From NCBI GenBank assembly GCA_003154195.1, contig PMCS01000030.1, forward strand, positions 59,446 to 123,445: 64,000 bases of DNA. The letters are read 5' to 3'. The DNA comes from Candidatus Omnitrophota bacterium. Lineage in GTDB: Bacteria > Omnitrophota > Gorgyraeia > Duberdicusellales > 4484-171. Every line of letters begins with the position of its first letter. Position 1 is the stretch's first letter. Positions 1 to 64,000 of the stretch are shown piece after piece. The position numbers were made by a program, and so were the translations under genes. A model generated the notes under the pieces. It had not been told where the DNA came from. It saw only the letters and a list, made by a program, of their open reading frames with translations, and searched no databases.

Positions 1-3
1 TCC

Positions 4-1383
4 ATGGGATTAGGGAAAGCATTCGGTATATCTTATCAATCGATACAGGTTTTAATCCAATTGCTGCTTCTTTTTTTGACTCAAATATTAATTTTGCAAA
101 TCATGCGGTTATTGAAAATTAATAAACTGATAACTGCTTTAACAATTCTTTATTTGGGAATTTCGCCGGCAATCGTAAATTCTGCTTTAAGTTTGTTTTC
201 GGAAATTATCACTTATCCTTTAATCCTGGCCGTCATGCTTCTAACTTATAAATCATGGATTTCTTTAACCGGCCGCAGGGGAAGGATTTTTTTGCTGGCT
301 ATACCGGCCGGTTTACTTTTTGCTGCGTTAACCTTAGCCAAAGGGATTTTTGAGGTGGTAACGCCGGTTTTTCTTTTTTTGTTTATCGTTTCGGCATTTT
401 TTACCCTTAATCGAAAAATTATTATCAATATTTTGCTGTACTCAATAGTTTTTTCCGCAGTTTTTTATCCGCTGGTTAATACTTATAAAGCGTTAAATAA
501 AAGATTTAACGGTCATTTTGTCGTTACCGATCGCGGGGAATGGGTAGTTTACGGTTATACGGTTCAGCGAACGGAGCCATTAACGACGGAACGTTTTTTG
601 GCCGGGTTAGCTTATGTGCCCGGCGAAGGCGTATGCAAATCTATATTCGGCGAACAAAAATGCAGCTTTTGGGATTTTCGAAAAGGCAGCCGGTTCGGCA
701 TGGAGAAAATGCAAGATCTTATAAATACAAAAACTATGTCGACGGCAGAAGTGCGCAATACCCTGATTTGGCTGGCCAAAGAAAGAATTCAACAGAACCC
801 GGCTCAATATATACTGCTTACTGCGATGGAAGGGGCAAAAATGTTTTTTTGGGAATCAAGCCAAATGGGTTTTGTCGAATATCCCCCCGGGTTAACAAAA
901 TTATTTTCCTGGGGGCCGTTTAAAAACGGGTTGCGGCTGGGGATATCGTTCTTGCTGTTGCTGGTTTTTGTTTGCGCGGGGACATTTTTTTGGAAAGAAA
1001 GGAAAACAGTGTTAAAAACAGAAAACCCGTCTTTATTCTCCTTCGCCGAATACCCTGCGGCTTGCCGTAGGGATGCCCTCCTTCGCCAAGGCTTCGGAGA
1101 GGTCTCTTCGAAGCTTGAAGAGCGAAGAAGGAAAGGCTCTGCTGCTTGGCTTCGGAGAAATGAAGCTGGATACCCCGCGGCTTGCCGCGGGGAGAACATT
1201 GGTGCTTCATTTATCTATTTTTGCCTGCTATTTATATTTGCTTTTGTAGGCTGTTATTCGTTGCTTCTTATCATCCCCCGATATATTTTACCGGTTGCGC
1301 CGCTGCATTTGGTTATTGCCGCCTATGTTTTTCAGAAAATATTATTAAACAAAAAGACGGTCTTCGAGGAAACATCCATATGA
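4..1383 (+). CDS. Polytopic membrane protein, possibly the C-terminal part of a GT-C (ArnT/PMT-like) glycosyltransferase. The 5' end may extend beyond the window. It carries an in-frame copy of repeat family B at ~1041-1215.
   Basis: Long open frame with many hydrophobic helices. The stop overlaps the next gene's start in an ATGA junction at 1380-1383. Codons ~345-405 are the translation of the family-B hairpin repeat. Confidence 0.45.
   Translation: MGLGKAFGISYQSIQVLIQLLLLFLTQILILQIMRLLKINKLITALTILYLGISPAIVNSALSLFSEIITYPLILAVMLLTYKSWISLTGRRGRIFLLAIPAGLLFAALTLAKGIFEVVTPVFLFLFIVSAFFTLNRKIIINILLYSIVFSAVFYPLVNTYKALNKRFNGHFVVTDRGEWVVYGYTVQRTEPLTTERFLAGLAYVPGEGVCKSIFGEQKCSFWDFRKGSRFGMEKMQDLINTKTMSTAEVRNTLIWLAKERIQQNPAQYILLTAMEGAKMFFWESSQMGFVEYPPGLTKLFSWGPFKNGLRLGISFLLLLVFVCAGTFFWKERKTVLKTENPSLFSFAEYPAACRRDALLRQGFGEVSSKLEERRRKGSAAWLRRNEAGYPAACRGENIGASFIYFCLLFIFAFVGCYSLLLIIPRYILPVAPLHLVIAAYVFQKILLNKKTVFEETSI
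1041..1215. repeat. Family-B repeat (copy 1), embedded in-frame in ORF 4-1383
   Basis: cttcgccgaataCCCTGCGGcttgCCGTAGGGatgccc ... gaagctggataCCCCGCGGcttgCCGCGGGGagaacattggtgcttcattt. Both hairpins keep the CTTG loop. Confidence 0.6.
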
Positions 1384-2840
1384 AAGTTTTGATTTATGTA
1401 GTTTGTTACAATGCCCGGGAGCATATCCATAACGTTTTAAAAAGGATACCCCTGCGGTATCGCGATAACCGCGATGTCGCGTTGCTGGTCAGCGATGACT
1501 GTTCATCCGACAATACCGCCGAAATAGCTTCGCAAAGCTGCAAGGAGTTGGGTTATACTAATTACGAGGTATTCCGGACAAAAGTAAACCAGGGTTACGG
1601 CGGCAACCAGAAGATCGGGTACAATTATGCCTGCAGCAACAATTTTGATTATGTTATTTTGTTGCATGGCGACGGCCAGTATGCGCCCGAAGAACTGGAT
1701 AACTTTTTTAAATTATTCGATGATCAACCGGACGTAATCCTTGGTTCCCGGATGCTGGTAAAAAAAGACGCGCTAAAAGGGAAAATGCCGGTTATAAGAT
1801 TCATTTCCAATATAATTTTAACCAGGATTCAAAATTTTTTAGCGCAAACCGACTTCGCGGAATTTCATACCGGATACCGGGCTTATTCCACGAAATTTCT
1901 TAAGGAAGTTCCCTTCGAATTAAATTCCAATGATTTTGATTTCGATACGGATATTTTGCTCCAGGCTAAATTTTTGGGGAAAAAAATAAAAGAATTTCCC
2001 ATATCAACTTTTTATGGCCAGGAAAAGTCTCGCGTCAAACTTATAAAATACGGCATTGATATTCTTAAAACAACCTTAAGATTTAAGCTGCAGCAAATGG
2101 GGATAGGGTGTTCGTTGAAGTTCAGGGGCAGCAAGCAATCGGTATATAAAGATAAGTTCGGTTATAAGTACACTTCGCATTACTATTTACTCGAAACAAT
2201 AAAAATTTTCAAACCGAAAAGAATACTGGAAATATCATCCGGAGCCGGATACCTGGGCGAAAAGCTGAAAGATGATAATATCTGGCTCGCCGGCATTGAC
2301 CTGTTTTGCCCCCAAAATGAATATTACAACCAATTTTTTTGCGAAAATATCGAACAATTCGACTGGAATAAATTGGACGGCGATCATTTCGATATGGTTT
2401 GCCTTATGGATATTCTGGAGCATTTGAAAGAACCGGAAAGCATTTTATTGGAGTTAAGACGCAACCCTAAATTCGAGAATGCGGTTTTTGTTATCAGTGT
2501 TCCCAACGTCGCGTTTTTTTCGATCAGGATCGGATTGCTTTTCGGTTCTTTTAATTATGCCGACAGGGGAATCCTCGATATCAGCCATAAACGTTTATTT
2601 ACCCACAGCTCTTTCAGCACGATGCTTAAAGAATGCGGGTTTAAAATCAGCAAAACTATACCGATTCCCCCGCCGTTTAAATTATTAAGCCAAGGTTTTA
2701 TTTCTTCTATCCTGGCGATAATTTTTAATTTATTAAATAAAGTTCTTCCCGGGTTATTTGCATTCCAGATTATAAAAATAGCTGTGCCTATCCCGGTCTC
2801 TACCAATATAATCAACAAACACCTGGAAAAATATAGTTAG
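1380..2840 (+). CDS. Bifunctional GT2 glycosyltransferase (N-terminal) plus class-I SAM methyltransferase (C-terminal)
   Basis: N-terminal VCYNAREHI...DDCSSDNT is a GT2 signature. The C-terminus has ILEISSGAGYLG (SAM-binding motif I) and DMVCLMDILEHL. The ATG at 1380 forms an ATGA overlap with the upstream stop. Confidence 0.7.
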   Translation: MKVLIYVVCYNAREHIHNVLKRIPLRYRDNRDVALLVSDDCSSDNTAEIASQSCKELGYTNYEVFRTKVNQGYGGNQKIGYNYACSNNFDYVILLHGDGQYAPEELDNFFKLFDDQPDVILGSRMLVKKDALKGKMPVIRFISNIILTRIQNFLAQTDFAEFHTGYRAYSTKFLKEVPFELNSNDFDFDTDILLQAKFLGKKIKEFPISTFYGQEKSRVKLIKYGIDILKTTLRFKLQQMGIGCSLKFRGSKQSVYKDKFGYKYTSHYYLLETIKIFKPKRILEISSGAGYLGEKLKDDNIWLAGIDLFCPQNEYYNQFFCENIEQFDWNKLDGDHFDMVCLMDILEHLKEPESILLELRRNPKFENAVFVISVPNVAFFSIRIGLLFGSFNYADRGILDISHKRLFTHSSFSTMLKECGFKISKTIPIPPPFKLLSQGFISSILAIIFNLLNKVLPGLFAFQIIKIAVPIPVSTNIINKHLEKYS

Positions 2841-2861
2841 GAAGAAATTTGAGGGGATGGA

Positions 2862-4781
2862 ATGAATTACTTGCAGTTCGGATTATTTTTTATCTATGTT
2901 TTTTCTACTCTTTTGTGCGGAGCGGGTATCTATAATTTTATCGATAAAGGCCGTAAATCCATTATAAATAGAAGTATTTATTTAGGCGAAGTGTTTTTGC
3001 TGGGCAGTATTCTTCTTGTAGGGGAAATGCTGTTTTTATCTTTAATCGGGTTATATAAAGCCCCTTATCTCTGGGCGGTGGTGTTGGCAAATTTTATCCT
3101 TCTTTTCAATAAGGATATCAGGGGAGGAATCAGTTATCTTTGGTCAAAAAAAATAGCCGATGTTTTTCCGACAAGTATTTTCATTATTCTACTTGTTATT
3201 TTCTTTTTTAGAAATTGCTATTTTTTGTTTGATACGGATTCCTGTTCCACTTATTTATTTGCTCAAAAACTTTGGCTTTCTGCCGGGTCAAGCCTTACCG
3301 GCGGCATTGGGAGCGACGTGAGGATATTTGCCCCACAGTTTAACGCTGTTCCTTACAGTTTAGGATTGTCTCTTTTCGGCAACGAAACTTTATTCCCTCA
3401 GCTGGTGAATTTATTTTGGCGCCTGATCGTCCTTTTTCTGGTTTTTGGATATACGCGCTATCGTTTTAATGGATATTATGGATTAGCTGCCGCGATGTTC
3501 GTTCTTTTGAATGAGCATTTCTTTTATTCGGGTATCAACAAGGCGGTGATAATAAATGGAGCCGTTATCGCTTTTATTTTTGCCGCGGCATATAATTTTT
3601 GGGAAAGTCGTACCCAAAAAAATGATTTTCGTTTTTTATTAGCCCTGGTTTTCTTGAGCCAGATTATCGCTAATAAATATCAGGCGGCCGGAGTTTTATT
3701 TTTTTTAACCGTAATGGGATTTTTTGCGCAATTTAATCCCGTGAAACAAATAAAAGAAATACTGTACAATAGAAAATGGCGGGGTATTTTATTGGGGGCT
3801 TTGTTTATCCTGTCTTTATGGTTTATTAAGAATTTTTTATTGACCGGGGATCCGCTATTTCCGGCTTTTGCCGGTAAGCTTGGGGTTTTTAATTGGAACC
3901 CCGAACTGGAAAAAGTAATATTAAAGACGAGTTCAAGTTTAACCGCCGCGAAGTTTTTTAAATATATGAACTTCTTTTTTATCTGGCCGGGGATTAATGC
4001 CGCGAAATATGTAATCCTGACTATTGCTTTTTTTCCTTTAATTATTTTCAGGTATAGTATGAAATCCGAAATAGACAAGAGCCTGATTTTTGAATTGTCT
4101 TTTTGGCTGGGGGTTTCTTTATTAACGGTCATGGGGATATGTTTTGTAGCCTGGCAGGATCCCCGAGCTTACCGTTATCTCATCGGAGTGCTATCTTTTA
4201 CGGCTGTTTTTTCTATCCACTTTATCTTAAGATATGTATTTAATATTAGAAAAAAAATATTGTTATGCAGTGTAATGTTGATTTTACCCTTAATGGCTGG
4301 GGCTAATGAGGGTTACAAAATTATTTATCAAGCAGGGGGAGGCCTTGAAGTACCTGCGCTAAGAGATAATATCGATGTTATTTTAAATATAGCCCACACT
4401 GATCTCGTTATTAAAAAGCACTATCCCAACGTAGCATCAATACTAAATGTAATAAATGAAAATGAAGGAAAAATGGCCAAGAGCGCCTGGGATATCAATT
4501 CTTTTGACCTGAATTTCCCAGCTTTCTTTTTACCGGTGAGGCCGGTGGTTTCATTATGGGCGAGTACGATTATCAAATGGGATTCGTATAGCAGTGACAG
4601 CTTGATCGTTAATGATTTAAGAAGTTTTGGTATTGAATGGATTATGGAAATGAGGGAGGGAAAACTGGTTTTTCTTCCCATTGAAGAGTATGCCCGGGAA
4701 GCGGCGCGGTATGAGCGTTATCCGAAAACAACTTCCTTTGATTATGGGTTTCCCGAAGAATTAACCAGGGTTGTTTATTGA
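2862..4781 (+). CDS. Polytopic membrane protein, GT-C-like, with a C-terminal soluble domain. Paralog of the 4970 gene through a shared GDPLFP motif.
   Basis: About 12 predicted TM helices followed by a ~180-aa hydrophilic tail. The motif LLTGDPLFPAF recurs in the 4970 protein as YSGTPLFPF. GAGGGGA RBS upstream. Confidence 0.5.
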   Translation: MNYLQFGLFFIYVFSTLLCGAGIYNFIDKGRKSIINRSIYLGEVFLLGSILLVGEMLFLSLIGLYKAPYLWAVVLANFILLFNKDIRGGISYLWSKKIADVFPTSIFIILLVIFFFRNCYFLFDTDSCSTYLFAQKLWLSAGSSLTGGIGSDVRIFAPQFNAVPYSLGLSLFGNETLFPQLVNLFWRLIVLFLVFGYTRYRFNGYYGLAAAMFVLLNEHFFYSGINKAVIINGAVIAFIFAAAYNFWESRTQKNDFRFLLALVFLSQIIANKYQAAGVLFFLTVMGFFAQFNPVKQIKEILYNRKWRGILLGALFILSLWFIKNFLLTGDPLFPAFAGKLGVFNWNPELEKVILKTSSSLTAAKFFKYMNFFFIWPGINAAKYVILTIAFFPLIIFRYSMKSEIDKSLIFELSFWLGVSLLTVMGICFVAWQDPRAYRYLIGVLSFTAVFSIHFILRYVFNIRKKILLCSVMLILPLMAGANEGYKIIYQAGGGLEVPALRDNIDVILNIAHTDLVIKKHYPNVASILNVINENEGKMAKSAWDINSFDLNFPAFFLPVRPVVSLWASTIIKWDSYSSDSLIVNDLRSFGIEWIMEMREGKLVFLPIEEYAREAARYERYPKTTSFDYGFPEELTRVVY

Positions 4782-4784
4782 TTT

Positions 4785-4835
4785 TTCCGGCTGGACTGCC
4801 GGCGAAATCGCCGGCGAGCCGGAAAAATTTCCCGC
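4785..4835 (+). terminator. Nested GC-rich hairpin downstream of the 2862 gene (candidate intrinsic terminator)
   Basis: tttttccggc...gccggcgaaatcgccggc...gccggaaaaa forms a perfect outer stem ttccggc/gccggaa around an inner stem gccggcg/cgccggc. Confidence 0.4.
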
Positions 4836-4969
4836 CTTTGGCGGTATCCCGCTTCCCTGATATAAATATTCAAGGAAGGCGGTTATCAGGGTTGAATTCC
4901 CTGCAGCTTGTTGCGGGGAGGCTAAAGAGATATGCCCGATTATAAAAGCTATTTTAAAAGACCGGCCGT

Positions 4970-6667
4970 TTGGGATGTTTATACCCTAGCGGTAACTATT
5001 TTGTATATGCTATGGAAAGTAAAAGTTATTTTGGCAAGATTTTTTTAAGAGTATCTCATTTACCTACTATTCTTTTGATTGCGGGGTACTTGAGCTATTG
5101 GATCGAATTATATTTTATAAGAAAAAAAGGAGGAGCGGCTTCTCCTTTTGCTTTTATTTTATTTGCGGCATTTTCGATTTTTGTATTGTTTCATCGAAGG
5201 CGGCATATCCGGCAATTTTTTTCGTGGTTTGTTCAAGAGTACAAAAAACAGGAAAAAATAAGCAAGTATTTTTTGATAATTTCCTTCGGGCTTATTATCC
5301 CCATAATTATCATTGCATTTTATGCTCATTTGCTGCCGCCCCATCTAATCCAGGAATCCGATGCTTTAAATTATCATTTCACCTTACCTCATCAGCATCT
5401 TATCTCCGGTTCTTTTAAACATATCCGCTGGTCTTCGGCAGATTTATTTCCCTTGCCGGTACAATTTGCCCTGGCGCCATATTGGTTTGTGACCGAGCTG
5501 CCTAATAAATTTCCTCAATTTTTCTTTTTGATCGGCCTGGTTTTGGTAGCGGTCAATCTAGTGAAACAACTCGGTAATAATAATGTTTTCACCATGTGCC
5601 TTATGGCGTTTTCTATTTTTGGTTCGCATTTTTTAGGCATCCAGATCGGTACGGCAATGCTGGATATCGTTTTATGCTATCTTCTTTTTGCCGCGCTGGA
5701 TAGTTTTTTACAAGGCGACATTCTGGCAAGCGCAGTTGAGTTTACTTTTTTCTTATGGTCGAAATCCTTCATGCCTTTCCAGGTTTTTTTTATCGCCCTT
5801 GCCATGCTGCTGCTTTTTTTTATTCTTAAAAGGGCAGGGTTTAAAGATATCGGCTGGGGATTTACCGAAATAAACAGCCAGGATAATAAGCGGCGCTATC
5901 TTGCCCTATTAAAAAAAATGCCGGTACTTCTTATTTTGTTTACCGTCTTGATCGGCGGGCCTTTTTTAATCAAGTCGGCTTATTATTCAGGAACACCGCT
6001 ATTTCCTTTTATGCCGGGGATTATCAAGATAAACAAAAATATTGATAAGAACTCCGATGCCTGGCGATCTATATTAGCATCGTCGGAGTCCTATGTGAGC
6101 AAGAAAGATATGTATGGGTATGGGAGGTCCCCGGTTGCTTTTATACGCCATTTATTCTTGATCGCTGTTCCGGAAGAGGGGGTTAATAACCGGTATGATT
6201 ATCCGGTAGGTTTGCCATATTTGCTTTTCGCAGGGCCATTTTTATATTTTTTATTTTTTTCGTTAAAGAAAAAACAATTCGTAATCCTGCCGTTGTTTAT
6301 AATATTTTATTGGATATCCTGGTGGTTTGGTTCGCACCAGACAAGATTTCTTTATATTCCTATTTTTCTTATTATTGCCGTGAGTTTACCGGCAATAAAA
6401 GTTAAATCTAAGATATTTATGGCGGCGATAGTGATTTCATTATTAACTACCGGGATGTCGGTATTCCGGGCTCACCGTAAAGATTTTGGATTATTAGGAA
6501 AAATCGATATTCTAAGAGAAAAAGACCGGCGAATAGTGGAAATGAATAAGAGATATTCGGGGATTGATAGAGGCAGTGCAATTTCTCTCGACTATTACGA
6601 TGTTGCCTACGCGAAGTTCCCGGTTAATGTAACAAAGGAAGAATTACCCTGGATTTTATCCCGTTAG
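4970..6667 (+). CDS. Polytopic membrane protein, paralog of the 2862 gene; candidate membrane glycosyltransferase or polymerase
   Basis: Many TM helices, the motif SGTPLFPFMPG and a hydrophilic C-terminal segment. The ORF-track start is TTG at 4970; the first ATG is at 5012. Confidence 0.5.
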   Translation: MGCLYPSGNYFVYAMESKSYFGKIFLRVSHLPTILLIAGYLSYWIELYFIRKKGGAASPFAFILFAAFSIFVLFHRRRHIRQFFSWFVQEYKKQEKISKYFLIISFGLIIPIIIIAFYAHLLPPHLIQESDALNYHFTLPHQHLISGSFKHIRWSSADLFPLPVQFALAPYWFVTELPNKFPQFFFLIGLVLVAVNLVKQLGNNNVFTMCLMAFSIFGSHFLGIQIGTAMLDIVLCYLLFAALDSFLQGDILASAVEFTFFLWSKSFMPFQVFFIALAMLLLFFILKRAGFKDIGWGFTEINSQDNKRRYLALLKKMPVLLILFTVLIGGPFLIKSAYYSGTPLFPFMPGIIKINKNIDKNSDAWRSILASSESYVSKKDMYGYGRSPVAFIRHLFLIAVPEEGVNNRYDYPVGLPYLLFAGPFLYFLFFSLKKKQFVILPLFIIFYWISWWFGSHQTRFLYIPIFLIIAVSLPAIKVKSKIFMAAIVISLLTTGMSVFRAHRKDFGLLGKIDILREKDRRIVEMNKRYSGIDRGSAISLDYYDVAYAKFPVNVTKEELPWILSR

Positions 6668-6800
6668 CAGGAATATCCCCGCCGTGAGGCGGGGGATGAT
6701 AGCAGGACGGGGCGTCGCCCCACGGGGCGTATTAGAGAGGTACCACGGGCGCTCGCCTCTCGGCGAAGCCGAAGGGTAAGCCCGTGGGGCTCCAGTACCG
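6668..6800. repeat. GC-rich structured repeat (family C, copy 1) with a GNRA-like hairpin
   Basis: ccccgccGTGAggcgggg is a 7-bp stem with a GTGA loop. It is followed by ggggcgtcgccccacggggcg and ctcgcctctcggcgaagcc. The inverse of that last core recurs at 12740-12770. Confidence 0.5.
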
Positions 6801-6920
6801 CGTCAACTTAATTTTTAATAGTGGTGCGCGGTACAAGTGCATGTAGAAATTAATTTTTCCTGAAGCGATACCGGTAAAAATTAATTTGACAGTGCACTAG
6901 TCGGTGCGAAGCCGCGAAGA

Positions 6921-8396
6921 TTGACAACAAACCCACCGACAAAGTCGGTGGCAAATTTTGCCGCGCCGGCGCGGTTACAAAAGAAGAAAGACGTGAAAAT
7001 ATATTTGATTAATCCCCCATGGTTTACCAAAGAAGATAATATCTGGTCTTATATCAGAGGAGTTAACCCGCCTTTGGGGCTGCTCAATTTAGCGGCTTAT
7101 CTTGAAAAAGCAAAAGTTGACGTTGATATTATCGATTTCCAGACTTCTTCCTGGAGTTGGGAAGGAATAGAGCGAAAAGTTCAATCGCTAAAATGTGATT
7201 TTTTTGGGATAACCGCTACTACTCCTATCGTAAATAATGCTTATCGTATTTGTGACATAATAAAATATTTACATCCTTCATCGAAAATCATCCTCGGTGG
7301 AGTCCACGCTACGGCATTGCCGGAGGAAGCTTTAGGCAAGCCGGCGATTGATTACGTGGTACGGGGCGAAGGGGAAGTCGCGTTGTTGAGTTTAATCCAG
7401 GGGGCGCCGCTTGACGGTATAGCGGGAATTTCTTATAGGGAAAATGGAAAATATAAGCATGTTAAGCCTGACGGCATCATACCCGACTTAGATGATTTAC
7501 CTTTTCCCGCTTACCATAAAATAAACTTATCCGATTATCATCCTACGGTAGGATCCTACAAAAGGCTGCCGGCAGTTAGTCTGCTTACCACGCGAGGGTG
7601 TATGGGAAAATGTACTTTTTGTAATTCGGCGAATATCCCCTTAAGGGTAAGGAATGCGGATAATATTTTTCAGGAAATAGAAATGCTTTCAAGGAAATAT
7701 GGCATAAAAGAAATATCTTTCTATGATGATACTTTTGTCGCCTATCGTAAAAATATAATGAGATTATGCGAATTGATTATCAAGAATAAACTCGATTTAA
7801 CATGGTCGTGTTTTGCCCGGACAGATTGCGTAAACACGGACATTTTGAAAATAATGAAACGAGCCGGTTGCCATCAGATCATGTATGGGATTGAATCGGC
7901 CCAAAAGGAAATTCTGGCAAATATCAAAAAACACTGCATTGATAGCCGCAGCATCAAGCAGGCGATAGAAATTACTAAAAAAGCCGGGATAACTGTGCGT
8001 TGCGCTTTTATGTTCGGTAGTCCGGGAGAAACAGAAGAAACGATAGACGATACTATCGAATATTCGATACGGCTCGATCCGGATATCGCGATATATAATA
8101 TAACTACTCCTTACCCCGGGACAGAAATGTTCAGGTGGGCAAAAGAGCGGGGATATTTAAGAACAGAGAATTGGGATGATTACGACTTAAGCAAGCCGAT
8201 TATGGATTTGCCTACTATCAACGGGAAGGTTTTGACGCAAAAATACCGACAGGCCTTTGTCCGGTTTTATTTCAGGCCCAAACTAATCTTTAAAAAAATG
8301 TTCAGCATAAGATTTTTGACGGATTTACCTATTTTAATCAAAGGTATGAAGAGTATCCTTAATTTTGCGTGCCGGATCCGTAATGAAGGGGTTTAA
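6921..8396 (+). CDS. Cobalamin (B12)-binding radical SAM enzyme (class B; candidate C-methyltransferase or rearrangement enzyme)
   Basis: N-terminal Rossmann-like B12-binding region (KIYLINPPW...LGLLNLAAYL...DIIDF). Radical-SAM cluster motif GCMGKCTFC (CX3CX2C). The start is uncertain (TTG at 6921 or GTG near 6993). Confidence 0.75.
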   Translation: MTTNPPTKSVANFAAPARLQKKKDVKIYLINPPWFTKEDNIWSYIRGVNPPLGLLNLAAYLEKAKVDVDIIDFQTSSWSWEGIERKVQSLKCDFFGITATTPIVNNAYRICDIIKYLHPSSKIILGGVHATALPEEALGKPAIDYVVRGEGEVALLSLIQGAPLDGIAGISYRENGKYKHVKPDGIIPDLDDLPFPAYHKINLSDYHPTVGSYKRLPAVSLLTTRGCMGKCTFCNSANIPLRVRNADNIFQEIEMLSRKYGIKEISFYDDTFVAYRKNIMRLCELIIKNKLDLTWSCFARTDCVNTDILKIMKRAGCHQIMYGIESAQKEILANIKKHCIDSRSIKQAIEITKKAGITVRCAFMFGSPGETEETIDDTIEYSIRLDPDIAIYNITTPYPGTEMFRWAKERGYLRTENWDDYDLSKPIMDLPTINGKVLTQKYRQAFVRFYFRPKLIFKKMFSIRFLTDLPILIKGMKSILNFACRIRNEGV

Positions 8397-8400
8397 AAAT

Positions 8401-9177
8401 ATGGCTGGAAAATATAATTATTTTAACATTCTGGGCGTAAAGGTTTCGGCGATAGCTATCGACGATGCCTGCAATTTTGTGAAAGGCGCGATAGCGGATA
8501 ATACAAAGACCTATGTCTGCGTGTGCCCGGTCAGCACGATTATGGAGTGCCAAAAAGATGAGAGAATGATGGCGGTAGTTAACTCGGCTGGTTTAGTTAC
8601 CCCTGACGGTATGCCGGTGGTATGGCTGGGAAAAATTAAAGGATATAAGAATATAAGCAGGGTTTATGGCCCGGATTTAATCTCTGAACTTTGTAAGATC
8701 TCCGAAGGGAAAGGATACAAAAATTATTTCTATGGCTGCACCCCTGATGTTTTAGATAAGCTTAAGCAAAGATTAAAAGATGTTTTTCCCGGTTTGTTGA
8801 TAGCAGGGATGTATTCTCCGCCGTTTCGTCAATTGGCCAAAGAAGAGGATGATGGGGTCGTTAAGGATATAAATAATGTTAATCCGGATATAATATGGGT
8901 AGGCCTGGGCTCGCCCAAGCAGGATATCTGGATGTATGAGCATAGGGATAGAATCAACGCGCCGGTGATGGTGGGTGTCGGCGCGGCGTTTGATTTTTTG
9001 GCCGGGACCAAGCCCCAGGCGCCAAAGTGGATGCGCGATAACGGCTTGGAATGGTTATTCCGCCTGGTTAGCGAGCCTAAGCGGTTATGGAAGAGATATC
9101 TTATCGGTAATACTTTGTTTATTTGGTATCTGCTTGGGGAGTTGACCCGGCAGCGGTTTCGACCGGGGCGAAAATAA
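8401..9177 (+). CDS. WecB/TagA/CpsF-family (GT26) glycosyltransferase
   Basis: YNYFNILGVKVSAI...LVTPDGMPVVW...SPPF...VGLGSPKQD matches the TagA/WecG N-acetylmannosaminyltransferase family. AAGGGG RBS 11 nt upstream of the ATG at 8401. Confidence 0.75.
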   Translation: MAGKYNYFNILGVKVSAIAIDDACNFVKGAIADNTKTYVCVCPVSTIMECQKDERMMAVVNSAGLVTPDGMPVVWLGKIKGYKNISRVYGPDLISELCKISEGKGYKNYFYGCTPDVLDKLKQRLKDVFPGLLIAGMYSPPFRQLAKEEDDGVVKDINNVNPDIIWVGLGSPKQDIWMYEHRDRINAPVMVGVGAAFDFLAGTKPQAPKWMRDNGLEWLFRLVSEPKRLWKRYLIGNTLFIWYLLGELTRQRFRPGRK

Positions 9178-9205
9178 CTGTACGAACAAATTTTTGAACA
9201 AATTT

Positions 9206-9247
9206 TGAATTGACGCTGTTTTAGCTTATGATATAGTAGACTACATT
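9206..9247 (+). promoter_or_regulatory. Conserved 42-bp promoter-like module (family F, copy 1)
   Basis: TTGAATTGACGctgttttagcttatgaTATAGTagactacat is ~85% identical to 12908-12949. It contains TTGACG and TATAGT separated by about 17 bp. Confidence 0.45.
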
Positions 9248-9383
9248 AGAAAGTCCATGCCTGAATGTGCCCGTTTTTTTTCGTGTAATCAAAATGCGCC
9301 CAACGATTTTTCTTGTTAGAATGATTCCTGTTTTTTGCGCGACAAAAAGTTAATTACCACTGACTGAAATTGGTGGTTTTATT

Positions 9384-9439
9384 GTTGAACTATCCCCTAC
9401 GGGGATAGTTCAACTACATCCCGCCGTATACGGCGGGAT
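9384..9439. repeat. Two consecutive perfect hairpins (14-bp and 8-bp stems)
   Basis: gttgaactatcccc-tac-ggggatagttcaac (9384-9414) and atcccgcc-gtatac-ggcgggat (9418-9439). Confidence 0.6.
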
Positions 9440-9515
9440 AAGTTTCGCTACCGTCTCACACTACGCCCCCGCCATCCCATAGATGGCGAGGTCTCGTCAA
9501 TTCGTTTAACGAATT
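9440..9515 (-). repeat. Family-D repeat, partial inverted copy (Z)
   Basis: The reverse complement matches 47345-47400: cgagacctcgccatctayggatggcggggRcgt plus an attcg hairpin. Confidence 0.55.
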
Positions 9516-9561
9516 GACGGACTTCAGGCTTGTGCCCGGCGAAGTCTCATTAATAAAAATA

Positions 9562-10980
9562 ATGTTTAATCCAAAAAGAATTCATTTTTTATATCTTTTG
9601 GTCGATTTGGTCTTAATTTTTTTAGCCCTCTTTACGCCCTATTTTTTAAGATACAATCAAACGCCGATTAAAGACCTTAATTTTAAAACCTTAGGGTTTC
9701 CCAATGTAAAAGAATATATTTTTGTTTTTATTCTTTGGGCTTTTTTGATTGTGAGCAACTTAAAGAGAAGGGGGCAATACGCCAGCGATCGGTCTCTGAC
9801 TATTCCCCGTGAAACATACATAATCGCCACTTCTTTGCTGTACGTTTCGACCGTAGTGGGAGCGTTAATATTTTTTGCTAATTTTATTTTTTTTTCCCGG
9901 TTAATTTTTATTACCTCTTTCGGTATTATCGTAATTTTGCTTACCGGATGGCGTATCGTAAAAAGATTGATCCTGCGTTCCCTCGTCGCCAAGGGATATC
10001 ATAATTTTAATATTTTAATCGTCGGCGCCAACAACACGACTGCTTTGATTATCGAAGAGATAAACGCCAGGCCGTTTTTAGGCTTTCGGGTAAAGGGAAT
10101 CATCGACGGACACAGCAGCAAACGTGACTTTGGCATACCCCTGTTGGGCGCCATCGATGATTTCGAACGAATTTGCCGGAATCACTTCATCGATGAAGTG
10201 ATGGTTACGGAATCTTCCAACGCTAAGTTGGTTTCCGAAATCGCCGCCCGGGCTAAGAATATGCATATCGGCTTAAGAGTTATTCCTTTTAATTTCGAAG
10301 AAGCGCCCTGCGCCATAACTATCAATTATTTGGGAATGCTGCCGTTGTTGACTTATAAAGAACGGACGATCTCTCCGGCGGAGCTTTTTATCAAGCGATT
10401 CATCGATATAACGGCATCATTCTTTTTGCTTATTATTTGTCTGCCGGTATTTTTATTGATCGCGGTTATTATAAAAATCGATAACCCCGGCCCGATTTTC
10501 TACATTCAAAAGCGTAAGGGGTACAAGGGCAATATTTTTGCTTTTTATAAATTCCGTTCGATGGTCAAGGAAGCCGATAGCCTGAAGGATGCGCTTAAAG
10601 ACAAAAATGAAGTCAGGGACGGCATAATCTTTAAAATCAGAAATGACCCCCGGATAACCCGAATCGGTAAATTTTTAAGAAAGTACAGCCTCGATGAACT
10701 GCCTCAATTGATCAATGTTCTAAAAGGAGATATGAGCCTGGTCGGCCCAAGGCCTTTTCCCGTTGATGAGAGTGAAAAATTTGACTATACTCATATGCCC
10801 CGGCTTAATATCCGGCCGGGGTTGACCGGCCTGGCGCAAATCAGGGGCCGTTCCAATTTATCGTTTTACCGTTGGGTAAAGTGGGATTTGTGGTATGTGA
10901 ATAATTGGTCGCTATGGCTGGATTTTATTATTCTGGTGCGCACCTTACCGGTAGTTTTTAAAGGCAAAGGCGCGTATTGA
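9562..10980 (+). CDS. Undecaprenyl-phosphate sugar phosphotransferase (bacterial sugar transferase, WbaP/CpsE-like)
   Basis: N-terminal TM helices, a central region, then the C-terminal catalytic domain: PGPIFYIQKRKG...FYKFRSM...DELPQLINVLKGDMSLVGPRP. Confidence 0.8.
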   Translation: MFNPKRIHFLYLLVDLVLIFLALFTPYFLRYNQTPIKDLNFKTLGFPNVKEYIFVFILWAFLIVSNLKRRGQYASDRSLTIPRETYIIATSLLYVSTVVGALIFFANFIFFSRLIFITSFGIIVILLTGWRIVKRLILRSLVAKGYHNFNILIVGANNTTALIIEEINARPFLGFRVKGIIDGHSSKRDFGIPLLGAIDDFERICRNHFIDEVMVTESSNAKLVSEIAARAKNMHIGLRVIPFNFEEAPCAITINYLGMLPLLTYKERTISPAELFIKRFIDITASFFLLIICLPVFLLIAVIIKIDNPGPIFYIQKRKGYKGNIFAFYKFRSMVKEADSLKDALKDKNEVRDGIIFKIRNDPRITRIGKFLRKYSLDELPQLINVLKGDMSLVGPRPFPVDESEKFDYTHMPRLNIRPGLTGLAQIRGRSNLSFYRWVKWDLWYVNNWSLWLDFIILVRTLPVVFKGKGAY

Positions 10981-11079
10981 TTTATTTTTTGCTGCGCAAA
11001 AAATAAATATAAGCCGAAAAAATGTCCCCTACCGGACAAACGAGAGGTATTTTTCGGGTTGACAGAGTTAATCATCATT

Positions 11080-12294
11080 ATGGACAAAAAAATAATATTT
11101 TGGCTTGACCGGATAATATTAGTTTTAATCGGCGCGGGAATATTTTTCGCCCCTTTTAAGGTCCATTGGGTAAAAATATTATTAATATCCGGAATGGTCT
11201 GCCTGGTCGTTAAAAAAGCCATAGGATTCAAGTTGGGAGTAAAGCCTTTATTTAAAAGCAATTTTCTTAATAAACCAATGTTGGTGTTTTTATTAAGCGT
11301 ATTCGCCGCGATTGTTTTTTCCGGCGATTTTCACTACAGCCAAAAAATATTTTTCAGCAAAACGTTTTTTTACGCGGGAATATTTTTTTTGATAAAAGAA
11401 ACGATTGATTCCCGGGAAAAAATAAGGATAATCTTCTCGGCGATCATTTTAAGCGCTTTTGCTGTTGGCATCGATTCGGTTATCCAGTTCTTTACCGGCG
11501 TTGATTTATTTAGCTATCTAAAAAGCAATCCCGGAACGGGCGGCTTGATAGCTTTGACCGGCCCTTTCGGCTACCATAATTCTTTTTCGGGGTATTTAGA
11601 AATAGTCTTGCCGTTGATCATTTTTCTTTGTTTTGTGCCTACCGATAAAATATTTCGCGTAATTTCCTTTTTTGTCGCCTTAATGCTTCTATTATGCTGG
11701 ATATATGTTTTTCAACGGACTACGTGGTTGAGCGTTACCCTGAGTATTTTTATGATTTCTTTTTTATTCAAGCGGAAAATAGCTTTATTATTTTTTGGAG
11801 CAGTTCTGATTACGACGGCTTTATTTTTTCCCGCGCCGGCCTGGCAGCGTATCTTTAAAGGAGAAGATTCTAATCGTTTCACGATGTGGAAGTCCGGTAT
11901 CCAATTAGTCGTAAAGAAGCCTGTTTTCGGCAATGGGCTGGGAGCTTATTCTCGTTATAACACGCAAACGAGAGATTTACACGCGCACAATACATATCTT
12001 GAGGTTTTTATCGATACCGGTATCGTGGGTTTATCGGGATTCCTTTATTTACTGGGGTTATTTTTGGTAAAAACATTTTCCGCGTTACGCGCTGTTAAAG
12101 AACGTGAGAAGAAAATAATACTCGCGGGGTTGTCCGCGTCCTGCCTGTCGACTTTTATTTCCGCGTTATTTTGCACGAATATGCTTGTCGGTATCGGCCA
12201 ATCCGCTTTATTCTGGATTATGTTTTCTTTGGCTTCGGTCGCGCCGTCGATAAAATTTGACGAAGTCGCGCCAAACGTGAATCCCAAGGTTTAA
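11080..12294 (+). CDS. O-antigen ligase / Wzy-like polymerase family membrane protein
   Basis: Polytopic membrane protein with the Wzy_C-type motif GNGLGAYSRYNTQTRDLHAHNTYLEVFIDTGIVGL. Confidence 0.7.
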   Translation: MDKKIIFWLDRIILVLIGAGIFFAPFKVHWVKILLISGMVCLVVKKAIGFKLGVKPLFKSNFLNKPMLVFLLSVFAAIVFSGDFHYSQKIFFSKTFFYAGIFFLIKETIDSREKIRIIFSAIILSAFAVGIDSVIQFFTGVDLFSYLKSNPGTGGLIALTGPFGYHNSFSGYLEIVLPLIIFLCFVPTDKIFRVISFFVALMLLLCWIYVFQRTTWLSVTLSIFMISFLFKRKIALLFFGAVLITTALFFPAPAWQRIFKGEDSNRFTMWKSGIQLVVKKPVFGNGLGAYSRYNTQTRDLHAHNTYLEVFIDTGIVGLSGFLYLLGLFLVKTFSALRAVKEREKKIILAGLSASCLSTFISALFCTNMLVGIGQSALFWIMFSLASVAPSIKFDEVAPNVNPKV

Positions 12295-12295
12295 C

Positions 12296-12345
12296 AAAAT
12301 CCGCCAGAATTTCCCGCTGCTTGCAGCGGGGATGAATGGCGTCTT
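12296..12345. repeat. Family-B hairpin unit (solo)
   Basis: gaatttCCCGCTGCttgCAGCGGGgatgaa keeps the same flanks and CTTG loop as 1054-1073, with a different but complementary stem. Confidence 0.5.
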
Positions 12346-12711
12346 TTGCCGCGGGAAATTGGAAGATCCAATTTCCCGTTTCGGAAACGAAAGGGAAAGT
12401 CTGCTCGCCAAAAGTTTCCATCTTTTGGCGAAGTCTCGCTTTGTAAGCGGAAAAACCGCAGCATAGGTTTTTCCGCCCAAGGCGGATCCGCCTGAATATT
12501 TATTATTTGTGGCGGGCAAAACAGATAAAAGAAATTCCGGTGGCGCAAAGCGCCACGCAGCCGGCGAAATACCCTGTCCTGTTACCCTAAAAATAATATA
12601 TTATGGTGCAGGACGCCCCGAACCTTAATGAGCGCATTATTTTTTCTGCGCGTATACGCTTGAAAAAATAATAGCGCGAATTACCCCTTTAGGGGTAATA
12701 AAATATCTAGG

Positions 12712-12880
12712 GAAACGGGGTTGTGGGCTTGCCCCAGGGATAGCCCACGGCTTCGCCGTGAGGCGAGTCGGCTGCAAGGAATTTATTTTATTTTGGTACT
12801 CCGCCGAGTGCAAGCTCGGAGAGCGCAGCGCAAGGCGGTAGTCGAATTAACCCCGCACCGAACTTTGTTCCGGCACGGGG
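12712..12880 (-). repeat. GC-rich structured repeat (family C, copy 2, inverted)
   Basis: The reverse complement of agcccacggcttcgccgtgaggcgag is ctcgcctcacggcgaagccgtgggct, which matches the 6745-6770 core. It also holds the hairpin ccccgcaccgaactttgttccggcacgggg. Confidence 0.45.
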
Positions 12881-12907
12881 TTAACTGGAAAAATGAGTTT
12901 ACGCATT

Positions 12908-12949
12908 TTGAATTGACGTTGTTTTGGCGTATGGTATAGTAAACTACAT
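12908..12949 (+). promoter_or_regulatory. Conserved promoter-like module (family F, copy 2) immediately upstream of the MNT-HEPN gene
   Basis: TTGAATTGACGttgttttggcgtatggTATAGTaaactacat, then the ATG at 12950. Nearly identical to 9206-9247. The short leader implies a near-leaderless mRNA. Confidence 0.5.
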
Positions 12950-13795
12950 ATGATTATTTCCCAAGAAAAAATTGGACTTTTAAGGAATTATTTTTCTAAA
13001 ATTGACAATGTGTCAATGGCGTTTGTTTTCGGTTCTTATGCCCAGGGCAGGGCAATCTCTGAATCGGATTTAGATATAGCCGTTTATTTTAAGCCGCGAG
13101 ATAAAGACATAGAGTGGGAAGGTAATTTATTTTATGATGTTGAAGATAAAGTCTGGTTGGATATCGAAGGAATCGTAAAAAAAGATGTCGATTTGGTTGT
13201 TTTGAACCGTGCGCCGTCTACCCTTGCTTTTCAGATTTTTAACACCGGTATGCCGATTATAATAAAGGACGAATTAGTATGTTTAAGATTTTTTTCGCGG
13301 GTAAGCGATGAGGCGATAGATTTTACGGAATTAGCCGGTGACTGGTGGAAGATAAAGCAGCGGTCGGCTTCCCTGAGCGAAATAGATAAAAAAAGGCTTA
13401 TCCAGTTAGCCGATTTTCTCGAGAATGAAATAGCCGATAAAAGTCATTTTTCAGGTCTTAGCTGGCAGGTTTATCAAAACGATTCCGACAAAAGGCGCAA
13501 TGTCGAGCGTTGGGTAGAAAATATTGTCAATTGTTCGATAGATATCGCTAAAATAGTTCTCGCCTCGGAAAAAAAGTCTTTTCCCGAGACTTATAAAGAG
13601 ATGCTGAAAGGATTGTCTTTATTGCCGGGATTCGAAGAGCAAGTTGCTTTAACTTTGGCCGGATTTGCCAAGCTGCGCAATATTTTAGCTCACGAATATC
13701 TTGACATTCGTTTCAGCCAAATAGAAAAATTTTTAAAAGAATTTGAACAACCCTACCTTAAACTTTTTCATTTTATTAAAAAAATACTGGCGTGA
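12950..13795 (+). CDS. Fused minimal nucleotidyltransferase (MNT) and HEPN-domain protein, toxin-antitoxin-like
   Basis: The N-terminal GSYAQGRAISESDLDIAV is the Pol-beta nucleotidyltransferase GS...DxD motif. The C-terminal RNILAHEY fits the HEPN Rx4-6H motif. Confidence 0.65.
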   Translation: MIISQEKIGLLRNYFSKIDNVSMAFVFGSYAQGRAISESDLDIAVYFKPRDKDIEWEGNLFYDVEDKVWLDIEGIVKKDVDLVVLNRAPSTLAFQIFNTGMPIIIKDELVCLRFFSRVSDEAIDFTELAGDWWKIKQRSASLSEIDKKRLIQLADFLENEIADKSHFSGLSWQVYQNDSDKRRNVERWVENIVNCSIDIAKIVLASEKKSFPETYKEMLKGLSLLPGFEEQVALTLAGFAKLRNILAHEYLDIRFSQIEKFLKEFEQPYLKLFHFIKKILA

Positions 13796-13874
13796 TAAAT
13801 TTAACCGCATACTTTCGGGCAATTCTGAAATATAAAAACAATGAAAAATAAAAGGGCTGCATTTTTCTCACAAC

Positions 13875-13920
13875 CGGTAAAATTACTCAATGGAATTTTA
13901 CCGGTTAATGGTTATTTTTT
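13875..13920 (+). terminator. Rho-independent terminator
   Basis: Perfect 11-bp stem ccggtaaaatt/aattttaccgg with a 9-nt loop, followed by gttatttttt. Confidence 0.7.
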
Positions 13921-13935
13921 GCGCCACAGAAAATA

Positions 13936-14745
13936 ATGGACGTCAGTATAATCGTAACGACAAAGAATGAAGAGAAGAATATCGGAATCTGCCTCGGTTC
14001 AATAAAGGGGCAGGATTATCCCGCGGAAAGAGTAGAAATTATTGTCGTTGATAATAATTCCCGCGATAAAACCAAAGAAATTGCCGCTCTTTATACGCAA
14101 AAAATTTATAACGCCGGCCCGGAACGCAGCAGCCAGCGTAATTTCGGAATGAAGCAGGCAAGCGGCAAATATATTTTGTATCTTGACGCCGACATGAAGC
14201 TTTCTCCGGGCGTTATCGGCGAATGCGTAGGAAAGTGCGAAAAAGAAAATTATACCGCCCTTTATATTCCCGAGATAATTATTGGCAATAATGGCTGGGT
14301 TAAGGTAAGGAATTTTGAACGCAGTTTCTATAACGCTACCTGTATCGATGCGGTGCGTTTTGTGCGAAAAGATAAGGTTCTTGAGACGGGCGGGTTTGAC
14401 GAGTCGCTTACCGGCCCGGAAGACTGGGATTTTGACCGCCGGATAAAGAAATCAGGCAAAATCGGGATTATCAACAGTCCGCTTTGCCACGATGAGAACG
14501 ATTTTAGCCTGAAAAAATATTTGGATAAGAAGAAATATTATTCTTTAAATTTCCAGCGTTATATTGATAAATGGGGTAATGGCGATATAATTATAAAGAA
14601 ACAATTAGGTTTTTGGTATAGGTATTTTGGCGTATTTATCGAAAATGGTAAATTTTTCAGGCTTGTAGCGCATCCGGTTTTGACATTAAAAATGTATTAT
14701 CTCCGGTTTCTGGTTGGCGTTTATTTTTTGCTACGCAAAAAATAA
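13936..14745 (+). CDS. GT2-family glycosyltransferase
   Basis: DVSIIVTTKNEEKNI...VVDNNSRD...YILYLDADM carries the DxD of GT-A fold GT2 enzymes. Confidence 0.75.
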   Translation: MDVSIIVTTKNEEKNIGICLGSIKGQDYPAERVEIIVVDNNSRDKTKEIAALYTQKIYNAGPERSSQRNFGMKQASGKYILYLDADMKLSPGVIGECVGKCEKENYTALYIPEIIIGNNGWVKVRNFERSFYNATCIDAVRFVRKDKVLETGGFDESLTGPEDWDFDRRIKKSGKIGIINSPLCHDENDFSLKKYLDKKKYYSLNFQRYIDKWGNGDIIIKKQLGFWYRYFGVFIENGKFFRLVAHPVLTLKMYYLRFLVGVYFLLRKK

Positions 14746-14909
14746 ACGGTGACCGCTGCGCGGATAGAAAAATAGCAAGTTTCACCGCAAATGTTTTTTG
14801 GAGAAGGAATTAGTTTTCAAAGTATATCAATTTCCGATACGCCTACGGCGTATCGGCGGATAAATCTGCCTGCCGGAGCGCAGACAGATTTATGGAGGCA
14901 GGCAGATTT

Positions 14910-15794
14910 ATGAAAGGAATAATTTTAGCCGGCGGAAAAGCCACGCGATTGTATCCGGTAACCAAGGGCGTTTGCAAACAAATGCTCCCCGTTTATGACA
15001 AGCCCCTTATTTATTACCCCTTATCGGTTTTGATGCTTGCCGGGATCAAAGATATTTTGATTATATCATCGCCTAAAGATATCGGGCGATTCCAGGATCT
15101 TTTGGGAGACGGCGGCGGCATCGGCGTAAAATTTTCTTACGCGGTTCAACCGGAGCCGCGCGGAATCGCCGAAAGCTTTATCGTCGGCCGGGATTTTATC
15201 GGTAAAGATAACGTTTCGTTGATTTTAGGCGATAATGTATTTTACGGCCATAATATTACCGAGATTTTAAAACAAGCGGTAAGCGTGCGCGAGGGCGCGG
15301 TTGTTTTCGGTTATTACGTCAAAGACCCCCAGCGGTATGGCGTTATCGATTTTGATGCCGGCCAAAAAGTTCTTTCAATCGAAGAGAAACCGGATGTCCC
15401 TAAAACGTCCTGGGCAGTGACCGGTCTATATTTCTACGATAATAAAGTCATCGATGTCGTAAAGAATTTAAAGCCTTCGCAGCGGGGAGAACTGGAGATA
15501 ACCGATGTCAACAAAGCTTATCTTGCCGCGGGTAAGCTTAAGGTAATATTGCTGGGTAGAGGGTACGCCTGGCTGGATACCGGAACTCATGATTCTTTGA
15601 TTGATGCTTCTGTTTTTATCAAGACAATCGAAGAGCGACAGGGGCTTAAAATAGGTTGTATCGAAGAGGTTGCTTTTCGCATGGGTTATATTGACGCCGT
15701 GCGGTTGGAGAGTTTAGCGGATAACGGTAATACGGGTTACGGCGATTATTTAAAAAGGATTTTGGATGAAAAAAAAGATTCTCATCTTTGGTAA
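14910..15794 (+). CDS. rfbA: Glucose-1-phosphate thymidylyltransferase
   Basis: MKGIILAGGKATRLYPVTKGVCKQMLPVYDKPLIYYPLSVLMLAGI is the canonical RmlA N-terminus, and the conservation continues along the whole length. Confidence 0.9.
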   Translation: MKGIILAGGKATRLYPVTKGVCKQMLPVYDKPLIYYPLSVLMLAGIKDILIISSPKDIGRFQDLLGDGGGIGVKFSYAVQPEPRGIAESFIVGRDFIGKDNVSLILGDNVFYGHNITEILKQAVSVREGAVVFGYYVKDPQRYGVIDFDAGQKVLSIEEKPDVPKTSWAVTGLYFYDNKVIDVVKNLKPSQRGELEITDVNKAYLAAGKLKVILLGRGYAWLDTGTHDSLIDASVFIKTIEERQGLKIGCIEEVAFRMGYIDAVRLESLADNGNTGYGDYLKRILDEKKDSHLW

Positions 15795-16590
15795 TGGTTT
15801 TATCGGTAACCGGCTGCGGGATGAACTTGGCTATGAACTTTCCGGCCGGATGGTCTATAAGCTCGACGATATCCAGGAGGAAATAGATAGGGTTAAGCCG
15901 GGGGTAATAATAAATTGTATCGGCTATACCGGTAAAAATAACGTCGATGATTGCGAGTCCGATAGGGACGGCACGCTTAGCGCCAATACTTTTGTTCCCT
16001 TGATGCTCGCTGAAGCGGCGTTACGCAATAACATCAAGCTGGTCCACATCAGCAGCGGCTGTATTTATCGTTATGATTACAAAAAACAGGCGCCGATAAC
16101 CGAAAAAGATATCCCTGATTTTTTCGGCCTTTTTTATTCCCGTACCAAAATATACGCGGAACGGGCATTGGATGTTTTGTCCGGCCGCTACGGCGGTTTA
16201 ATCGTCCGGATCAGGATACCGCTGGACAACCGGCCTTTGCCTAAAAATATCCTTACTAAATTGATTAATTATAAAACCGTTATCGATATTCCCAACTCTG
16301 TAACCTATATTCCGGATTTCATCGCGGCATTGCGGCATTTGATAAAGATCAACGCCAGGGGAATTTTTAATGTCGTTAACCGCACGCCCTTGCGTTATCC
16401 GCAGCTTTTAGATGTCTATAAAAAATATAATCCCGGATTTGAGTATACGATGATCAAACCGGGTAAGCTTCAATTGGTTCGGACTAATCTTATCCTGTCG
16501 ACAAAAAAGCTCGAACAATCCGGTTTTAAAATGCCGCGGATTGAAGATGTTTTGGAAGAATGCGTGCGTAATTATGTCGGCGTAAAATAA
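15766..16590 (+). CDS. rfbD: dTDP-4-dehydrorhamnose reductase
   Basis: MKKKILIFGNGFIGNRL is the Rossmann GxGxxG motif, with the RmlD-like layout. It overlaps the 3' end of rfbA. Confidence 0.75.
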   Translation: MKKKILIFGNGFIGNRLRDELGYELSGRMVYKLDDIQEEIDRVKPGVIINCIGYTGKNNVDDCESDRDGTLSANTFVPLMLAEAALRNNIKLVHISSGCIYRYDYKKQAPITEKDIPDFFGLFYSRTKIYAERALDVLSGRYGGLIVRIRIPLDNRPLPKNILTKLINYKTVIDIPNSVTYIPDFIAALRHLIKINARGIFNVVNRTPLRYPQLLDVYKKYNPGFEYTMIKPGKLQLVRTNLILSTKKLEQSGFKMPRIEDVLEECVRNYVGVK

Positions 16591-16594
16591 ATAT

Positions 16595-16660
16595 TGTAGG
16601 GGCGGGGTTTTCCCGCCCGTATCAAATAATCGGGCGCGGTAACCGCGCCCCTACAATTAA
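16595..16660. other. Compound cruciform: outer stem ttgtaggggcg/cgcccctacaa enclosing two GC hairpins (candidate terminator/attenuator between rfbD and rfbB)
   Basis: gggcggggttttcccgccc and gggcgcggtaaccgcgccc nested inside an 11-bp outer stem. Confidence 0.45.
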
Positions 16661-16669
16661 CGAGATGGT

Positions 16670-17722
16670 ATGAAATTCAAGAAATTATTAATCACCGGCG
16701 GGGCCGGCTTTATCGGCAGCGAAGTCGCGCGCCAGGCGGTAAAAAAAGGTTATGATGTTGTCGTTGTTGATAAGCTAACTTACGCCGGCGATTTAGCGCG
16801 GCTTAAAGATATCCGCGGCAAATATAAATTTTATAAAGCTGATATCTGCGACAAAAAGGCTATCGACTCGATTTTTAAACAGGAAAAACCCGGCACGGTT
16901 ATGCATTTGGCGGCGGAGAGCCATGTTGACCGCAGTATCGCCGACGCTTCTCCTTTTATCCGGACAAATTTTGAAGGCACGCAGGTTATCCTGGACGCGG
17001 CAAGAAAGCGCGGAACGAAACGCCTTATTCATATGTCCACTGATGAAATTTATGGCGAGATAGAAAAGGGAAAGTTTTCGGAAAAATCGCCGCCGGCGCC
17101 TAATTCGCCTTATTCGGCCAGTAAAGCCGCGGCGGATATGCTGGCCCAGGCTTATTATCGGACCTACGATTTGCCGGTGATAATCGCCCGGCCCTGTAAC
17201 AATTACGGGCCGTGGCAGTATCCGGAAAAACTTGTCCCCGTTGTTATAAAAAAAGCTATTCGTAATGAAAAAGTGCCGATTTACGCCCGGGGTTTAAACA
17301 TGCGCGAGTGGCTATACGTTTCCGACTGTGCCAGGGCATTGTTCTCGATCTTAGAAAAAGGGAAAGTCGGCGAAATCTATAATGTGGGCAGCGGCCAGGA
17401 AAGAAAGAATATCGATACTGCCGGGCTCATCCTTGATGTTTTAGGCAAAAGCCATGGGTTGATAGAATTCGTTAAAGACCGGCCCGGCCACGATTTACGT
17501 TATTCCCTGGATTCGAAAAAGATTAAACAACATACCGGTTGGTCGGCGAAAGTAAAATTTGAAACCGGCATCAAAGAAACCGTGGCGTGGTATACCGGAA
17601 ACAGTCGGTGGTTATTTGACGCAGATAGCGGGGAAAAGTTTAAAAGAAGGGGTATACTAAAACTAATGGGATCTAATTGTTGGCAGGGGAATTCGGCCCA
17701 AATGAGACGAGGTAGATTTTGA
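16670..17722 (+). CDS. rfbB: dTDP-glucose 4,6-dehydratase
   Basis: LLITGGAGFIGSEV, the SDR catalytic YSASKAA motif and an RmlB-like C-terminus. Confidence 0.9.
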   Translation: MKFKKLLITGGAGFIGSEVARQAVKKGYDVVVVDKLTYAGDLARLKDIRGKYKFYKADICDKKAIDSIFKQEKPGTVMHLAAESHVDRSIADASPFIRTNFEGTQVILDAARKRGTKRLIHMSTDEIYGEIEKGKFSEKSPPAPNSPYSASKAAADMLAQAYYRTYDLPVIIARPCNNYGPWQYPEKLVPVVIKKAIRNEKVPIYARGLNMREWLYVSDCARALFSILEKGKVGEIYNVGSGQERKNIDTAGLILDVLGKSHGLIEFVKDRPGHDLRYSLDSKKIKQHTGWSAKVKFETGIKETVAWYTGNSRWLFDADSGEKFKRRGILKLMGSNCWQGNSAQMRRGRF

Positions 17723-17770
17723 TTTTAGTGGATACTTCGATATGGATAGATTTTAAATAATTTTATTCTT

Positions 17771-17945
17771 CTTCGCCGAATACCCGTGGCTTGCCACGGG
17801 GATGAAGGCGTAAGAAGAACTGCTGCGAAGCCACGAGCGAAGCGAGGGCGAAGCAGAGTTATGCGCGTATTCGGCTTCGAAGAAATGAAGCTGGATACCC
17901 TGCGGCTTGCCGCAGGGAGAACTTTGGTGCTTCATTTTTTGCGCA
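17771..17945. repeat. Family-B repeat (copy 2): two CTTG-loop hairpins around a variable core
   Basis: cttcgccgaataCCCGTGGcttgCCACGGGgatgaagg ... gaagctggataCCCTGCGGcttgCCGCAGGGagaactttggtgcttcattt. The right ~60 bp are ~90% identical to 1161-1215. Confidence 0.6.
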
Positions 17946-17967
17946 GCAAAAAAATAAAGGAAAATAT

Positions 17968-18945
17968 ATGAAAAAAGCGCTGATTACCGGGATTACCGGC
18001 CAGGATGGTTCGTATTTAGCGGAGTTTCTCTTAGCAAAAGGTTACGAAGTCCATGGCATAGTGCGTCGTGTTGCTTTTGAGGACCCCGAGCATCGGCTTC
18101 ACCGAATAAAGCATATTGTCGGCCGGTTAAAGCTTCATTCTGCTTCTCTGGAAAGTTACGCCAGCATCTTTAACGTAATCGAGAAGGTTAAGCCGGATGA
18201 ATGCTACCATCTGGCTGCTCAGAGTTTTGTCAGCTATTCTTTTGAAGACGAATTTTCTACGATGGACACGAATATCGACGGTACGATTCATGTTCTTTCG
18301 GCAATCAGGAATAAAGCGCCGAAATGTAAGTTTTATTTTGCCGGCAGTTCCGAGATGTTTGGCAAGGTGGCAGAAAGCCCGCAAAATGAGAATACACCGT
18401 TTCATCCGCGCTCTCCTTATGGGATATCCAAGGTTACCGGTTTTTATATAACCCAGAATTACCGCGAGGCTTACGGTATCTTTGCCTGCAACGGCATCCT
18501 GTTTAATCACGAATCTCCCCGCCGGGGGTTTGAATTCGTCACGCGTAAAATCACCAGCGCCGCGGCGCGAATCAAGCTCGGCCTGGCTAAAGAGTTAAAG
18601 CTGGGCAATCTTAGCGCCAGGCGCGATTGGGGTTTTGCCGCCGATTACGTGGAAGCGATGTGGCTGATGCTGCAGCAGAAGATGCCCGATGATTACGTGA
18701 TTGCGACCGGTGAGATGCATACGGTTAAGGAATTCGCCGAGGCCGCCTTTAAGCACGCGGGTTTAAATTGGAAAGATCACGTGGTCGTTGATAAGACCTT
18801 TTACCGGTCGGCCGAGGTAGTAGAGCTAAAAGGGGATTATTCCAAAGCAAAAAAAGTTTTGGGGTGGAAACCCCGCGTAAAATTTAATGATTTAGTAAAG
18901 ATGATGGTAGAGGCCGACCTTGATTTTTTAAGCCACAAGAGATAA
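17968..18945 (+). CDS. gmd: GDP-mannose 4,6-dehydratase
   Basis: MKKALITGITGQDGSYLAEFLLAKGYEVHGIVRR is the hallmark Gmd N-terminus. Confidence 0.9.
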   Translation: MKKALITGITGQDGSYLAEFLLAKGYEVHGIVRRVAFEDPEHRLHRIKHIVGRLKLHSASLESYASIFNVIEKVKPDECYHLAAQSFVSYSFEDEFSTMDTNIDGTIHVLSAIRNKAPKCKFYFAGSSEMFGKVAESPQNENTPFHPRSPYGISKVTGFYITQNYREAYGIFACNGILFNHESPRRGFEFVTRKITSAAARIKLGLAKELKLGNLSARRDWGFAADYVEAMWLMLQQKMPDDYVIATGEMHTVKEFAEAAFKHAGLNWKDHVVVDKTFYRSAEVVELKGDYSKAKKVLGWKPRVKFNDLVKMMVEADLDFLSHKR

Positions 18946-18955
18946 GCGTGTCTTC

Positions 18956-19957
18956 ATGGAAGCTCTCAAATTCAGCATCCTGATGCCTGCCTACAACGGC
19001 GCCGATTTTATCGCTCAAACTTTAAACAGCATCCTGTCGCAGGGTTTTACCGATTACGAGATTGTCATCATCGATGACCATTCAAGTGACGGAACATCCG
19101 ATGTCGTCAATTCTTTTAAAGACGGCCGTATAAGATTTTATAAAAATTCAGCCAATCTGGGTTATCCCGCCAATCTGCGGGAATGCAGCCGGAGAGCGGA
19201 CGGGGATATAATTTATTTGATGGGCCAGGATGATATCTTAGGTAAAGACGCTCTCGCGGATACTTTTCGGGCATTTAATCTTTCTCCGGATATCGGCGCG
19301 GTGACCAGGCCTTATTATTGGTTTGACGCGGCGATTGATAAACCGGTAAGGGCGAAGAAACAGCTTAGTCCCGTTCGCGACGAGATTGTAAGCATCGACG
19401 ACGATGTGCAAAGAGTTATCGCGGTTTTTCATACCCTGGACCAGTTGTCCGGCCTTGCCTTGCGCAAGAAATATATTGATGCGGATTTTCATCAGGATAT
19501 TTTTCCCTGTCATGCTTATCCCTTCGCTTCGATTTTTAAAAAACATTCTGTTGTGTTTCTTAAGGATTATAATATCGCCGTCAGAATCAGGAGCAGCCAA
19601 TGCCGCAACCTGTCATCGATTTATGATAAATCTCCCCTGCAGAGCTGGGTCGATATGTTTAACAGCGTATTCTCTGAAGAGCGGTACAAAAATATAAAAA
19701 AATACTGCATCAAGAATTTTGCCGCCGTTAATTACGTGGGGTTGGTACAGATAAGAAATTATGCCCGGTATCGTTATCTGTGGCGGGAGATCATGCTTTT
19801 GATAAAATACCGTTGGCAGAATATATTCAGCCCGCAATTCTGGTTTTTCAGTTTAGGCACTATCATTATGCCTCCCGCTTTGTTGATACCGTTGGTTGAT
19901 TGGTTTAAAAACAGGGTTAACAGCAAACGTTTCGCTCATATTAAACTTAAGGTATAG
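18956..19957 (+). CDS. GT2-family glycosyltransferase
   Basis: FSILMPAYNGADFIAQTLNSILSQGFTDYEIVIIDDHSSDGT. Confidence 0.75.
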   Translation: MEALKFSILMPAYNGADFIAQTLNSILSQGFTDYEIVIIDDHSSDGTSDVVNSFKDGRIRFYKNSANLGYPANLRECSRRADGDIIYLMGQDDILGKDALADTFRAFNLSPDIGAVTRPYYWFDAAIDKPVRAKKQLSPVRDEIVSIDDDVQRVIAVFHTLDQLSGLALRKKYIDADFHQDIFPCHAYPFASIFKKHSVVFLKDYNIAVRIRSSQCRNLSSIYDKSPLQSWVDMFNSVFSEERYKNIKKYCIKNFAAVNYVGLVQIRNYARYRYLWREIMLLIKYRWQNIFSPQFWFFSLGTIIMPPALLIPLVDWFKNRVNSKRFAHIKLKV

Positions 19958-19964
19958 TAATTTC

Positions 19965-20125
19965 TTTTTAGGGTATCAGGGGATTAGGGTATCAGGATTT
20001 GGGAATTGGGAAATTGGGAGATTGGGGAAAATGCCGAAGAGGCGATAACCGATAACCAAATATCCCAATACCCTAATCTCCAAATCCTAATTTCCCGATA
20101 TCCCAATTTCCTTAATTTAAATGAG
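19965..20125. repeat. G-tract / C-tract pseudo-palindrome (~160 bp)
   Basis: The left arm is GGGtatcaGGGGattaGGGtatcaggatttGGGaattGGGaaattGGGagattGGGG. The right arm is its C-rich approximate complement, cccaataccctaatctccaaatcctaatttccc. Confidence 0.55.
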
Positions 20126-20139
20126 GCTTAGTCGAGCCT

Positions 20140-21036
20140 ATGAACATAAATAAACTGATTGATTTTCTTCGATGCCCGTATTGTCTTAGTGATGCCCTGT
20201 CGTTAGATAGTAACAAAATTATTTGCGTCGGCTGCGGCGCGAGCTTCGATGTGATCGAAGATGTCCCGATAATGATGAAAAAAGAAAATTTATGCCGCCA
20301 GGAAACAAGCCAGCGGGAGTGGTTTAATCGGCATTATTCCGAATTTTCTAAAGAAGAATATAAACTGGAAAATTGGCGGTTGAGCATGCTGGAACGTATT
20401 TTTGGCGTTTCTTTTAAAGCGAGCGTGAGCCGGTATTTAGATATCGGCTGCGGCGCTACCGGTTATACCGTTATCGAAGCGGCAAAAAGAAACGGCTGGT
20501 GTTCGTTCGGCGCGGATATATCGATTGAGGCGATGCGGCGCGCCCAACATCTGGCAAAGAAGCAGGGAGTCGGCGACCTGACGGGATTTGTTGTCTGCTC
20601 CGCCCAAAACCTGCCTTTTAAGCCGCAATCCCTGGATTATGTTTCGGCGATATCGGTGTTGGAGCATATCGAGGACGATCGGAAAGTCATACAGGGTCTT
20701 TATAATATAACCGCCGACAATGGCTACGCGTATATTTGCGTACCTAATACTTATCGACGCATTTGGCCTTTTTTGTGGCCGGTATATCTATATTTGGATC
20801 ACAAAATAGGGCATAAACGGCATTATTCTATTGAAGCGCTTAATGAAAAAATGGGGGCGAATAACTGCTTTGAGCTGGAAAAAGTTTTTTACAACGGCCA
20901 TCTTATCAAGCTATGGCAGTTAGTTTTAGACAAATTCAAACTAGTGGATAATGGCTGCTGGTGGAAAATGGAAAAAAAAGATATTAACCAATGCGCCCGG
21001 GGAGTCCAGTTGAATGCGATCTATCGAAGAAAATAA
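20140..21036 (+). CDS. Class-I SAM methyltransferase with an N-terminal zinc-ribbon (Trm112-like) motif
   Basis: CPYC...CVGCG zinc ribbon, then LDIGCGATGY (motif I) and DYVSAISVLEHI. Confidence 0.65.
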   Translation: MNINKLIDFLRCPYCLSDALSLDSNKIICVGCGASFDVIEDVPIMMKKENLCRQETSQREWFNRHYSEFSKEEYKLENWRLSMLERIFGVSFKASVSRYLDIGCGATGYTVIEAAKRNGWCSFGADISIEAMRRAQHLAKKQGVGDLTGFVVCSAQNLPFKPQSLDYVSAISVLEHIEDDRKVIQGLYNITADNGYAYICVPNTYRRIWPFLWPVYLYLDHKIGHKRHYSIEALNEKMGANNCFELEKVFYNGHLIKLWQLVLDKFKLVDNGCWWKMEKKDINQCARGVQLNAIYRRK

Positions 21037-22459
21037 TTCAAAAACCGAAACGGTTGTTTTTATCAGCCCGCCTATTTATTTTTCCGGCGGTTTGCCGGTG
21101 GCGTTAGATAGTTCCGTTCCGCCGTTAGGCATTATGTATCTTGCTTCTTATATTAAAAAATATTCCCTCCGGTTTACTCCGGTAGTAATCGATATGGCGG
21201 CGGAAAATATTTCTTTGCGGGACTTAGGCGTAAGGTTAAATAAATTAAAACCTTTTGTCGTGGGGATATCTTCTATGACCCCCCAACTGCAAGGATGCGT
21301 TGAGCTGGCCGGTTTTATTAAAAAAAACGTTTTCCATCGGCCAAAAATATTTTTAGGCGGGCCGCATGTCAGCGCTGACAGCGATTTTGTTAATCGATTT
21401 AGGGATATTTTTGATTACGCGATTACCGGTGAAGCGGAAAAAACATTTTTAGAATCGATCGAGAAGCTCGCGCGCGGCCAGGATGTCCCGGCGGTACAGG
21501 CGGGGGAGGTTATCGATGATTTAGATAAAATTCCCTTTCCCGATAAAAGCCTTATCGAGAGAAAAAAATACAGCGAATATGAGTCGATGATTTTTTCCCG
21601 AGGCTGCCCTTATAGTTGTTATTATTGCAGCCGGCCGGCGATTAGCAAAACTGTCCGCTACCGGTCGGCGGAAAATCTTATTCAGGAAATAAAATATGTC
21701 TATGATTTTTGCGCCGGAAAAATTGATTTTCAGGATGATACTTTTACGATTAATAAAAAAGCGGTTTTTGATTTTTGTGCCGCGGCCGCCCGCGAAAAAC
21801 TGCGGTTAACCTGGCGCTGCAACACCAGGATAGATTTAGTCGACGAGGAATTGCTGCGCGCGATGAAAGCCGGCGGCTGTGAGCTGATACATTTTGGCAT
21901 AGAATCCGCCAGTGAAAAATTGCGCCGGGGCGTTATACAAAAGGGTAATTTTACCAATGAGCAGATAATAAATGTTTTAGCGATGTGCCGGAAACTGAAA
22001 ATTAAAGCCGCCGGATATTTTATGATCGGCCATCCCGGAGAGACGAAAGAAGAAGTAAAAGAAACGAAAGATATGATTCTGCGCTCCGGTTTTGACCTGA
22101 TGGGTTTATCCATCCCTACACCTTTTCCCGGCTCAAACCTCTACGATATCGCCGAAGCGAAGGGAATAGTAAATAAGCAGGTTATCGACCGGTTCGCGCG
22201 AAAAGAGATGGGGGAGGGTTATACCGGTATTTATCCTGTCTATACCGGCGAGGGCATTACTAAAGATTATTTGTTTTCGTTGATGAAAGAGATTAACCGT
22301 AAATTTTACGTAAATTTGCGGATGTTTTTAAGGAAATTGGCGCAAGATTTATTTTCCTGGCATAAACTGGCGCAGGACGCGCGCGATTTATTTTCTCTTC
22401 TTGTCCGTGGAGTTTCGTCGCGCAAACCTTATGTCGCCGGCAGGAGAGGCTCTCAATAA
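21014..22459 (+). CDS. Cobalamin-binding radical SAM enzyme (class B)
   Basis: N-terminal B12-binding-like domain. Radical-SAM cluster motif SRGCPYSCYYCS (CX3CX2C). Confidence 0.75.
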   Translation: MRSIEENNSKTETVVFISPPIYFSGGLPVALDSSVPPLGIMYLASYIKKYSLRFTPVVIDMAAENISLRDLGVRLNKLKPFVVGISSMTPQLQGCVELAGFIKKNVFHRPKIFLGGPHVSADSDFVNRFRDIFDYAITGEAEKTFLESIEKLARGQDVPAVQAGEVIDDLDKIPFPDKSLIERKKYSEYESMIFSRGCPYSCYYCSRPAISKTVRYRSAENLIQEIKYVYDFCAGKIDFQDDTFTINKKAVFDFCAAAAREKLRLTWRCNTRIDLVDEELLRAMKAGGCELIHFGIESASEKLRRGVIQKGNFTNEQIINVLAMCRKLKIKAAGYFMIGHPGETKEEVKETKDMILRSGFDLMGLSIPTPFPGSNLYDIAEAKGIVNKQVIDRFARKEMGEGYTGIYPVYTGEGITKDYLFSLMKEINRKFYVNLRMFLRKLAQDLFSWHKLAQDARDLFSLLVRGVSSRKPYVAGRRGSQ

Positions 22460-22461
22460 CT

Positions 22462-23445
22462 ATGCCACCAAAAGTATCGATTATCACCGTAAGTTTTAAC
22501 GGCCGCGGCTTTCTCGATAGTTTTTTTAATTCGTTGGCCGGGCTTGATTATCGTAATACCGAATTGATTTTTGTCGATAATGCGTCATCAGATGGCAGCG
22601 TTGGCTATGTAAAACAAAATTGCCCTGCGGCGATTGTGGTCGAGAATAAGGACAATCTTGGTTTTTGCGTTGCCAATAACGAAGCGGTTGAACGCGCTTC
22701 CGGCGACTACTTATTTTTTCTCAATAATGATACTAAAATCGATCGGCAGGCGATCAATGTTTTGGTCGAAGCGATGGATGCGGATAAGAACATCGGCATC
22801 TGCGGCTGCCGGATGAATAGTTTCGACGGCAAAAAGTATTTTCATACCGGTATCGGCCTGGATATTTTCGGATACCCGGTGGCGTACGGCCCGGTATTTT
22901 ACGCCGAAGGTTCGGCGATGATGATGCGCAAAGAGTTTTTCCAAAGCCTGGGAGGTTTTGATTCGAAGTATTTTATGTTTCACGAAGATGTGGATATCGC
23001 CTGGCGGGCATGGCTTTATGGTTATAAAGTCGTTGCCTGTGATAAAGCGATAGTTTATCATATGCTCGGCGCCAGCGCCGGAGGCAATATTAAAGAAGGC
23101 AAGTATAGATCCACGCTATCCCGGCGGTACCTATCCGAGCGTAATAATATCCGGACTCTTTTAAAAAATTACAGCACGCGTTTTCTTGTTTTATTCCTGC
23201 CGTTCTACGTGATGATTAACGCGGCGGAAATGTTTTTATTTTTAATCATCGGCCAGGCCAAGGTTTGCGCCTGCTACCTAAGGGCTTATCTATGGAATAT
23301 CAGAAATATCGAAGATACCCTGAATGAACGCCGCCGTATTCAAGAGCAGAGAAAAGTTTCCGATGCATCGATTATAAGAAAAATGGCGATAACCGCGGGG
23401 AAATTTTTTGCTTTACGCCGGACCGGCGTCCCGTATTTTAAATGA
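22462..23445 (+). CDS. GT2-family glycosyltransferase
   Basis: VSIITVSFNGRGFLDSFFNSLAGLDYRNTELIFVDNASSDGS. Confidence 0.8.
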   Translation: MPPKVSIITVSFNGRGFLDSFFNSLAGLDYRNTELIFVDNASSDGSVGYVKQNCPAAIVVENKDNLGFCVANNEAVERASGDYLFFLNNDTKIDRQAINVLVEAMDADKNIGICGCRMNSFDGKKYFHTGIGLDIFGYPVAYGPVFYAEGSAMMMRKEFFQSLGGFDSKYFMFHEDVDIAWRAWLYGYKVVACDKAIVYHMLGASAGGNIKEGKYRSTLSRRYLSERNNIRTLLKNYSTRFLVLFLPFYVMINAAEMFLFLIIGQAKVCACYLRAYLWNIRNIEDTLNERRRIQEQRKVSDASIIRKMAITAGKFFALRRTGVPYFK

Positions 23446-23613
23446 TTCGCGCAGTACAAAAAATAACTCCAGCTAAAAAATCAGTATTTTAGGTATAAAT
23501 ATCAAACGTTTTTCTTTTGGTTTTATATTTCAATCCACAAAAAAAGAAGCTAATTATTTGGTATAGCATTTTGCGATACTATCAAAACGCGGCCTCGGCA
23601 GTTTAAATTATTA

Positions 23614-23642
23614 TTGACAAATAGTATATACTATGGTATATA
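23614..23642 (+). promoter_or_regulatory. vapBC promoter with an overlapping palindromic operator
   Basis: TTGACA, a 17-bp spacer, then TATATA. The spacer holds the perfect 12-bp palindrome TAGTATATACTA. A GGAGGG RBS precedes the ATG at 23660. Confidence 0.55.
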
Positions 23643-23659
23643 TTATTTGGAGGGAAAAT

Positions 23660-23887
23660 ATGACAACAGCTAAATTATTTGCCAACGGACGCAGTCAGGC
23701 GGTGCGCTTGCCCTATGAATGCCGTTTTAAAGGCAAGGAAGTGTACATCAACAGAATCGGGAATATGGTTATTCTTCTATCGAAAAACGACCCCTGGCAC
23801 GGTTTGATAAAGAGCCTGGGCGAGTTTAGCGCCGATTTTATGAAAAAACGCGTTCAACCGCGCCTGCAAAAACGAAAAATAACGTGA
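23660..23887 (+). CDS. vapB: VapB-type antitoxin (AbrB/SpoVT-like)
   Basis: MTTAKLFANGRSQAVRLPYECRFKGKEVYINRIGNMVILL is typical of SpoVT/AbrB antitoxins. It overlaps the downstream PIN gene by 4 bp. Confidence 0.7.
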   Translation: MTTAKLFANGRSQAVRLPYECRFKGKEVYINRIGNMVILLSKNDPWHGLIKSLGEFSADFMKKRVQPRLQKRKIT

Positions 23888-24282
23888 AGTATCTTTTAGA
23901 TACAAATATATGCGTTTATATTATCCGCAAACAACCGGCGGAAGCGCTTATGCGCATACAGCGCCTGCGTGTATCCGATATCGGTATATCCGTTATTACT
24001 TTAAGCGAACTTGAAGTCGGAGTCGAAAAAAGCGCCGCGCCTGAGCGTAACCGTATTGCCTTGCTTGAGTTTATTTCTCCTCTCAAGATATATTCTTTCG
24101 AGAGTACGGCCGCCCGCGAATACGGCCGTTTGCGAGCGTTGATGGAAAAAGAAGGTAAAACCATAGGTTCGTTTGATATGCTAATCGCGGCTCATGCGTT
24201 GGCGCTTAGCCTGACGCTCGTGACTAATAATCTGAAAGAGTTTAAAAAAGTTCCGGGTTTGGTTGTCGAAACTTGGATTTGA
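23884..24282 (+). CDS. vapC: VapC PIN-domain ribonuclease toxin
   Basis: MKYLLDTNICVYIIRKQP (PIN D-T-N motif) with the later conserved acidic residues. Confidence 0.85.
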   Translation: MKYLLDTNICVYIIRKQPAEALMRIQRLRVSDIGISVITLSELEVGVEKSAAPERNRIALLEFISPLKIYSFESTAAREYGRLRALMEKEGKTIGSFDMLIAAHALALSLTLVTNNLKEFKKVPGLVVETWI

Positions 24283-24419
24283 GTACATTGCTTCAACTAA
24301 TCCTGATTACCGTAACTAAAGAAAAGTTTAAATTTCTTCTTCGCGCCTACCGTTTTGTGACCCCTTATTTTTTCTGGAAAAAAAGATAGCCATATATTTA
24401 CTTAAACGGTATACTGGTT

Positions 24420-25043
24420 ATGCTTATGTCTGCATACGAAATTAACCGCAATCCTTATGGTACACATTGCCTGATTGCGCGGGAGATTGGCCGCGAAAGA
24501 ACGGTTCTGGACGCCGGGTGTAACAAGGGCTATTTAAAAACCCTTGCCGGGAACAATGTATTTTATGGGATTGACCACAATGATGAGGACCTGGCTGACG
24601 CCAAAAGTGCTGGTTACCGGGAAGTTTATAAATTGGATTTAAACCATTACGAGCAATTTAAAAGCGGCCAGAAGTTTGATGTGATTGTTTTTGCTGATAT
24701 CCTGGAACATTTAATCTATCCCGATAAGGCGTTAAGCTTTTTTACCAAAAATTATTTAAACGAAGGCGGAAAAGTAATAATTTCTTTGCCCAACGTAGCC
24801 CATTTTTCTACCCGCCTTAGTCTACTATTAGGAAATTTTGATTCCGCCGAAAGTGGGATACTGGACAAAACACACCTGCATTTGTATACTTTAAAAACCG
24901 CGCGGTTGTTTATCAAGCCATGCGGGTTGCGGATAATTAAAGAAAAATTTAGTTCCAATAATTTCGGTAAAATCATTGAGTTATTTCCTTTTTTGGGTTC
25001 CCTCCTTGGGTTTAACCTGATATTCGTATGCCAAAAACAATAA
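24420..25043 (+). CDS. Class-I SAM methyltransferase
   Basis: VLDAGCNKGYL (motif I) and DVIVFADILEHL. Confidence 0.65.
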   Translation: MLMSAYEINRNPYGTHCLIAREIGRERTVLDAGCNKGYLKTLAGNNVFYGIDHNDEDLADAKSAGYREVYKLDLNHYEQFKSGQKFDVIVFADILEHLIYPDKALSFFTKNYLNEGGKVIISLPNVAHFSTRLSLLLGNFDSAESGILDKTHLHLYTLKTARLFIKPCGLRIIKEKFSSNNFGKIIELFPFLGSLLGFNLIFVCQKQ

Positions 25044-26185
25044 TCGTAAACGCGGTCACCCTGGAAGGCGCCAACATTGTTCCTTTATTGACCAAGATGG
25101 AGTGGTATCGGAAAAACGGTTTTAGCGTTACCTTTTTCGGCAACCGCCGGCTTAAAGAACGCATCGACGAATTAAAGATCATCAGGGAATTTAATTTTAT
25201 CTTGTTGGAACGAACCGCGGAAATTAAAACCAAAGTAAATTTAATTTTCCAGGGGCTTAAAAGAAATTTTTCTGCTGTATCTTTTTTGAAAGATATTGCC
25301 GGAAAATATGATGTTGTTTATTCGGTTTCATCCGTCCTTGACCTGATTATTTTTCCCTATCTTTTAAAAAGAGCGGACCGGAAAATAATCTGGGTGACGG
25401 TATTTGACAATATTGTTCCTTTTTCTGACCCCGGCAATAGATTTATACGTTTTTTGTCGTGGCTGTTTTTTAAAATAAGCCTGATTTTGCTGAAGCGCGC
25501 CGATTGGGTTTTTGTTATTTCCCCAGAGTTGAAATATTTTTTAACCGGCCGGGGCTTTAAAGAAGAAAGTATTGTTGTCACCGGCAATGCCGTCGAGGGC
25601 GAATTGATCAGGCAGGCAAAAAAAGACGGCGCCCGCAATATTGATGCCTTATTTGTCGGCAGAATCAACGAAACAAAAGGAATCTTTGATATGTTGAAGG
25701 TTCTCGATATCGTAAAAACAAAATATCCAGATTTCCAATTGGCGGTTATGGGTGGCGGCGATGCGCGAACCGAGCAGCGGTTCAGGAATAAGATTAAAGC
25801 GTTGGCGCTGGAGAAGAATGTGCAATTTTTAGGCTATAAAAGCGGCATCGAGAAATTTAATATTATTAAAAGCAGTAAATGTTTCTGGTTTTTAAGCGTG
25901 AGTGCCAGCGAAAGCTTCGGCGTGGCGTTGCTTGAGGCGGTATGCTGCGGCCTGCCGGCGTTTGTTTATGACCTGTTGCCTTATCGGAATATTTATAAAA
26001 ATAACGAAGTATTTGTTTTTAAAAAAAATGATTATGAAGCGGTCGCCCAGGGAGTTATAAAATTATTCGCCGGCAGTGTATTTGAAAACAAGCGGGGGGC
26101 GTTGCTCGCGGATAAGTATAGTTGGGAACGGATTGCGGATATTGAATTTAATTCATTTAACACTAATTTGAACGGGCATTCATGA
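25028..26185 (+). CDS. GT4-family glycosyltransferase (glycosyl transferases group 1)
   Basis: The C-terminal SASESFGVALLEAVCCGLPAF is the E-x7-E GT4 motif. Confidence 0.8.
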   Translation: MPKTIIVNAVTLEGANIVPLLTKMEWYRKNGFSVTFFGNRRLKERIDELKIIREFNFILLERTAEIKTKVNLIFQGLKRNFSAVSFLKDIAGKYDVVYSVSSVLDLIIFPYLLKRADRKIIWVTVFDNIVPFSDPGNRFIRFLSWLFFKISLILLKRADWVFVISPELKYFLTGRGFKEESIVVTGNAVEGELIRQAKKDGARNIDALFVGRINETKGIFDMLKVLDIVKTKYPDFQLAVMGGGDARTEQRFRNKIKALALEKNVQFLGYKSGIEKFNIIKSSKCFWFLSVSASESFGVALLEAVCCGLPAFVYDLLPYRNIYKNNEVFVFKKNDYEAVAQGVIKLFAGSVFENKRGALLADKYSWERIADIEFNSFNTNLNGHS

Positions 26186-26868
26186 AGAAGAATATTTACG
26201 AAAATCTTTATAGCGCGCAGGACAGCCTTGATTTATCGCATTGCCAACGCCTGGCGATTATGCTGGATATGGTAAACTGCCGGGATTTCGCAAACAGGAA
26301 AATACTGGATATCGGTTGCCATGACGGGGCGTTTCTATCCCGGATAAAAAACAGGAATAACGAGTTTTACGGCATTGAAGCCGCTGATTTCGCGGTTGAT
26401 AAGGCCAGGGAGAAAGGGATAAAAGTAGAAAAATTCTTTTTTGACGATACAAGCGCGTTGCCTTTTGCCGACGGTTTTTTTGACCTGATTGTCGCGGGGG
26501 AAATAATCGAGCATATCTACGATACCGATTTTTTTCTTTCGGAAATAAAAAGGTTGTTAAAAATTGACGGATATTTGCTTATTTCTACCCCGAATATCGC
26601 TTCCCTGGGCCGGCGGCTGATGCTTCTTCTGGGGTTTAACCCGATTATTGAAGTATCGCCCAATGAAAAAGGTAGCTGCGGCCATATCCGCTATTTTACT
26701 TTTAAAACTCTGCGCGGTATTTTAGAAAAACATGGATTTATTCTTATCGCCGGCAGGTCCGATGTGGTTAATTTTTCCGGGGGAGGAAGGTTGAAGTCGT
26801 CGTTTCTGGCTGATATTTTTCCCGCTTTAGGGCAAAGCGTTATCTATTTTTGTCAAAGGAAAGCATAA
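26182..26868 (+). CDS. Class-I SAM methyltransferase
   Basis: ILDIGCHDGAF (motif I) and DLIVAGEIIEHIYD. Confidence 0.7.
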   Translation: MKKNIYENLYSAQDSLDLSHCQRLAIMLDMVNCRDFANRKILDIGCHDGAFLSRIKNRNNEFYGIEAADFAVDKAREKGIKVEKFFFDDTSALPFADGFFDLIVAGEIIEHIYDTDFFLSEIKRLLKIDGYLLISTPNIASLGRRLMLLLGFNPIIEVSPNEKGSCGHIRYFTFKTLRGILEKHGFILIAGRSDVVNFSGGGRLKSSFLADIFPALGQSVIYFCQRKA

Positions 26869-28715
26869 TGAAAAAACACCTGATTGCGGCAATAATCTTA
26901 ATCATTTTGATTGCGGCAATAACTTTCCCCCTGGTTTTTAAGGTTACGACGCATATCCCCGGATTTTTTTCCAGCGACGAGCCCTACGCGCCGCTCTGGG
27001 ATTCCTGGCGTATCCAGAATAGCTACCAGCATCATTCTTCGTTTGCCGACACCAATTTGATTCGTTATCCCCAGGGCGCCAAGCTTTACGAATCAGGGTA
27101 TTTGACTTATCTCTGGATAGGCTGGTTTTATTTCCTGAGTATTTTTACTACGCCGGTATTGGCTTACAATATACAAATTTTGTTTAATTTTTTTCTGGCG
27201 GGAATTTTTACTTATTTTTTGATTTTTTATTTAACCGCTCGGCGTCCCGCCGCCTTATTCGGCGCGATAATTTTCGCGTTCTGTCCGTATCAATTCAGCC
27301 GCGCCTGGCAGCACCTGAGCCTTACTTATAACCAATGGATTCCCATGGCTTTTCTGGCCGCGATTGCTTTAAAAGAAAACCCTTCCCGGAAAAATTTACT
27401 TTTTTTCGCCGCGGCGATATTCATGCTTTTTTCTTTTGACTATACGATAATGTTTTTGACCGGCATCGGCCTGCTGGCATGGTTCGGCTACGCTTTTATT
27501 TATTATTTCCGGCGTAAAGGCGGCCTCGGCGACGAAGTTTTTAAAAAATACCTAAGTTACTTTAAAAAATCATTTGTTGCCGGTGTTCTGGTATTAGCGA
27601 TACTTTCGCCGCAATTTTTCCCAATCATTAAAAATCGGCTTATGCTTTCGTCAAAAACCCAAGCCGGAGCTTATAATTCGCATCGGCGTTCTTTTAACGA
27701 TTTATTCGAACAATCGGCGCGGCCGTTAAGTTATTTTTTGCCGCCGGCGACACACCCGGTTTTGGGAAAATTTACCGAAAGCCTGGTCGGCTCAAATATT
27801 TATGGGTCAAGCTTTACCGAGCATGCGCTTTATCTGGGGTGGTTGCCGCTGGCCTTTGCGTTTTTAGCGTACCGGCGTTGGAGGAAGAACCAAAAGAGAA
27901 AAGGCGTGGTGAAGGATATGCGCGATGCTTTTGAGCGAATAACAGGCATTGAAAAGATAACGGCGCAAGAAGATATCTATCTTGGATTTTTTATTTGGCT
28001 TGCTGTTGTTGCCTGGTTATTTTCCCAGCCGCCCTGGTGGGAAATCGGCCCGCTTAAAATTTATATGCCTTCTTTTTTTATGTATAAGCTTTTACCGATG
28101 TTTCGGGCCTATTGCCGTTTTGGCATTGTTCTACAATTAGCCGTTGCTGTCCTCGCTGCCTTCGGTTTAAAATATATTATGGAAAAATACAGGGGCAAAA
28201 TAAAACAACGCATCATAGCCGGATTGTGTTGCGGCGTTGTTTTATTTGAGTTTTGGAGTTGGCCGCCCTATAAGGTTATAAACGTATCAAAAGCGCCGGA
28301 AGTTTACTCCTGGCTTAAGAATCAGCCGGGCAATTTTGTTATCGCCCAGTACCCTCTTGACGTTAAGGGGCCCAATGATGTCCGCAAGTTTTACCAGATT
28401 TTTCATCACCGGCCGATGATCAACGCTACTCTTCCTGATACTGAGTCTAATGAAATTGCAAAAAAGATGGTTAAACTTTCCGATTTTAAAACTGCCCGGC
28501 AGCTTGCCGCGATGAAAGTCAAATATGTTTTAGTCCATCGTCAGGAATATTTAGATACCGAGCTGGTCAGCGAGAGAGAAGAATTAGGCAGTATTGCCAA
28601 GAACCACGGTCTGCGATTTGTCCGTAACTTTTCTGCCGAAGGTTGTGATCCCGGTGAAATGTGCGTCCAGGTAACCGGCCCGGTGGATGTGTACGAAGTT
28701 GTTGCGAAACATTAA
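26868..28715 (+). CDS. Polytopic membrane protein with a C-terminal soluble domain; candidate GT-C glycosyltransferase or membrane acyl/sugar transferase
   Basis: About 10 TM helices in the first 400 aa, then a hydrophilic 200-aa tail. No motif I recognise. Confidence 0.45.
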   Translation: MKKHLIAAIILIILIAAITFPLVFKVTTHIPGFFSSDEPYAPLWDSWRIQNSYQHHSSFADTNLIRYPQGAKLYESGYLTYLWIGWFYFLSIFTTPVLAYNIQILFNFFLAGIFTYFLIFYLTARRPAALFGAIIFAFCPYQFSRAWQHLSLTYNQWIPMAFLAAIALKENPSRKNLLFFAAAIFMLFSFDYTIMFLTGIGLLAWFGYAFIYYFRRKGGLGDEVFKKYLSYFKKSFVAGVLVLAILSPQFFPIIKNRLMLSSKTQAGAYNSHRRSFNDLFEQSARPLSYFLPPATHPVLGKFTESLVGSNIYGSSFTEHALYLGWLPLAFAFLAYRRWRKNQKRKGVVKDMRDAFERITGIEKITAQEDIYLGFFIWLAVVAWLFSQPPWWEIGPLKIYMPSFFMYKLLPMFRAYCRFGIVLQLAVAVLAAFGLKYIMEKYRGKIKQRIIAGLCCGVVLFEFWSWPPYKVINVSKAPEVYSWLKNQPGNFVIAQYPLDVKGPNDVRKFYQIFHHRPMINATLPDTESNEIAKKMVKLSDFKTARQLAAMKVKYVLVHRQEYLDTELVSEREELGSIAKNHGLRFVRNFSAEGCDPGEMCVQVTGPVDVYEVVAKH

Positions 28716-28729
28716 GTTTCTAAAACTAA

Positions 28730-28835
28730 AAAATTTTGTCCACAGATTTCGCTGATTTGCGGGAACAATAAAAATTTGTTCTGATTCATAATCTGAAAAA
28801 TCTGAGCAATCAGTGGACAATATTTTTGGTTAAAT
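28730..28835. repeat. Repeat family H (copy 1), including the inverted pair TTGTCCAC ... GTGGACAA
   Basis: ttctgattcataatctgaaaaatctgagcaatcaGTGGACAATATTTTTGGTT resembles 52128-52185. Confidence 0.45.
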
Positions 28836-28838
28836 TAG

Positions 28839-29510
28839 ATGAAAAAGTTAAAATTTAAACCCCAGGCGGTTATTTTTGATATGGACGGCGTCATCGTTGA
28901 TTCGATGCCGTATCACTTTATAGCCTGGTATGAGGCGCTGCGGCCTTACGGGGTAAGAGTAACTTGCTTTGACGTATTTGCAAAAGAAGGGGAGCAATGG
29001 GAAAAATCATTGCGATATTTTTTGAGGCGCGCCGGGATAAAGCCTACGGCACAGCTTCTGGCGGAAATCTTCGCGCGGCGCCGGAAAATCTTTAAGAAAA
29101 ATTTTAAACGTTTTCTTTTTAAGGGCGCGGTTGAACTCTTGTTTCGTTTAAAAAATAACGGTTATTTGTTGGGTTTAGTGACGGGTACGCCGCTGGCCCA
29201 GGTAAAAAAGATTCTTCCTCCCCGGATCTTTAATTTGTTCGAGGCGGTTATCACCGGCGACAGGGTCAAAAAAGGCAAGCCCCATCCCCAGCCTTATTTA
29301 ACCGCGGCGTGCGCTCTTAAGCTTAAACCGAAGCGGTGCCTGGTGATTGAAAATGCTCCCTTTGGCATTGAGTCTGCCGGCAAAGCGGGGATGTATTGTG
29401 TGGCGGTAACTACCAGTTTACCCGCGCAATATCTGGGTATGGCCGATATGGTTGTCGACACGTTAGAAGATGTTTCCCTCCTTATCAAATCCTGCGCCTC
29501 AAATAATTAG
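28839..29510 (+). CDS. HAD-superfamily hydrolase (subfamily IA, beta-phosphoglucomutase-like; sugar phosphatase)
   Basis: AVIFDMDGVIVDS (motif I, DxD) and the later GxxTG / K ... D motifs. Confidence 0.8.
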   Translation: MKKLKFKPQAVIFDMDGVIVDSMPYHFIAWYEALRPYGVRVTCFDVFAKEGEQWEKSLRYFLRRAGIKPTAQLLAEIFARRRKIFKKNFKRFLFKGAVELLFRLKNNGYLLGLVTGTPLAQVKKILPPRIFNLFEAVITGDRVKKGKPHPQPYLTAACALKLKPKRCLVIENAPFGIESAGKAGMYCVAVTTSLPAQYLGMADMVVDTLEDVSLLIKSCASNN

Positions 29511-29582
29511 CTTTATTACCAACCCTTGTTTTAGTATAATAACTTAAGGATATACTAATTTACCCCGTTAGAGAAAGTTCAT

Positions 29583-29620
29583 CCCGTTAGAAGTACGCTT
29601 CTAACGGGGTTTACTTTTAG
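29583..29620 (+). terminator. Stem-loop with a U-rich tail between the HAD and aminotransferase genes
   Basis: cccgttagaag-tacg-cttctaacggg (11-bp stem), then gtttacttttag. Confidence 0.55.
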
Positions 29621-29632
29621 GAGACCAATCCC

Positions 29633-30769
29633 ATGAATAAAATCGGCCTTATGGATTTAAAAAGAGAGTACCCTCTCCTGAAGAAAGATATCGAGAAGCA
29701 GATAAGAGAGTGCGTGGGATCCCATCGGTGGATCCTGGGCGATGCCGTGACTGGACTGGAAAAGCAGGTTTCCCTGTACCTGGGGGCAAAATACGCGGTC
29801 GGCGTCGCTTCGGGAACCGACGCGCTTGTCCTGGCGCTCCGGGCCATGGCGATTGCGCGCCGGGATAAAAGTTGTTTCGATAAACACGATGAAATAATCA
29901 CTACGCCTTTTACTTTTATCGCTACCGCCGAGGCCATTGTCCATAGCGGGGCGACACCGGTGTTTGTCGACATCGATCCCGATACGTTTAATATAAACCC
30001 GCTGGCGATAGAAAAGGCGGTTACTAAGAATACCGTCGGTATTATACCGGTCCATCTTTACGGTTTAGGCTGCGATATGGGCCAAATCATAAAAATCTCC
30101 CGGGAAAATAATTTATTCGTCGTGGAGGATAACGCCCAATCGTTTGGCGGCATGTACCAAGATAAAAAACTCGGTTCAATCGGCGATTGCGGCTGCCATA
30201 GTTTTTTCCCTTCTAAAACACTGGGGGGATGGGGCGACGGCGGCCTGGTTGCCACCAGCGACCATAAAGTCTTGCCGTTACTGAAGGCGTTAAGAAATCA
30301 CGGCCAGACTGCGGCGTATGACGCAAGCTATATCGGTTATAACTCGCGCTTGGATTCTTTGCAGGCCGCGGTACTCCTGGCTAAATTGCGCCATTTCGAT
30401 AAGCTGGATAATCTACGGCGGACAGTTGCCGCTAAATACGCGAAAGCTTTTGACACGATGGCTATGGTCCAGCCGCAACCGGTGCGTAAAGGTTATCGCC
30501 ATGCCTACGGACTTTATACGATTAAGGTAAGCGCCGGTTCGCGCGATAAACTGCTGGCATATCTAAATGCCAACGATGTAGAGTCACGCGTCTATTATCC
30601 CGTGCCCCTGCATGAGATGAAGGCGTTTAAGGCCGCCAAAGTAAGCGGCGAGCTTAAAGCCGTCGAGGATGTGAAAAAAAGAGTGTTGAGCATCCCGATG
30701 CATCCGTTTCTCAAAGATAACGAGATTGATTATATCATCAAGACTATTCGCGCTTTTTTTAAAACATAA
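29633..30769 (+). CDS. DegT/DnrJ/EryC1/StrS-family PLP-dependent sugar aminotransferase
   Basis: Family-typical N-terminal motifs, the active-site lysine region SFFPSKTLGGWGDGG, and the usual length. Confidence 0.9.
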   Translation: MNKIGLMDLKREYPLLKKDIEKQIRECVGSHRWILGDAVTGLEKQVSLYLGAKYAVGVASGTDALVLALRAMAIARRDKSCFDKHDEIITTPFTFIATAEAIVHSGATPVFVDIDPDTFNINPLAIEKAVTKNTVGIIPVHLYGLGCDMGQIIKISRENNLFVVEDNAQSFGGMYQDKKLGSIGDCGCHSFFPSKTLGGWGDGGLVATSDHKVLPLLKALRNHGQTAAYDASYIGYNSRLDSLQAAVLLAKLRHFDKLDNLRRTVAAKYAKAFDTMAMVQPQPVRKGYRHAYGLYTIKVSAGSRDKLLAYLNANDVESRVYYPVPLHEMKAFKAAKVSGELKAVEDVKKRVLSIPMHPFLKDNEIDYIIKTIRAFFKT

Positions 30770-30852
30770 AAAGATAACCTGAGCTGGTTTTACCTAGGTT
30801 TTTCGTCCGCGAAGCGGACGGCGGTTATTTTTTTGCGAAGTAAAAAAATAAT

Positions 30853-31644
30853 ATGAAACACGTAAAAGAGAAATTTTCTATAGTTATCCCGGTGTATAAT
30901 GAGGCGGAAAGGATACGCAACAATCTTCTGGAGGTTAAAAAGACTTTTGACGATTTTGGCTGCAGTTATGAAATTGTCGCGATTGATGACGGTTCAACCG
31001 ACGATTCACGCGCTGTTTTAGAGAGCCTTTGCAAGGAAATCCCCAATCTTCTCGTGCAAAAGAATTCGCATAATTTCGGGAAGGGGCGCGCCTTAAAAAA
31101 AGCTTTCAAATATATAAGCGGCGATTTGATAGTTTGGTTGGACGCGGATTTAGAGTTGCACCCTTTCCAGGTAAAAACGCTTTACGATATCATGGTCCTC
31201 GACGGCGCGGATATCGTTATTGGTTCTAAGATGCATCCCAATTCCCAGGTTGCCTACCCGGCACATCGGCGGATTATGAGCTGGGGTTATTATTTTTTCA
31301 TCAGGTTATTTTTTCATTTGCCGTGCCAGGATACGCAAACCGGTTTGAAAATTTTCAAGCGTAAGGTTTTGGAGGAAGTTTTGCCGCGGATTCTGGTGAA
31401 GAAATTTGCTTTTGACCTGGAAGTATTGGCGAACGCCAATTACCTGGGGTTTAAAATAATCGACGCGCCGATTGTCCTGGATACAAAAAGAGAATATTCC
31501 CGCTTAGGTTTAAGCGCGGTATTTATCACTTTTTGGGATACACTCGCCGTGTGGTACAGGATGTACATCCTGAAATATTATGACCGTATCGATCATTATC
31601 GCCGTAAAGGGTTACTGCGGGAATTTAAAAGAGTGCGTAAATAA
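30853..31644 (+). CDS. GT2-family glycosyltransferase (dolichyl/polyprenyl-phosphate sugar synthase-like)
   Basis: FSIVIPVYNEAERI...VAIDDGSTDDS...WLDADLE. Confidence 0.8.
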   Translation: MKHVKEKFSIVIPVYNEAERIRNNLLEVKKTFDDFGCSYEIVAIDDGSTDDSRAVLESLCKEIPNLLVQKNSHNFGKGRALKKAFKYISGDLIVWLDADLELHPFQVKTLYDIMVLDGADIVIGSKMHPNSQVAYPAHRRIMSWGYYFFIRLFFHLPCQDTQTGLKIFKRKVLEEVLPRILVKKFAFDLEVLANANYLGFKIIDAPIVLDTKREYSRLGLSAVFITFWDTLAVWYRMYILKYYDRIDHYRRKGLLREFKRVRK

Positions 31645-32575
31645 TTCTTTCAAAATTTTCCCGGTAAATTTTGAAATAATTATTTTGCCCGATGAAATAT
31701 TTGAAAACGGGTGGCGGGATCAAAGAGTAAAAATTATACCTACGGGGAATGTTGCGCCGCCCGTTAAGCGGGACATCGGAGTAAGAGAGGCAAAGGGAGA
31801 GATAATTGCTTTTCTGGATGATGATACCTATCCGGCGCCGTGTTGGTTGGACGCCGCTTTAAAGTTGTTTGAAGGCAAAGATATCGCTTGCGTTTGCGGC
31901 CCGGCAGTCACGCCGGATGACGATTCCTTATTGCAGAAGGCAAGCGGCATCGTTTATGAGTCGTACCTGGTCAGCGGCGGCCATAATTTTCGCTATATTC
32001 CTAAGCCCGCCCGGTTTGTCGATGATTTTCCCAGTTGTAATTTTTTAATCCGGAGAGATATCTTTGAAAAAGTCGGCGGTTTTGACACGAAGTTTTGGCC
32101 GGGCGAAGATACTTTCCTTTGCCTTAAGGTTAAGCAAGCAGGAAAAAAAATGCTTTACCATCCCGCGGTTTTGGTCTATCACCATCGGCGCGGCCTTTTC
32201 GCCAAACATTTAAAACAGATCATCAACTACGGTTTACACCGGGGATATTTTGCCCGCAAATTTCCGGAAACTTCCCTGAGGATTACCTATTTTATCCCGT
32301 CGCTATTGCTTTTATGGTTGATTTCGGGTATTTTTTCCGGGCTTTCCGCGAAATTCGCGGCAATCTATTTTCTATCGGTATTATTTTATCTTGGCTGTGT
32401 GATGGCGGGGACGATTTTGGTTTTGGCGGGCAAAAAAGAAAAGATGGAAAATAAAATAAAATTGATTTTTTTAGTTTTTAGCGGAATAATCGCCACCCAT
32501 CTCGCTTATGGGATTTATTTTATCAAGGGGCTAATGGCTTCAAGCATGCCGGAGGAAACAGCAGATGATCGCTGA
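31580..32575 (+). CDS. GT2-family glycosyltransferase with C-terminal TM helices
   Basis: VSIIIAVKG...AFLDDDT (DxD) and hydrophobic C-terminal helices. The TGA stop lies inside the left TIR of the GxxExxY element remnant. Confidence 0.65.
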   Translation: MTVSIIIAVKGYCGNLKECVNNSFKIFPVNFEIIILPDEIFENGWRDQRVKIIPTGNVAPPVKRDIGVREAKGEIIAFLDDDTYPAPCWLDAALKLFEGKDIACVCGPAVTPDDDSLLQKASGIVYESYLVSGGHNFRYIPKPARFVDDFPSCNFLIRRDIFEKVGGFDTKFWPGEDTFLCLKVKQAGKKMLYHPAVLVYHHRRGLFAKHLKQIINYGLHRGYFARKFPETSLRITYFIPSLLLLWLISGIFSGLSAKFAAIYFLSVLFYLGCVMAGTILVLAGKKEKMENKIKLIFLVFSGIIATHLAYGIYFIKGLMASSMPEETADDR

Positions 32576-32790
32576 TTGGAAGATGCAGACGATCGCTGAG
32601 GATACGTATATTTATAGTGATTTAACCTATAGGTTTATTATTATGCCAAGGGCTCAAAATATAAATTGGTCTTATTAATTAATTTTGGTTCTCCTAAAGT
32701 TACCATAAAAAGATTAATATATACTAAAGGCGCAGGATGATATTTTATCTGTGATCATCTGCTTCTTCTAATCAGTGATCATCCGTGACT
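32561..32790 (+). mobile_element. Internally deleted (MITE-like) copy of the TIR-bounded GxxExxY element
   Basis: gcagatgatcgctga...tatagtgatttaacctata is the 5' ~70 bp of the element. It then jumps to ttatgccaagggctcaaaatataaattggtcttatt...tatctgtgatcatctgcttcttctaatcagtgatcatccgtgac, the 3' ~150 bp plus right TIR. Both parts are ~90% identical to 37678-38147. Confidence 0.7.
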
Positions 32791-34302
32791 ATGAAAATCA
32801 TAATTTGTTTTCCTCCCTTAAGCAACGAAAAAGGCTATCCGACCTTAGGCCAGAACCGGCAATTCCAATATTTTAAAGAACCGACATATATTTATCCGGT
32901 GGTTCCGGCAACCGCCGCCACGATGTTGGCCAAACGCGGTTTCGATGTAGTCTGGCTTGATTGTATCTCCCAGAATTTATCTTCCGATAAATTCCGGGAT
33001 ATAATCAGAAAAGAGAAACCGGATTTGGTTGCTTTAGAAACAAAAACCCCGGTAATAAAACAGGAGTGGCGTGTCGTCGATGATCTCAAGCGATTGGCGC
33101 GGGAAGAGGGTTGGAATTTAAACGTTGTATTGTTCGGCGACCATGTTACGGCCTTGCCGCAGGAGTCATTTGACAATTGCGGCGTCGATTTTATTTTAAC
33201 CGGCGGCGACTACGACTTTTTACTGCTTAATCTTTGTAATTTTCTTAAAGAATTTCCTTCGCTTCCCGCGCGCGATTTTAACGGGCCGGTCATGACCGGC
33301 CCCTACAGGTTAGAGCCGGGAATCTGGTACCGGGCGGGTAACGAAATAAAGAATACCGGTACTTTTAAGCTCGACCATGATTTGAATAGCCTTCCTTTTA
33401 TCGATCGAGACCTTACCCGATGGCCGCTTTACGCTTATAAAAATGGAAACTACCGGCGTACCCCGGGGACTTATATCATGTCGGCCCGGGATTGCTGGTG
33501 GGGAAAGTGTACTTTTTGCGGGTGGACGACAATCTATCCGCATTATCGAGCGAGAGGAGTTAAAAATGTTTTAAACGAAATAGAATATTTAGTTAATAAT
33601 TATAAGATTAAAGAGATTATGGACGATTCCGGGACTTTTCCCGTTGGAGAGTGGCTGAATAATTTTTGCCGGGGCATGATTGAACGCGGTTTGAATAAAA
33701 AAGTTACCCTTGATTGCAATATGCGTTTTGGCGCGGTTGACCGGCCGGGTTATGAATTAATGCGAAAGGCGGGGTTCCGGTTTTTACTTTTCGGTTTAGA
33801 GTCGGCCAGCCAGCAGACTTTAGACCGAATTAATAAAAATTTGAAGGCCGAAACGATTGTCTCATCCTGCCGCGCCGCCCGCGCCGCCGGCCTTTATCCG
33901 CACATAACCCTGATGTTTGGCTACCCCTGGGAAAGTTATGAGGATGCCGAAAAAACTCTCCAATTAGGAAAGTACCTGCTTAAAAAAGATTATGCTTATA
34001 CGATGCAGGCGACGGTGGTCATCCCTTATCCCGGCACTCCTTTGTTCGACGAATGCAAAAAGAACGGGTTATTATATACTCTCGATTGGCAGGAGTATGA
34101 TATGAAAAAACCGGTGATGAAATTATCGTTCGCTCCGGATAAATTAATGAGCCTCGTCCAGAGCATGTACGCGGTAACTTTTTCTCCCGAATTTATTTTT
34201 CGTAAATTATTAAGCATAAGGGATATCAACGATATAAAATATTTTGGCAGGGGATTTTTAAAAGTGCTGGGGCATCTGCTTGATTTTCGGAAAAGAAGTT
34301 AG
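32791..34302 (+). CDS. Cobalamin-binding radical SAM enzyme (class B)
   Basis: N-terminal B12-binding-like domain. Cluster motif DCWWGKCTFCGW. The ATG lies 2 nt after the right TIR. Confidence 0.7.
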   Translation: MKIIICFPPLSNEKGYPTLGQNRQFQYFKEPTYIYPVVPATAATMLAKRGFDVVWLDCISQNLSSDKFRDIIRKEKPDLVALETKTPVIKQEWRVVDDLKRLAREEGWNLNVVLFGDHVTALPQESFDNCGVDFILTGGDYDFLLLNLCNFLKEFPSLPARDFNGPVMTGPYRLEPGIWYRAGNEIKNTGTFKLDHDLNSLPFIDRDLTRWPLYAYKNGNYRRTPGTYIMSARDCWWGKCTFCGWTTIYPHYRARGVKNVLNEIEYLVNNYKIKEIMDDSGTFPVGEWLNNFCRGMIERGLNKKVTLDCNMRFGAVDRPGYELMRKAGFRFLLFGLESASQQTLDRINKNLKAETIVSSCRAARAAGLYPHITLMFGYPWESYEDAEKTLQLGKYLLKKDYAYTMQATVVIPYPGTPLFDECKKNGLLYTLDWQEYDMKKPVMKLSFAPDKLMSLVQSMYAVTFSPEFIFRKLLSIRDINDIKYFGRGFLKVLGHLLDFRKRS

Positions 34303-34335
34303 ATTGCAGAGTACGAACTAAAGAATTGGAAGAAT

Positions 34336-34452
34336 GGTTAGGGTAAGGGTAAAGATGCCCGTATGGGCCAGGGTTAGGGTTAAGGCTGTGAATTCGTATC
34401 AGCCCTAACCGTTACCATAGCCCAAACCGGCTTCCTAACCCTAGCCTTAGCC
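34336..34452 (+). repeat. Telomere-like G-tract palindromic repeat (family A, copy 1)
   Basis: GGTTAGGGTAAGGGtaaagatgcccgtatGGGccaGGGTTAGGGTTAAGGctgtgaattcgtatcagCCCTAACCgttaccatagCCCaaaccggcttcCTAACCCTAgcc. The left arm is G-tract rich and the right arm is its C-rich partner. Confidence 0.7.
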
Positions 34453-34484
34453 ATTCTTCTAAACTTAATTATACTCAGGTAGCC

Positions 34485-35768
34485 ATGCGCATTAAACACA
34501 AAATACAATCTCTGCTCAAGGACAGTCTTTTCTTCGATATGGTCGTGATTTTGCTGGGCGCCGCCGGAGGAGGATTTCTAAACTTCATTTACCGTCTTGT
34601 CTGCATAAGGTTTCTGCCGGCGGCGGACTACGGCACCTTAAACGCGTTGATTGCGCTGGTGATGCTCGGCAGTGTGGGGTTGTCACCGCTGGGGACGACT
34701 TTTACGCGATTTTTTACCGAATACGCCGCGCGCAATGATTTCGCTTTATTGGTGCGCGCGTTTAAGGCAATCGCGAAAAAAATAGTTTTTAGCAGTCTGC
34801 TTATTTTTTTACTGTTTGCTGTCGCTTCGCCGTTGACGGCTAAATTTCTCAATACGCGTATTCTGTATGTGAATATTGCCGGCGTTTTGATCGCGGTGGC
34901 GGTTATCTCGCCCTTGTTTATGTCGGTATTACAGAGCTTACAGCGGTTTAAATTATTTTCCTCCGTCGGTATTGTTTCTGCATTTTTTAAGATTGTCGTC
35001 GGCGCTTTTTTGATGTGGCGGGGCTTTGGTGTTTTAGGGGGCATTTTAGGCTATTTTACCGCGTCGGCGGTGGCGCTGGTGATGCCGTTATATTTTATAC
35101 CCCGTATCTTCAGGCGTTTACGCGATGAGCATAAAAATTGCCCCGCCGGTGAATTAGACCCCAAGCCTTTTTACCGGTATTTTTTTCCGGTGTCGCTGGC
35201 GATGTTCGCCTTTTCTTCCTTTACCAATATCGACAGTATCATCGTTAAGCATTTTTTTTCTTCCGTGGATACAGGATATTATTCGATTGCCCAGAATATC
35301 GCCAGTATCGCTTTATTCTTACCGTCGGCATTGGCCATCGTAATTTTTCCCAAAAGCACAAAAGCGTTTGTTGAAGGGAGGGATTCCCCCCGTATTTTGC
35401 GTAAATCGCTGTTGTTGGCCGCGGCTTTTTGTTTTCTTTTTGTCGCCGGAGTTTTTATCGTTCCCAATACCGTCCTTATTCTTTTTACCGGAAAGACTAA
35501 CCCGGCCAGCGCCGGCTTGCTTGGGCTTCTGTCGGCAGCGCTGAGTTTCTACGCGCTCACGTGGATAATGATAAATTTCCTCCTGGCGGTGCACAACCTG
35601 GATTTTATCGTTCCCTTTGCTGTTTTGGCGGGGCTGGAAGCGATTTGTGTTTATAATTGTCACCAAAGCCTGATGATGGTAGGATATACGGTAACTATTT
35701 TTGCCGTCCTTGCTTTTACGATGTTGCTTTGGTCGGCGCGGAATAAAGTCCATATTAGACAGGGTTAA
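34485..35768 (+). CDS. Polysaccharide biosynthesis / Wzx-like flippase (MOP superfamily)
   Basis: About 12 TM helices, ~425 aa, and a glycan-cluster context. Confidence 0.55.
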   Translation: MRIKHKIQSLLKDSLFFDMVVILLGAAGGGFLNFIYRLVCIRFLPAADYGTLNALIALVMLGSVGLSPLGTTFTRFFTEYAARNDFALLVRAFKAIAKKIVFSSLLIFLLFAVASPLTAKFLNTRILYVNIAGVLIAVAVISPLFMSVLQSLQRFKLFSSVGIVSAFFKIVVGAFLMWRGFGVLGGILGYFTASAVALVMPLYFIPRIFRRLRDEHKNCPAGELDPKPFYRYFFPVSLAMFAFSSFTNIDSIIVKHFFSSVDTGYYSIAQNIASIALFLPSALAIVIFPKSTKAFVEGRDSPRILRKSLLLAAAFCFLFVAGVFIVPNTVLILFTGKTNPASAGLLGLLSAALSFYALTWIMINFLLAVHNLDFIVPFAVLAGLEAICVYNCHQSLMMVGYTVTIFAVLAFTMLLWSARNKVHIRQG

Positions 35769-35773
35769 GGCTA

Positions 35774-35870
35774 AGGCTAGGCTCTCCTTCGCTCTTCGAG
35801 CTTCGGAGAAGTCTCGCCGAAGTTCTCCTTCGCTCTTCGAGCTTCGGAGAAATCTCGCCGAAGGCCTTGG
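35774..35870 (+). repeat. Tandem duplication of a 43-bp unit (family G) fused to family-A copy 2
   Basis: ctccttcgctcttcgagcttcggagaaRtctcgccgaag occurs twice, then gccttggcgaaggcggactttagcgaaggcggaaagccggtttggg. The reverse complement recurs at 38955-39050. Confidence 0.6.
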
Positions 35871-35930
35871 CGAAGGCGGACTTTAGCGAAGGCGGAAAGC
35901 CGGTTTGGGTTAAAAAACTTGGTTAGGGTA

Positions 35931-36085
35931 AGGGTAAAGATGCCCGTATGGGCCATGGTTATGGTTAAGGCTGTAAATTCGTATTAGCCCTAACCGTTAC
36001 CATAGCCCAAACCGGCTTCATAACCTTAACCCTAGCCGATTAACTACCGGCATCGTTGCCTTTACCCTAACCATGTCATAACCTT
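35931..36085 (+). repeat. Family-A repeat (copy 2)
   Basis: ggttagggtaagggtaaagatgcccgtatgggccatggttatggttaaggctgtaaattcgtattagccctaaccgttaccatagcccaaaccggcttcataaccttaaccctagcc, ~90% identical to copy 1, with an extra ctttaccctaacc arm. Confidence 0.7.
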
Positions 36086-36095
36086 AATAAATATT

Positions 36096-37034
36096 ATGTA
36101 TTTCTACGGACCGGTTCCTTCCCGCAGGCTCGGGTTTTCTTTAGGGGTCGATTTAATACCCAAAAAGGTATGTTCTTTCGATTGCGTCTATTGCCATGTC
36201 GCTCGGACTACCCAAAAAACCGCCGGACAATTTTCTTATGTTAAGTTACCGCAGTTTACGAAAGAACTTAAGGCGACCATAGCAAAGAAGCCCCAGCTTG
36301 ATTATATAACCATCTCCGGTTCCGGCGAGCCGACCTTGCACAAAAACCTCGATAAAATAATCGGCATCATCAAGCAAACAACCAAAAACAGATATCCGGT
36401 TTGCGTAATCACTAACTCTTCGCTTTTATACCGTAAGTCCGTGCGTCGAGCTTTGCGCCGCGCCGACTTGATTATTCCTTCGCTCGATGCCGCTACCCCG
36501 CGGGTTTTTGAAAAAATTAACCGGCCGCTTAAGGGGATAACCATCGATAAAATAATCAACGGCCTTATCCGGTTGAGAAAAGAATTCAAGGGTAAAATCT
36601 GGTTGGAAATAATGGTGGTGCGCGGCATTAACGATACACTTGACGAAGCGTTTCGGCTGCGAGAGGCTGTTGCTAAAATAAAACCCGATAAAGTCCAACT
36701 GAATATACCGGTGCGGCCGGCCTGGGCAGATATAGCCCTACCCGATAAAGAGCGCGTCCGGGAAATAGCGAAAATCATCGGCGGCAATATCGAAATTATC
36801 GCCCGATTTAACAAGAAACCGAGAAAGCAATCCGGCGGCGACGCCGCGAATGTAATCATCGAATTTTTGAAACGCCGTCCGGCAAACCTAAGCGATTTGG
36901 AAAAGACGCTGGGCATCAGCCGTCTTCGGTTGAACCGCTCTCTACGCGATCTAATATCGCGCGGGAAGATAAAAGAGAAAATGGCGCATGGCGAAAAATA
37001 TTTTATTTTTTGCGGCGCAAAAAATAAAATATGA
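36096..37034 (+). CDS. Radical SAM domain protein (small, non-B12)
   Basis: The N-terminal CSFDCVYCHV is a CX3CX2C motif 25 aa from the start. Confidence 0.65.
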   Translation: MYFYGPVPSRRLGFSLGVDLIPKKVCSFDCVYCHVARTTQKTAGQFSYVKLPQFTKELKATIAKKPQLDYITISGSGEPTLHKNLDKIIGIIKQTTKNRYPVCVITNSSLLYRKSVRRALRRADLIIPSLDAATPRVFEKINRPLKGITIDKIINGLIRLRKEFKGKIWLEIMVVRGINDTLDEAFRLREAVAKIKPDKVQLNIPVRPAWADIALPDKERVREIAKIIGGNIEIIARFNKKPRKQSGGDAANVIIEFLKRRPANLSDLEKTLGISRLRLNRSLRDLISRGKIKEKMAHGEKYFIFCGAKNKI

Positions 37035-37684
37035 TTAAAGAGAATATCGAAAAGATTTTGAAGGAATTGCCGCCGGGGGTGGAGCTGGCCGCGGCGGTCA
37101 AAGGGCGTAGTATTGCCGAAGTAAAAGAAGCGGCGGCGGCGGGGGTGACGATTTTGGCCGACAATTATCTCCAGGAAGCCGCCGAAAAAATCGAAGCTTT
37201 AGGAAGGGTTGCCCGGTGGCATTTTATCGGCCATTTACAAAAAAATAAAGTCCAAAAAGCGGCGGCGCTCTTCGATATGCTGGAGACTATTGATTCTTTT
37301 GAACTCGCTCAGGTTTTGGATAAAGAATGCGGCAGGCTGGGCAAGGTAATGCCGGTATTGCTTGAGGTAAACTCCGCGGACGAACCGCAGAAAGCGGGAT
37401 TAGAACCGGCCGAGGTGGAAAGTTTTGTCGGCCGGGCCGGCTCGTTGGCGCATCTGAAGATATCCGGGCTGATGACGATGGGGCCGCTGGTGGATAATCC
37501 GGAAGCGATTAGGCCGTTTTTCCGGAAAGTGAAGGAAATTTTTGATTTGATAAAGAGCAAAGCGTATGATAATTTAGATTGGAGATATTTATCGATGGGC
37601 ATGAGCGATACTTACAAGATCGCGATTGAAGAGGGGGCTAATATCGTTCGCATTGGAACAGCTATTTTCGGTATACGCAGATGA
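37031..37684 (+). CDS. yggS: YggS-family pyridoxal-phosphate homeostasis protein (PLPHP)
   Basis: LAAAVKGRSIAEVKEAAAAGVTILADNYLQEA...HFIGHLQKNKV. The stop codon lies within the left TIR of the downstream element. Confidence 0.85.
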   Translation: MIKENIEKILKELPPGVELAAAVKGRSIAEVKEAAAAGVTILADNYLQEAAEKIEALGRVARWHFIGHLQKNKVQKAAALFDMLETIDSFELAQVLDKECGRLGKVMPVLLEVNSADEPQKAGLEPAEVESFVGRAGSLAHLKISGLMTMGPLVDNPEAIRPFFRKVKEIFDLIKSKAYDNLDWRYLSMGMSDTYKIAIEEGANIVRIGTAIFGIRR

Positions 37685-38147
37685 TCACAGATGAGAAGAT
37701 GCAGATGATCGCTGATGATACGTATATTTATAGTGATTTAACCTATAAAATTATCGGGGCGGCTTACGATGTCCATAAGGAACTGGGTTCCGTCCATAAA
37801 GAAATTGTCTACCACAGAGCGTTGGCTATTGAATTCGGTAACAGGAACATCCCTTTTGTCGAAGAAAAGCCGATTGATGTAAAATTTAAAGAAAACAAAA
37901 TAGGAACATACAGGCCAGATTTTATTGTAGACGACAAAGTCGTGGTGGAGATAAAAGCCGTTCCTGCTATAGCCAAAGCAATGTATGATAAGGTTTATTA
38001 TTATGCCAAGGGCTCAAAATATAAATTGGTCTTATTGATTAATTTTGGTTCTCCTAAAGTTACTATAAAAAGATTAATATATACTAAGGATGCGGGATGA
38101 TATTTTATCTGCGATCATCAGCATCTTTTAATCAGCGATCATCTGCA
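37678..38147 (+). mobile_element. TIR-bounded mini-element carrying one GxxExxY-family (PD-(D/E)xK nuclease-like) gene
   Basis: Left end gcagatgatcacagatgagaagatgcagatgatcgctgatgatacg. Right end tatctgcgatcatcagcatcttttaatcagcgatcatctgcac. The reverse complement of the right end aligns to the left end, giving ~43-bp imperfect TIRs. The element sits exactly between the yggS stop and the MBL gene ATG. Confidence 0.65.
37681..38100 (+). CDS. GxxExxY-family protein (predicted PD-(D/E)xK nuclease fold)
   Basis: IIGAAYDVHKELGSVHKEIVYHRAL...PDFIVDDKVVVEIKAV. The E-x-K with preceding D matches PD-(D/E)xK. A homolog at 53759-54076 carries GCGFLEYVYQEAL. Confidence 0.7.
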   Translation: MITDEKMQMIADDTYIYSDLTYKIIGAAYDVHKELGSVHKEIVYHRALAIEFGNRNIPFVEEKPIDVKFKENKIGTYRPDFIVDDKVVVEIKAVPAIAKAMYDKVYYYAKGSKYKLVLLINFGSPKVTIKRLIYTKDAG

Positions 38148-38149
38148 CT

Positions 38150-38857
38150 ATGCGACTAAAAATTCTATTTGAAAAAGAAAAAATCGACGAAAGATTCTCC
38201 GGCGGATGGGGATTGTCTTATCTGGTGGGGGAGAATGTCCTTTTTGATACCGGCGAGAAGTTCGAATTTCTGGAAAACAACGCCCGGTTGATGAACGTTG
38301 ATTTAAACAAAATCAATAAAGTCGTGATTTCTCATACCCATTGGGACCATGTTTCTGGTTTGTGGGAGCTCTTAAAGCGTAACCGGGGGATTACGGTATA
38401 TGGCTGTCCGCGTTTCGAGGAAGATTTTAAGAATAAAGTGACCGCCGCTTGCAGCCGGTTTGTGGAAGTAAAAGAGATGGTGGAATTGGAAAAAGGGGTC
38501 TATGCTTCCGGCGAGATGATGGCTAATTATAAGGGTGAAGTAGTGGCGGAGCACGCTATGGCCCTCGATTCAGGGAACAATATCGCGATTCTTTGCGGTT
38601 GCTGTCATCCGGGAGTGCTGAACATGCTGCAGAAGATTACCGGTTTTTTCGGCCGGCATGTTGATATGCTCATCGGCGGTTTGCACCTGATGGATAAGGA
38701 GAAGAGATTTACCGAATATATTATCCAGGAAATGCCGGTTCGGGTCAAAAAAGCCGCGCCGGGGCATTGCACCGGCAGTGAAGCCGCCGCTCGCCTGAGA
38801 GCTATTTATAAGGAAAATTTCATCGAGCTGAAAGCGGGGATGGAGCTTGAGATATAA
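38150..38857 (+). CDS. MBL-fold metallo-hydrolase
   Basis: HTHWDHVSGL (HxHxDH zinc motif) and later H/D ligands. Confidence 0.6.
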   Translation: MRLKILFEKEKIDERFSGGWGLSYLVGENVLFDTGEKFEFLENNARLMNVDLNKINKVVISHTHWDHVSGLWELLKRNRGITVYGCPRFEEDFKNKVTAACSRFVEVKEMVELEKGVYASGEMMANYKGEVVAEHAMALDSGNNIAILCGCCHPGVLNMLQKITGFFGRHVDMLIGGLHLMDKEKRFTEYIIQEMPVRVKKAAPGHCTGSEAAARLRAIYKENFIELKAGMELEI

Positions 38858-39060
38858 AATCGGTTAAGGCTAGGGTAAAGAAGCCGGTTTGGGCTATGGC
38901 AATGGTTAGGGCTGATACGAATTTACAGCCGTTACCTTAACCTTGCCCCATACCGGCATTCCGCCTCCGCTAAAGTCCGCCTTCGCCAAGGCCTTCGGCG
39001 AGACTTCTCCGAAGCTCTAAGGGCGAAGGAGAGCGTAATCTTCGCCATAGCCGTTTTTAA
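38858..39060 (-). repeat. Family-A (copy 3) plus family-G composite repeat, inverted orientation
   Basis: The reverse complement of 38858-38950 aligns to 35960-36037. The reverse complement of 38955-39050 aligns to 35780-35900. Confidence 0.65.
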
Positions 39061-39077
39061 CTAAGGGTATTTATTAT

Positions 39078-39419
39078 ATGAAATTCTTTAATTTTTTTGC
39101 TCGGTGGTCGGTGGTTTTTTGTCTATGGTCTGTTTTTTTATCCGGATGCGTTGGAATGCGCGATTGCACCGGCGCCCGGCGCGGCGCCTTTTGCCTGCTG
39201 CGCGATAATAAATTCGGCGAAGGCGGCGAAGGCAAAGATTACCATATTATCTCCGATGAGATTTATCTTAGCCGGGGCGATACCCAAAATGAAATTATCG
39301 CTAAAATCGGCCTGCCGGACAGTCAGGAGGCTACTAAAGACGGCTATGAAATCTGGCGCTACAAAAGCCATTCTTTGGAGTTGTATTTCGAAAGCGGCCG
39401 GTTGAAGTTCTGGCGCTGA
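39078..39419 (+). CDS. Small predicted lipoprotein
   Basis: Signal peptide with lipobox-like LSGC; 113 aa; GGGTA RBS upstream. Confidence 0.45.
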   Translation: MKFFNFFARWSVVFCLWSVFLSGCVGMRDCTGARRGAFCLLRDNKFGEGGEGKDYHIISDEIYLSRGDTQNEIIAKIGLPDSQEATKDGYEIWRYKSHSLELYFESGRLKFWR

Positions 39420-39439
39420 CCCGAAAAATGATATAAATT

Positions 39440-39625
39440 TTTCCCTTTTTTTCACCTTCCCTTCCCTTCCCTTCCGTTTCCATATTTCTCCTTTCTTAGT
39501 TTCAATCTAGGGATTATCAACTAGGGACGATAGACTTTTTCATCCCTCGTCCTTCAGCATTCACACACGTCCCACGTTTCTGCGGTTACTGCCGCGAACG
39601 TCCCACGGTATTACGGTTTTCTCTG
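39440..39625 (-). repeat. Family-D repeat (copy X), inverted relative to copy Y at 47345-47525
   Basis: The reverse complement reads gggacgttcgcggcagtaaccgcagaaacgtgggacgtgtgtgaa...ctagattgaaactaagaaaggagaaatatggaaacggaagggaagg. Copy Y reads gggacgtctgcggcagcagccgctgggacgtgggtgaag...gatagattgaaactgaaaaacgggaaatacgagaaacggaaaggcag. Confidence 0.65.
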
Positions 39626-39691
39626 AAATAGGTCGCTGCCCCTATTAAAGAATTATTCTGTAAATGGTTTCAGTAAGGCTTCTTTCCCCCC

Positions 39692-40010
39692 TTGTTTTTT
39701 AAACTTCCGCGTGTTATATCTTAATACTCCTAAAAGAAAATATTGCGTTACCCTTGTTTTTTCCAGGGGAATATGTTATATCTTCCTTCAACCTCAATAT
39801 ATGAGGGGAAAAATCCAAGGATGCCGGTTAGCCGACAAGCGGCGGAACTTGACGCTTTTGCGTGGCCGGAGAATCGCCGCCGGCAAGGCATTTTTCAGGG
39901 AATAATTTTAAGGCGTCAAGGAGTATTCCCTCAAGCGGGATAAGCCTTGTAACCGTTTTCCTTTATCCATAGCTCTGCCCTTGTTTTTTGGGGTTAAGCG
40001 TGTTATATAT
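39692..40010 (+). promoter_or_regulatory. Three tandem copies of a sigma-70-like promoter module upstream of giant gene 1
   Basis: R1 39692-39720, R2 39755-39782, R3 39981-40009. Each is CCCTTGTTTtttNNN...(T)GTGTTATAT(C/A), that is TTGTTT, a 16-17-bp spacer with extended TG, then TATATC or TATATA. Confidence 0.5.
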
Positions 40011-40193
40011 TGGGCAGATGCGGAGAGCCATATTGTGTATTTTTATACAGCCGAAAAGCAAACGGAGTTTACGCGGGCTTGCGCGTAAAACTTTATATAG
40101 GTATAAATATATTAACTTAACAACAATAATGTTTTTCTAATGGCAATTTATTTTCGCGGGAACCGCGAAGATAAATCAGGAGGGTTCAAACCC

Positions 40194-43100
40194 ATGCTTA
40201 ACCTACTTAACCACAAAAAAGTCAACGGTTTAACTAAAGTCTTAATTTCTACCCTGGCGTTTTTATTTTTCTTTTCCAGCCTGGGTATCTCGCGTGCCTT
40301 GCCGCAAGCTGGGCCCGGCGCCATTATGGCGAGCCTGCCGGTTCCGGGGCAGATGGTAAATATTACCCCGCCGTTCACTCCGGTGTTGATTAAAGGCCTT
40401 AAGCTCGACGTCAATGACCCGTTTAAATTCAACTTTATTGTCGAGCCGGGCGACAGCCGATTGAAAGACGCTCAATTAAAAGAAGAAATCTCCGATTTAG
40501 TGCGCTACTTCTTAACCGCCTTAACCGTTCCCGAATCTGACCTTTGGGTCAACCTTTCGCCGTTTGAGAACAGCCGTGTTATCACCGATGAATTGTCGTC
40601 GACCGATTTAGGCCGCGATTTGTTGGCTTCCGATTACATTCTCAAGCAATTAGTTTCTTCCCTGACCTATCCGGAATCGCCTTTAGGCAAAAAATTCTGG
40701 GATAAAGTATACAAGCGCGCCGGCGAATTATACGGCACCACCAAAATCCCGGTCAATACGTTTAATAAAATCTGGATTATGCCCGAATCGGCTTCGATTT
40801 ACGAGAACGGCAACCAGGTGATTATCTCCGATATTAAACTCAAAGTGATGCTGGAAGCGGATTATCTGGCGATGAAGAATACCAAGGGGCAGGGGGCAGG
40901 AGTCAAGGGCCAAAGCGAAAATACAAAAAAGGATATCAATGATTTAAGCGGGCAGATCATGAAGGAAGTGATCCTGCCGGTCATCGAGCAGGAAGTCAAC
41001 CAGGGAAAGAATTTTGCCAAAGTGCGTCAGATCACCTATTCGATTATCCTGGCCAGCTGGTTTAAACTGAAACTCAAAGACAGCCTGGTGGCTAAAGCCT
41101 ATGCCAATAAAAAGACGATGAAGGGCGTCGATACCAGCGACCCGGCGTTACGCGAACGCATTTATCAGCAATATGTCTCCGCCTATAAAAAGGGCGTCTA
41201 TGACTATATCAAAAAAGAATTCGAAGGTAATTCTTCGCGCCAGGTAAGGCGCAGGTATTATTCCGGCGGGTATACCATCAGTAATGCTGTAGAGTTGGTC
41301 AGCGGCGGGGTGGAGGTCACCACCCCCCAGTTTGCTCAAGCCGCGGCTCGTAAAGAAACAGTAATCGCCACGGCTTTAGTAAACGAGGGGGGCGTCACCG
41401 CTTCGCCGGTTGGAATCATGTCGTCCCCGTTGGCTAGAGTCACTGAACTAAAAGGTAAGATAATTCCTTCTCTTGAAAGGGATCTTGCGGCAAAAATGGC
41501 TGTGCATCGAAAACAACAGGCGAATATCAAGGACGAACATCAGCGACAGGTGGGCATATATGCGAGAACTTGGGCTACGCAGGCACTTCTCAAATATGAC
41601 ACTGAAATCAGTAAGAGAGCCAACTACGATGGTGACAGGGTAGCCGCCGCTTGGGCAGATCTACAACAGGCTAAAGCTGCGTGGAATGTAGAAAAAGAAC
41701 TTGATCAACGTCGTTTGGAACTAGCGAGCCTAGAACTAGAAATAAGAATAAAAAAAAGAGGGTCTTCGGCGGTAGCCGCTTCGCCGGTAACACCTGTGGA
41801 GGATGGATTTACCTCGGCAATAGCCGGTTTTTACGCTATGGCGGGCCAAGCTAAACCTGATTGGCGAACGATGCGAGCTGAAGTTGAAGGAAAATATAAT
41901 ACGCTCAAGGCAGAATTAGATAGAGCCCACGAGGAAGCCGACAGACAATATAAGGAAAGGATGACTCAGAACAATGAATTACTTCAAGCATGGTCTGACT
42001 TGGAAGAGGCTGTAGGAAAAGTAGCGAAAGAATTAAGGCAAGTAGAAACAGAAATGGCAAATGTTGCTGGCCAGGAAGGTAGTCAAGATAAAGTATCTGC
42101 TTTGCGACAGCGATTAGATGAAATAAAGGCAAGATATTCATCGATTCTTGCTAAAAAAGACGAAGCTGATGCCCGTATGGTAGCAGATTTCAATGAAAGA
42201 GTGAACCCCTTAAGACTTTCCTTGGAGACTATCGAAATCAAACTCCTTGCTGCTGAATTAGAGTTTAGGATGGTTATGGCGGGATATCCTAACGTTGGAA
42301 TTATGAATGGTATTATCCAGGAATATGAGACAGGAGCAAGAACGCATTCGACTTTGGCAGACTATAGAGAGATGATTGGTCACGAATCGATTACTGAAGA
42401 GATGCTTAAACCTTTGGCGGAAGCGATAGAAAGAGCCAAGGCACGCGTTGCTGATCTTAAGGCTAAAGAAGGTAAGGCTTCGGATGCGGCTCAAGAAGCG
42501 CCGACCGCGCCGACCGCGCCGGCCGCGCCGGCCGCGCCGACCCACGAAGCTGAGTCAACGGCCAGAGCTTTAGAGACCCCGGAGGTAACGCCAACGCAAG
42601 TCACTATGCAGTCGACGGAAATGTTGGCTGCAGCGGTTAATGATTTGGCAGACCAACATCGGGTGCGCTCTGAAGCAATGGTAAGGGCGCAGGCAAAACG
42701 TGAGACGCTGAAAACAGAGCTTGAGGCGGCGAGGCAGGCGGCCGATTCAGCTCTCGGCCAATCAGACTATGATACGCTTCGAGAAGCCTGGGCGCAAAAA
42801 AGCAGAGAATGGGATGAATTTATCACGCAGACATTTAACCCTCAAGTTGATCCATATAATGCCGGTTTAGCCCGGTTGCAAGCGGCCAGGATAGCGGCTG
42901 ATGTGGTGGCGTATAGAGGCGAAGGCCGGAGCATCGGGGATACTGATGTTAAGATGTGGCAGGCCCTGGGCGATAAGATTAGGGCGACAATTGAGTACTT
43001 AGAAGATACGGGAGAACGGTTCGCGGAGCCGCACAATAATGCCCCGACGGTTGAGCAGCTCAAGAATCTTGACGCGGAATTGGCATTAGCTAAAAGTCAT

Positions 43101-46100
43101 CTTAGCGTGGCGTACTATGCGCAAGGGTTAACGGAAACGCCGGCTTTTTTAAACGAGCTTTCCCAGGCCAGCGCGGAAAATCAAGATAGAGCGATTAAAG
43201 AAATTGTTAAGATTGCCCAAGGTAAAGGAAAAGTCTTGGCGGAAATAATCAGGCTCATTAATAGAACATCCGGTCTGCCGGAAAACCTTCGGCCGGTTAC
43301 CACTAAGCTTCTTGCCGCGATACATAAAGAACCGGGTTCGACGAAGGATTTGCTCGGGCGTCCCAGGGCGCCTAAGATCCGGGCCGCCGTGATTGATGCG
43401 CTCGATAAAATTCCCGGAAGCGACAGTGATGCAGCGCTTGAGCTTATTGGGGTTGGGCCTGGGGGTGAAGCCGTGCCTGGGGGTGAAGCCGCGATGGATG
43501 TTTTAGCGACACGAAAACAGTTAGGGGGTAGAATCGGCAGTGGAGAGCCGGAAAGAGGGGATAGCGGTATGCGGAGACTTTTAGAAGAATTCCCCCCTGA
43601 TCCGGATAAGCCGACACCATCAGACTCGGCTAAGGACGCAGCGGCCAAGCTTGCCGCCGCGGCTAAAGCTGGTGACGCCAGTGCGGCGACAGCCGCGGTG
43701 CTGGATGCATCCATGGGAGTGGACCGCGTAGCTCAAGCCAGCAAGACCGGAACCGACTCGGAGCGTATTACCGCTCTTGATCTTCTTTTTTCGATTGCTA
43801 CTACCGGCCAGGGGTCGCGCCGCGCCCGCTGGGCGATTACTGATGCCGCGGTTAACGCCGATAGTTCAGCTGCCGTGCGGATTGCCGCGCTTAAATATCT
43901 TGGCGCGCTCAACAATCACGCCGCGCTTCCGGCGCTTAACCATGTAATTAACGATATCGCTGGTAGGTCTCAGGCGGATAGGGATAAAGCCGGCCTTGCT
44001 GCGGTCAGCGAGGCGGCGCGCCAGGCTATCAAAGATATCAATGAAACCAATGCCAAGCCCAATGCGCTTGTCAGATTAACCAACGCTTTTAAGGCAATTT
44101 ACTATAGGTTGATAACCAATAGCGCCCAAAGCGCGCCTGCGGGTGCATCTACGACTACGTCAACTGCCAAGGGCGGTGGTAATGTCGTCGGCGGGGGAAA
44201 TGACGATGCTGCCGCTAAAGCTCTTGCTCAAGCAAAAGAAGCCGCGGCTCAAGCCCTTACTGAAGCAAAGGCAAAAGTCGAACCCGTTACTGCTGATTTG
44301 AGAGATAAACAACATCAAGCCGAAATCGAAGCTACAATTGCGGCACGTACGCAAAGAGAGTTTGTGGAATTGGGTAAACAACGGGCCGCCAAAGAAAAAG
44401 AATTGGCCGATGCCCAGGCGGCAAAAACTGCCGCCGACCAGGCTGTTGCCACTCTTGAGGCGCCGCCGGTTAAAGTGCCGGGGAAAAGAGCGCCCTCGGC
44501 TGCTAAGAGGAAAAAAGACCTTGCCCAAGCCAGGAAAAATGCCGGGTACGCCACGGCTGAAGTCGAGAATCGTACGCGGGGATTGAATGATTTGGTATCG
44601 CTTGCGGTGAATCCGGCTGAAGCCAGGGCTGCAGCGGCTAAGACTGCGGCTGATGAGGCCGCGAAGCTTGCGGCAGAGGCCGAAACACAGGCAAAAGCGG
44701 CGCAAACCGCAGTTGACGAGGCGCAAGCTAAGGTGGAGCAATTGAATGCGCCGCCTAGCCAGTCCACCGGAACGGCGGCCGGCAATAAGCCGAATTTAGC
44801 TGTCGACGCCGCCAAGAAATTAGCCGATATCCCGCCGGATGAGCCTGTGTCGGTAGAGGAGAGTTTAGCTGAAGCCGCCGCCCGGATATTGGGCCACGGC
44901 GCTTCCGAAATAATCAATAGTGATCCGGAGGTAGCTGCCGTCCGGCTTTTAGATATTTTAAAAGACCCTGATCAATCTGCCGACCGCATCTCTGTTTTGA
45001 GATTGCTGGGGGAGATAGCCATGACTGAAATAATTGCTAAATATCGGCCGCAAGAAGCTGTGCCTGCGTCGGAAGGAGGGCCGGCCGTGTCGTCCGCGGT
45101 AAAAGTGATGAACGTCGAGTTGTCTTCTCATGTTGGGGCTATTTTGAATGCTATACTTGCTACTTTTAGGCAGGAAGGGGATGCCGGTATCCGTATCGCC
45201 GCGCTTGAGCAATTAGTCGAGTTAGGTTTATCTTTCCCCCCTGAAAGTGGGGGACGGGTTCCGATAATAAATGCAATCCAGTCAGTTGCCAAGAGCGGGA
45301 AAGGAGAAGATAAAGCAGTAATAAAAGCCGCTAAACAGGCTTTGATCGATATGGGGGTTCGTAGCAAATTGGGAAGGATAGGGCTACTTGCGGGGTTGGC
45401 GGTGGCGGTGGCTTTTGGCGGCTACGCGTTGCAACATGCCATGCAGGCTCCCGTCCCCGGCCTTGTTCCGGGCGTCGGCCATCTACCCGGAGGCCCCGAC
45501 GGAGGCCTCGATGTCGGACATCACGGCGCAAATCTGCCCCAGTTGATTATGCCTTCCCAAATGCCCCCGGATGATTATAAGTGGAGCCTGGAGCAGAACA
45601 GCGCGGGAAAATTGTTTTGGGTTGCCGTACCCGATTATTCTAAGCATCCCGATATTATGACCAGAGACCAAATTAATACACTTTATAATCCTCCGCCCGG
45701 TTTTTATCGGGACGGGAGTGATGCAGGCAGGTTGAATGCTTGGCTGGTGCCGATGTTTCCTATACCGGTACAGTCTACAGCGCCGGCCGGAACCGATACC
45801 GGTGTTCAAACTGCTACCGGCGTCATGGCCATCGATGCCGCAGTCCAGAAAGTCGCCGTTTCCGCGGCTCGTGAGGCGTTAGCCAATAGAGATACCGGCA
45901 AATCCGCGCTGGATTCCCAAGCGGTAACGCCCGACGCCGGAAAAAGCGACAAAACTGCCGTCGATGGCGGTACTACAGTAGATGTTCCCGGAGCGTATAC
46001 TACTACTCCGGTGGAAAAGGAAAAGATTCCCGCGACATCCCCTCCGGCTGATAATGGGAGCAATCCGACCGGAACAGGAGCAGCAGCAACCACAGGCGAT

Positions 46101-47315
46101 GCGGGAAAGACTGTGACTCAAGCTCCCGCGGCAACAGGCAACGCGAATGTTAAAAAACAAGCAGGAAAAAACGACGATAAAGTAATGAAAAAACTCCACG
46201 ATGAAGAAATGGCCAAACGAGCGAATGCGAAATTACTTTTGGAAACGGCCATCCATGACTATCTGTTGGATCATGGAATGCCCACGGATGATGGAGCAAT
46301 CCAGAAAATAAGGGCAGACAATAAGCTTGAGGGCGATCACAAAATCCCATTTCACAATCCGTACTATATTCGTATTAATGGAACATCAGTTAAGGTACCC
46401 GGAGCAGATTCATTACCTCTATCTCTGGCCACGAAAGCCCCGGCGGCGAAAGCTGCGAGACTTAGTTTTGACCAAGCGATAGAGGGGGATTTGGCTTCCC
46501 CCTCCGGCCCCACCCATGTTGATCGCGGCGTTCGTAAGGCTACTGAAAAGGTTAAAAATGATATAGCCAGCATCAATGGCTACAAGCGGACTCCTGACGG
46601 CCTTTTGACAGATGATGGTAAGCCGGTTCCGCCGGGGAAAAAGCTATTAATGGTACCGCCTTCACTGGGTGACCCTTATTATGAGTCAGCGCTTAAGGAT
46701 TTCCAGGCAAAGGCATACGCTTATCTGCAGCAACATCCTGACGCTTCGATGGACGAAGCGATAGATTATGTCGACCGTACCACCCCGCCTTATCAGGAGA
46801 CTAAGTGGGCATACGCTGGTTCAGAACAGGGGGGTAAAGAAGGACGTAGAGTTCCGCTTGGTAAGCCGGTAACTTTTAGGGATTTAGTAGAGCACAATGG
46901 TATTGTTTGGGATGGCCCGTCGGATAACAACGCCCCCTCCGGTACCGCGACTGGTGATAGCGGTACTCCCGGGGTTGGGCACGGTAACACGCCGGGTGAT
47001 GCGACCGGCATTGGTGGGGGAGTAAAGGCGAAGGTACTAGATTTTCTTCACGAGGCGGGGTTCGGCCGCCAGCTTCCGACAACGCAACAGGTTTTTACTG
47101 GACTTAAGGGAATGAGCAGCAGTTCGCCGGACACTAAAGGCGGTATCGATATGAACACCGCCAAGACGGCGATGAATATCAAAGGCGACGGGAAATTCGC
47201 TTTTGCTTCCTCGGCGCTTAAGGCCGACGGCCAGTCTTGGAAGGGGATTACGTTTACCATCGTGAAGGTAGAAAGGATCACTAACCCCGCGTTATTTTTC
47301 GCCGCGTCGCGATAG
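40194..47315 (+). CDS. Giant secreted/membrane protein 1 (2373 aa). It has a signal peptide, a conserved ~330-aa N-terminal domain of unknown function, coiled-coil and HEAT/PBS-lyase-like repeat regions, one internal TM helix, a Thr/Pro/Gly-rich region and a conserved ~55-aa C-terminal module.
   Basis: AGGAGG RBS 9 nt before the ATG at 40194. Signal peptide KVLISTLAFLFFFSSLGIS. The N-domain is ~80% identical to that of the 47582 gene. HEAT-like repeats include VRIAALKYLGALNNHAALPALNHV and IRIAALEQLVELG. The TM helix is RIGLLAGLAVAVAFGGYAL. The C-terminal module is IDMNTAKTAMNIKGDGKFAFASSALKADGQSWKGITFTIVKVERITNPALFFAASR. Confidence 0.8.
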   Translation: MLNLLNHKKVNGLTKVLISTLAFLFFFSSLGISRALPQAGPGAIMASLPVPGQMVNITPPFTPVLIKGLKLDVNDPFKFNFIVEPGDSRLKDAQLKEEISDLVRYFLTALTVPESDLWVNLSPFENSRVITDELSSTDLGRDLLASDYILKQLVSSLTYPESPLGKKFWDKVYKRAGELYGTTKIPVNTFNKIWIMPESASIYENGNQVIISDIKLKVMLEADYLAMKNTKGQGAGVKGQSENTKKDINDLSGQIMKEVILPVIEQEVNQGKNFAKVRQITYSIILASWFKLKLKDSLVAKAYANKKTMKGVDTSDPALRERIYQQYVSAYKKGVYDYIKKEFEGNSSRQVRRRYYSGGYTISNAVELVSGGVEVTTPQFAQAAARKETVIATALVNEGGVTASPVGIMSSPLARVTELKGKIIPSLERDLAAKMAVHRKQQANIKDEHQRQVGIYARTWATQALLKYDTEISKRANYDGDRVAAAWADLQQAKAAWNVEKELDQRRLELASLELEIRIKKRGSSAVAASPVTPVEDGFTSAIAGFYAMAGQAKPDWRTMRAEVEGKYNTLKAELDRAHEEADRQYKERMTQNNELLQAWSDLEEAVGKVAKELRQVETEMANVAGQEGSQDKVSALRQRLDEIKARYSSILAKKDEADARMVADFNERVNPLRLSLETIEIKLLAAELEFRMVMAGYPNVGIMNGIIQEYETGARTHSTLADYREMIGHESITEEMLKPLAEAIERAKARVADLKAKEGKASDAAQEAPTAPTAPAAPAAPTHEAESTARALETPEVTPTQVTMQSTEMLAAAVNDLADQHRVRSEAMVRAQAKRETLKTELEAARQAADSALGQSDYDTLREAWAQKSREWDEFITQTFNPQVDPYNAGLARLQAARIAADVVAYRGEGRSIGDTDVKMWQALGDKIRATIEYLEDTGERFAEPHNNAPTVEQLKNLDAELALAKSHLSVAYYAQGLTETPAFLNELSQASAENQDRAIKEIVKIAQGKGKVLAEIIRLINRTSGLPENLRPVTTKLLAAIHKEPGSTKDLLGRPRAPKIRAAVIDALDKIPGSDSDAALELIGVGPGGEAVPGGEAAMDVLATRKQLGGRIGSGEPERGDSGMRRLLEEFPPDPDKPTPSDSAKDAAAKLAAAAKAGDASAATAAVLDASMGVDRVAQASKTGTDSERITALDLLFSIATTGQGSRRARWAITDAAVNADSSAAVRIAALKYLGALNNHAALPALNHVINDIAGRSQADRDKAGLAAVSEAARQAIKDINETNAKPNALVRLTNAFKAIYYRLITNSAQSAPAGASTTTSTAKGGGNVVGGGNDDAAAKALAQAKEAAAQALTEAKAKVEPVTADLRDKQHQAEIEATIAARTQREFVELGKQRAAKEKELADAQAAKTAADQAVATLEAPPVKVPGKRAPSAAKRKKDLAQARKNAGYATAEVENRTRGLNDLVSLAVNPAEARAAAAKTAADEAAKLAAEAETQAKAAQTAVDEAQAKVEQLNAPPSQSTGTAAGNKPNLAVDAAKKLADIPPDEPVSVEESLAEAAARILGHGASEIINSDPEVAAVRLLDILKDPDQSADRISVLRLLGEIAMTEIIAKYRPQEAVPASEGGPAVSSAVKVMNVELSSHVGAILNAILATFRQEGDAGIRIAALEQLVELGLSFPPESGGRVPIINAIQSVAKSGKGEDKAVIKAAKQALIDMGVRSKLGRIGLLAGLAVAVAFGGYALQHAMQAPVPGLVPGVGHLPGGPDGGLDVGHHGANLPQLIMPSQMPPDDYKWSLEQNSAGKLFWVAVPDYSKHPDIMTRDQINTLYNPPPGFYRDGSDAGRLNAWLVPMFPIPVQSTAPAGTDTGVQTATGVMAIDAAVQKVAVSAAREALANRDTGKSALDSQAVTPDAGKSDKTAVDGGTTVDVPGAYTTTPVEKEKIPATSPPADNGSNPTGTGAAATTGDAGKTVTQAPAATGNANVKKQAGKNDDKVMKKLHDEEMAKRANAKLLLETAIHDYLLDHGMPTDDGAIQKIRADNKLEGDHKIPFHNPYYIRINGTSVKVPGADSLPLSLATKAPAAKAARLSFDQAIEGDLASPSGPTHVDRGVRKATEKVKNDIASINGYKRTPDGLLTDDGKPVPPGKKLLMVPPSLGDPYYESALKDFQAKAYAYLQQHPDASMDEAIDYVDRTTPPYQETKWAYAGSEQGGKEGRRVPLGKPVTFRDLVEHNGIVWDGPSDNNAPSGTATGDSGTPGVGHGNTPGDATGIGGGVKAKVLDFLHEAGFGRQLPTTQQVFTGLKGMSSSSPDTKGGIDMNTAKTAMNIKGDGKFAFASSALKADGQSWKGITFTIVKVERITNPALFFAASR
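42498..42542 (+). repeat. In-frame 9-bp tandem repeat (x5) encoding APTAPTAPAAPAAPT within giant gene 1
   Basis: gcgccgacc gcgccgacc gcgccggcc gcgccggcc gcgccgacc. Confidence 0.8.
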
Positions 47316-47344
47316 AAAGACCGTAAGGCCGTAGGACGTGGTCC

Positions 47345-47525
47345 GCCAATTCGTGATACGAATCGGCGAGACCTCGCCATCTACGGGATGGCGGGGACGT
47401 CTGCGGCAGCAGCCGCTGGGACGTGGGTGAAGAAAGTCCATAGTCGATAGATTGAAACTGAAAAACGGGAAATACGAGAAACGGAAAGGCAGAAAAAGCG
47501 AAAAAGAAGGAAAAATCTGTATCTT
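47345..47525 (+). repeat. Family-D repeat (copy Y) immediately downstream of giant gene 1
   Basis: See 39440-39625. Its 5' part also matches the reverse complement of 9462-9515. Confidence 0.65.
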
Positions 47526-47535
47526 TTTTACATTG

Positions 47536-47549
47536 CTATAGCAATATTT
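47536..47549 (+). promoter_or_regulatory. Perfect 14-bp palindrome ATTGCTATAGCAAT in the putative promoter of giant gene 2
   Basis: ttttacATTGCTATAGCAATatttttttt lies 33 bp upstream of the ATG at 47582. A GAAGGA RBS sits at 47565-47570. Confidence 0.4.
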
Positions 47550-47581
47550 TTTTTATACATTTTCGAAGGATATTCAAAACT

Positions 47582-50500
47582 ATGCTTACTTTTAATCCAA
47601 AAAAATCAAATGCCGGTAAAGTTTTTTCGTCTTTTATGGCGTTTGTTTTTTTCTTTACCAGCTTAGGCACGGGTAAGGCCTTTTCGGATAACGGGCAATT
47701 AAGCCTTGCGTCTCTGCCTTTACCGGGCCAGATGGTCAATCTCACTCCGGTGTTTACTCCCGCCCTGCTCAAAGGCCTGAAACTTGACGCGAACAATCCG
47801 TTAAGATTCAATTTCATCGTCGAACCGGGCGATACGAAATTCGGCGAAGCGAAACTAAAAGAAGAAGTCTCCGATATGGTCCGCTATTTCCTGGCCGCGC
47901 TGACCATACCCGAATCTGACCTCTGGGTAAACCTTTCTCCGTTCGAAGGCGGCAGGGTAATCACCGATGAATTGTCGTCAACCGATCTGGGCCGCGACAT
48001 GCTGGCTTCCGATTATTTATTGAAACAATTAGTCTCTTCCCTGACCTATCCCGAATCAGCCTTAGGCAAAAAATTCTGGGAAAAAGTGTACAGAAGAGCC
48101 AATGAAGTTTATGGGACGGCTAAGATACCGGTCAACACTTTTAACAAAATATGGATTATGCCGGAGTCGGCATCGATTTTTGAGAACGGGGATAAAGTGG
48201 TAATCTCCGATATCAAACTGAAGGTGATGCTGGAAGCTGATTATTTTGCTATGCAAAATAATCAGGCCAAAGACCAAAAAACTGGAAAACCGAAAAACGA
48301 AAAAACTTTTACCACGGGTAATCAATCTGACGGTAAAGCGGTTAATGATTTATCCGGGCAGATCATGAAAGAAATCATCCTGCCGGTCATCGAGCAGGAA
48401 GTAAACCACGGCCAGAGTTTTGCCAAATTGCGCCAGATCATCTACTCCGTCATTCTGGCCGGTTGGTTTAAATTAAAATTAAAAGACAGTATTGTCAACC
48501 AGACTTACAGCGATAAAAAGAAGATGAAGGGCGTAGATACTTCTGACCCGGCGTTAAAAGAAAAGATATATCAACAATACGTGCAGGCTTATAAGAAAGG
48601 CGTCTATGATTATATCAAGAAAGAATTCGAGGCTAATTCCCATAGACAAGTCCGGCGCCGTTATTTCTCCGGCGGCGTAGAGCTTCTCTACGGGAAGCTT
48701 GTCGGTGATACCCAGCGAGTTCCCCCTGAAGCGTTTGCCGGAAAATTAAGCAGTCCGCTCGAAGCCGAGGCGGCCACGGTTGAGTTAGCGCCGGCTTCGC
48801 TGCCTAATAGTTTCCTGGGCGAGGTGCCTCCGGGCTATGTCAGCCCATGGGTTGACCGGAAAGGTAAAGATGGCCCAATCGATCAGCATTTGCCTACATT
48901 GGCTCAATACGATAATGTCCTAATCGCTATAACGACGGGGCCTGAGGCCGTAGAGGAGATTGTCACGAGAGAAGGCCCGCTTGCGGCGCCCAATTTTGTC
49001 AGGGCGCTCGAGGATAATGCTATGGGAGAATTTAGGAAAGAAATTATTAACGTTCTTGGTAGAATAGGAGATGCGAGCGCAATTGGCAATATCGTCAGGT
49101 TCGGCATTGATTACATTGGTAGAAAAACCCCGGCTGGAGAAGTGCGCGCAGTGCATTTAGCCGCAATCGAGGCGATTAAGAATATAGGTATGCGCTATAT
49201 TTGGAATATTGATCATGCTTTTTGGATGCTTAGCCTTGCGGTGGAGGGAATAGGGGACGCGGAGCTTCACGCAAAAGCGATTGACGCTCTCAGGGAAATG
49301 GCGGCCTTGATGGTTAAGACTAACCCGATAGATGATGAAAAAGCCGTATACGCTTCCAGGCTCGCTTATTACAGGCAATTTTTCCAGAGGCTTCTGAGCA
49401 TGGCTAGGACTAAACCTAATAAAAGAGGTGTAGTCGATTATGGAGTTGTAGACAAGGATGTCCGTATCGTCGCTATTTCTGCTCTCGCGCCTGTAACTGC
49501 AGCCGCTAAAGATAATAGATTTGTTTCTGATCCCGAATATGATGGCTTTCTTTCGGGTGTTCGTTCGGAACTTACGGGTGTGGCTACTGATGAAAAAGAC
49601 AATCCGGAGGTGCGCGCCGCCGCAGTTCGTGCTCTTGGGGTGATGGCTGCTAATAAGCGGTTCCCGATCATGATTTATCATACACTTGAAGATATGTTTA
49701 CAAGAGACAGTCCGGATATGCCGGATATTGTTAGGGCTGCTCTTCGCGAGGTTCTTCCGGCGGTAAGCAAAGACGCCGGTACTGTCGCGGCTTCTCCGGT
49801 TACCGCCCTGAAGCCCGCGGCCGCGGATGAGGCCAGGCCGGGAGAGACAGGGCGAAAGCGGGGAGATGTTTTAAGAGCACTTAGGGCTTCTGAAAGAGAC
49901 CTGGCAACTTTAGAAGCCGCCTTAGAAGCTAAAAGTTGGGCATATCAATTATATACGGCGGGCTTTGATGAAGCCGCCGCAGGAGAGTTAACCGACGCTG
50001 TCAGGGTTAAGAAGCTTCCGCTTACAGGCAGGTATCGGCCCACTGATGATGGGGTCATGTTGATTGTTCATGCCGAGATTGGGGCGATTTCACGCACCGA
50101 AACGGAGCGTCTTGGTAGTTTAGAAAGACAAAGAGAAATCAGGGAGCTTGATGATAAGGTTAAAGCTAAAAGAGCGCAGGTTATTGAGCTCGGATGGGCG
50201 GCGCGTGAGCTTGAGGCAGCTCAGCAGGAGCGCCATGCTGTCGCCCTGAGAAGATTAGAAGAATTAAAGGCTAAATTTCAAAAGGCGGTGTCTGGTTTTA
50301 CAAGCGCTTTAGAAGAAGCTCAAGGGAATGGCCCAGAGGCTGTTGCTGCCGCCAGGGGTGATCTTGATAAGTTGTTGGGAGAAATCCAACTCGCCGGCGA
50401 CGCGATTACGCAAGCGTTGGCTCGTTATAGAGAAGAGGGGATCGATCTTGGCGATGAGGCTCTGGTTGCCGGGACGCGTACTATCGGGGGAAAACCGGCA

Positions 50501-52084
50501 GAGGATACAATCTTGGAAGTGCAAACTATCATCGCTCGGTTGAGAGTAGATATGAGGGAATTATCCGATGCCCACAATCAGGCAGTGCAAGAAACCATCG
50601 AGCGATTAAGAGGGGATACAAGGGAGTTAGCTTTAGTATCGCTCGGGGAGTTTCTGTCCGACCGCGATACGGGACTTATAAGGTCGGGGGCTTCAAAGAA
50701 TTCCAGCGTCGGGCGAGGTAATTGGTTATGGAATTTGTTGAGGAGCAGGTTTACATACGCGGTTCTGATAGGAGGCGTGTTGGGTGGCCTTGCCGCGTTT
50801 CCTGTAGCCAGGTCTACTAATGCGGTCAAGCTCGATGTTTCTCTTAAGATTAAAGGAGGATTGACGGAGGCCGTGGCGCCGGCGTCGAAGCCGGAGCCAG
50901 GGTACGTAGGCTTTTTTCAGCTTCCAGAGCAGCCTAGCCCGTGGACGAGGACGATAGTAGTAAAAGCAAAGAAAGGCGATACTGTAGATGGACTATTAGG
51001 TAAGTATAACCCGGAATGGCCTGAACTTTCTCATGAAATGAGGATGGGCGGGCGAGAAGCTTTACGTGATTTTAATCCAGGAGTAGGGCCGGCATATCTT
51101 ATAATAGAAGGCAAGCGTTATAGAATACCTGCATATGTCAGTTCCGCGGTAGCCGAAGCGGCACAGGCGCGCGATAGAGATGGTTTGCAGGGGGAACTTA
51201 AAAGGGTTCAGGCAGAGCTTGAGCTTGCCTTACTGAAGCAGCGCGGCCTTAGAGGGGAAGCTGTCAAAACAAATCAGAGGCATGTCGCGGCGCTTGAGCG
51301 GAGGAGGGAAGCTATTGAGGCATCGTTAGTGGAGATAACGCTGGATGAGGCATTTAAGGGATTGCTTGATTTAGAACAATACGAGTCTAACTTAGCTAAA
51401 GGAAACGAGCAAGTCGGGGTGTCTTCAAAAGACCTCGCCGGTTCATTACCGGATTTAGGTAAGCAATATGATATCTTTGTCAGATGGCTTGTGTCTGAGT
51501 ACGATAGGATAGGGGGGGTAAAGATATTTCCAATACCAGCTTCAAAGGTGGAGCACTTAACTGCTATACTCAGCAGTCTTAATGATGGGCTGGAATCTGC
51601 CCAAGTATGGCAGAAAGAGATCTCTGGAATTTTGTCAAGATACGAGAGATTGCTCGGCGAGCCGCTTTTTACAGTAGATTATGAATTAGACAGATTACGG
51701 CCGGTTGTGGAATCAGCGCCAAAAACCAATGAACTTTATACTAAATTGATTGCGGATATTAATGAGTTGATAGCAAGGGCCAGCAGGGATCTTGCAGTAG
51801 CGAGAGAAGAAGCAAGGGCCGCGTCGCATCATCAAACAGTAACCGGTAGAGTTGTTGAGAAGCGTGCCAGCGCGAGTCCTGTCGGCGCGAGTTCTAACGC
51901 ACCCGTCGGCGGTATTGATTTAAACACTGCGAAAACAGCGATAAAGATCAAAGGCGACGGCAATTTCGCTTTTGCTTCCTCGGCGCTTAAGGCCGATGCG
52001 TCGGGGTTATTGGGATATACGTTTACCATCGTGAAACTGGAAAAGATCGCTGATCCCACCGCGTTCTTCGCCTCCGCCAAATAA
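47582..52084 (+). CDS. Giant secreted/membrane protein 2 (1500 aa), paralog of 40194-47315. It has a signal peptide, the conserved N-domain, HEAT-like repeats, coiled coil, an internal TM helix, a LysM-like segment and the conserved C-terminal module.
   Basis: Signal peptide FSSFMAFVFFFTSLGTG. N-domain SLPLPGQMVNLTP...YFSGG. HEAT-like repeats include PEVRAAAVRALGVMAANK. TM helix FTYAVLIGGVLGGLAAFPV. LysM-like KKGDTVDGLLGKY...AYLIIEGKRYRIP. C-terminal module IDLNTAKTAIKIKGDGNFAFASSALKADASGLLGYTFTIVKLEKIADPTAFFASAK. Confidence 0.8.
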   Translation: MLTFNPKKSNAGKVFSSFMAFVFFFTSLGTGKAFSDNGQLSLASLPLPGQMVNLTPVFTPALLKGLKLDANNPLRFNFIVEPGDTKFGEAKLKEEVSDMVRYFLAALTIPESDLWVNLSPFEGGRVITDELSSTDLGRDMLASDYLLKQLVSSLTYPESALGKKFWEKVYRRANEVYGTAKIPVNTFNKIWIMPESASIFENGDKVVISDIKLKVMLEADYFAMQNNQAKDQKTGKPKNEKTFTTGNQSDGKAVNDLSGQIMKEIILPVIEQEVNHGQSFAKLRQIIYSVILAGWFKLKLKDSIVNQTYSDKKKMKGVDTSDPALKEKIYQQYVQAYKKGVYDYIKKEFEANSHRQVRRRYFSGGVELLYGKLVGDTQRVPPEAFAGKLSSPLEAEAATVELAPASLPNSFLGEVPPGYVSPWVDRKGKDGPIDQHLPTLAQYDNVLIAITTGPEAVEEIVTREGPLAAPNFVRALEDNAMGEFRKEIINVLGRIGDASAIGNIVRFGIDYIGRKTPAGEVRAVHLAAIEAIKNIGMRYIWNIDHAFWMLSLAVEGIGDAELHAKAIDALREMAALMVKTNPIDDEKAVYASRLAYYRQFFQRLLSMARTKPNKRGVVDYGVVDKDVRIVAISALAPVTAAAKDNRFVSDPEYDGFLSGVRSELTGVATDEKDNPEVRAAAVRALGVMAANKRFPIMIYHTLEDMFTRDSPDMPDIVRAALREVLPAVSKDAGTVAASPVTALKPAAADEARPGETGRKRGDVLRALRASERDLATLEAALEAKSWAYQLYTAGFDEAAAGELTDAVRVKKLPLTGRYRPTDDGVMLIVHAEIGAISRTETERLGSLERQREIRELDDKVKAKRAQVIELGWAARELEAAQQERHAVALRRLEELKAKFQKAVSGFTSALEEAQGNGPEAVAAARGDLDKLLGEIQLAGDAITQALARYREEGIDLGDEALVAGTRTIGGKPAEDTILEVQTIIARLRVDMRELSDAHNQAVQETIERLRGDTRELALVSLGEFLSDRDTGLIRSGASKNSSVGRGNWLWNLLRSRFTYAVLIGGVLGGLAAFPVARSTNAVKLDVSLKIKGGLTEAVAPASKPEPGYVGFFQLPEQPSPWTRTIVVKAKKGDTVDGLLGKYNPEWPELSHEMRMGGREALRDFNPGVGPAYLIIEGKRYRIPAYVSSAVAEAAQARDRDGLQGELKRVQAELELALLKQRGLRGEAVKTNQRHVAALERRREAIEASLVEITLDEAFKGLLDLEQYESNLAKGNEQVGVSSKDLAGSLPDLGKQYDIFVRWLVSEYDRIGGVKIFPIPASKVEHLTAILSSLNDGLESAQVWQKEISGILSRYERLLGEPLFTVDYELDRLRPVVESAPKTNELYTKLIADINELIARASRDLAVAREEARAASHHQTVTGRVVEKRASASPVGASSNAPVGGIDLNTAKTAIKIKGDGNFAFASSALKADASGLLGYTFTIVKLEKIADPTAFFASAK

Positions 52085-52127
52085 ATTTTTTACGGCGTAA
52101 AAAATTTATTTGATATACAATCCACAT

Positions 52128-52185
52128 AGAATACCAATCTTATTCTGGTTTTTTCAATCTGATTAATCTGTGGACAGTATTTTTT
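52128..52185. repeat. Repeat family H (copy 2)
   Basis: ttctggttttttcaatctgattaatctGTGGACAGTATTTTTTTTGGTT resembles 28775-28835. Confidence 0.4.
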
Positions 52186-53521
52186 TTGGTTTTATTTTAA
52201 TCCTTTTTTCTTCATTCTCTCCCTCAAATCTTCTATTCAGTTCCCGCAAATAATTTTTTATCTCCCAAAATTCCCGTAGTCTGTTTTCGCTGAACGCCCC
52301 GAATACCGAATTGTTCTGTAAGAGCGGTTCGCTGAATTTATCGCGATAGGCTTCGAACATTCGCGTGCCGGGAGTGGGCGAAAATTCGGCAAAGGAAGCT
52401 TTAGCGCCCAGGCGATGGAGGAAATCTACGTCGGTTTTCAGGGTTTCCAGATTTTGTCCCGGATAACCCAGAAGCAGATAGGCGCTGAATTCTCCGGGCT
52501 CAAACCCGCCTTTTTTTAACAGTTCAGCGCCGTGGATAACATCCTGGCGGTTGACTTTATCGCCCCATTGTTTTTCTAAATCAGGGTCAAGGGTTTCCAA
52601 CCCGAAATGGGGATTGATAAAACCGGTTGCTTTAAGCAGGGCGGCTAGTTCCTCGTCTAAATAACGCAGGTGCAGGGCATTGGGGGTGTGGAAGCGCAGG
52701 CCAAGATTCAAGGCGGCGATCTCTCTTAAAAAGTTTTTCGCGTATTCCGGCTCGCAAAGGAAAGCATCATCATACAGGACGAAGTCTTTTATGTTTTTCC
52801 CGGCGTATTTTTTTATGAACTCGATTATTTTTCCCGGCGCCAGCCGGAAAAAATAGGGGGATAACTTTTTTACGGCGCAATAACTGCAGTCAAAGGGGCA
52901 GCCCCAGGAGGTACGAAAAACCGCGTAATCCAGCCGGGGGTAAAAGTTTTCGTAATCAGGCAGGGCCGCGTATAATTCGCCATAGTCAACTTTAATCCCC
53001 AGCAGTTTAAAAAAATCATCCAATTGCCCATTGGCAAAAATGTAATCGGCGGGGATATTTTTTTTGGCGTGTTCATAGCATAGTGTCGCGTAGGTACCGC
53101 CTACGATTATCGGAGTTTCAGGAAAATGCTTTTTTAGTATTTTTATCGCTTCGATTATTCCCGGATACCAGTAGGTCATCGAAGAAGTTATCAGGATGTA
53201 GTCGAGGTTTTTATTAAAAAAAAGGTGTCTGTCCCCTTTATTAGAGGGAAGTTTTGCTTCGAATTCATCGGGGGTAAGGCCGTAGCGTTTGTAATAGCGG
53301 GGGATATTGGCGAAAATCTCAGGTTTTTTGATGATTTCCGAATGGTATTTCCCCCGGCCGAAATCGGCGTACGTTTCTTTTTTTTCCAGGCAGTCGAGAT
53401 AATGGATATCCGCGCCTTGGCTTTTAAGGTATTCCAGGATCACCAGGAACCCGTAGGGTTTCAGCCAGAAATCATAAGCGGCGAAATCGTAAATCCAGGG
53501 GTTTATGGCCAGAACGTGCAT
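52163..53521 (-). CDS. Cobalamin-binding radical SAM enzyme (class B)
   Basis: N-terminal B12-binding-like domain (VLAINPW...LVILEYLKSQGADIHYLD). Cluster motif GCPFDCSYCAV (CX3CX2C). Confidence 0.75.
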   Translation of the reverse strand: MHVLAINPWIYDFAAYDFWLKPYGFLVILEYLKSQGADIHYLDCLEKKETYADFGRGKYHSEIIKKPEIFANIPRYYKRYGLTPDEFEAKLPSNKGDRHLFFNKNLDYILITSSMTYWYPGIIEAIKILKKHFPETPIIVGGTYATLCYEHAKKNIPADYIFANGQLDDFFKLLGIKVDYGELYAALPDYENFYPRLDYAVFRTSWGCPFDCSYCAVKKLSPYFFRLAPGKIIEFIKKYAGKNIKDFVLYDDAFLCEPEYAKNFLREIAALNLGLRFHTPNALHLRYLDEELAALLKATGFINPHFGLETLDPDLEKQWGDKVNRQDVIHGAELLKKGGFEPGEFSAYLLLGYPGQNLETLKTDVDFLHRLGAKASFAEFSPTPGTRMFEAYRDKFSEPLLQNNSVFGAFSENRLREFWEIKNYLRELNRRFEGENEEKRIKIKPKKILSTD

Positions 53522-53559
53522 ATGGTCAGACCACAGATATCGGGCTAAAAACAGAAATT

Positions 53560-53758
53560 AATAAAACTAAAAAATAAAACAATTTTTAACCACGAGATTT
53601 AATTCAATAAAAACTTACACTGTATTCGAATAAAAAAAATTTTCAACCACAAGATTGCACTGATTACACTGAAAAATACAAATTCCGATAATGTAAAATA
53701 ATTACAAAATTAATCTGGAAATCAGTGAAATCTGTGTAATCATGTGGTTACAGTTTTA
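53560..53758. promoter_or_regulatory. AT-rich upstream region of the minus-strand radical-SAM gene, with direct and inverted AACCACRAGATT repeats
   Basis: tttttAACCACGAGATTtaa (53584), ttttcAACCACAAGATTgca (53645), and the inverted copy atcATGTGGTTa (53740). Confidence 0.35.
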
Positions 53759-54076
53759 CTATAAGATTCTTCTTTTTATTTCTAAACTTTCGGTACCAAA
53801 ATTCAGCAATAGCCCTACTTTATTTTTAGTAGCTTTCAAATAATTTATCAACTGCGCTTGGTCGTTATTGGTTAAACCGGAGGCGGCCTTTATCTCTACG
53901 ATTACGCAATCTTCAACAAAAAAGTCAGAGCTGTATTTTTTTGGTATAAGTAAGTCTTTATACCATATATCCAATTCTTTCTGCGGTATAAAAGGTATCT
54001 TGCGTAGTTTAAACTCGTAAGATAAAGCTTCCTGGTAAACGTATTCCAGAAAACCGCACCCTAAAATTTTATGCAC
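53759..54076 (-). pseudogene. N-terminally truncated GxxExxY-family gene (second copy; degenerate, possibly inactive)
   Basis: GCGFLEYVYQEALSYEF matches the GxxExxY motif. The upstream in-frame sequence still encodes SDITEKAIGAAIEVH, homologous to the N-terminus of the 37681 protein, but it has no start codon and is closed by a stop. Confidence 0.5.
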
Positions 54077-54249
54077 TTCGATAGCGGCTCCGATAGCCTT
54101 TTCGGTTATATCGCTATACAGCCACTTTTTGCTTTAGATGATTCCGTTGGTTTCATATTATGATATAATAAGACATAATAACATAAACTCCGGTTGCTGT
54201 AATGTTATTTGTTTTTAATTCCATTTTCTCATTTGTTTTCTGAGGTTTT

Positions 54250-55236
54250 ATGTTATACCAAGCCTTCAAAGATACAATCGAAAAATTATCCCTGTTGGAA
54301 AAAAAGGATAAAGTAATCCTCGGCGTTTCCGGCGGGCCGGATTCGCTGGCCCTGCTTTATCTTTTCCACAAATTACGTCAAGAGCGAAAGGTGGAATTAG
54401 TTTGCGCTCATTTTAACCATCAGCTGCGACCGGAGGCGGACAGCGAAGAGAAGTTTGTCGCCGAAACCTGCAAGGAGTTGGATATCCGGTTTATTGCCGA
54501 GAGAAAAGACGTCGCCAAATTTTTTAAAGGCGATTCGATGGAGCAGACGGCGAGGAACCTGCGCTTCGATTTTTTCTTAAAATGCGGCCGCCATTGCAAG
54601 ATAAAAAAAATCGCCCTGGCTCACCATAAGGATGATTTAGTGGAAACTGTGTTGATGCGTTTTATCCGCGGTTCCGGGTTAAAGGGTTTGCAGGGATTTT
54701 TACCTCGTTCCAAATACCGGGGGATGTCGGTTATCCGGCCGTTGATCGAAACGTCCAAGGAAGATATCCTGGACTGGCTCAAAGATAACAAAATAGATTA
54801 TTGTACCGATAAGACCAATTTTGAAGATAAGTTTTTGCGTAATAAAATACGCCTTAAATTGCTGCCGTTTTTAAAAGAGTTGAATCCCGACATCGTAAAC
54901 AATATTTATGAGTTTGCCGGGATGGTCGCCTGGGATTATGATTTTATCGATGCCGCGGCGCGCCGGGCTTTTGCTTCGCTTAAGATGGGCGAAACGCGCC
55001 GCCACGTTAAGCTCGACCTCGCCGGCCTTAAAAGATTAGCGCCGGCTCTTTTTGCCGCGGTTCTGCGTTACGCCATCGAGGAATTAAAGGGAGATACCCG
55101 CCGGATCGAAGCCCGGCATATCGAGGAGCTGCGCGATTTGGTATTTAAACGGCCCGGTGGCAGCATTGTGGATCTGCCGGCCCTGGCGGTTAAAAAAGAA
55201 GAAGCGTTTCTGGTAATTGAATCCTTGATTTTGTAA
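54250..55236 (+). CDS. tilS: tRNA(Ile)-lysidine synthetase
   Basis: The PP-loop VILGVSGGPDSLALLYLF matches SGGxDS. Length and C-terminal region fit TilS. Confidence 0.85.
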   Translation: MLYQAFKDTIEKLSLLEKKDKVILGVSGGPDSLALLYLFHKLRQERKVELVCAHFNHQLRPEADSEEKFVAETCKELDIRFIAERKDVAKFFKGDSMEQTARNLRFDFFLKCGRHCKIKKIALAHHKDDLVETVLMRFIRGSGLKGLQGFLPRSKYRGMSVIRPLIETSKEDILDWLKDNKIDYCTDKTNFEDKFLRNKIRLKLLPFLKELNPDIVNNIYEFAGMVAWDYDFIDAAARRAFASLKMGETRRHVKLDLAGLKRLAPALFAAVLRYAIEELKGDTRRIEARHIEELRDLVFKRPGGSIVDLPALAVKKEEAFLVIESLIL

Positions 55237-55279
55237 ACGTATGCAAGTATAATAAATAATCTGGTACCGCCAAAAATAA

Positions 55280-55455
55280 CATAAAAAAGCTTCAGCCACC
55301 AAGGCACTAAAACACAAAGAAAAAGACCATAGACCGAAGACCAAAGACTTGTTTTTCAAGATTTTCTGAAATAATTTTGACCTTTGATCTTTGGTGTGTT
55401 GTCCTGGGCCCAATTTTTAATCTTAGTGCCTTGGTGTCTTTGTGGCTAAAAAATA
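55280..55455 (+). promoter_or_regulatory. Long imperfect palindrome in the ftsH 5' leader
   Basis: The 5' arm agccaccaaggcactaa...gaccaaagac pairs with the 3' arm gatctttggtg...ttagtgccttggtgtctttgtggct. It ends 15 nt before the ftsH RBS AAGGGAG. Confidence 0.45.
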
Positions 55456-55468
55456 ATAAGGGAGAAAT

Positions 55469-57415
55469 ATGGCGAAAAAAGAACAAAAAAATTCCGATTT
55501 TAATTTTTTACGAACCGGTTTTTTCTGGATTTTAATCCTTCTGGGCCTGGTTTGGGTTTCCAATACACTGCACGCAAGTTATACTGCCAGTGTAAAAAAG
55601 CTGGCCTATAGCGAATTTTATTACTTGCTTACCAACAACCTGGATAATCCCGTGATTGAGTCGGTCAAAAAGACCGATAACCTTCTGGAGGGCGAGTTTG
55701 TCAAGGGCGCTTATCAACCGCCGCCAGAGGGGCTTGCGAATAATAATCAGGATGAGCGGCACACCAAGGTGGTTGTCGATACCGAGCAAAAACCGGCGGC
55801 GCCGCCGACGAAATTTTATCTTTATATCCCCGAAGATGATAAAGAACTTCTCGCTCTTTTGCGTACGAATGTGAAGAAATTCGAAGTGGACGTCCCGAAA
55901 ACATTTTTGGCGAATTTGTTTTATTCGTTGGGGCCGGTAGTTCTTTTTGTGGTGCTTTTGTGGTATATCTCCTATAAAGGCAATCAGATGGGTTCGCGGG
56001 TATGGAGTTTCGGCCGTGCCCGGACGCAAACCATTGAAAAAGAAAAGGCAATCAAGATAACGTTTAAGGATGTTGCCGGCATTGACGAGGCAAAAGAAGA
56101 GTTAAAAGAAGTCATCGAATTTTTAAAAGAACCGAAGCGATTTCAGAAACTGGGTGGAAGAATTCCCAAGGGCGTAATCCTGGTCGGCCCTCCGGGGTGC
56201 GGAAAAACGCTCCTGGCTAAAGCAGTCGCGGGTGAGGCTGAGGTCCCTTTTTTCAGTATCAGCGGCTCCGACTTTGTCGAGATGTTTGTCGGCGTGGGGG
56301 CCAGCCGCGTGCGCGACCTTTTCGACCAGGCCAAGCGCGCTTCCAAAACCAGCGGCAAGGGGTGTATTGTTTTTATCGATGAGATCGACGCGGTCGGCCG
56401 GCAGCGTTTTGCCGGGATCGGCGGCGGCCATGACGAAAGGGAACAGACTTTGAACCAGCTGCTGGTCGAGATGGACGGTTTTCACAGCGACGAGGCGGTG
56501 ATTGTGATAGCGGCGACCAACCGGCCCGACGTGCTGGATCCGGCGTTAATGCGGCCCGGCCGGTTTGACCGCCATATCGTGATTTATCCGCCGGATATCA
56601 AGGGTCGAAAAGAGATTTTAGATGTGCATACCAAAAAACTTAAATTGTCCGCCAACTGTAATATGGAAGGGATTGCCCGGCAGACCCCGGGTTTTTCCGG
56701 AGCGGATTTGGCTAACCTTTGCAATGAAGCCGCGCTTCTGGCGGCCCGGTATAACAAAGAATCGGTCGAGCAGAACGATTTGCTGGTATCAATCGAGCGG
56801 GTGATGATGGGGCCGGAAAAAAAGAGCCGGGTAATGCTCAAGCGGGAAAAAGAATTGACCGCTTATCATGAATCGGGCCACGCTCTTCTGTCGCTGTTTT
56901 TACCGGAAGTCAATTCTATGACCAAGGTCTCGATCATCCCCCGCGGGCTTGCCGGCGGTTATACCTTTACCCCGCCTACAGAAGACCGGCACTATAAATC
57001 TAAAAAAGAACTTTTCGGCGAAATTGTCGTGGCATTGGGCGGGAGGGCTTCAGAGGAGATCGTTTTCGGGGATGTGACTACCGGCGCGATGCGCGACTTG
57101 GAAGAAGTGACCGCTTCCGCCAAACGTATTGTTTGCGATTATGGGATGAGCGAGCGGATCGGCAATCTTACTCTCGGCCGGTCCCGCGGCCCGATCTTTT
57201 TAGGCCGGGACCTTGTGGAAGAGAAAGATTACAGTGAAGATACCGCTAAAATCATCGACCAGGAAGTGAAGCGTATCGTCGATACCTGTTACGAGCGGTC
57301 CCGGAAGATTCTTGCCGATAATCTTGATAAATTAAAGCTGTTGGCCGCCGTACTTTTGGAAAAAGAAGTTTTAGACGTCGCTGAAGTCAGGGCGATCACC
57401 GGGATTAAGGAATAG
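55469..57415 (+). CDS. ftsH: ATP-dependent zinc metalloprotease FtsH
   Basis: Walker A GPPGCGKT, Walker [10 protein letters not shown], the second region of homology, and the zinc motif HESGHAL. Confidence 0.95.
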
Positions 57416-57504
57416 AAATTTTAAATTTAGCATTTATCAATTAGCATTTTAAAATGAAAGAAGCTGATTCGGGGAGATAGGTTCTTTTCAACGATAATTG
57501 CTAA

Positions 57505-58746
57505 ATGATCAATGTTCAATTTAAAATGGTTCGAATAGTTCCTCTAAAGATCGAGTCCCTGAGGCAAGCCGGGCAGTTGTTGGCCGGGGCCGGCGTAAGC
57601 CCCGCCGGTATCGCGATAATTTCTCCTAAGAGCGTAAACCTCGCTTTTAAAATTTCCGGAATAAAATCCTGGGAAGCCAATATTCTTAAACAATCCCTTC
57701 TTTCGTTGGGTTCCGACGCCGGTATTGAGCGCGCCGCGCTGGTTAAAGACAAAAAAACCGACGTAATTATTCTGGGAAGCCTGAGCCAGTTAAATAAATT
57801 ATGCAAAAGATTAAAGGAGCAGCCTTCCGGGCTGAAGGAGCTTAGCCTTAAGCTTTCGTTATCTTTGCGGGATTTCTTTAAAGAGGAATTTAAGTTTTGC
57901 GCCCGCGGCAAAACGTTGAAGATAAAGAAACCGATAATTTGCGGAATAATCAATGTGACGGACGATTCATTTTCCGGCGATGGCCTGCTTAACCCGATAC
58001 CAGATCGAAGATCACAGACTACAGACTTGGCGTTGAAGAAAGCCGGGGGGATGGTAAAGGCGGGAGCGCGAATCTTGGACGTGGGAGGAGAATCGAGCCG
58101 GCCGGGCGCTTCGCCCATAGATGAAAAAGAAGAAATAAAGAGAGTCGTCCCTGTTTTGAGGATGCTGCGAAAAGAATTTCCCGGTATTTTTATTTCTGTG
58201 GATACATATAAATATAAGGTCGCGCGAGCCGCGGCTGGCGCCGGAGCCGATATTATTAATGATATCACCGCGCTGCGCCATTCGCCGCGCATAATTTCTT
58301 TGCTCAAAAAATATAAAATGGGCTGTGTCCTTATGCACATGAAAGGCAGCCCTCGTAATATGCAGGTTAACCCCGTCTACCGCGACGTGATGGAGAGTAT
58401 CGTCGATTTTTTTAACGAGAGGCTTAACTTTGCTTATGCCGGGGGGTTGGCCCCGGAGCAAATCATCATTGATCCCGGTATCGGGTTTGGTAAGACTTTA
58501 GAACATAACCTTAAAATTATAAAAGAATTATATAAGTTAAAGATTTTCGGATTGCCGATCTTGCTCGGGGCTTCGCGCAAGAGTTTTATCGGCAGAGTCA
58601 TAGGGGCCGGAGAAGATAAGCGTTTGACCGGTACGCTTGCTGCTAATGTTGTTTCCTTAACCCGGGGCGCCGGTATTTTCAGGGTTCATGATGTTAAGGA
58701 AGCCAAAGACGCGCTGGCAGTGGCGTATGAGATCATGGGTTCATAA
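57505..58746 (+). CDS. folP: Dihydropteroate synthase with an ~130-aa N-terminal extension
   Basis: The pterin-binding domain ICGIINVTDDSFSGDG...ILDVGGESSRPGA starts at about residue 145. I do not recognise the N-terminal 130 aa. Confidence 0.85.
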   Translation: MINVQFKMVRIVPLKIESLRQAGQLLAGAGVSPAGIAIISPKSVNLAFKISGIKSWEANILKQSLLSLGSDAGIERAALVKDKKTDVIILGSLSQLNKLCKRLKEQPSGLKELSLKLSLSLRDFFKEEFKFCARGKTLKIKKPIICGIINVTDDSFSGDGLLNPIPDRRSQTTDLALKKAGGMVKAGARILDVGGESSRPGASPIDEKEEIKRVVPVLRMLRKEFPGIFISVDTYKYKVARAAAGAGADIINDITALRHSPRIISLLKKYKMGCVLMHMKGSPRNMQVNPVYRDVMESIVDFFNERLNFAYAGGLAPEQIIIDPGIGFGKTLEHNLKIIKELYKLKIFGLPILLGASRKSFIGRVIGAGEDKRLTGTLAANVVSLTRGAGIFRVHDVKEAKDALAVAYEIMGS

Positions 58747-59513
58747 TGGAATTCACATATAAATTATTAGACTGGAAGGCGATCACGGAAATAATAATCC
58801 TGTGGATTATTCTTTACAGGATTTTTCTTTTTTTGCAGGGCACCAAAGCCGAGTATCTTTTGAGAGGCTTGATTATTCTGGTCGCGGCTTTTTTTATTTT
58901 TCAATGGACGGGTTTTTCCGTGATGAGCTGGTTGTTTACCAGATTTTTTGCCTTTTTTTTAGTATTGGTCGTAGTTATTTTTCAGCCGGAATTACGCGAG
59001 GGGTTGATGCGCCTGGGGCAAAGGCATTTTTTTTATGCCGAACCGAAAAGGGAAGAAATCGAAAATACGCTTAAAGAAATTGTCGCCGCCAGTTTCTCCT
59101 TGACGCAGAAAAAACGCGGCGCGCTCATTGCCATAAAAAGAAAAATAAGTTTGCGCGATTATATCGAAAGCGGCGTTATTTTAAATGCCGATGTCAGCAA
59201 TGAGCTGTTGCAGACAATATTTTTTCCTCTTACGCTGCTTCATGACGGCGGAGTTATTATCGAAGGCACCAGGATCGTCGCCGCGGCATGCCTTTTTCCG
59301 CATACGACCGATCACGCTCTCGAGCGTACCCTGGGGATGCGCCATCGGGCGGCGATAGGGTTATCGGAGAATTCCGACGCGGTGGTCATTGTTGTTTCCG
59401 AAGAAAACGGCACGATGTCGCTGGCGATAAACGGGCAATTAACGCAAAATTTAACCAGCGATGATTTATTGACGATTCTCAGGGGGCAGCTCGGTAAATC
59501 TAATTGGGGATAA
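58746..59513 (+). CDS. cdaA: Diadenylate cyclase (c-di-AMP synthase, CdaA/DacA type)
   Basis: N-terminal TM helices, then the DAC domain: LHDGGVIIEG...RTLGMRHRAAIGLSENSDAVVIVVSEENG. Confidence 0.8.
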   Translation: MEFTYKLLDWKAITEIIILWIILYRIFLFLQGTKAEYLLRGLIILVAAFFIFQWTGFSVMSWLFTRFFAFFLVLVVVIFQPELREGLMRLGQRHFFYAEPKREEIENTLKEIVAASFSLTQKKRGALIAIKRKISLRDYIESGVILNADVSNELLQTIFFPLTLLHDGGVIIEGTRIVAAACLFPHTTDHALERTLGMRHRAAIGLSENSDAVVIVVSEENGTMSLAINGQLTQNLTSDDLLTILRGQLGKSNWG

Positions 59514-59659
59514 GATGAAAATATTTAAAAAAATAAAAATCAAAGAAGCGATTACCGGCCATTTCTGGCTTAAGTTATGGGCGTTACTGGGGGCGGTCGG
59601 CATATGGGTTTATATCAGCAGCGAGATTACCAAGGGCACTAAGATTTGATAATAGGGCT

Positions 59660-60394
59660 ATGGCTAAAACCGTAATCAAACTAGGGGTTAACGTCGACCA
59701 TACGGCGACATTGCGCCGGGCCAGGGGCACGGATTATCCCGACCCGGTAGTCGCGGCGATGATTTGCGAGTATGCGGGGTGTGCTTCGATTGTGGCTCAT
59801 TTACGCGAAGACCGGCGCCACATCCAGGAGCGGGACGCCATCCTTATCCGGGATAATATAAAGATACCCTTTAATCTGGAAATGGCCGCGAATAAAGAAA
59901 TAGCCGCTTTCGCTTTAAAAATGCGGCCGGCTCAGGCGACGTTGGTGCCGGAAAAACGGAAAGAACTTACCACCGAAGGCGGGCTGGATCTCGGCAAATA
60001 TTATAAAAAAATAGAAGGAACGGTAAAAAAACTTCAGGACAAAGGGGTTATCGTGAGTTTATTCGTCGATGCGGATAAGCGTAGCATTGAATCAGCGAAG
60101 AAAATAGGCTGCGACTTGATCGAGATAAATACGGGAAGATTTTCTGAAGCTAAAACAACCAGGGAGATCAATCGGGAGTTATCCCGGATAAAAGAAGCGG
60201 CGCAGTTGGCCAGGTCCTTAGGTTTCGCCGTGGCCGCGGGGCACGGCATTAATTATGCCAATGTCCGGGACATCGTAAAGATGCCCGAGATAGAAGAATT
60301 AAATATCGGCCATGCGATAATATCCCGCGCGGTTTACGTGGGGTTAGTCTGCGCGGTGGAAGAGATGATTGGGCTGATGAATAATAGAAAGTAA
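59660..60394 (+). CDS. pdxJ: Pyridoxine 5'-phosphate synthase
   Basis: LGVNVDHTATLRRARGTDYPDP...AHLREDRRHI is highly characteristic of PdxJ. Confidence 0.9.
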   Translation: MAKTVIKLGVNVDHTATLRRARGTDYPDPVVAAMICEYAGCASIVAHLREDRRHIQERDAILIRDNIKIPFNLEMAANKEIAAFALKMRPAQATLVPEKRKELTTEGGLDLGKYYKKIEGTVKKLQDKGVIVSLFVDADKRSIESAKKIGCDLIEINTGRFSEAKTTREINRELSRIKEAAQLARSLGFAVAAGHGINYANVRDIVKMPEIEELNIGHAIISRAVYVGLVCAVEEMIGLMNNRK

Positions 60395-60408
60395 GGAGAA
60401 AAGCGTTA

Positions 60409-60529
60409 ATCGGTTAAGGCTATGGTTAGGAAGCCGGTTTGGGTTACGGTAATGGTTAGGGGCTAATACGAGTTTACAGCCTTAACCCTGACCATGGCCC
60501 ATACGGGCATCATTACCCTCGCCCTAACC
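60409..60529 (-). repeat. Family-A repeat (copy 4, inverted orientation)
   Basis: cggttaaggctatggttaggaagccggtttgggttacggtaatggttaggggctaatacgagtttacagccttaaccctgaccatggcccatacgggcatcattaccctcgccctaacc. Confidence 0.65.
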
Positions 60530-60561
60530 ATTTTACATTATATCTCTACTCTATATAAGAT

Positions 60562-60915
60562 ATGGTCATAGGCATAGGTATCGATATCGTAAAAATAGAA
60601 AAAATGAGAGAAGCCGTCGATAAATGGCGGGGCGCTTTTTTGTCGCGAATCTTTAATCCGCAGGAATTGAAAAATATTCAAAAGGGTAAGATTTACTACC
60701 AGCGTCTGGCTGCCCGTTTTGCCGCCAAGGAAGCGGTGATCAAGGCGACATCAAAAAAATATTCGCTCAGTTTTAAGGATATTTTTATTTTAAATAAAAA
60801 AAACGGCGCACCTTATTGTGAGTTGAAAAAAAAACTGGATATCGAAATACTGCTTTCGATCTCTCATATCGAGGACTATGCGGTTGCCACGGCGATTGCT
60901 CAAAAGAAATCCTGA
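60562..60915 (+). CDS. acpS: Holo-[acyl-carrier-protein] synthase
   Basis: MVIGIGIDIVKIEKM...RFAAKEAVIKA. Confidence 0.85.
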   Translation: MVIGIGIDIVKIEKMREAVDKWRGAFLSRIFNPQELKNIQKGKIYYQRLAARFAAKEAVIKATSKKYSLSFKDIFILNKKNGAPYCELKKKLDIEILLSISHIEDYAVATAIAQKKS

Positions 60916-61735
60916 TACGCATAAAGGCGATTATGGCCATGTTTTGGTGGTGGGCGGTTCCCCCGGCCTGACAGGAGCGGTTTGCCTGTGCTGCCGGGCA
61001 GCCTTACGGTCCGGTTGCGGCTTGGTTACCGCGGGTGTCGCCGGATCATTGAACACGATTTTTGAAATTAAGCTTACGGAAGCGATGAGCCTGCCATTAA
61101 GCGAGGAAGACGGTTTTCTTTCTATCGGAGCGTTTAAGGCCGTAGATGATTTTTCTAAAAAAGCGGATGTTTTAGCGATTGGCTGCGGCGCCGGCCGTAA
61201 GCCGGCTGCCGGAAAATTGATTTTAAAGGTGATTAAAGAAATCGATAAACCTTTAGTCGTTGATGCCGACGCTCTTTACGCTGTTTCGTTTGATTTAAAT
61301 GCGCTTAAGCGGAGAGCGGGTACCGGAATAGTCTTGACGCCGCACGCGGGAGAATTCTCTCGCCTGGCCAATAAATCGCCCAGCGCGATAGTGAAACAAA
61401 GAAAAAAACTTGCCAAGGAGTTTGCCGCTGAGTATAATTTAGTCCTTGTGTTGAAGGGGCGTCGGACGATTGTAACCGATGGAGCCGGTCTTTATGAAAA
61501 TAATACCGGCAATCCCGGGATGGCTACTGCCGGCTCCGGCGATGTGTTGGCGGGGATGATTGCCGCGTTTATCGCGCAAGGCCTCGATATTTTTGAGGCA
61601 GCAAAATTCGGCGTTTACCTCCACGGCTTGGCCGGCGATTTGGCGGCCAGAGATAAAACGCAAAACTGTTTGATTGCTTCGGATATTATTGAATATTTGC
61701 CGGAAGCCTTTAAAAGAGAAGAAAGTAGAAGGTAG
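60878..61735 (+). CDS. nnrD: ADP-dependent NAD(P)H-hydrate dehydratase (Nnr / YjeF C-terminal domain)
   Basis: HKGDYGHVLVVGGSPGLTGAVCLCCRAALRSGCGLVT...GSGDVLAGMIAAF. Confidence 0.8.
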   Translation: MRLPRRLLKRNPDTHKGDYGHVLVVGGSPGLTGAVCLCCRAALRSGCGLVTAGVAGSLNTIFEIKLTEAMSLPLSEEDGFLSIGAFKAVDDFSKKADVLAIGCGAGRKPAAGKLILKVIKEIDKPLVVDADALYAVSFDLNALKRRAGTGIVLTPHAGEFSRLANKSPSAIVKQRKKLAKEFAAEYNLVLVLKGRRTIVTDGAGLYENNTGNPGMATAGSGDVLAGMIAAFIAQGLDIFEAAKFGVYLHGLAGDLAARDKTQNCLIASDIIEYLPEAFKREESRR

Positions 61736-61935
61736 AAAGTAGAAGGAAAAACAAAATAGTTTTTCGTTGAAGGGTTGCGTAACTGGAAACGGGTTGCGTT
61801 ATGCGGTATTCGTCAAAAAACGATAAACGCATTACGATAGACGATTCGAGCTACGCAACCGTTAACCAATCGGCGTATTTTTTTGGTTGTTGCTTCGCTA
61901 TTCTTGAACTAATCGACGGTTGTCAGTTTTATAGC

Positions 61936-62008
61936 GCCGACGTAGCTCAGTTGGTAGAGCAGTGGTTTTGTAAACCACAGGCCGGGGGTTCGAGTCCCTT
62001 CGTCGGCT
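61936..62008 (+). tRNA. tRNA-Thr (anticodon TGT)
   Basis: Cloverleaf read by hand: acceptor GCCGACG, D arm GCTCAGTTGGTAGAGC, anticodon arm GTGGT-TTTGTAA-ACCAC, T arm with TTCGAGT, 3' CGTCGGC. Confidence 0.85.
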
Positions 62009-62048
62009 TTATGTATAAACCAAAGATAACAAGCGGGATGGGGTTTTA

Positions 62049-62753
62049 ATGAAAAGTAATCTTTTGAACTCCGAACATATTAAGAGTCTTTATTGGGAAA
62101 AAGATTATAATGTTTCTGAAATTGCCCGTAAGGTAGGTATTTCTGCGCGCGCTTTGCACGATTTCATGAATAGGAACAACATACCAAGGCGTTTACCTTC
62201 AGAAGCTGGATATATTGCTAATAAAAATAAACCTCAATTTAGAATCGTAGGTAATCTCGATAATTTTAAACAACAATTAAAAACAGCCGGTCTTATGTTA
62301 TATTGGGCCGAAGGGACATTCAGCGGTAATACTGTTGATTTTGCCAATAGCAATTCTTCCATGATTAAAATATTTCTAAGATTTTTAAGAGAAATTTGTG
62401 GCGTTAAAGAGGAGAGACTGCGAGTTTATCTTTACGCGTATTCATATCAAAATATAGATAATTTAAAGTTATATTGGCATAAGGCAACAGGTATTTCTTT
62501 GAAACAATTTACTAAGCCTTATGTGCGTAGAGGTAATGCTAATTTAAGCAAAAGAAAACTTCTTTATGGGCTCGTTCATATCAGATATAATGATAAACGG
62601 TTATTAAAAATTATTGAAAAGTGGCTCTTTGAATATAGTAATTCGTGGACAGGTACCCAAGTGGTCAACGGGGACAGACTGTGGTTAACGCAGCATTCTG
62701 TTGAAAGGCAGAATGAAAAAGCGGGTGAATTCAGGGAAGCCCTTCTGGGGTAA
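62049..62753 (+). CDS. HTH-containing protein with a degenerate single LAGLIDADG-like motif (putative homing-endonuclease-like). Its 3' end overlaps the tRNA-Tyr 5' exon and the first 70 nt of the intron.
   Basis: N-terminal HTH (VSEIARKVGISARALHDF). TAGLMLYWAEGTFSGNTVDF resembles LAGLIDADG blocks with Glu in place of Asp. The last 35 codons are the translation of the tRNA exon and intron P1-P2. Confidence 0.35.
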   Translation: MKSNLLNSEHIKSLYWEKDYNVSEIARKVGISARALHDFMNRNNIPRRLPSEAGYIANKNKPQFRIVGNLDNFKQQLKTAGLMLYWAEGTFSGNTVDFANSNSSMIKIFLRFLREICGVKEERLRVYLYAYSYQNIDNLKLYWHKATGISLKQFTKPYVRRGNANLSKRKLLYGLVHIRYNDKRLLKIIEKWLFEYSNSWTGTQVVNGDRLWLTQHSVERQNEKAGEFREALLG

Positions 62754-62960
62754 TCCTGAGCCAAGCCCTTGACGTTATCTGCGTTAAGGGAAGGTGCAGA
62801 GACTAGACTGAAAAGTCGTAGGCCTTTCAGCAGGCCGAAGCGCCCGCCGCCTAAGGTTAAAAAAGCTATGGCGATGAGATAGTCCAAGCCTCGAGGTAAC
62901 TTGAGGGCACTTGAAATCTGTTGCGCTTGCGCTTCGAAGGTTCGAATCCTTCCCTGTCCA
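62647..62960 (+). tRNA. tRNA-Tyr (anticodon GTA) split by a 231-nt group I intron in the anticodon loop. Exon 1 is 62647-62682 and exon 2 is 62914-62960.
   Basis: Exon 1 is GGACAGG-TA-CCCAAGTGGTCAACGGG-G-ACAGA-CTGT. Exon 2 is AAA-TCTGT-tgcgcttgcgc-TTCGAAGGTTCGAATCCTTC-CCTGTCC-A. The joined loop is CTGTAAA, as in bacterial tRNA-Tyr. The acceptor stem GGACAGG/CCTGTCC is perfect. The long variable arm and T arm resemble E. coli tyrT. Confidence 0.75.
62683..62913 (+). ncRNA. Group I (IC3-like) self-splicing intron
   Basis: The 5' exon ends in U and the intron ends in G. P1 pairs cugu with gcag and has a U.G wobble at the splice site. The P2 hairpin is cattctg-ttgaaagg-cagaatg. The R-like element gcAGAGACTAGa and the S-like element gatgAGATAGTCC together form P7 (GACUA/UAGUC). 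Confidence 0.7.
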
Positions 62961-63077
62961 CTGTTTTCATAATTCCACTGGTGTGGGGATATTGAGTCAG
63001 GCTATCGTGAGGCAAGGCCTAATACATTTTCGGAACAAACAGCCGCTTCGCGGCGCTTTGACTTCGTCAAAGGTTTG

Positions 63078-63100
63078 TTGCGAATCCTTCCCTGTCCATA
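63078..63100 (+). repeat. Duplicated fragment of the tRNA-Tyr 3' end (CGAATCCTTCCCTGTCCA)
   Basis: 18 of 18 matches to 62943-62960, located 120 bp downstream of the tRNA. Confidence 0.6.
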
Positions 63101-63182
63101 TTTTTGCTTCGCAAAAATATCCGTTTTGATTTCCGCCAAAGGCGGAAATCAAATTAGATAAAATTTGCGAAGCAAATTTTAT

Positions 63183-63256
63183 GCGGGCGTAGTTCAATGG
63201 TAGAACACTAGCCTTCCAAGCTGGATACGTCGGTTCGATCCCGATCGCCCGCTCCA
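63183..63256 (+). tRNA. tRNA-Gly (anticodon TCC), 3' CCA encoded
   Basis: Acceptor GCGGGCG/CGCCCGC, D arm GTTCAATGGTAGAAC, anticodon arm CTAGC-CTTCCAA-GCTGG, T loop TTCGATC. Confidence 0.85.
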
Positions 63257-63295
63257 ATGAGGCTTACGTTTTTTCGAGCCGAAGGCGAAGCCGTC

Positions 63296-63352
63296 TGTGA
63301 ATGATATTGGTGGTTATCAGCGATCATCCGCATCTTCTTATCGGCGATTATC
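63296..63352 (+). repeat. Solo TIR of the GxxExxY element family
   Basis: tatcagcgatcatccgcatcttcttatcggcgattatctgtgc matches the right TIR tatctgcgatcatcagcatcttttaatcagcgatcatctgcac. It lies 16 nt upstream of the gpsA ATG. Confidence 0.55.
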
Positions 63353-63367
63353 TGTGCTTAATTTAAT

Positions 63368-64000
63368 ATGAAAAAAATATCAATTTTCGGAGCCGGCGGC
63401 TGGGGCACGACATTAGCGGTAATTCTTGCTAATAAACCGGATTTAACCGTAACCCTCTGGTCGCCTTTTAAAAATGAAGTTGCGGCTATAGTCAAAGATG
63501 CGGAAAACCGAAATTTTCTTGCCGGTATAAAAATTCCCGCTTCTTTAACGGTTACCTCCGATACGGCGCAAGCTTTATCCTCGGAATTATTAATTTTTGC
63601 CATACCTTCGGAATATCTTCGTCAAACCTTGAGAACGATCAAAAAGGTAAATAGCGATTTAGAGCAAAAAATCATTCTTAGCGTTGTTAAGGGCATTGAA
63701 ATAAAAAGCCTTAAGCGGCCGAGTGAAATTATTCGGGAAGAATTAGGTTTAAAGCCATCGAATATTGTTGTTCTTTGCGGCCCGAATATCGCCAGGGAAA
63801 TAGCTAAGGGGTTGCCGGCAGTCTCAACCGCTGCGTCATCGGATATCAAAAGCGCCGCCTACGTGCAGAAAATCTTTGAGCATACGCCGCTGCGTGTTTA
63901 TGCCAATACCGATGTTGTCGGCGTAGAAATCGCCGCCTCGCTTAAAAACATCATCGCGATTGCTTGCGGAATTTCCGACGGCCTGGGGTTCGGCACAAAT
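63368..64000 (+). CDS. gpsA: NAD(P)H-dependent glycerol-3-phosphate dehydrogenase (3' end beyond the window)
   Basis: MKKISIFGAGGWGTTLAVILA (GxGxxG) and NIVVLCGPNIAREIA. The frame stays open to the window end. It is absent from the ORF track because there is no stop in the window. Confidence 0.85.
   Translation, partial: MKKISIFGAGGWGTTLAVILANKPDLTVTLWSPFKNEVAAIVKDAENRNFLAGIKIPASLTVTSDTAQALSSELLIFAIPSEYLRQTLRTIKKVNSDLEQKIILSVVKGIEIKSLKRPSEIIREELGLKPSNIVVLCGPNIAREIAKGLPAVSTAASSDIKSAAYVQKIFEHTPLRVYANTDVVGVEIAASLKNIIAIACGISDGLGFGTN

Follow-up and report, generated by a model that had tools for sequence, protein, structure and literature searches.

Putative glycan-tailoring modules of glycosyltransferases and radical-SAM enzymes in a polysaccharide locus of a Candidatus Omnitrophota bacterium

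Introduction

Why do several B12-binding (class-B) radical-SAM (rSAM) genes lie in one polysaccharide locus, and what might their products do to the sugars? This question is raised by a stretch of 64,000 nucleotides from a Candidatus Omnitrophota bacterium (contig PMCS01000030.1, positions 59,446 to 123,445), called the window here. A preliminary description had proposed that these enzymes C-methylate the glycan. Our analysis indicates that the glycan-tailoring system is real, uncharacterised and widespread. What is new is that its rSAM genes are organised in modules with kept gene order, in which a family 2 glycosyltransferase (GT2) and optionally a methyltransferase (MT) accompany the rSAM.

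Results

All genes of the island lie on the (+) strand between positions 4 and 35768, and stop/start codon overlaps are frequent among them. The extent first given, 1380-36000, was too small: the island starts beyond the left edge of the window and ends at 35768. A strain contig (L094) carries at least 10 kb of further sugar genes upstream of that edge. Toxin–antitoxin genes are inserted at two places, and the island is therefore a mosaic:

12950..13795, + strand: fused nucleotidyltransferase-HepT toxin-antitoxin protein (Pfam), splitting the island
23633..24282, + strand: antitoxin and PIN toxin pair, second insertion

Pfam domains PF02310 and PF04055 occur together in three island proteins, which confirms a glycan island rich in rSAMs. 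The fourth class-B protein and the small rSAM protein described outside it are also present:

6921..8396, + strand: class-B rSAM 1 (PF02310 90.5 bits, PF04055 78.6 bits)
21014..22459, + strand: class-B rSAM 2 (PF02310 50.9 bits, PF04055 90.0 bits)
32785..34302, + strand: class-B rSAM 3 (PF02310 35.0 bits, PF04055 54.5 bits)
36096..37034, strand not given: small rSAM-only protein (Pfam)
52163..53521, − strand: fourth protein with B12-binding and rSAM domains (PF02310 32.5 bits, PF04055 73.3 bits)

As the PF02310 cut-off is 32.1 bits, the B12 domain is borderline in rSAM 3 and in the 52163 protein. The [4Fe-4S] motif CxxxCxxC is found in four of the five proteins (CMGKCTFC at residue 227 of rSAM 1, CPYSCYYC at residue 198 of rSAM 2); the exception, rSAM 3, has a non-canonical but conserved C-x4-C-x2-C (DCWWGKCTFC). 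The canonical GG[VP]H motif of the B12 domain is kept in rSAM 1 and rSAM 2, as GGPH in the latter. The true start of rSAM 1 is probably near 6948, and that of rSAM 3 is likely the ATG at 32791.

The polysaccharide toolkit reported around these genes was borne out by profile scans (RmlA, RmlB, Gmd, DegT, HAD, GT4, WecG/GT26, priming phosphotransferase, Wzy and Wzx). Two of its counts were too high. Six GT2 domains were found instead of seven (1380, 13936, 18956, 22462, 30853 and 31580), and four SAM-methyltransferase domains instead of five (C-terminus of the 1380 gene, 20140, 24420 and 26182); the fused 1380 domain seems to have been counted twice. Wzz, Wza and Wzc were not seen within the window. 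The general genes are:

8365..9177, + strand: WecG/TagA-family (GT26) glycosyltransferase (Pfam)
9514..10980, + strand: priming polyprenyl glycosylphosphotransferase, Bac_transf (TIGR03025, 414 bits, cut-off 296)
11059..12294, + strand: Wzy_C-type polymerase or ligase-like membrane protein (Pfam)
24420..25043, + strand: SAM methyltransferase (Pfam)
26182..26868, + strand: SAM methyltransferase (Pfam)
28839..29510, + strand: HAD-family phosphatase or beta-phosphoglucomutase-like protein (profile match)
29633..30769, + strand: DegT-family sugar aminotransferase (profile match), resembling perosamine synthase less than the 3-aminotransferases QdtB and WbpE
34485..35768, + strand: Wzx-type flippase, Polysacc_synt (Pfam), last gene of the island

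Nucleotide-sugar synthesis is represented by four genes:

14892..15794, + strand: RmlA, glucose-1-phosphate thymidylyltransferase (TIGR01207, 459 bits, cut-off 361)
15766..16590, + strand: NRS/ER-type bifunctional 4-keto-6-deoxyhexose 3,5-epimerase/4-reductase (structure-sequence matches, motifs)
16670..17722, + strand: RmlB, dTDP-glucose 4,6-dehydratase (423 bits, cut-off 365)
17968..18945, + strand: Gmd, GDP-mannose 4,6-dehydratase (425 bits, cut-off 415)

The absence of rfbC had been used as an argument against plain L-rhamnose. The absence itself holds within the window, where no ORF of at least 100 aa matches RmlC (dTDP_sugar_isom), but the argument fails because of the 15766 protein. It had been named RmlD (rfbD), which we reject (49.7 bits, RmlD cut-off 224). 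Instead it aligns over about 225-260 residues with the NRS/ER rhamnose synthases, namely Arabidopsis NRS/ER (4qqr, a bifunctional 3,5-epimerase/4-reductase, E 3e-31) and mimivirus L780 (7jid, a UDP-L-rhamnose synthase, E 1e-22). Like them it retains the catalytic motifs GCI[FY]xYD, FYSxTK and ITK...DIPNS, and it takes the place of RmlC and RmlD. L-rhamnose is therefore possible without either. Unlike the UDP-linked NRS/ER systems, the 15766 protein presumably uses a dTDP-linked intermediate, because its gene is located in a bacterial rmlA-X-rmlB operon.

Each rSAM of the island has a glycosyltransferase partner, and the window holds three modules consisting of a GT2, sometimes an MT, and then a class-B rSAM:

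Module 1, 4970-6921: GT-C, rSAM 1
Module 2, 13936/18956-20140-21014-22462: GT2, GT2, MT, rSAM 2, GT2
Module 3, 30853-31580-32785: GT2, GT2, rSAM 3

The partners conserved with rSAM 2 and rSAM 3 are:

13936..14745, + strand: GT2, conserved-cassette member (Pfam, orthologous loci)
18956..19957, + strand: GT2, conserved upstream partner of the MT-rSAM 2 pair (Pfam, orthologous loci)
20140..21036, + strand: SAM methyltransferase with N-terminal CxxC...CxxC zinc ribbon (Pfam), overlapping the start of rSAM 2
22462..23445, + strand: GT2, conserved-cassette member (Pfam, orthologous loci)
25028..26185, + strand: GT4 glycosyltransferase, conserved-cassette member (Pfam, orthologous loci)
30853..31644, + strand: GT2 of ArnC/PgfS/PpgS type, first gene of the conserved rSAM 3 module (profile, orthologous loci)
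31580..32575, + strand: GT2 (MftF-like) with 2-4 C-terminal TM helices, conserved directly upstream of rSAM 3

The rSAM/GT2/MT neighbourhoods are found again in unrelated genomes. MAGs that keep the gene order, at 50-67% identity, are labelled Patescibacteria, Omnitrophota, Gammaproteobacteria, Bdellovibrionales and Auribacterota, although such labels may be unreliable. Next to the 21014 and 32785 orthologues, the GT2, MT and GT4 genes are again orthologous to those of the window. Among 13 informative loci with a 21014 orthologue (52-67% identity), 12 have the MT 20140 orthologue fused or no more than one gene distant, and 10 have a GT2 18956 orthologue upstream, at most two genes away. Eleven of the ortholog loci L011-L031 contain an orthologue of 18956, at 291-513 bits. 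Some genomes encode the MT and the rSAM as one protein (P0104, P0110, P0117, and L020 at 9104-11410). Elsewhere the 22462 orthologue is followed by another class-B rSAM, an MT and an AftD-like GT-C. Orthologues of rSAM 3 (48-58% identity) lie downstream of a GT2 31580 orthologue in six of eight loci. As many as five class-B rSAMs occur in related cassettes, which also contain rSAM-SPASM enzymes, MTs, GT2, GT4, an AftD-like GT-C and an ABC-2 exporter.

In a Magnetococcales MAG (L089) a GT2-GtrA fusion neighbours the rSAM 1 orthologue; in an Elusimicrobia MAG (L090) the neighbour is a PMT_2 GT-C. In this lineage rSAM 1 is inserted between GT-C gene 4970 and WecG. Two loci, one in an Omnitrophota MAG and one on a metagenome contig, have 4970 homologues adjoining WecG without a B12-rSAM; the pairing of 4970 with rSAM 1 is thus not obligatory.

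The proposal that the rSAMs belong to the glycan pathway is supported by the conserved GT2/MT/GT4 linkage and the MT-rSAM fusions. This speaks against an accidental presence, and heavy glycan tailoring is therefore a sound prediction. The C-methylation step itself did not gain such support. None of the three rSAMs reaches the cut-off of any curated family. The best curated profiles were HpnJ (241, 139 and 127 bits; cut-off 577.6) and BchE, whereas the methylase models TsrM and KedN5 scored lower (at most 68 bits). AprD4 (PDB 6fd2, with its sugar substrate paromamine) was the best PDB match to 21014 by sequence (E 2.7e-25) and the best structural match to its model (Foldseek E 1.5e-23, TM 0.68-0.72); its NCBIfam model gave at most 105 bits (cut-off 500). 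The AlphaFold2 model of 21014 (pLDDT 86) also superposes on TsrM, TokK, CysS, OxsB and MgmA (TM 0.6-0.68). HpnJ is a proposed ring-contraction enzyme, BchE a cyclase and AprD4 a cobalamin-free sugar 1,2-diol dehydratase; none is a methylase. The step from class B to C-methylation is thus not supported as stated, and nearness to non-methylating families was found in part. With all scores far below the family cut-offs, similarity places the rSAMs only in a broad subgroup, and at such distances neither reading is proven.

The membrane side of the island comprises:

4..1383, + strand: polytopic membrane protein, about 10 predicted TM helices, no Pfam match, truncated by the window edge (534 aa in L094)
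1380..2840, + strand: GT2-SAM methyltransferase fusion (Pfam), its ATG overlapping the preceding stop codon
2862..4781, + strand: polytopic membrane protein, about 11 TM helices (TM prediction), no Pfam match
4970..6667, + strand: GT-C-fold membrane glycosyltransferase of the DUF8201 family, found in Omnitrophota (predicted fold)
26850..28715, + strand: YfhO-like (GT-C) membrane protein, itself without Pfam match (YfhO matches in homologues)

The GT2 half of the 1380 gene is closest to the polyprenyl-phosphate sugar synthases AglJ, Dol-P-hexose transferase, PpgS and ArnC, all below cut-off. The 4970 protein has an invariant E129-x-D131 in the loop following its early TM helices. The top PDB matches of its model (pLDDT 88, pTM 0.91) are nearly all GT-C enzymes (ALG12, ALG9, PglB, ArnT, DPY19, Pmt4 and EmbB) at a probability near 1, with modest E-values (1e-3 to 0.1) and TM 0.35-0.46. 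YfhO is matched by 11 of 50 homologues of 26850. Both proteins are thus putative GT-C-type transferases, 4970 by predicted fold and 26850 by its homologues, which would imply lipid-phosphate sugar donors.

Discussion

The whole is best explained as a Wzx/Wzy-type surface-heteropolysaccharide locus into which a horizontally shared cassette for glycan tailoring was taken up, an explanation that we hold tentatively, at a little below an even chance. Judged by homology, RmlA, RmlB and the NRS/ER-type enzyme can supply L-rhamnose, Gmd gives GDP-4-keto-6-deoxymannose and DegT an amino sugar. Homology also indicates that the 9514 phosphotransferase primes the polyprenyl phosphate carrier and that WecG, the GT2s and GT4 lengthen the repeat unit at the cytoplasmic face. 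Each rSAM may then modify the sugar just attached by its partner GT2 to the polyprenyl-linked intermediate, most probably by methyl transfer to an unactivated carbon; enzymes with Fe-S and B12 would have to act in the cytoplasm. The only indication of a polyprenyl-linked rather than a nucleotide-linked substrate is gene adjacency. Adjacent or fused SAM methyltransferases may add O- or N-methyl groups. Wzx would flip the unit and Wzy polymerise it, the parts being assigned by homology and their order inferred. The glycan made in this way is predicted to be heavily methylated or to carry other radical-based modifications. The recurrence of rSAM-glycosyltransferase pairs in many uncultured phyla points to undescribed chemical decoration of cell-surface sugars.

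Precedents for rSAMs acting on lipid-linked sugars are MoeK5, HpnJ and Cds (PMC12931638, PMC13459092), the HpnJ reaction being known from genetics only (PMC13459092). In the HpnI/HpnJ system, with Cds as an analogue, a GT2 attaches a hexosamine to a lipid and the adjacent B12-domain rSAM remodels the lipid-linked sugar in the cytoplasm. The modules of the window resemble this pair, with a GT2 beside a B12-domain rSAM and HpnJ as the top curated model for all three. They differ in that several such rSAMs lie in a Wzx/Wzy polysaccharide locus, where no hopanoid genes and no HpnK deacetylase were found. MoeK5 (moenomycin) and GenK, GenD1/GntE and Fms7 (aminoglycosides) are class-B rSAMs that C-methylate unactivated sugar carbons, the chemistry first proposed here, and MoeK5 does so on a lipid-linked saccharide. 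They serve actinomycete secondary-metabolite pathways, whereas the window holds a cell-surface polysaccharide locus. AprD4 shares the two-domain layout of 21014 and acts on a carbohydrate (C3'-deoxygenation in apramycin). It binds no cobalamin and depends on the reductase AprD3; it is classed as unrelated to true B12 enzymes (PMC12931638).

At least one of the three rSAMs might tailor the glycan without methylating it, by radical rearrangement, deoxygenation, epimerisation or oxidation, a possibility that we consider rather unlikely. Possible models are a ring contraction as by HpnJ/Cds, giving a carbocyclic cyclitol, and a 1,2-diol dehydration as by AprD4, giving a deoxy-keto sugar; all methyl groups would then come from the neighbouring SAM methyltransferases. 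The HpnJ, BchE and AprD4 matches and the GT2-rSAM pairing agree with this, as do the atypical cluster motif of rSAM 3 and the rSAM-SPASM enzyme that replaces the MT in relatives at 43-45% identity. The dedicated MT fused to rSAM 2 implies a methylation capacity independent of the rSAM. However, the scores are far below cut-off (at most 241 against 578 for HpnJ, at most 105 against 500 for AprD4), and partners like HpnK or AprD3 were not found. Unlike cobalamin-free AprD4, rSAM 1 and rSAM 2 match PF02310 clearly and have the GG[VP]H motif, and methyltransferases form the majority of characterised class-B enzymes (PMC12931638).

It is less probable still that the rSAMs act earlier, on soluble nucleotide-activated sugars, for example the dTDP- or GDP-4-keto-6-deoxyhexoses from RmlB and Gmd, with the GT2s transferring the resulting branched or deoxy donors. 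The substrate of Fom3 is CMP-linked, which would be a precedent. In the window, the block of rml and gmd genes (14892-18945) interrupts a cassette that is contiguous apart from it: GT2 13936 precedes the block, and GT2 18956 follows it, with the MT-rSAM 2 pair shortly after. Genes for an SDR dehydratase or epimerase are similarly placed in L012 and L021, and a Planctomycetes relative of rSAM 1 adjoins a DegT aminotransferase. Across loci, however, the GT2s and not the nucleotide-sugar genes are conserved with the rSAMs, and relatives of rSAM 1 accompany GT-C proteins and GtrA-fused GT2s, both of which act on lipid-linked sugars. Most improbable is that the rSAMs modify a lipid (polyprenol, membrane-spanning or hopanoid-like) or a peptide and are merely co-located or carried with mobile DNA. 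The toxin-antitoxin insertions, the rSAM-SPASM enzymes typical of RiPP pathways in related cassettes, and weak profile likeness to rSAM_ladder_B12 (67-128 bits), ApyD (70-154 bits) and RiPP C-methyltransferases fit such a role. Against it, the tight, often overlapping, co-directional linkage with GT2, GT4 and MT is repeated in MAGs labelled several phyla, and the modules yielded no precursor-peptide or lipid-synthesis gene and no hopanoid genes.

Outside the membrane, the GT-C enzymes 4970 and 26850, and perhaps 2862 and 4-1383, may add side residues to this polymer from polyprenyl-monophosphate sugars, which the ArnC/DPM1-like GT2s (30853 and the N-terminal half of 1380) would make. This is similar to the GtrA/B/C, ArnC/ArnT and CsbB/YfhO systems, in which the donor, a polyprenyl-phosphate sugar, is made by a DPM1/ArnC-like GT2 and then transferred by a GT-C outside the membrane. 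ArnC-like GT2s, GT-C 4970 and YfhO-like 26850 are the counterparts in the window. Those systems have no rSAM step; in the window, no GtrA-type flippase was found, and the GT-C proteins have no Pfam match of their own. One homologue of 26850 also bears GT2 domains, probably P0387 (925 aa, with a 338-aa N-terminal extension).

Gene content of the island

ORF listing and Pfam scans of every substantial ORF revealed a single co-directional gene array at window positions 4–35768, with a GC content of 0.38–0.46. Two toxin–antitoxin insertions split this island into three blocks, and three of its products, rSAM 1, rSAM 2 and rSAM 3, combine a B12-binding domain with a radical-SAM core. Other genes are named here by their start coordinates.

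Radical-SAM proteins with a B12-binding domain and toxin–antitoxin insertions in the island
6921–8396: rSAM 1, N-terminal B12-binding domain and Radical_SAM core
12950–13795: fused MNT-HepT toxin–antitoxin protein, insertion at a block joint
21014–22459: rSAM 2, N-terminal B12-binding domain and Radical_SAM core
23633–24282: MazE-like antitoxin and PIN toxin pair, insertion at a block joint
32785–34302: rSAM 3, N-terminal B12-binding domain and Radical_SAM core

The presence of toxin–antitoxin genes exactly at the joints of the three blocks fits a modular island put together by horizontal transfer. The rml and gmd genes (14892–18945) are inserted within the cassette of glycosyltransferase (GT2), methyltransferase (MT) and rSAM genes, between GT2 13936 and GT2 18956. 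The island extends upstream of the window: on the strain contig L094 the first window gene encodes 534 aa, and at least 10 kb of additional genes for sugar activation, aminotransferases and GT4 enzymes lie upstream of it. An Rfam search found no cobalamin riboswitch in the window.

The three B12-binding radical-SAM proteins and the rest of the sugar toolkit listed in the preliminary description were recovered with Pfam and NCBIfam, with minor corrections to the counts: six GT2 domains instead of seven and four SAM-methyltransferase domains instead of five. RmlA, RmlB, Gmd and the priming phosphotransferase all scored above curated NCBIfam cut-offs. All rSAMs, GT2s and MTs gave sub-threshold matches only to the curated models, which assigned them no specific function. 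The core of a Wzx/Wzy locus is present, with the priming phosphotransferase (TIGR03025, 414 bits; cut-off 296), a Wzx flippase (PF01943, 46.4 bits; cut-off 28.2) and a Wzy polymerase (PF04932, 49.8 bits; cut-off 31.7). Wzz/Wzc and Wza had no Pfam match among all window ORFs of at least 100 aa and may lie outside the window. Homology shows candidate genes for sugar activation, priming, extension, Wzx/Wzy handling and GT-C-type transfer.

The RmlABCD set is incomplete, as RmlA and RmlB pass their cut-offs and no RmlC domain occurs in the window. The gene at 15766, previously called rfbD, does not encode RmlD (49.7 bits against a cut-off of 224). It lies between rmlA and rmlB and encodes a 274-aa SDR that matches bifunctional 3,5-epimerase/4-reductases (4qqr, E 3e-31; 7jid, E 1e-22) much more strongly than any RmlD, for which E is 2e-6 at best, and it keeps the motifs GCI[FY]xYD, which contains a Cys, FYSxTK and ITK...DIPNS. 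It is predicted to be an NRS/ER-type bifunctional enzyme that fills the RmlC/RmlD gap. Given this match, L-rhamnose can probably be made. The absence of rfbC from the window stood, but a diversion of the 4-keto intermediate to the DegT aminotransferase or the radical-SAM enzymes cannot be deduced from it; overall, the earlier interpretation was supported in part. The DegT protein resembles the 3-aminotransferases QdtB and WbpE more than it does perosamine synthase.

Identical copies of window proteins were found on 9–13 metagenome contigs. In the strain loci L002, L003 and L094 the island varies while rSAM 2 is 100% identical. Among these loci GT2 22462 is shortened to 243 aa, the GT2-MT fusion is broken into 191 and 288 aa, and an upstream DegT gene is broken in two. 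In L002 only, Gmd is shortened to 275 aa, and a Pfam-less 335-aa ORF takes the place of GT2 18956. This strain-level variation suggests ongoing decay or phase-like variation of a surface locus.

Assignment of the radical-SAM proteins to class B

Radical_SAM (PF04055) scores for rSAM 1, 2 and 3 were 78.6, 90.0 and 54.5 bits (cut-off 29.5), and B12-binding (PF02310) scores were 90.5, 50.9 and 35.0 bits (cut-off 32.1), the last being borderline. The CxxxCxxC motif for the [4Fe-4S] cluster lies at residue 227 in rSAM 1 and residue 198 in rSAM 2. rSAM 3 has C-x4-C-x2-C instead. Its three cysteines are all retained in eight of nine aligned sequences, namely the window protein and seven of its eight orthologues (loci L015, L018, L020, L021, L025–L027 and L031); these eight sequences share the motif DCWWG[KR]C[TS]FC. 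In place of the B12-domain motif G-G-x-H of the other two enzymes, the rSAM 3 family has G-D-H. An AlphaFold2 model of rSAM 2 (pLDDT 86) superposes over both domains on TsrM, TokK, CysS, OxsB and MgmA, with TM-scores of 0.6–0.68. The three proteins fit the architectural definition of class B and are predicted cobalamin enzymes; in AprD4, a B12-like domain can occur without the cofactor (PMC12931638). Their pairwise identity is 23–28%, and they are old paralogues of one another.

None of the three reached a curated NCBIfam family cut-off. The best models for all of them were HpnJ (TIGR03471; 241, 139 and 127 bits for rSAM 1, 2 and 3, cut-off 577.6) and BchE (TIGR02026; 198, 134 and 122 bits, cut-off 481), followed by P-methyltransferases, ApyD and a ladderane-type model. 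Pfam scans found no hopanoid genes in the window. The AprD4 model (NF033070) gave 87, 105 and 21 bits (cut-off 500), with alignment to the rSAM core only. The curated models of characterised methylases that were tried all scored below cut-off: TsrM (TIGR04428; 44 and 23 bits and no match, cut-off 500), KedN5 (68 and 31 bits and no match, cut-off 700), HpnR (90, 61 and 47, cut-off 650) and the Mmp10 type (TIGR04014; 100, 89 and 46, cut-off 360). A search of PDB sequences returned low-scoring matches to AprD4, MgmA (QCMT), TsrM and TokK only. Among solved structures, AprD4 is the best relative of rSAM 1 and rSAM 2; it is a sugar 1,2-diol dehydratase that binds no cobalamin. PDB 9CCB corresponds to the enzyme that C-methylates a glutamine of methyl-coenzyme M reductase (PMC12931638).

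Conserved modules around rSAM 2 and rSAM 3

rSAM 2 has more than 2,300 homologues, and the best 120 are 54–67% identical, the window protein's own fragment aside. The few that carry a taxon name come from Patescibacteria groups (Patescibacteria, Parcubacteria, Shapirobacteria), Omnitrophica, Nitrospirae and Pseudomonadota MAGs. Three homologues of about 769 aa (P0104, P0110 and P0117) have an N-terminal Methyltransf_11-type domain fused to the rSAM 2-type protein. The window counterpart of this domain is a separate MT (20140–21036) whose stop overlaps the rSAM 2 start. This MT has a ~90-residue N-terminal CPYC...CVGC zinc-ribbon extension before its Rossmann fold.

A scan of one genome per species yielded 78 loci, in which ORFs were called and searched with all window proteins. 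The MT 20140 orthologue was adjacent, one gene away or fused in 12 of the 13 informative loci with an rSAM 2 orthologue. An orthologue of GT2 18956 lay upstream, directly or at most two genes away, in 10 of the 13 (291–513 bits). Downstream, a relative of GT2 22462 was common, followed by another class B rSAM. Orthologues of rSAM 3 (48–58% identity) followed an orthologue of GT2 31580 in six of eight loci. In four of these six (L021, L025, L026 and L031) the GT2 30853 orthologue lay just upstream, and the other two ended at a contig edge. Orthologues of MT 24420, GT4 25028, MT 26182 and the membrane protein 26850 were collinear in L014 and partly so in L031. L014, from an Omnitrophota MAG, was the sole locus collinear with window positions 21014–28715.

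Loci with the cassette were labelled Shapirobacteria, Woesebacteria, Parcubacteria, Saccharibacteria, Omnitrophota, Auribacterota, Gammaproteobacteria/Pseudomonadales and Bdellovibrionales, MAG labels that need caution. They also contained extra GT2, GT4 and MT genes, a TPR membrane protein, an ABC-2 exporter and an AftD-like GT-C protein. A Woesebacteria MAG (L021) encoded five class B rSAMs and one rSAM-SPASM enzyme, and a MAG labelled Gammaproteobacteria (L026) encoded four and three, respectively. The recurring modules and the added enzymes of these relatives suggest a widespread glycan cassette, shared by horizontal transfer, of which the window has a version adapted to the Wzx/Wzy system.

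An idiosyncratic O-antigen locus was rejected as an explanation, because the modules recur across loci in many MAGs. The SPASM enzymes of related cassettes raised a RiPP or lipid pathway, which was rejected as the main reading on account of the consistent GT2, GT4, ABC-2 and GT-C context. Four or five class B rSAM genes were stacked within ~20 kb in L021, L024 and L026. L024, from a Deltaproteobacteria MAG, has four paralogues of the rSAM 2 family and no recognisable cassette GT2.

rSAM 1 and the membrane proteins

Members of the rSAM 1 family (47–74% identity) come from MAGs labelled Elusimicrobia, Magnetococcales, Nitrospirae, Nitrospinae, Omnitrophota and Planctomycetes and lie in small modules. 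They follow a GT2 fused to a GtrA/DPMS transmembrane domain (L089, Magnetococcales MAG), precede a 746-aa PMT_2 (GT-C) protein with an MT nearby (L090, Elusimicrobia MAG) or precede a DegT aminotransferase (L091, Planctomycetes MAG). The PMT_2 protein of L090 has no detectable similarity to the membrane protein 4970 of the window.

The four polytopic membrane proteins 4–1383, 2862, 4970 and 26850 had no Pfam match even at E-values up to 5, and the A3 profile gave only a non-significant oligosaccharyltransferase match (E 0.19) against PDB sequences. The AlphaFold2 model of 4970, built from 43 homologues (pLDDT 88, pTM 0.91), has PDB neighbours in Foldseek that are almost all GT-C proteins (ALG12, ALG9, PglB, ArnT, DPY19, Pmt4, PimE, EmbB and AftB); the top matches have a probability of about 1.0 with modest E-values (1e-3 to 6e-2) and TM-scores of 0.35–0.46. 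E129-x-D131 is invariant in the family. Judged from the modelled fold and the acidic residues in the first extracytoplasmic loop, 4970 is a predicted GT-C transferase. All its taxon-named homologues (42–60% identity) belong to Candidatus Omnitrophica/Omnitrophota. The 26850 family comprises 5,288 homologues; among 50 scanned, 11 matched YfhO, three DUF6541 and one PMT_2, and one also contained GT2 domains. The YfhO matches are indirect evidence that 26850 may be of GT-C type. Donors of GT-C enzymes are polyprenyl-phosphate-linked. GT2s 30853 and 1380 are most similar to the polyprenyl-phosphate sugar donor synthases ArnC, PgfS, AglJ, PpgS and Dol-P-hexose transferase, all below threshold.

4970 and rSAM 1 are not an obligatory pair. 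One Omnitrophota MAG and one metagenome contig (L092 and L093) have a 4970 homologue without a B12-rSAM, in one case right next to WecG and in the other ~7 kb upstream of it. It is therefore likely that rSAM 1 was inserted into this backbone in the lineage of the window.

Proposed function of the cassette

The feature is a real and uncharacterised cassette for glycan tailoring, which draws on known enzyme classes and is phylogenetically widespread. As Fe-S enzymes, the rSAMs would work on the cytoplasmic side of the membrane. Since they are conserved next to, or fused with, particular GT2 and MT genes, each may modify the residue that its partner GT2 has set on a polyprenyl-linked intermediate. 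HpnJ likewise acts after HpnI, on the sugar just installed, and MoeK5 likewise works on the moenomycin lipid-saccharide. C-methylation would be the most probable reaction, because most characterised class B enzymes are methyltransferases.

We give tailoring of a lipid-linked glycan with methyl transfer a little under an even chance. Glycan tailoring without methylation, such as ring contraction or deoxygenation, is rather unlikely by comparison with an even chance and is still a serious rival, because the profile and structure neighbours of the rSAMs point to it; the methylase majority among characterised enzymes favours methyl transfer. Action on NDP-sugars, ahead of the glycosyltransferases, appears improbable; the conserved GT2 partnerships argue for the lipid-linked intermediate. 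A role outside glycan synthesis is very improbable.

The carbohydrate-acting members covered by two reviews are GenK, GenD1/GntE, Fms7, MoeK5 and HpnJ, with Cds among rSAMs in general, and those that are characterised belong to antibiotic or lipid pathways (PMC12931638, PMC13459092). The evidence for HpnJ is genetic only (PMC13459092). Cell-surface polysaccharides are mentioned in neither review (PMC12931638, PMC13459092), and our full-text literature search found no paper tying class B rSAMs to cell-surface polysaccharide loci.

As a tentative joint reading, which we regard as possible without favouring it, the three enzymes might found new class B subfamilies with envelope-glycan substrates, one of them with the non-canonical C-x4-C-x2-C motif; the cassette might build a conserved surface oligosaccharide with C-branched, deoxygenated or carbocyclic (ring-contracted) sugars and pass by horizontal transfer between Patescibacteria/CPR, Omnitrophota and further uncultured lineages. 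Such sugar chemistry would be so far undescribed for any bacterial surface polysaccharide, and the product might aid host attachment or envelope stability in small-celled episymbionts.

Class B radical-SAM enzymes are a very large group, most of them without an assigned function. The locus and its relatives offer a concrete system of three conserved enzyme families, each ~50–65% identical between MAGs that bear the labels of distant phyla. A glycosyltransferase partner can be identified for every family, and one family has a Rosetta-stone MT fusion. If sugars are C-methylated or rearranged on lipid carriers, this would be a new layer of glycan chemistry, would account for the several B12-requiring enzymes retained in some genome-reduced CPR bacteria and would provide new biocatalysts for unactivated sugar carbons.

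Other features of the window

A small operon (36096–38100) lies at the right border of the island. Its first gene (36096–37034) encodes a 312-aa rSAM-only protein, weakly viperin/MoaA-like, with no PDB relative and no glycan link. It overlaps the gene for a YggS-type PLP-binding protein by 4 bp (translationally coupled), and a PD-(D/E)XK_3 protein follows. Neither of the giant proteins at 40140–47315 (2391 aa) and 47582–52084 (1500 aa) has a significant Pfam domain. They share 70% identity over the first ~370 residues and 63% over the last 68, which suggests paralogous surface or secreted proteins with swapped middles. Giant genes are typical of Omnitrophota (bioRxiv 10.64898/2026.06.07.730766). 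Together with the named homologues of 4970 and the collinearity of L014, they make Omnitrophota the probable phylum of the source organism. The fourth B12-rSAM gene (52163–53521, minus strand) lies outside the glycan island, tail to tail with the second giant gene. Its product is at the PF02310 threshold (32.5 bits), its best model is PhpK (63 bits), and its position beside a PD-(D/E)XK_3 gene and tilS is kept in two other contigs (L007 and L008).

A group I intron (62683–62913; Rfam RF00028, 86.8 bits) interrupts a tRNA-Tyr(GUA) gene (62645–62962) between U35 and A36. The gene is flanked by tRNA-Thr(UGU) and tRNA-Gly(UCC), and ARAGORN called tRNA-Tyr (gta) only after the exons were joined. 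To our knowledge, bacterial tRNA group I introns are found in Leu, fMet, Ile and Arg tRNAs, not in Tyr. A 234-aa ORF (62049–62753) with weak HTH-like matches only lies upstream of the intron and reaches the tRNA-Tyr 5' exon and the intron start; it may be an ORF called too long or a gene associated with the intron.

Follow-up and report, generated by a model that had tools for sequence, protein, structure and literature searches.

A palindromic repeat with telomere-like hexamers, probably a non-autonomous interspersed element of the MITE/REP kind, in intergenic spacers of an Omnitrophota genome

The window, that is, the whole 64-kb stretch of DNA analysed here from a Candidatus Omnitrophota bacterium, harbors four full copies (referred to as c1 to c4) of an imperfect palindrome of ~120 nt (120-135 bp), hereafter family A. 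The copies are present in two orientations, two in each, with c1 and c2 lying one way and c3 (38858-39061) and c4 being inverted. Each of them is intergenic and is flanked on both sides by genes of the + strand. The initial annotation, which had described a ~120-bp element in four copies and two orientations, located between the genes of operon-like arrays, is confirmed in these respects.

The first copy, c1 (34329..34459, + strand), is complete and separates the gene for a B12-binding radical SAM protein (ending at 34302) from the one for a Wzx-type flippase (starting at 34485). It is composed of a G arm (34336-34385), a loop (34386-34402) and a C arm (34403-34452), and its ends are extended by a 7-nt palindrome (GAAGAAT/ATTCTTC). 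Its arms match the arm model with E = 3.7e-13 and 6.6e-14, and its RNA fold has an energy of -61.8 kcal/mol (z -5.8).

The organization downstream of the flippase gene is more complex, c2 being placed amid the remnants of an older family A copy. The outer fragment of an older, inverted A arm (GGGTTAAGGCTAAGGCTAGG; 35762..35781, + strand), recognized by reading the sequence and by a weak nhmmer match at 35762-35780, contains the stop codon TAA of the flippase gene (35766-35768). It is followed by an element of a second repeat family, family G, which splits the older arm and has a tandem duplication within it (35782..35896, + strand; repeat comparison), and then by the inner fragment of the same arm (AAGCCGGTTTGGGTTA; 35897..35912, + strand; nhmmer match), which terminates at the TA where c2 starts. 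The copy c2 (35913..36044, + strand) is itself complete and shares 93% identity with c1; it consists of the terminus AAAAACTT, a G arm (35921-35970), a C arm (35988-36037) and the terminus GATTAAC, is matched by the arm model and has an RNA fold of -64.5 kcal/mol (z -8.0). Beyond it lies a 32-nt remnant of an outer C arm (beginning with TACCGGCATCGTTGCCTTTACCCTAACC; 36045..36076, + strand; nhmmer 36072-36045, E = 2e-4), complementary to the outer G arm at 35917-35948. The range previously assigned to this copy (35931-36085) merged the full copy (arms 35921-36037) with this separate remnant (36045-36076). The same layout, i.e., a full copy, a short spacer and then an outer arm, is also found in the loci L041, L049, L056 and L060.

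The third copy begins one base past the stop codon (38855-38857) of a gene encoding an MBL-fold (metallo-beta-lactamase) protein. Its first part (38858..38959, - strand) comprises the G arm (38862-38911), the loop and the inner C arm (38930-38959); an inverted single unit of family G (38960..39033, - strand; repeat comparison) is embedded in the arm, whose outer remainder (CGTAATCTTCGCCATAGCC), together with the terminus GTTTTTAAC, was recognized by reading the sequence at 39034..39061 (- strand). The copy does not end at 38950, as had been proposed, the arm continuing at 39034-39061 beyond the 74-nt inverted family G insertion. The complete copy c4 (60405..60536, - strand), identified by repeat comparison and by the arm model, is located between pdxJ (ending at 60394) and acpS (starting at 60562); it is made up of the terminus GTTAATC, two arms (60412-60461 and 60480-60529) and the terminus ATTTTAC, and its RNA fold has an energy of -50.9/-51.4 kcal/mol.

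Hence, family G breaks an A arm twice, on the c2 side and in c3, and in both cases at the same arm position. The single unit in c3 (74 nt) is about 93-94% identical to the family G sequence on the c2 side. The fusion of family G to c2 and c3 and its tandem duplication had already been recognized and are confirmed; the duplicated unit, previously reported as 43 bp at 35774-35870, is given by Tandem Repeats Finder as 41 nt at 35783-35863 (2.0 copies, 97%). This mosaic, nested anatomy of the family A copies is counted as typical of small mobile repeats.

The scan of the whole window with an nhmmer arm model, in which each uninterrupted arm has E = 1e-13 to 1e-14, disclosed just three arm fragments beyond the four copies (35762-35780, 35897-35912 and 36045-36072). 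A 20-nt core pattern matches the window exactly four times, at the four copies, with 0.00 matches expected from shuffled sequences. Each arm is ~50 nt long and is built of eight phased hexamers GG-Y-W-A-R, whose phases 1, 2 and 5 (G, G and A) are invariant and whose consensus is GGTTAG, the telomere unit; a core of 12-14 nt (GAWGCC-N-GTWTGG) is embedded within the hexamers. The two arms pair as a long imperfect hairpin, the RNA minimum free energies of c1, c2 and c4 ranging from -50.9 to -64.5 kcal/mol (z -4.2 to -8.1), which bears out the earlier description of a dispersed repeat with a G-rich arm and a C-rich arm able to fold as a long hairpin. The pairing of the arms is maintained: standard pairs occupy 93% of the cells, six pairs have changed in both partners, and the covariation score amounts to 0.155 versus 0.116 in shuffles, 0/500 of which reach the former value. 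The arms are constant and the centre is variable, ranging from an 11-nt loop in the window to 20-30 nt in a "short type" and ~140 nt in four loci (L038, L046, L048 and L061). Since the copies diverge from each other by 7-15%, the family may be old and inactive.

Relatives of family A, differing in their central parts, were found in 34 metagenome contigs, some of which come from other Omnitrophota and at least one of which is Syntrophaceae-like. In the window and in the 34 metagenome loci, the element is nearly always intergenic and mostly located between co-directional genes, in both orientations and mostly at 6-50 nt from the flanking gene on each side. The metagenome neighbours are ordinary genes (e.g., tig/clpP, nadE and malQ). 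At both ends of 8 of the 10 long-type copies there is a TA, often within TTAA, which may belong to the palindrome itself. Several "short type" relatives are followed by terminator-like T-runs; a micro-ORF (MKIIAG-stop) with a ribosome-binding site adjoins "short type" relatives, being conserved in 4-9 loci and absent at the window copies. The loop pattern gave 0 matches in a metagenome collection without source samples, and scans of viral contigs gave 0 matches as well. The pattern CCRTARCCCAAACCGGCTTC had 27 matches in a genome collection; the three that were inspected are coding and consistent with an EAGLGYG-type peptide motif, and the others, single and mostly from bins of Comamonadaceae and other Burkholderiales, were taken as chance.

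The comparison with syntenic Omnitrophota relatives (PdxJ 65-67% identical) revealed that these lack any family A arm. The gene order that they retain is radical SAM, Ala_racemase_N, MBL-fold, small lipoprotein-like gene ... tilS, ftsH, folP, cdaA, pdxJ ... acpS, nnrD. The spacer between the MBL-fold gene and the small gene, whose orthology was checked, measures 20 nt in one and is replaced by a 4-nt overlap in the other of two relatives (L071, L069), and it measures 220 nt here, where it contains c3 and family G. Because the orthologous spacer is so short or overlapping in the relatives, c3 is, on the evidence of this sequence comparison, an insertion. Among near-identical strains no filled-versus-empty polymorphism was observed, all of them carrying the copies, and the fetched metagenome loci contained no orthologous empty site. 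In other samples, contigs of this strain stop at c1 and c2, which fits repeats, where assemblers break.

No transposase, RAYT or IS200/IS605 TnpA was detected in the 45 ORFs scanned in the window (the 46 non-overlapping ORFs of at least 100 aa minus the one of 2391 aa), nor in 40 ORFs flanking the metagenome copies, and neither the window nor the metagenome loci showed an autonomous element with matching ends. The ORFs bracketed by arms in L050, L056 and L064, considered as candidates for such an element, encode an MBL-fold protein, a 4-alpha-glucanotransferase and an oxidoreductase. Family A does not contain any conserved ORF, all six frames being closed or short. A possible peptide from the G-arm frame (starting with MVRVRVKMPVWA; VRVRVK..., 23 aa) was dropped because its start codon is not conserved (it is missing in L040, L041 and L060) and the frame is a consequence of the hexamer phasing. 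The Rfam search of the window and of 20 loci gave no family A match at the gathering score, the matches that passed being a group I intron and tRNAs; below the threshold, there were generic hairpin (miRNA-precursor) matches alone, of at most 25 bits.

On the whole, family A is likely to be a non-coding, non-autonomous interspersed palindromic element of the MITE/REP kind, presumably co-transcribed as a hairpin. It is small, has neither a transposase of its own nor a conserved ORF, is formed by inverted repeats, with maintained pairing, around a variable core and occurs in multiple dispersed, mainly intergenic copies, with a filled site here versus an empty one in distant relatives. The remark of the initial annotation that the element might be demoted to an ordinary MITE is near what the evidence supports.

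Judging from form, ERIC and the Correia elements appear to be the closest known repeats. ERIC sequences, of about 127 bp, are classed as MITEs and are imperfect palindromes over their whole length (PMC3184786); they resemble family A in size, in whole-length palindromy, in the location at transcribed intergenic sites in either orientation, in the 5'-TA-3' present at both termini and in the lack of an ORF, and can change the fate of mRNA (PMC3184786). Family A differs from them in showing no sequence similarity, in belonging to a host of another phylum and in having arms of phased GGYWAR hexamers; moreover, the TA duplication is just a candidate in family A, whose TA may be the palindrome terminus. 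The Correia elements of Neisseria, MITEs of 104-157 bp (PMC3184786), are also small, bounded by inverted repeats, present in many copies abutting genes and found in mosaic or variant forms (PMC3184786); they are co-transcribed with their neighbours (PMC3184786), and the same is presumed for family A. However, the inverted repeats of Correia elements measure 26 bp, and their core is distinct, carrying an IHF site and promoters, whereas the arms of family A fill nearly the whole element, at which no promoter-like signal above chance was found. The E. coli boxC/TMECO sequences (CCCTC...GGGAGAGGGTTAGGGTGAGGGG) are, like family A, bacterial and intergenic, hold GGGTTAGGG and involve the pairing of C-rich and G-rich tracts (PMC4666352); unlike family A, they are units of 34-37 nt discussed as intrastrand triplex formers (PMC4666352), with a different architecture and no homology.

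A mechanism of the REPIN type (a concept described in PMC3116915) might also account for these copies, even though it seems unlikely. In this case, each arm would be a REP-like unit, the two forming an inverted doublet that is mobilized, in the form of single-stranded hairpin DNA, by a RAYT (REP-associated tyrosine transposase) whose single gene copy lies elsewhere in the genome. Like REP, BIME and REPIN sequences, which are extragenic, hairpin-forming, often clustered and found in mosaics with other motifs (PMC3116915), family A forms hairpins outside genes, without a clear target duplication or a nearby transposase. The insertion of family G at one A-arm position also recalls IS elements inserting into REPs (work cited in PMC3184786; PMC3116915). 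The arm cores are small palindromes (GCCC-GTAT-GGGC and AGCC-GGTTTG-GGCT) resembling REPs in form only, and a separate family of classic REP-like palindromes of 29 nt (D8) exists in the same genome. However, most REPs are marked by a GTAG or CGTC tag and have units of 20-40 nt, according to PMC3733652. Both tags are absent from the arm consensus of family A, its units are 50 nt long, no RAYT was found in the window or in the fetched loci, and a centre of up to 140 nt is easier to reconcile with inverted repeats flanking a core than with a fixed doublet.

It could also be supposed that the host selected the hairpin as an RNA, i.e., that the element has been kept since its transcribed stem controls mRNA decay, processing by RNase III/RNase E or the expression of the flanking genes; this appears rather improbable. 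The location inside operons, directly after stop codons, would agree with such a role, as would the folding energies, the DNA fold (-19 to -29 kcal/mol) being far weaker than the RNA one (-51 to -65 kcal/mol). The compensatory changes in some of the arm pairs point in the same direction. The T-runs following several "short type" relatives, and the secondary effects of this kind known for ERIC and Correia elements (PMC3184786), can be added. On the other hand, the two orientations are comparably frequent (3 forward and 7 inverted among the long-type copies) and the folding energies of the opposite strands differ by just 0.1-2.9 kcal/mol in c1, c2 and c4, which speaks against strand-specific selection of an RNA. 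The pattern of a stem plus a T-run occurs in no window copy, none being among the terminator-like sites when intrinsic terminators (a G+C-rich stem followed by a T-run) were searched for, and the orthologous operons of the relatives do without the element. An effect on the RNA would in any case be compatible with a mobile origin and secondary to it.

The initial annotation had described family A as telomere-like and as capable of forming a G-quadruplex and an i-motif; its reading as a G-quadruplex/i-motif regulatory switch or a telomere-like element now looks highly improbable. This reading is favored by the hexamer consensus GGTTAG, which is the unit of the eukaryotic telomere (TTAGGG)n in another register; moreover, five G3 tracts are present on c1 + and on c2 - (the only strands with so many, the others having 1-4), and G4Hunter reaches 1.28 in c4. 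Nevertheless, the canonical pattern attributed to the G arm, with four or more GGG tracts, has no match: G3+N1-7 (x3) G3+ is absent from all eight copy strands, also when loops of up to 12 nt are allowed. The G3 tracts are separated by the 15-nt core and their positions are not conserved, GGG being replaced by TGG or AGG in different copies; the GG at hexamer phases 1-2 is fixed and the third G is variable. The G4Hunter maxima over the copies (0.84-1.28, above 1.2 in c4 alone) and the ViennaRNA G-quadruplex option, which predicted no quadruplex for the full copies or for the isolated G arms, speak against a quadruplex or i-motif function, as does the complementary arm, located 11-17 nt off and forming a hairpin of -51 to -65 kcal/mol in the uninterrupted copies. 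The sole canonical quadruplex motif of the window (20001-20027) lies outside family A. As to the TTAGGG-type repeats, the resemblance holds for the hexamer consensus and does not extend to a tandem array: Tandem Repeats Finder detected no TTAGGG-type array within any copy, at most two perfect units are consecutive, and the copies, unlike telomeres, are palindromic, intergenic and internal to the sequence, lying between genes and not at a replicon end. The resemblance to telomeres arises from the hexamers of the GGTTAG type and does not reflect a quadruplex or telomere function.

Vibrio VCR repeats are imperfect palindromes of roughly 120 nt that separate ORFs of the same orientation, and attC core sites read RYYYAAC at the 5' side and GTTRRRY at the 3' side. 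The idea that family A might represent integron attC-like recombination sites between gene cassettes, which it recalls in size, imperfect palindromy, tight spacing between co-directional ORFs and the GTTAGGG and CCCTAAC at its ends (6/7 match to GTTRRRY and RYYYAAC), has a negligible probability and is ruled out by core-site orientation and gene context, the order being reversed (GTTAGG 5' and CCTAAC 3' on both strands), the neighbours being syntenic housekeeping genes (pdxJ/acpS, tig/clpP) instead of cassettes, and no integrase being present in the window.

Returning to the interspersed palindromic element of the MITE/REP kind, its two 50-nt arms act as long terminal inverted repeats, and the copies, c3 on the evidence of the relatives and the others probably, were inserted in short A/T-rich spacers between co-directional genes, often against a TAA stop codon. 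Their spread might have depended on a transposase whose gene lies elsewhere and which has probably ceased to be nearby or to be active; TA or TTAA would be the putative target. Later on, as the anatomy shows, copies gained family G at a fixed arm position, and nested or rearranged copies accumulated. Given their location within operons, the copies are presumably included in transcripts, in either orientation, where each would form an imperfect RNA hairpin of ~50 bp that could alter mRNA processing or stability.

Simple selfish spread does not explain the strict hexamer phasing and the core common to several lineages. It is conceivable, though doubtful, that family A is part of a superfamily of phased-hexamer (GGYWAR)n palindromes that has not been described before, with a ~20-nt core common to Omnitrophota and Syntrophaceae-like (Desulfobacterota) organisms of peat and sediment. 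If this were the case, the invariant G, G and A might represent repeated binding sites for some transposase or host protein, horizontal transfer between physically associated organisms would account for the presence in more than one phylum, and family G would be a second element targeting one A-arm position.

A full-text literature search for such repeats in Omnitrophota or Syntrophus, or for this motif, retrieved nothing relevant. Small interspersed repeats thus appear to be undescribed for Omnitrophota, a phylum that is uncultivated and represented mostly by metagenome bins. In practical terms, repeats of this type break assemblies (several contigs of this strain stop at c1 or c2), mimic G-quadruplex or telomere motifs in motif scans and can provide stop codons, as in the flippase gene of this window. 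A family common to Omnitrophota and Syntrophaceae-like contigs could also mark gene flow in peat/sediment consortia; otherwise, family A would count among the ordinary intergenic DNA that is selfish or neutral, of a kind already known, the family being new.

The repeat family proposed in the initial annotation is genuine, and its four copies (c1–c4) emerged both from reading the sequence and from the repeat finder (pairs D2, D5, I1, I2, I4, I5, I8, and I9). Copies c1 (arms 34336–34385 and 34403–34452) and c2 (arms 35921–35970 and 35988–36037) have the plus orientation and are 93% identical; c3 (from 38862) and c4 (arms 60412–60461 and 60480–60529) are inverted, being 85–92% complementary to c1 and c2 according to the repeat finder. 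A 20-nt core pattern, searched with up to three mismatches, identified exactly four sites in the window, corresponding to c1–c4 (0.00 expected from shuffles), and a nhmmer arm model matched each uninterrupted arm at E = 1e-13 to 1e-14, the extra matches being three fragments only (35762–35780, 35897–35912, and 36045–36072). The intergenic placement claimed for the copies holds in every case, and the surrounding genes are all on the plus strand: c1 separates a radical SAM gene from a Wzx flippase gene; downstream of the latter, c2 and the second repeat, family G, precede another radical SAM gene; c3 and family G follow a metallo-beta-lactamase (MBL)-fold gene and precede a small gene; and c4 separates pdxJ from acpS. 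The stop codon of the flippase gene (35766–35768) falls inside an A-arm fragment (GGGT-TAA-GG), and that of the MBL-fold gene (38855–38857) immediately adjoins c3; in two metagenome loci (L040 and L041), the stop codon of the upstream gene is likewise a TAA at the element boundary. The stop codons of upstream genes may thus be supplied by the element or by its target.

Some of the originally proposed boundaries had to be redrawn. The range assigned to c2 does contain a full copy, but a separate 32-nt arm remnant (pair I23, also detected by nhmmer) had been merged into it; c3 is indeed inverted, but it is complete, with an arm that an inverted G (38960–39033) splits and that continues at 39034–39061. 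The tandem duplication of family G is present as well, although with a unit of 41 nt (35783–35863) rather than 43 nt. Family G is an independent repeat, having a third copy near 1074–1140. Both A-associated G copies directly abut the 5' side of the A(A/T)GCC core in an A arm, and they are ~94% identical, whereas the outer A flanks are only ~68% identical (13/19 positions, in an alignment counted by eye), which suggests, but does not prove, that family G entered the same arm position twice in separate insertions. Moreover, an older, inverted A copy has left pieces on both sides of c2: upstream, an outer fragment (supplying the flippase stop codon) is followed by G and by an inner fragment ending at TA, and downstream there is the 32-nt outer-arm remnant. 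The same arrangement of a full copy, about 7 nt, and an outer arm starting with TACCGGC is found in L041, L049, L056, and L060, and this layout is consistent with one copy having inserted into the TA of an arm already present and the two copies having then recombined. A TA, often TTAA, is present at both boundaries of most copies, and it may equally be the palindromic terminus.

The window and the closely related long-type contigs were placed in Candidatus Omnitrophota by PdxJ (closest sequence beyond the species, 69% identical) and by a glucanotransferase. Near-identical strains occur in several peat/wetland metagenomes and in the NCBI assembly GCA_003154645.1, and the copies are present in all of them. 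Two more distant Omnitrophota (PdxJ 65–67% identical) keep the gene order and lack the family A arm; the 220-nt spacer carrying c3 and G in the window corresponds to 20 nt or to a 4-nt overlap between their orthologous genes (orthology confirmed; 41% and 31% identity). This comparison of gene order shows that c3 was inserted in the lineage of the window. At the pdxJ-acpS locus of the related Omnitrophota contig L069, other short intergenic repeats are found, (CAAGCTA/CAGG)-like and (GTTTACA)4 (10700–10740 and 11240–11275), along with an additional gene for a small secreted protein; the window lacks this gene and has c4 there.

Other repeats and unusual features are scattered along the window. 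A PD-(D/E)XK_3 nuclease-family gene (37681–38100), with 40-nt inverted repeats on either side (37677–38146), separates two genes that are adjacent in the relatives L069 and L071, so that the region resembles a small mobile cassette; at 32561–32783 there is a 223-nt derivative that has these ends but no gene. A REP-like, G+C-rich palindrome of 29 nt (..CCCTGCGGCTTGCCGCAGGGA) has five intergenic copies (1045–1073, 1165–1193, 4891–4919, 12304–12332, and 17890–17918) and is linked to other repeat modules at 1040–1215 and 17873–17937, among them the family G-like copy. An A/T-run hairpin (TTATTTTTTGC-NNN-GCAAAAAATAA) is also present in five copies, at or close to gene ends (10976–11007, 14715–14746, 17926–17957, 30820–30851, and 36997–37028); these may be bidirectional terminators or another repeat family. 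A group I intron (62593–62906; Rfam RF00028, 86.8 bits) lies between tRNA-Thr (61936–62008) and tRNA-Gly (63183–63256) and overlaps an ORF without a Pfam match (62049–62753); ARAGORN called no tRNA gene around it. Two giant ORFs (40140–47315, 2391 aa, and 47582–52084, 1500 aa) share paralogous segments with 75–88% DNA identity, and the 1500-aa ORF, the one scanned, had no Pfam match. At this site in the relatives, the small gene following the MBL-fold gene leads almost directly to a minus-strand radical SAM gene.

The alignment of 16 family A arms revealed a strict period of six: G occupies phase 1 (97%) and phase 2 (88%), T or C phase 3, and A, invariably, phase 5, with phases 4 and 6 being variable. 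The unit is therefore GG-Y-W-A-R (consensus GGTTAG). Each arm runs from three hexamers through a core (GAWGCC-N-GTWTGG) to four further hexamers and then the loop, and this build accounts for its telomere-like look. A telomere interpretation is nevertheless unsupported, since at most two perfect units are consecutive and Tandem Repeats Finder detected no tandem array inside any copy. The suggested quadruplex/i-motif role does not find support in the sequence either. The canonical pattern (four G3+ tracts with loops of 1–7 or 1–12 nt) is absent from every copy on both strands; the 15-nt core splits the tracts; the copies carry from 1 to 5 G3 tracts, and not invariably the four or more GGG tracts described; G4Hunter maxima are 0.84–1.28; folding with G-quadruplex energies never chose a quadruplex, even for an isolated 56-nt G arm; and the third G of each tract is a variable position. 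The sole canonical motif of the window (GGGAATTGGGAAATTGGGAGATTGGGG, 20001–20027) is outside family A. It is contained in a single-copy palindrome of ~140 nt (19971–20105; RNA fold −59.7 kcal/mol, z −4.4), which has a glycosyltransferase gene on one side and a methyltransferase gene on the other and shares the design of family A but not its sequence, with a G-tract arm of 7–8 nt period and a complementary C-tract arm.

A metagenome scan with the C-arm core, a pattern that itself makes the core appear invariant, retrieved 34 loci, which on inspection sort into three kinds: long-type elements (full palindromes resembling the window copies, on contigs with 43–46% G+C), short-type palindromes (arms of about 37 nt, loops of 20–30 nt), and variants, i.e., solo arms and forms whose arms are about 140 nt apart. 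The apical stems and loops of the long type are unlike those of the window copies, yet still self-complementary. Throughout these loci the elements are almost always intergenic, in either orientation, mostly amid co-directional ordinary genes, with 6–50 nt on each side. Short-type and solo-arm contigs have G+C contents of 37–56%, and a deoxyhypusine synthase encoded on one solo-arm contig shares 78% identity with a Syntrophaceae protein; on the basis of this one protein, the motif is apparently not confined to Omnitrophota. Directly 5' of the G arm, short-type elements (L035, L043, L045, L054, L064, and L068) share a conserved block, TGCCCCATGNCCGGAGGGCANCCTCGAACCATGAAAAT, which reads as a ribosome-binding site plus an ATG opening a 6–8 codon ORF (MKIIAG*) that stops at the first GGT-TAG hexamer; T-runs lie downstream of several of them.

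As RNA, c1, c2, and c4 fold into hairpins of −50.9 to −64.5 kcal/mol (z −4.2 to −8.1), their opposite strands differing by just 0.1–2.9 kcal/mol, and the interrupted c3 reaches about −34 kcal/mol. Folded as DNA, the hairpins are far less stable (−19 to −29 kcal/mol), that of c4 not being significant. Over ten long-type copies, 93% of the cells hold standard pairs, both sides have changed at six pairs, and the covariation score lies above 500/500 shuffles, which lends modest support to the idea that the arms are kept complementary.

The best-supported reading places family A among the palindromic mobile elements of the MITE/REP kind, as a non-autonomous member: it is repeated, intergenic, non-coding, and present in both orientations, with a hairpin about equal on both strands, conserved inverted arms, a variable centre, the c3 insertion, and the mosaics and nests. 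Such an element would be mobilised in trans by a transposase not seen in the data, with TA or TTAA as the putative target, and its co-transcription would yield an RNA hairpin that may affect mRNA. Of the 46 non-overlapping window ORFs of 100 aa or more, 45 were scanned (all but the 2391-aa one), as were 40 ORFs flanking metagenome copies; no transposase, RAYT, or integrase turned up among them. The window copies do not match the terminator pattern, and promoter-like matches beside them are at chance level. The main mechanistic rival is a REPIN (PMC3116915); the GTAG or CGTC tag of most REPs (PMC3733652) is absent from the family A arms. An attC site was rejected, the core-like motifs being in reverse arrangement and the neighbours being housekeeping genes. 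In form and context, the nearest known repeats are the ERIC and Correia elements (PMC3184786); the E. coli boxC/TMECO repeats have GGGTTAGGG in common with family A, but their units of 34–37 nt are unrelated (PMC4666352). Family A has no matching Rfam family, and literature searches returned nothing relevant on such repeats in Omnitrophota or Syntrophus.

Family A is thus a new family within a well-known kind of bacterial intergenic repeat. The hexamer phasing, the apparent cross-phylum sharing, and the ribosome-binding-site-plus-ATG block of some short types leave a small probability that it is something more interesting.

Follow-up and report, generated by a model that had tools for sequence, protein, structure and literature searches.

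The window analysed here is a 64,000-nucleotide stretch of contig PMCS01000030.1 from a Candidatus Omnitrophota bacterium. It contains a 470-bp unit (37677-38149) that consists of a single small nuclease gene between inverted repeat arms, located between yggS and the gene for an MBL-fold hydrolase (Table 1). The inverted repeat pair (37677-37716 and 38107-38146) is 40 nt long and 85% complementary and encloses an intact GxxExxY gene; each arm carries two half-sites spaced 24 nt apart. The yggS stop TGA (37682-37684) and the nuclease ATG (37681) both fall in the left arm, where they overlap as ATGA, and the N-terminal MITDEKMQMIADD of the nuclease is encoded by this arm. The inverted repeat of the right arm stops 3 nt short of the MBL ATG at 38150, and its terminal ACT abuts that ATG. 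The downstream genes are not preceded by a Shine-Dalgarno sequence, but this is unremarkable, as the same holds for most genes in the window. With up to 3 mismatches allowed, the 16-mer ATCAGCGATCATCTGC has 12 occurrences in the window where 0.34 would be expected, a half-site over-representation of ~35-fold, and none of 100 shuffles reaches 12. The first-pass annotation of this DNA had described a TIR-bounded unit with a single 139-aa GxxExxY gene. The 40-nt arms with their two half-sites each and the TIGR04256 and PF13366 matches bear this out, and its labels for the flanking genes of this and the other copies (yggS, MBL, GT2, B12 radical SAM, and gpsA) were all confirmed.

Table 1. Coordinates of the element, its relatives, and its host genes in the window
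Feature	Position	Strand	Remarks
GT2-side left arm, deleted copy	32561..32603	+	gives the GT2 gene its TADDR* end
Nuclease-gene remnants, deleted copy	32604..32746	+	28 nt of the 5' end fused to 113 nt of the 3' end
Right arm, deleted copy	32747..32790	+	abuts the B12-binding radical SAM ATG at 32791
yggS, upstream host gene	37031..37684	+	last two codons and stop from the left arm
Left arm, full element	37677..37719	+	half-sites 37677-37692 and 37701-37716; GCAGATGATCRCWGAT; 24 nt apart
GxxExxY / PDDEXK_3 nuclease gene, 139 aa	37681..38100	+	profile matches, AF2 model
Right arm, full element	38107..38149	+	half-sites 38107-38122 and 38131-38146, plus terminal ACT
MBL-fold hydrolase, downstream host gene	38150..38857	+	profile matches; synteny in L134
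Gene-less hairpin, related arm family	53645..53749		AACCACATGATTACACAGATTTCACTGA; 28-nt arms, 86% complementary
Second, distant GxxExxY paralogue	53759..54133	-	GxxExxY motif and D/E/K residues present
Solo right-type arm, two half-sites	63316..63355	+	between tRNA-Gly (63183-63256) and the gpsA ATG at 63368

The 139-aa protein matches TIGR04256 (GxxExxY; E 1.3e-33, 115.8 bits against a cut-off of 35) and PF13366 (PDDEXK_3; E 7e-33, 113.9 bits against a cut-off of 22), in both cases over residues 19-133. No other Pfam or NCBIfam domain was found in it, and it is the product of the sole ORF of the full unit. Searches with Pfam and NCBIfam found no recognised transposase (DDE, HUH, serine, or tyrosine) in the full-length copy. 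The motifs of the window protein read GSVHKEIVY ... RPDF ... VEIK. E41, Y44, D80, E90, and K92 are invariant among 30 homologues, and we predict that D80, E90, and K92 are the catalytic residues of the nuclease. The AF2 model (pLDDT 81) has a PD-(D/E)xK fold with a disordered arm-encoded N-terminus. The best Foldseek matches in the PDB are all PD-(D/E)xK proteins (LHK-Exo, RecE, 3ijm, Cas4 SSO0001, Hjc, and EndA); the matches are weak (E of at least 2.6e-3) and include lambda-exonuclease/RecE, Cas4, Hjc, and tRNA-splicing endonuclease. The nuclease gene is under purifying selection, with a median dN/dS of 0.09 over 75 pairs.

PADLOC and PHROGs gave no meaningful match, so readings of the gene as part of a defence system or as a phage gene are unsupported, and a scan of viral contigs found no relatives. 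The GxxExxY (PF13366) family comprises at least 8,354 clusters at 50% identity. We found no functional description in the searchable literature on GxxExxY, PDDEXK_3, PF13366, and TIGR04256, nor in that on in-frame nuclease insertions in CPR. This literature agrees with the earlier remark that no description of GxxExxY proteins as transposases exists.

An exact-protein look-up returned only the identical yggS-GxxExxY-MBL locus, from fen and peat metagenomes and with no polymorphism. The GTDB representatives do not include the window genome itself, and of them L024 alone aligns to it, at 69%. Within the window, a second copy of the element has been shortened to 230 bp (32561-32790). It aligns to the full copy over 78 nt at 88% and over 153 nt at 93% identity, as expected for the internally deleted, MITE-like derivative that the first reading had proposed. 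About 243 nt have been lost from its nuclease gene, and the remnants are ~96% identical to the full copy. The two copies occupy different junctions despite ~90% identity overall; their arms are ~16% diverged and their interiors ~4%. The GT2 stop (32573-32575) falls within the first half-site of the deleted copy, so in both copies the left arm does contain the stop codon of the upstream gene, as had been claimed.

The solo arm before gpsA is present as annotated, but it ends ~12 nt upstream of the gpsA ATG and not 16; a possible third, degenerate half-site begins at ~63289. Copies lie at three loci in the window, and dozens occur in Omnitrophota MAGs. The gene at 53759-54076, which had been taken for a degenerate truncated copy, is a separate paralogue. 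On the minus strand, the complete domain can be read as far as 54133, and the paralogue is ~42% identical to the nuclease of the full element (an estimate from two translations, not a computed figure). There is no ATG, GTG, or TTG ahead of the domain and no flanking arm pair around this paralogue. The hairpin at 53645-53749 lies directly 3' of it. The window genome contains further palindromic junction repeats that are gene-free.

Both occupied junctions have empty counterparts in related Omnitrophota contigs. In L134, with the gene order rSAM-yggS-MBL, the junction (...GAATAGttATGAGG) reads yggS-TAG-tt-ATG-MBL, and MBL starts 2 nt past the yggS stop. In L137, with the gene order GT2-GT2-rSAM, the junction (...GAGGAGTAATGAAA) reads GT2-TAATG-rSAM. 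The sequences of the empty junctions are GAATAGTTATGAGG and GAGGAGTAATGAAA. These empty sites agree with the first-pass claim of insertion exactly at stop/start junctions. The window yggS protein is equal in length to its orthologue at the empty site. It follows from the empty junctions that the arms supply the last codons and the stop of the upstream gene; judged from these sequences, the occupied junctions would otherwise be 2-nt or overlapping stop/start junctions. Two contigs with MBL homologues (L135 and L136) were dropped as empty-site comparisons because they are not syntenic and thus uninformative. No target motif was found at the insertion sites. The exact placement is at least partly the outcome of selection in a compact genome, rather than of proven targeting.

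The 120 closest homologues of the nuclease (64-76% identity) come from Omnitrophota, Nitrospirota, and Endomicrobiales. Nearly all begin with M-[ITS]-[TA]-D, the arm-encoded peptides being MITD/MIADEKTQMITD, and EKTQMI(A/T)D repeats, the left arm in translation, are present in many. Inverted arms flank the gene (z of at least 5 against shuffles) at 42 of 61 distinct gene-bearing metagenome loci. Seen from the gene, the association with arms is near total, and it recurs in more than 100 homologues from several phyla. In the other direction, only 2 of the 43 genome loci matched by the arm pattern carry the gene. Arm sequence also co-varies with the nuclease paralogue, even inside one contig. Several divergent paralogues, each with its own arms, are found on one contig, and second paralogues on shared contigs have the heptamers CACGGA or ACGAAT in place of CACAGA. 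Gene-less hairpins match the left and right arm types of gene-bearing units in the same MAG (L013, L026, and L034 versus L035).

The first-pass annotation had named as its own counter-case that the ends might be ordinary intergenic palindromes, present at hundreds of gene junctions and unconnected with GxxExxY genes. Gene-less arms do occur at many junctions, but a lack of association is contradicted by the near-total link from gene to arm. Ordinary palindromes beside an unrelated small gene could arise by chance, and the other gene-free palindromic junction repeats of the window genome fit such a coincidence; the ~35-fold half-site excess, the recurrence of the gene-arm pairing across phyla, and the co-variation of arms with paralogues all contradict it, and make it hardly credible.

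The upstream neighbour of gene-bearing units is co-directional in 44 of 44 cases. The distance from the host stop to the first nuclease ATG ranges from -58 to +91 nt in all 46 units measured, with an ATGA overlap in 8. A promoter and terminator motif scan of the elements gave no excess. The element, in which no promoter or ribosome-binding site of its own is detectable, lies co-directionally right behind a host gene and would thus be transcribed with the operon. Since the nuclease ATG is within the left arm, at or beside the host stop, the nuclease is probably translated by coupling or re-initiation. Two frames of the left arm are soon closed by TGA, which terminates the host gene after 0-5 added codons; the third is open and starts the nuclease, and the right arm runs up to the next gene's start codon. 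Such an arrangement would permit survival in 0-2 nt junctions and, in relatives, as in-frame insertions in housekeeping proteins.

The same layout might serve an element that acts at the RNA level, with the arms pairing as a 40-bp stem in the operon transcript and looping the unit out. Either RNase III or the encoded enzyme could then cut the stem, as in an rRNA intervening sequence, or the stem could bring the upstream stop beside the downstream start and preserve translational coupling; the DNA repeats would then matter solely through RNA structure. Predicted RNA folds do pair the arms strongly, with z = -5.4 in the full and z = -7.3 in the deleted copy. The left arm includes the host stop, the next start is found at the foot of the right arm, and tRNA-splicing endonucleases are, weakly, among the fold matches. 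Against this, neither a G:U asymmetry test nor Rfam gave a signature of selection for stem pairing on the transcribed strand: G:U-compatible mismatches number 71 in sense versus 67 in antisense in gene-bearing units and 45 versus 49 in hairpins, and the Rfam search gave no match. An outer half-site mismatch (GATGATC versus GATTAGC) is conserved, hairpins are found in both orientations, solo arms are common, and in-frame copies in LepA lack the right arm at the DNA level. We regard an RNA-level element as improbable.

Near-identical genes are found in unrelated surroundings. The genes of L066 and L082 are 96.6% identical (dS 0.12) and their flanks unrelated; the homology begins at CACAGATGATC and stops at AATCTGTGCA, that is, at the arm tips. 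Their left arms are ~80% identical (by-eye count on the alignment) versus 96.6% in the gene. Relocation with unrelated flanks is also seen in L064/L070 (95%), L109/L113 (85%), and L098/L110 (83%). Among sampled loci, 46 arm clusters are ordered L-then-R and none R-then-L. Gene-less hairpins (46) and solo arms are present at many junctions of these loci and are far commoner than gene-bearing units. Hairpin sizes peak at 84 and 92-95 nt, and left and right arms differ from each other in a conserved way, as a defined element would. Hairpins are confined to intergenic junctions and occur in both orientations, with no preference relative to transcription. No 2-8 nt direct repeat above the shuffled control was found as a target-site duplication at 6 offsets in 35 elements. 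On manual inspection, the flanks show just the inverted repeat extending a few nt (TTG-CACAG...CTGTG-CAA). The unit resembles a MITE or TIR element in its delimiting TIRs and in its multiple unrelated sites with empty counterparts, and differs in having neither a target-site duplication nor a transposase.

In-frame insertions of relatives, complete with their arms, occur in LepA, RecG, GatB, RtcB, LeuRS, AsnB, GT2, and Wzy. Their arms are translated as TQTNAD... and ...RQSAS peptides. Pfam found host domains and PDDEXK_3 only, and no Hint/intein domain, in 23 in-frame proteins. With no such domain and no intron ribozyme around the element, in-frame copies would stay in the mature protein.

Some of these observations would suit a homing nuclease gene residing in pre-existing ~95-nt hairpins. 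A break at the centre of an empty hairpin would be repaired from a gene-bearing copy with the arms as homology; the palindromes would be the primary repeats, spread by other means, and the gene would hop from hairpin to hairpin. PD-(D/E)xK homing endonucleases such as I-Ssp6803I exist, the gene is invariably enclosed by an L and an R arm, hairpins without it are far more frequent, and target duplication is absent. The greater divergence of arms than of interiors (in the window copies and in L066/L082) is expected if the interior alone were converted, but faster neutral change or exchange among many arm copies can also explain it. Gene-bearing units are all co-directional with the host although hairpins occur in both orientations, and the copies in LepA, RecG, GatB, RtcB, and others bring both arms to places where a prior hairpin is unexpected. 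On balance we consider homing into existing hairpins unlikely.

Several lineages keep the element, with its gene intact, at one shared rSAM/hemE junction, a pattern that resembles vertical residence over a long time and might point to a host benefit. It could be a domesticated partnership like that of REPINs and RAYTs, in which the hairpins are useful to the host (in mRNA stability, operon punctuation, or chromosome organisation) and the GxxExxY nuclease, inherited vertically, acts as their caretaker, maintaining or duplicating them at a low rate. The long retention fits this, as do the strong purifying selection, the limitation of hairpins to intergenic junctions, and the position of the gene between its own repeats, since RAYT genes are likewise flanked by theirs. 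However, several divergent paralogues with their own arms share one contig, the in-frame invasions of housekeeping genes look parasitic, the hairpins are indifferent to the orientation of transcription, arm mismatches have no strand asymmetry, and decayed copies are present in the window. Domestication is therefore, in our judgement, quite doubtful.

The reading we prefer, with a probability of roughly 60%, is that the unit belongs, as a single copy, to a family of nuclease-driven selfish elements that borrow host transcription and translation, with an inferred chemistry of mobilisation. The family is widespread and apparently undescribed, and it sits exactly at operon stop/start junctions or in frame inside housekeeping genes. 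Each element comprises one GxxExxY PD-(D/E)xK gene and two inverted arms made up of heptamers, CACAGAT-N3-CACAGAT, that recur every 24 nt. The nuclease is predicted to recognise its own heptamer arrays, and the break that it makes would cause either the entire arm-bounded unit or just its interior to be copied to new sites. Nuclease activity, arm recognition, translational coupling, and the route of mobilisation are thus predicted parts of the model. Because target duplication is absent, repair-mediated (homing-like) copying or hairpin-end chemistry is likelier than DDE-type transposition. Loss of the gene would yield the 230-bp derivative, the hairpins of ~95 nt, and the solo arms; these may still be moved in trans. 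Counting against a nuclease-driven element, a PD-(D/E)xK nuclease alone is, to our knowledge, incapable of strand transfer. The negative results on target-site duplication and target motif, and the long residence at the rSAM/hemE junction, weigh on the same side. Given that most arms are gene-less and that the window genome has other gene-free palindromic junction repeats, an unrelated enzyme could move the hairpins.

The family shares features with several known systems. Like REPIN-RAYT systems, it has intergenic palindromic doublets, a lone enzyme gene flanked by inverted repeat copies, co-variation of repeat and enzyme, long vertical persistence, and no target duplication. Its enzyme, however, is a PD-(D/E)xK GxxExxY nuclease and not an HUH/Y1 (IS200/IS605-type) transposase; its arms are heptamer arrays where REP hairpins are GC-rich; its gene lacks expression signals of its own and starts inside an arm; several paralogues can share a contig; and in-frame host-gene insertions occur. 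Bacterial MITEs that are co-transcribed with their neighbours (Correia/NEMIS of Neisseria, ERIC/IRU, RUP, and BOX) are similar in their ~100-150 bp size, TIRs, location at junctions, both orientations, and derivation by internal deletion of a longer coding element, for which the 230-bp window copy is an intermediate. Here the full-length copy is only ~470 bp and has no DDE or other known transposase, and the search for target-site duplications was negative.

Free-standing homing endonuclease genes and inteins (including I-Ssp6803I) also have a nuclease as the sole gene, leave no target duplication, lie between genes or in frame at fixed loops (here of LepA, RecG, GatB, and RtcB), and persist by doing minimal harm. 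Unlike them, the present family has inverted arms and hairpin derivatives, has neither an intron ribozyme nor a Hint/intein domain, and occupies many unrelated junctions, not one cognate site. The intervening sequences of 23S rRNA, which are excised by RNase III, resemble it in that a long inverted-repeat stem within a host transcript surrounds a small ORF, itself a member of a large family of paralogues. They differ in being in rRNA, whereas these elements are in mRNA operons, have no strand-specific wobble signature, and include solo arms and copies in both orientations.

It is possible, and we propose it tentatively, that GxxExxY proteins are the mobilisers of an unrecognised class of prokaryotic elements that are nuclease-only, bounded by heptamer arms, and without transposase or target duplication. 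Such elements would be expressed by the host, reside at junctions or unspliced and in frame in essential proteins, and make their own MITE-like hairpins. If true, this would give a first biological role to the very large GxxExxY domain family and would account for a class of palindromes that are abundant between genes in Omnitrophota, Nitrospirota, and further uncultured phyla. A selfish gene would occupy 0-2 nt operon junctions by bringing its own stop and start codons. The versions in LepA, RecG, GatB, RtcB, and LeuRS would represent a new type of nuclease insertion that core proteins tolerate, and they matter for annotation because the host genes seem to be fused or too long. With their different heptamers, the cognate arm-nuclease pairs could provide a natural collection of modules for sequence-specific DNA recognition. 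Beside introns and inteins, a homing-type nuclease would thus have a third means of hiding in genes.

The GxxExxY unit is an imperfect inverted repeat with 40 nt arms that are 85% complementary, and each arm contains two half-sites at a spacing of 24 nt. With up to three mismatches, the half-site ATCAGCGATCATCTGC has 12 matches in the window (0.34 expected by chance), ten of them confined to the full unit, the deleted copy and the solo arm. The nuclease ATG overlaps the yggS TGA (ATGA), and residues 1-13, MITDEKMQMIADD, are the left arm translated in its sole open frame; the remaining two frames contain TGA codons. The ATG of the MBL-fold hydrolase lies 3 nt past the right arm. In the deleted copy, the left arm provides the final five codons and stop of the GT2 gene, and a B12-binding radical SAM gene has its ATG directly against the right arm. 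All flank annotations made in the first pass were verified. We consider an arm-bounded selfish element with the nuclease as its only gene to be the best-supported reading (probability about 0.6).

Coordinates of the features discussed (window positions, or positions in the retrieved locus where an L-number is given)
Feature	Position	Strand	Comment
Full unit	37677-38149		arms 37677-37716 and 38107-38146
Nuclease ORF	37681-38100	+	sole ORF between arms; full-length TIGR04256 (GxxExxY) and PF13366 (PDDEXK_3) member
Deleted copy	32561-32790		230 bp; retains both arms, 28 nt of gene 5' end and 113 nt of gene 3' end
Solo arm	63316-63355		
Second paralogue	53759-54133	-	
Second palindromic family	34332-34452; 35917-36037; 38858-38978; 60408-60520		four copies
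65-nt intergenic repeat	1148-1212; 17873-17937		internal GC hairpin; copies 94% identical
Tandem 41-nt repeat	35783-35863		intergenic
Group I intron	62593-62906	+	complete; Rfam 86.8 bits
tRNA 3' half	~62921-62963		
ORF overlapping intron	62049-62753		no Pfam match
Adjacent giant ORFs	40140-47315; 47582-52084		2391 and 1500 aa
AbiEii/AbiEi at GT2/radical SAM junction	L138 1600-3004; L139 1582-3004		
Left-arm-like start of Flp-pilin-like gene	L035 1250-1300		
In-frame loci	L122 4779-6998; L129 4770-6995; L131 825-3380		proteins P0182-P0217

Overall identity between the two window copies is about 90%, yet they occupy different junctions. Homologues in outside genomes are more distant (the closest about 76%; locus L024 aligns at 69% nt). 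Between the window copies the arms diverge by about 16% and the gene remnants by about 4%, which could reflect either faster change of the arms or copying of the interior only. The gene at 53759, previously taken for a degenerate copy, is instead a separate paralogue. Its domain can be read as far as 54133, but there is no canonical start and no pair of arms around it; a related hairpin without a gene follows immediately on its 3' side.

The window contains other repeats. Copies of a second, gene-less family of long palindromes at junctions begin directly after gene stops, one of them 1 nt past the MBL stop, with arms GGTTAGGGTAAGGG...GCCCGTATGGGC...GGTTAGGG pairing with ...CCCTAACC...; two further intergenic repeats are tabulated. 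The group I intron apparently interrupts a class II (Leu-like) tRNA gene located between tRNA-Thr and tRNA-Gly. The giant ORFs share several segments of 75-88% identity, and their counterparts on metagenome contigs L001 and L002 have no Pfam match on record.

The window lineage is thinly sampled, and unoccupied junctions were seen in two syntenic relatives. In L134, with the order radical SAM-yggS-MBL, the empty junction reads ...GGGCCAAGGGAATAG tt ATGAGG, and YggS (...FGPRE*) is equal in length to that of the window (...FGIRR*). L137, an Omnitrophota MAG with the order GT2-GT2-radical SAM and a 73% identical radical SAM protein, has a junction that overlaps as TAATG, and GT2 there ends in ...MPEEE*, versus ...MPEE-TADDR* in the window. 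Judging from these sites, the two junctions occupied in the window measure -1 or 2 nt when empty; insertion adds 0-5 residues to the upstream protein before it stops and does not alter the downstream ATG. At two other loci the GT2/radical SAM junction is occupied instead by an AbiEii gene, preceded by its partner gene, and selfish modules appear to land there repeatedly.

The 120 closest homologues (64-76% identity) are from Omnitrophota, Nitrospirota, Endomicrobiales and unnamed metagenome bins. Nearly all begin with M-[ITS]-[TA]-D, and many contain between one and three copies of EKTQMI(A/T)D, the translation of an arm half-site. Relatives of 45-73% identity are encoded at 80 metagenome loci; inverted arms (z >= 5 versus shuffles) occur at 42 of the 61 distinct loci with both flanks. 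Their units are CACAGATGATCACAGAT or lineage-specific variants, including CACAGATGAGCACAGAT, CACGGATTAGCACGGAT and GCAGAATGACGCTGAT. Four contigs encode a second, distant paralogue, three with arms of a different heptamer (CACGGA or ACGAAT) and the fourth (L097) with a variant of the CACAGAT motif. Given the heptamers of these second paralogues, arm sequence tracks the protein, not the host genome. The gene evolves under strong purifying selection (median dN/dS 0.09), with no variation in the catalytic D, E and K. The AF2 model (pLDDT 81) shows a PD-(D/E)xK fold in which the arm-encoded N-terminus is disordered, and no close solved relative was found. Many representatives of about 250-275 aa have two tandem GxxExxY domains (P0200, P0209, P0218, P0223 and others).

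A search of 185,579 species-representative genomes with an exact arm pattern (21 specified bases) gave 43 loci, almost all of them in Candidatus Omnitrophota MAGs. These arms are intergenic, close against gene ends, and most are solo or form gene-less back-to-back hairpins; only two loci have a GxxExxY gene. With a looser half-site pattern, the fetched loci contain 46 left-then-right clusters and no right-then-left ones, and hairpin lengths peak at 84 and 92-95 nt. Left/right asymmetry of the hairpins is conserved (outer half-sites GATGATC versus GATTAGC), and they point either way with respect to the neighbouring genes. In L035, a small Flp-pilin-like gene takes its ATG and initial residues from the left-arm-like CAGATTAGCGCAGATGAGAAGATACAGATGGGCACAGAT, and a full element lies between tandem copies of such genes.

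A scan of 1.84 billion representative proteins (E <= 0.001) found 8,354 GxxExxY relatives. Among the best 150, 53 are at least 280 aa long; of twenty examined, 19 are host proteins split by the domain and one has no identifiable host. The hosts are LepA and other EF-Tu-type GTPases, RecG, GatB, RtcB, LeuRS, asparagine synthase, GT2 and O-antigen ligase, with their Pfam domains split by the GxxExxY domain and arm-encoded peptides; none of the twenty has a Hint (intein) domain. Three fetched loci with LepA and one with RecG carry the domain in frame within the GTPase or helicase domain of the host protein, and the LepA and RecG insertion sites recur across many clusters. In-frame copies keep both arms (TQTNAD-type repeats before the domain, RQSA(S/L)-type after), so the arms travel with the gene to places that would hold no prior intergenic palindrome. 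Homing into pre-existing hairpins, such as the gene-less ones, is an unlikely account.

Evidence exists for both movement and residence. The L066 and L082 genes are 96.6% identical (dS 0.12) amid unrelated host genes, and their alignment spans CACAGATGATC to AATCTGTGCA, the arm tips. Unrelated flanks are also seen in three more pairs (83-95% identical). Other copies, 80-93% identical, share one junction (radical SAM/SPASM gene-hemE) across lineages, which indicates probable long vertical residence. No target-site duplication was found at any offset tested; this absence speaks more for repair-mediated or hairpin-end chemistry than for DDE-type transposition.

The upstream neighbour is co-directional in 44 of 44 gene-bearing units where it is visible, and the downstream neighbour in 30 of 32. 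The host stop is always -58 to +91 nt from the first nuclease ATG, with an ATGA overlap in eight cases. There is no excess of promoter- or terminator-like motifs within or around the unit. The missing Shine-Dalgarno before flanking genes is uninformative because its use is low across the whole window. Arms pair in predicted RNA folds, but G:U-compatible mismatches are equally frequent on both strands (71 versus 67, and 45 versus 49), the outer half-site mismatch is conserved, both hairpin orientations occur, solo arms are common and Rfam has no match at the arms. We therefore treat the arms as DNA-level ends and regard an RNA role as very improbable; that the stem also holds the host stop near the next start in mRNA is speculation.

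As a selfish element, the unit would survive by doing nearly no damage: it would terminate the upstream gene, begin nuclease translation from that gene's ribosome traffic and stop at the next gene's start codon or, as the alternative to life at junctions, stay open in frame. Arm-protein co-variation, purifying selection and the fact that the unit has no second gene lead us to infer that the nuclease may act on its own heptamer arrays to copy either the whole unit or just its inner part. Selection in a compact genome can explain the exact junction placement; targeting is conjecture.

PF13366 is given as "function unknown" (PMC3424549), and no paper in the accessible literature deals with the function of GxxExxY/TIGR04256, with the arms or with in-frame insertions. 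REPIN-RAYT systems, MITEs and homing endonuclease genes are similar, but each has a defining feature that the element lacks: there is no HUH or DDE enzyme, no target duplication, and no intron or intein. A domesticated partnership like that of REPINs and RAYTs is quite improbable. There is a real chance that this putative selfish nuclease-bearing mobile element represents a new class.
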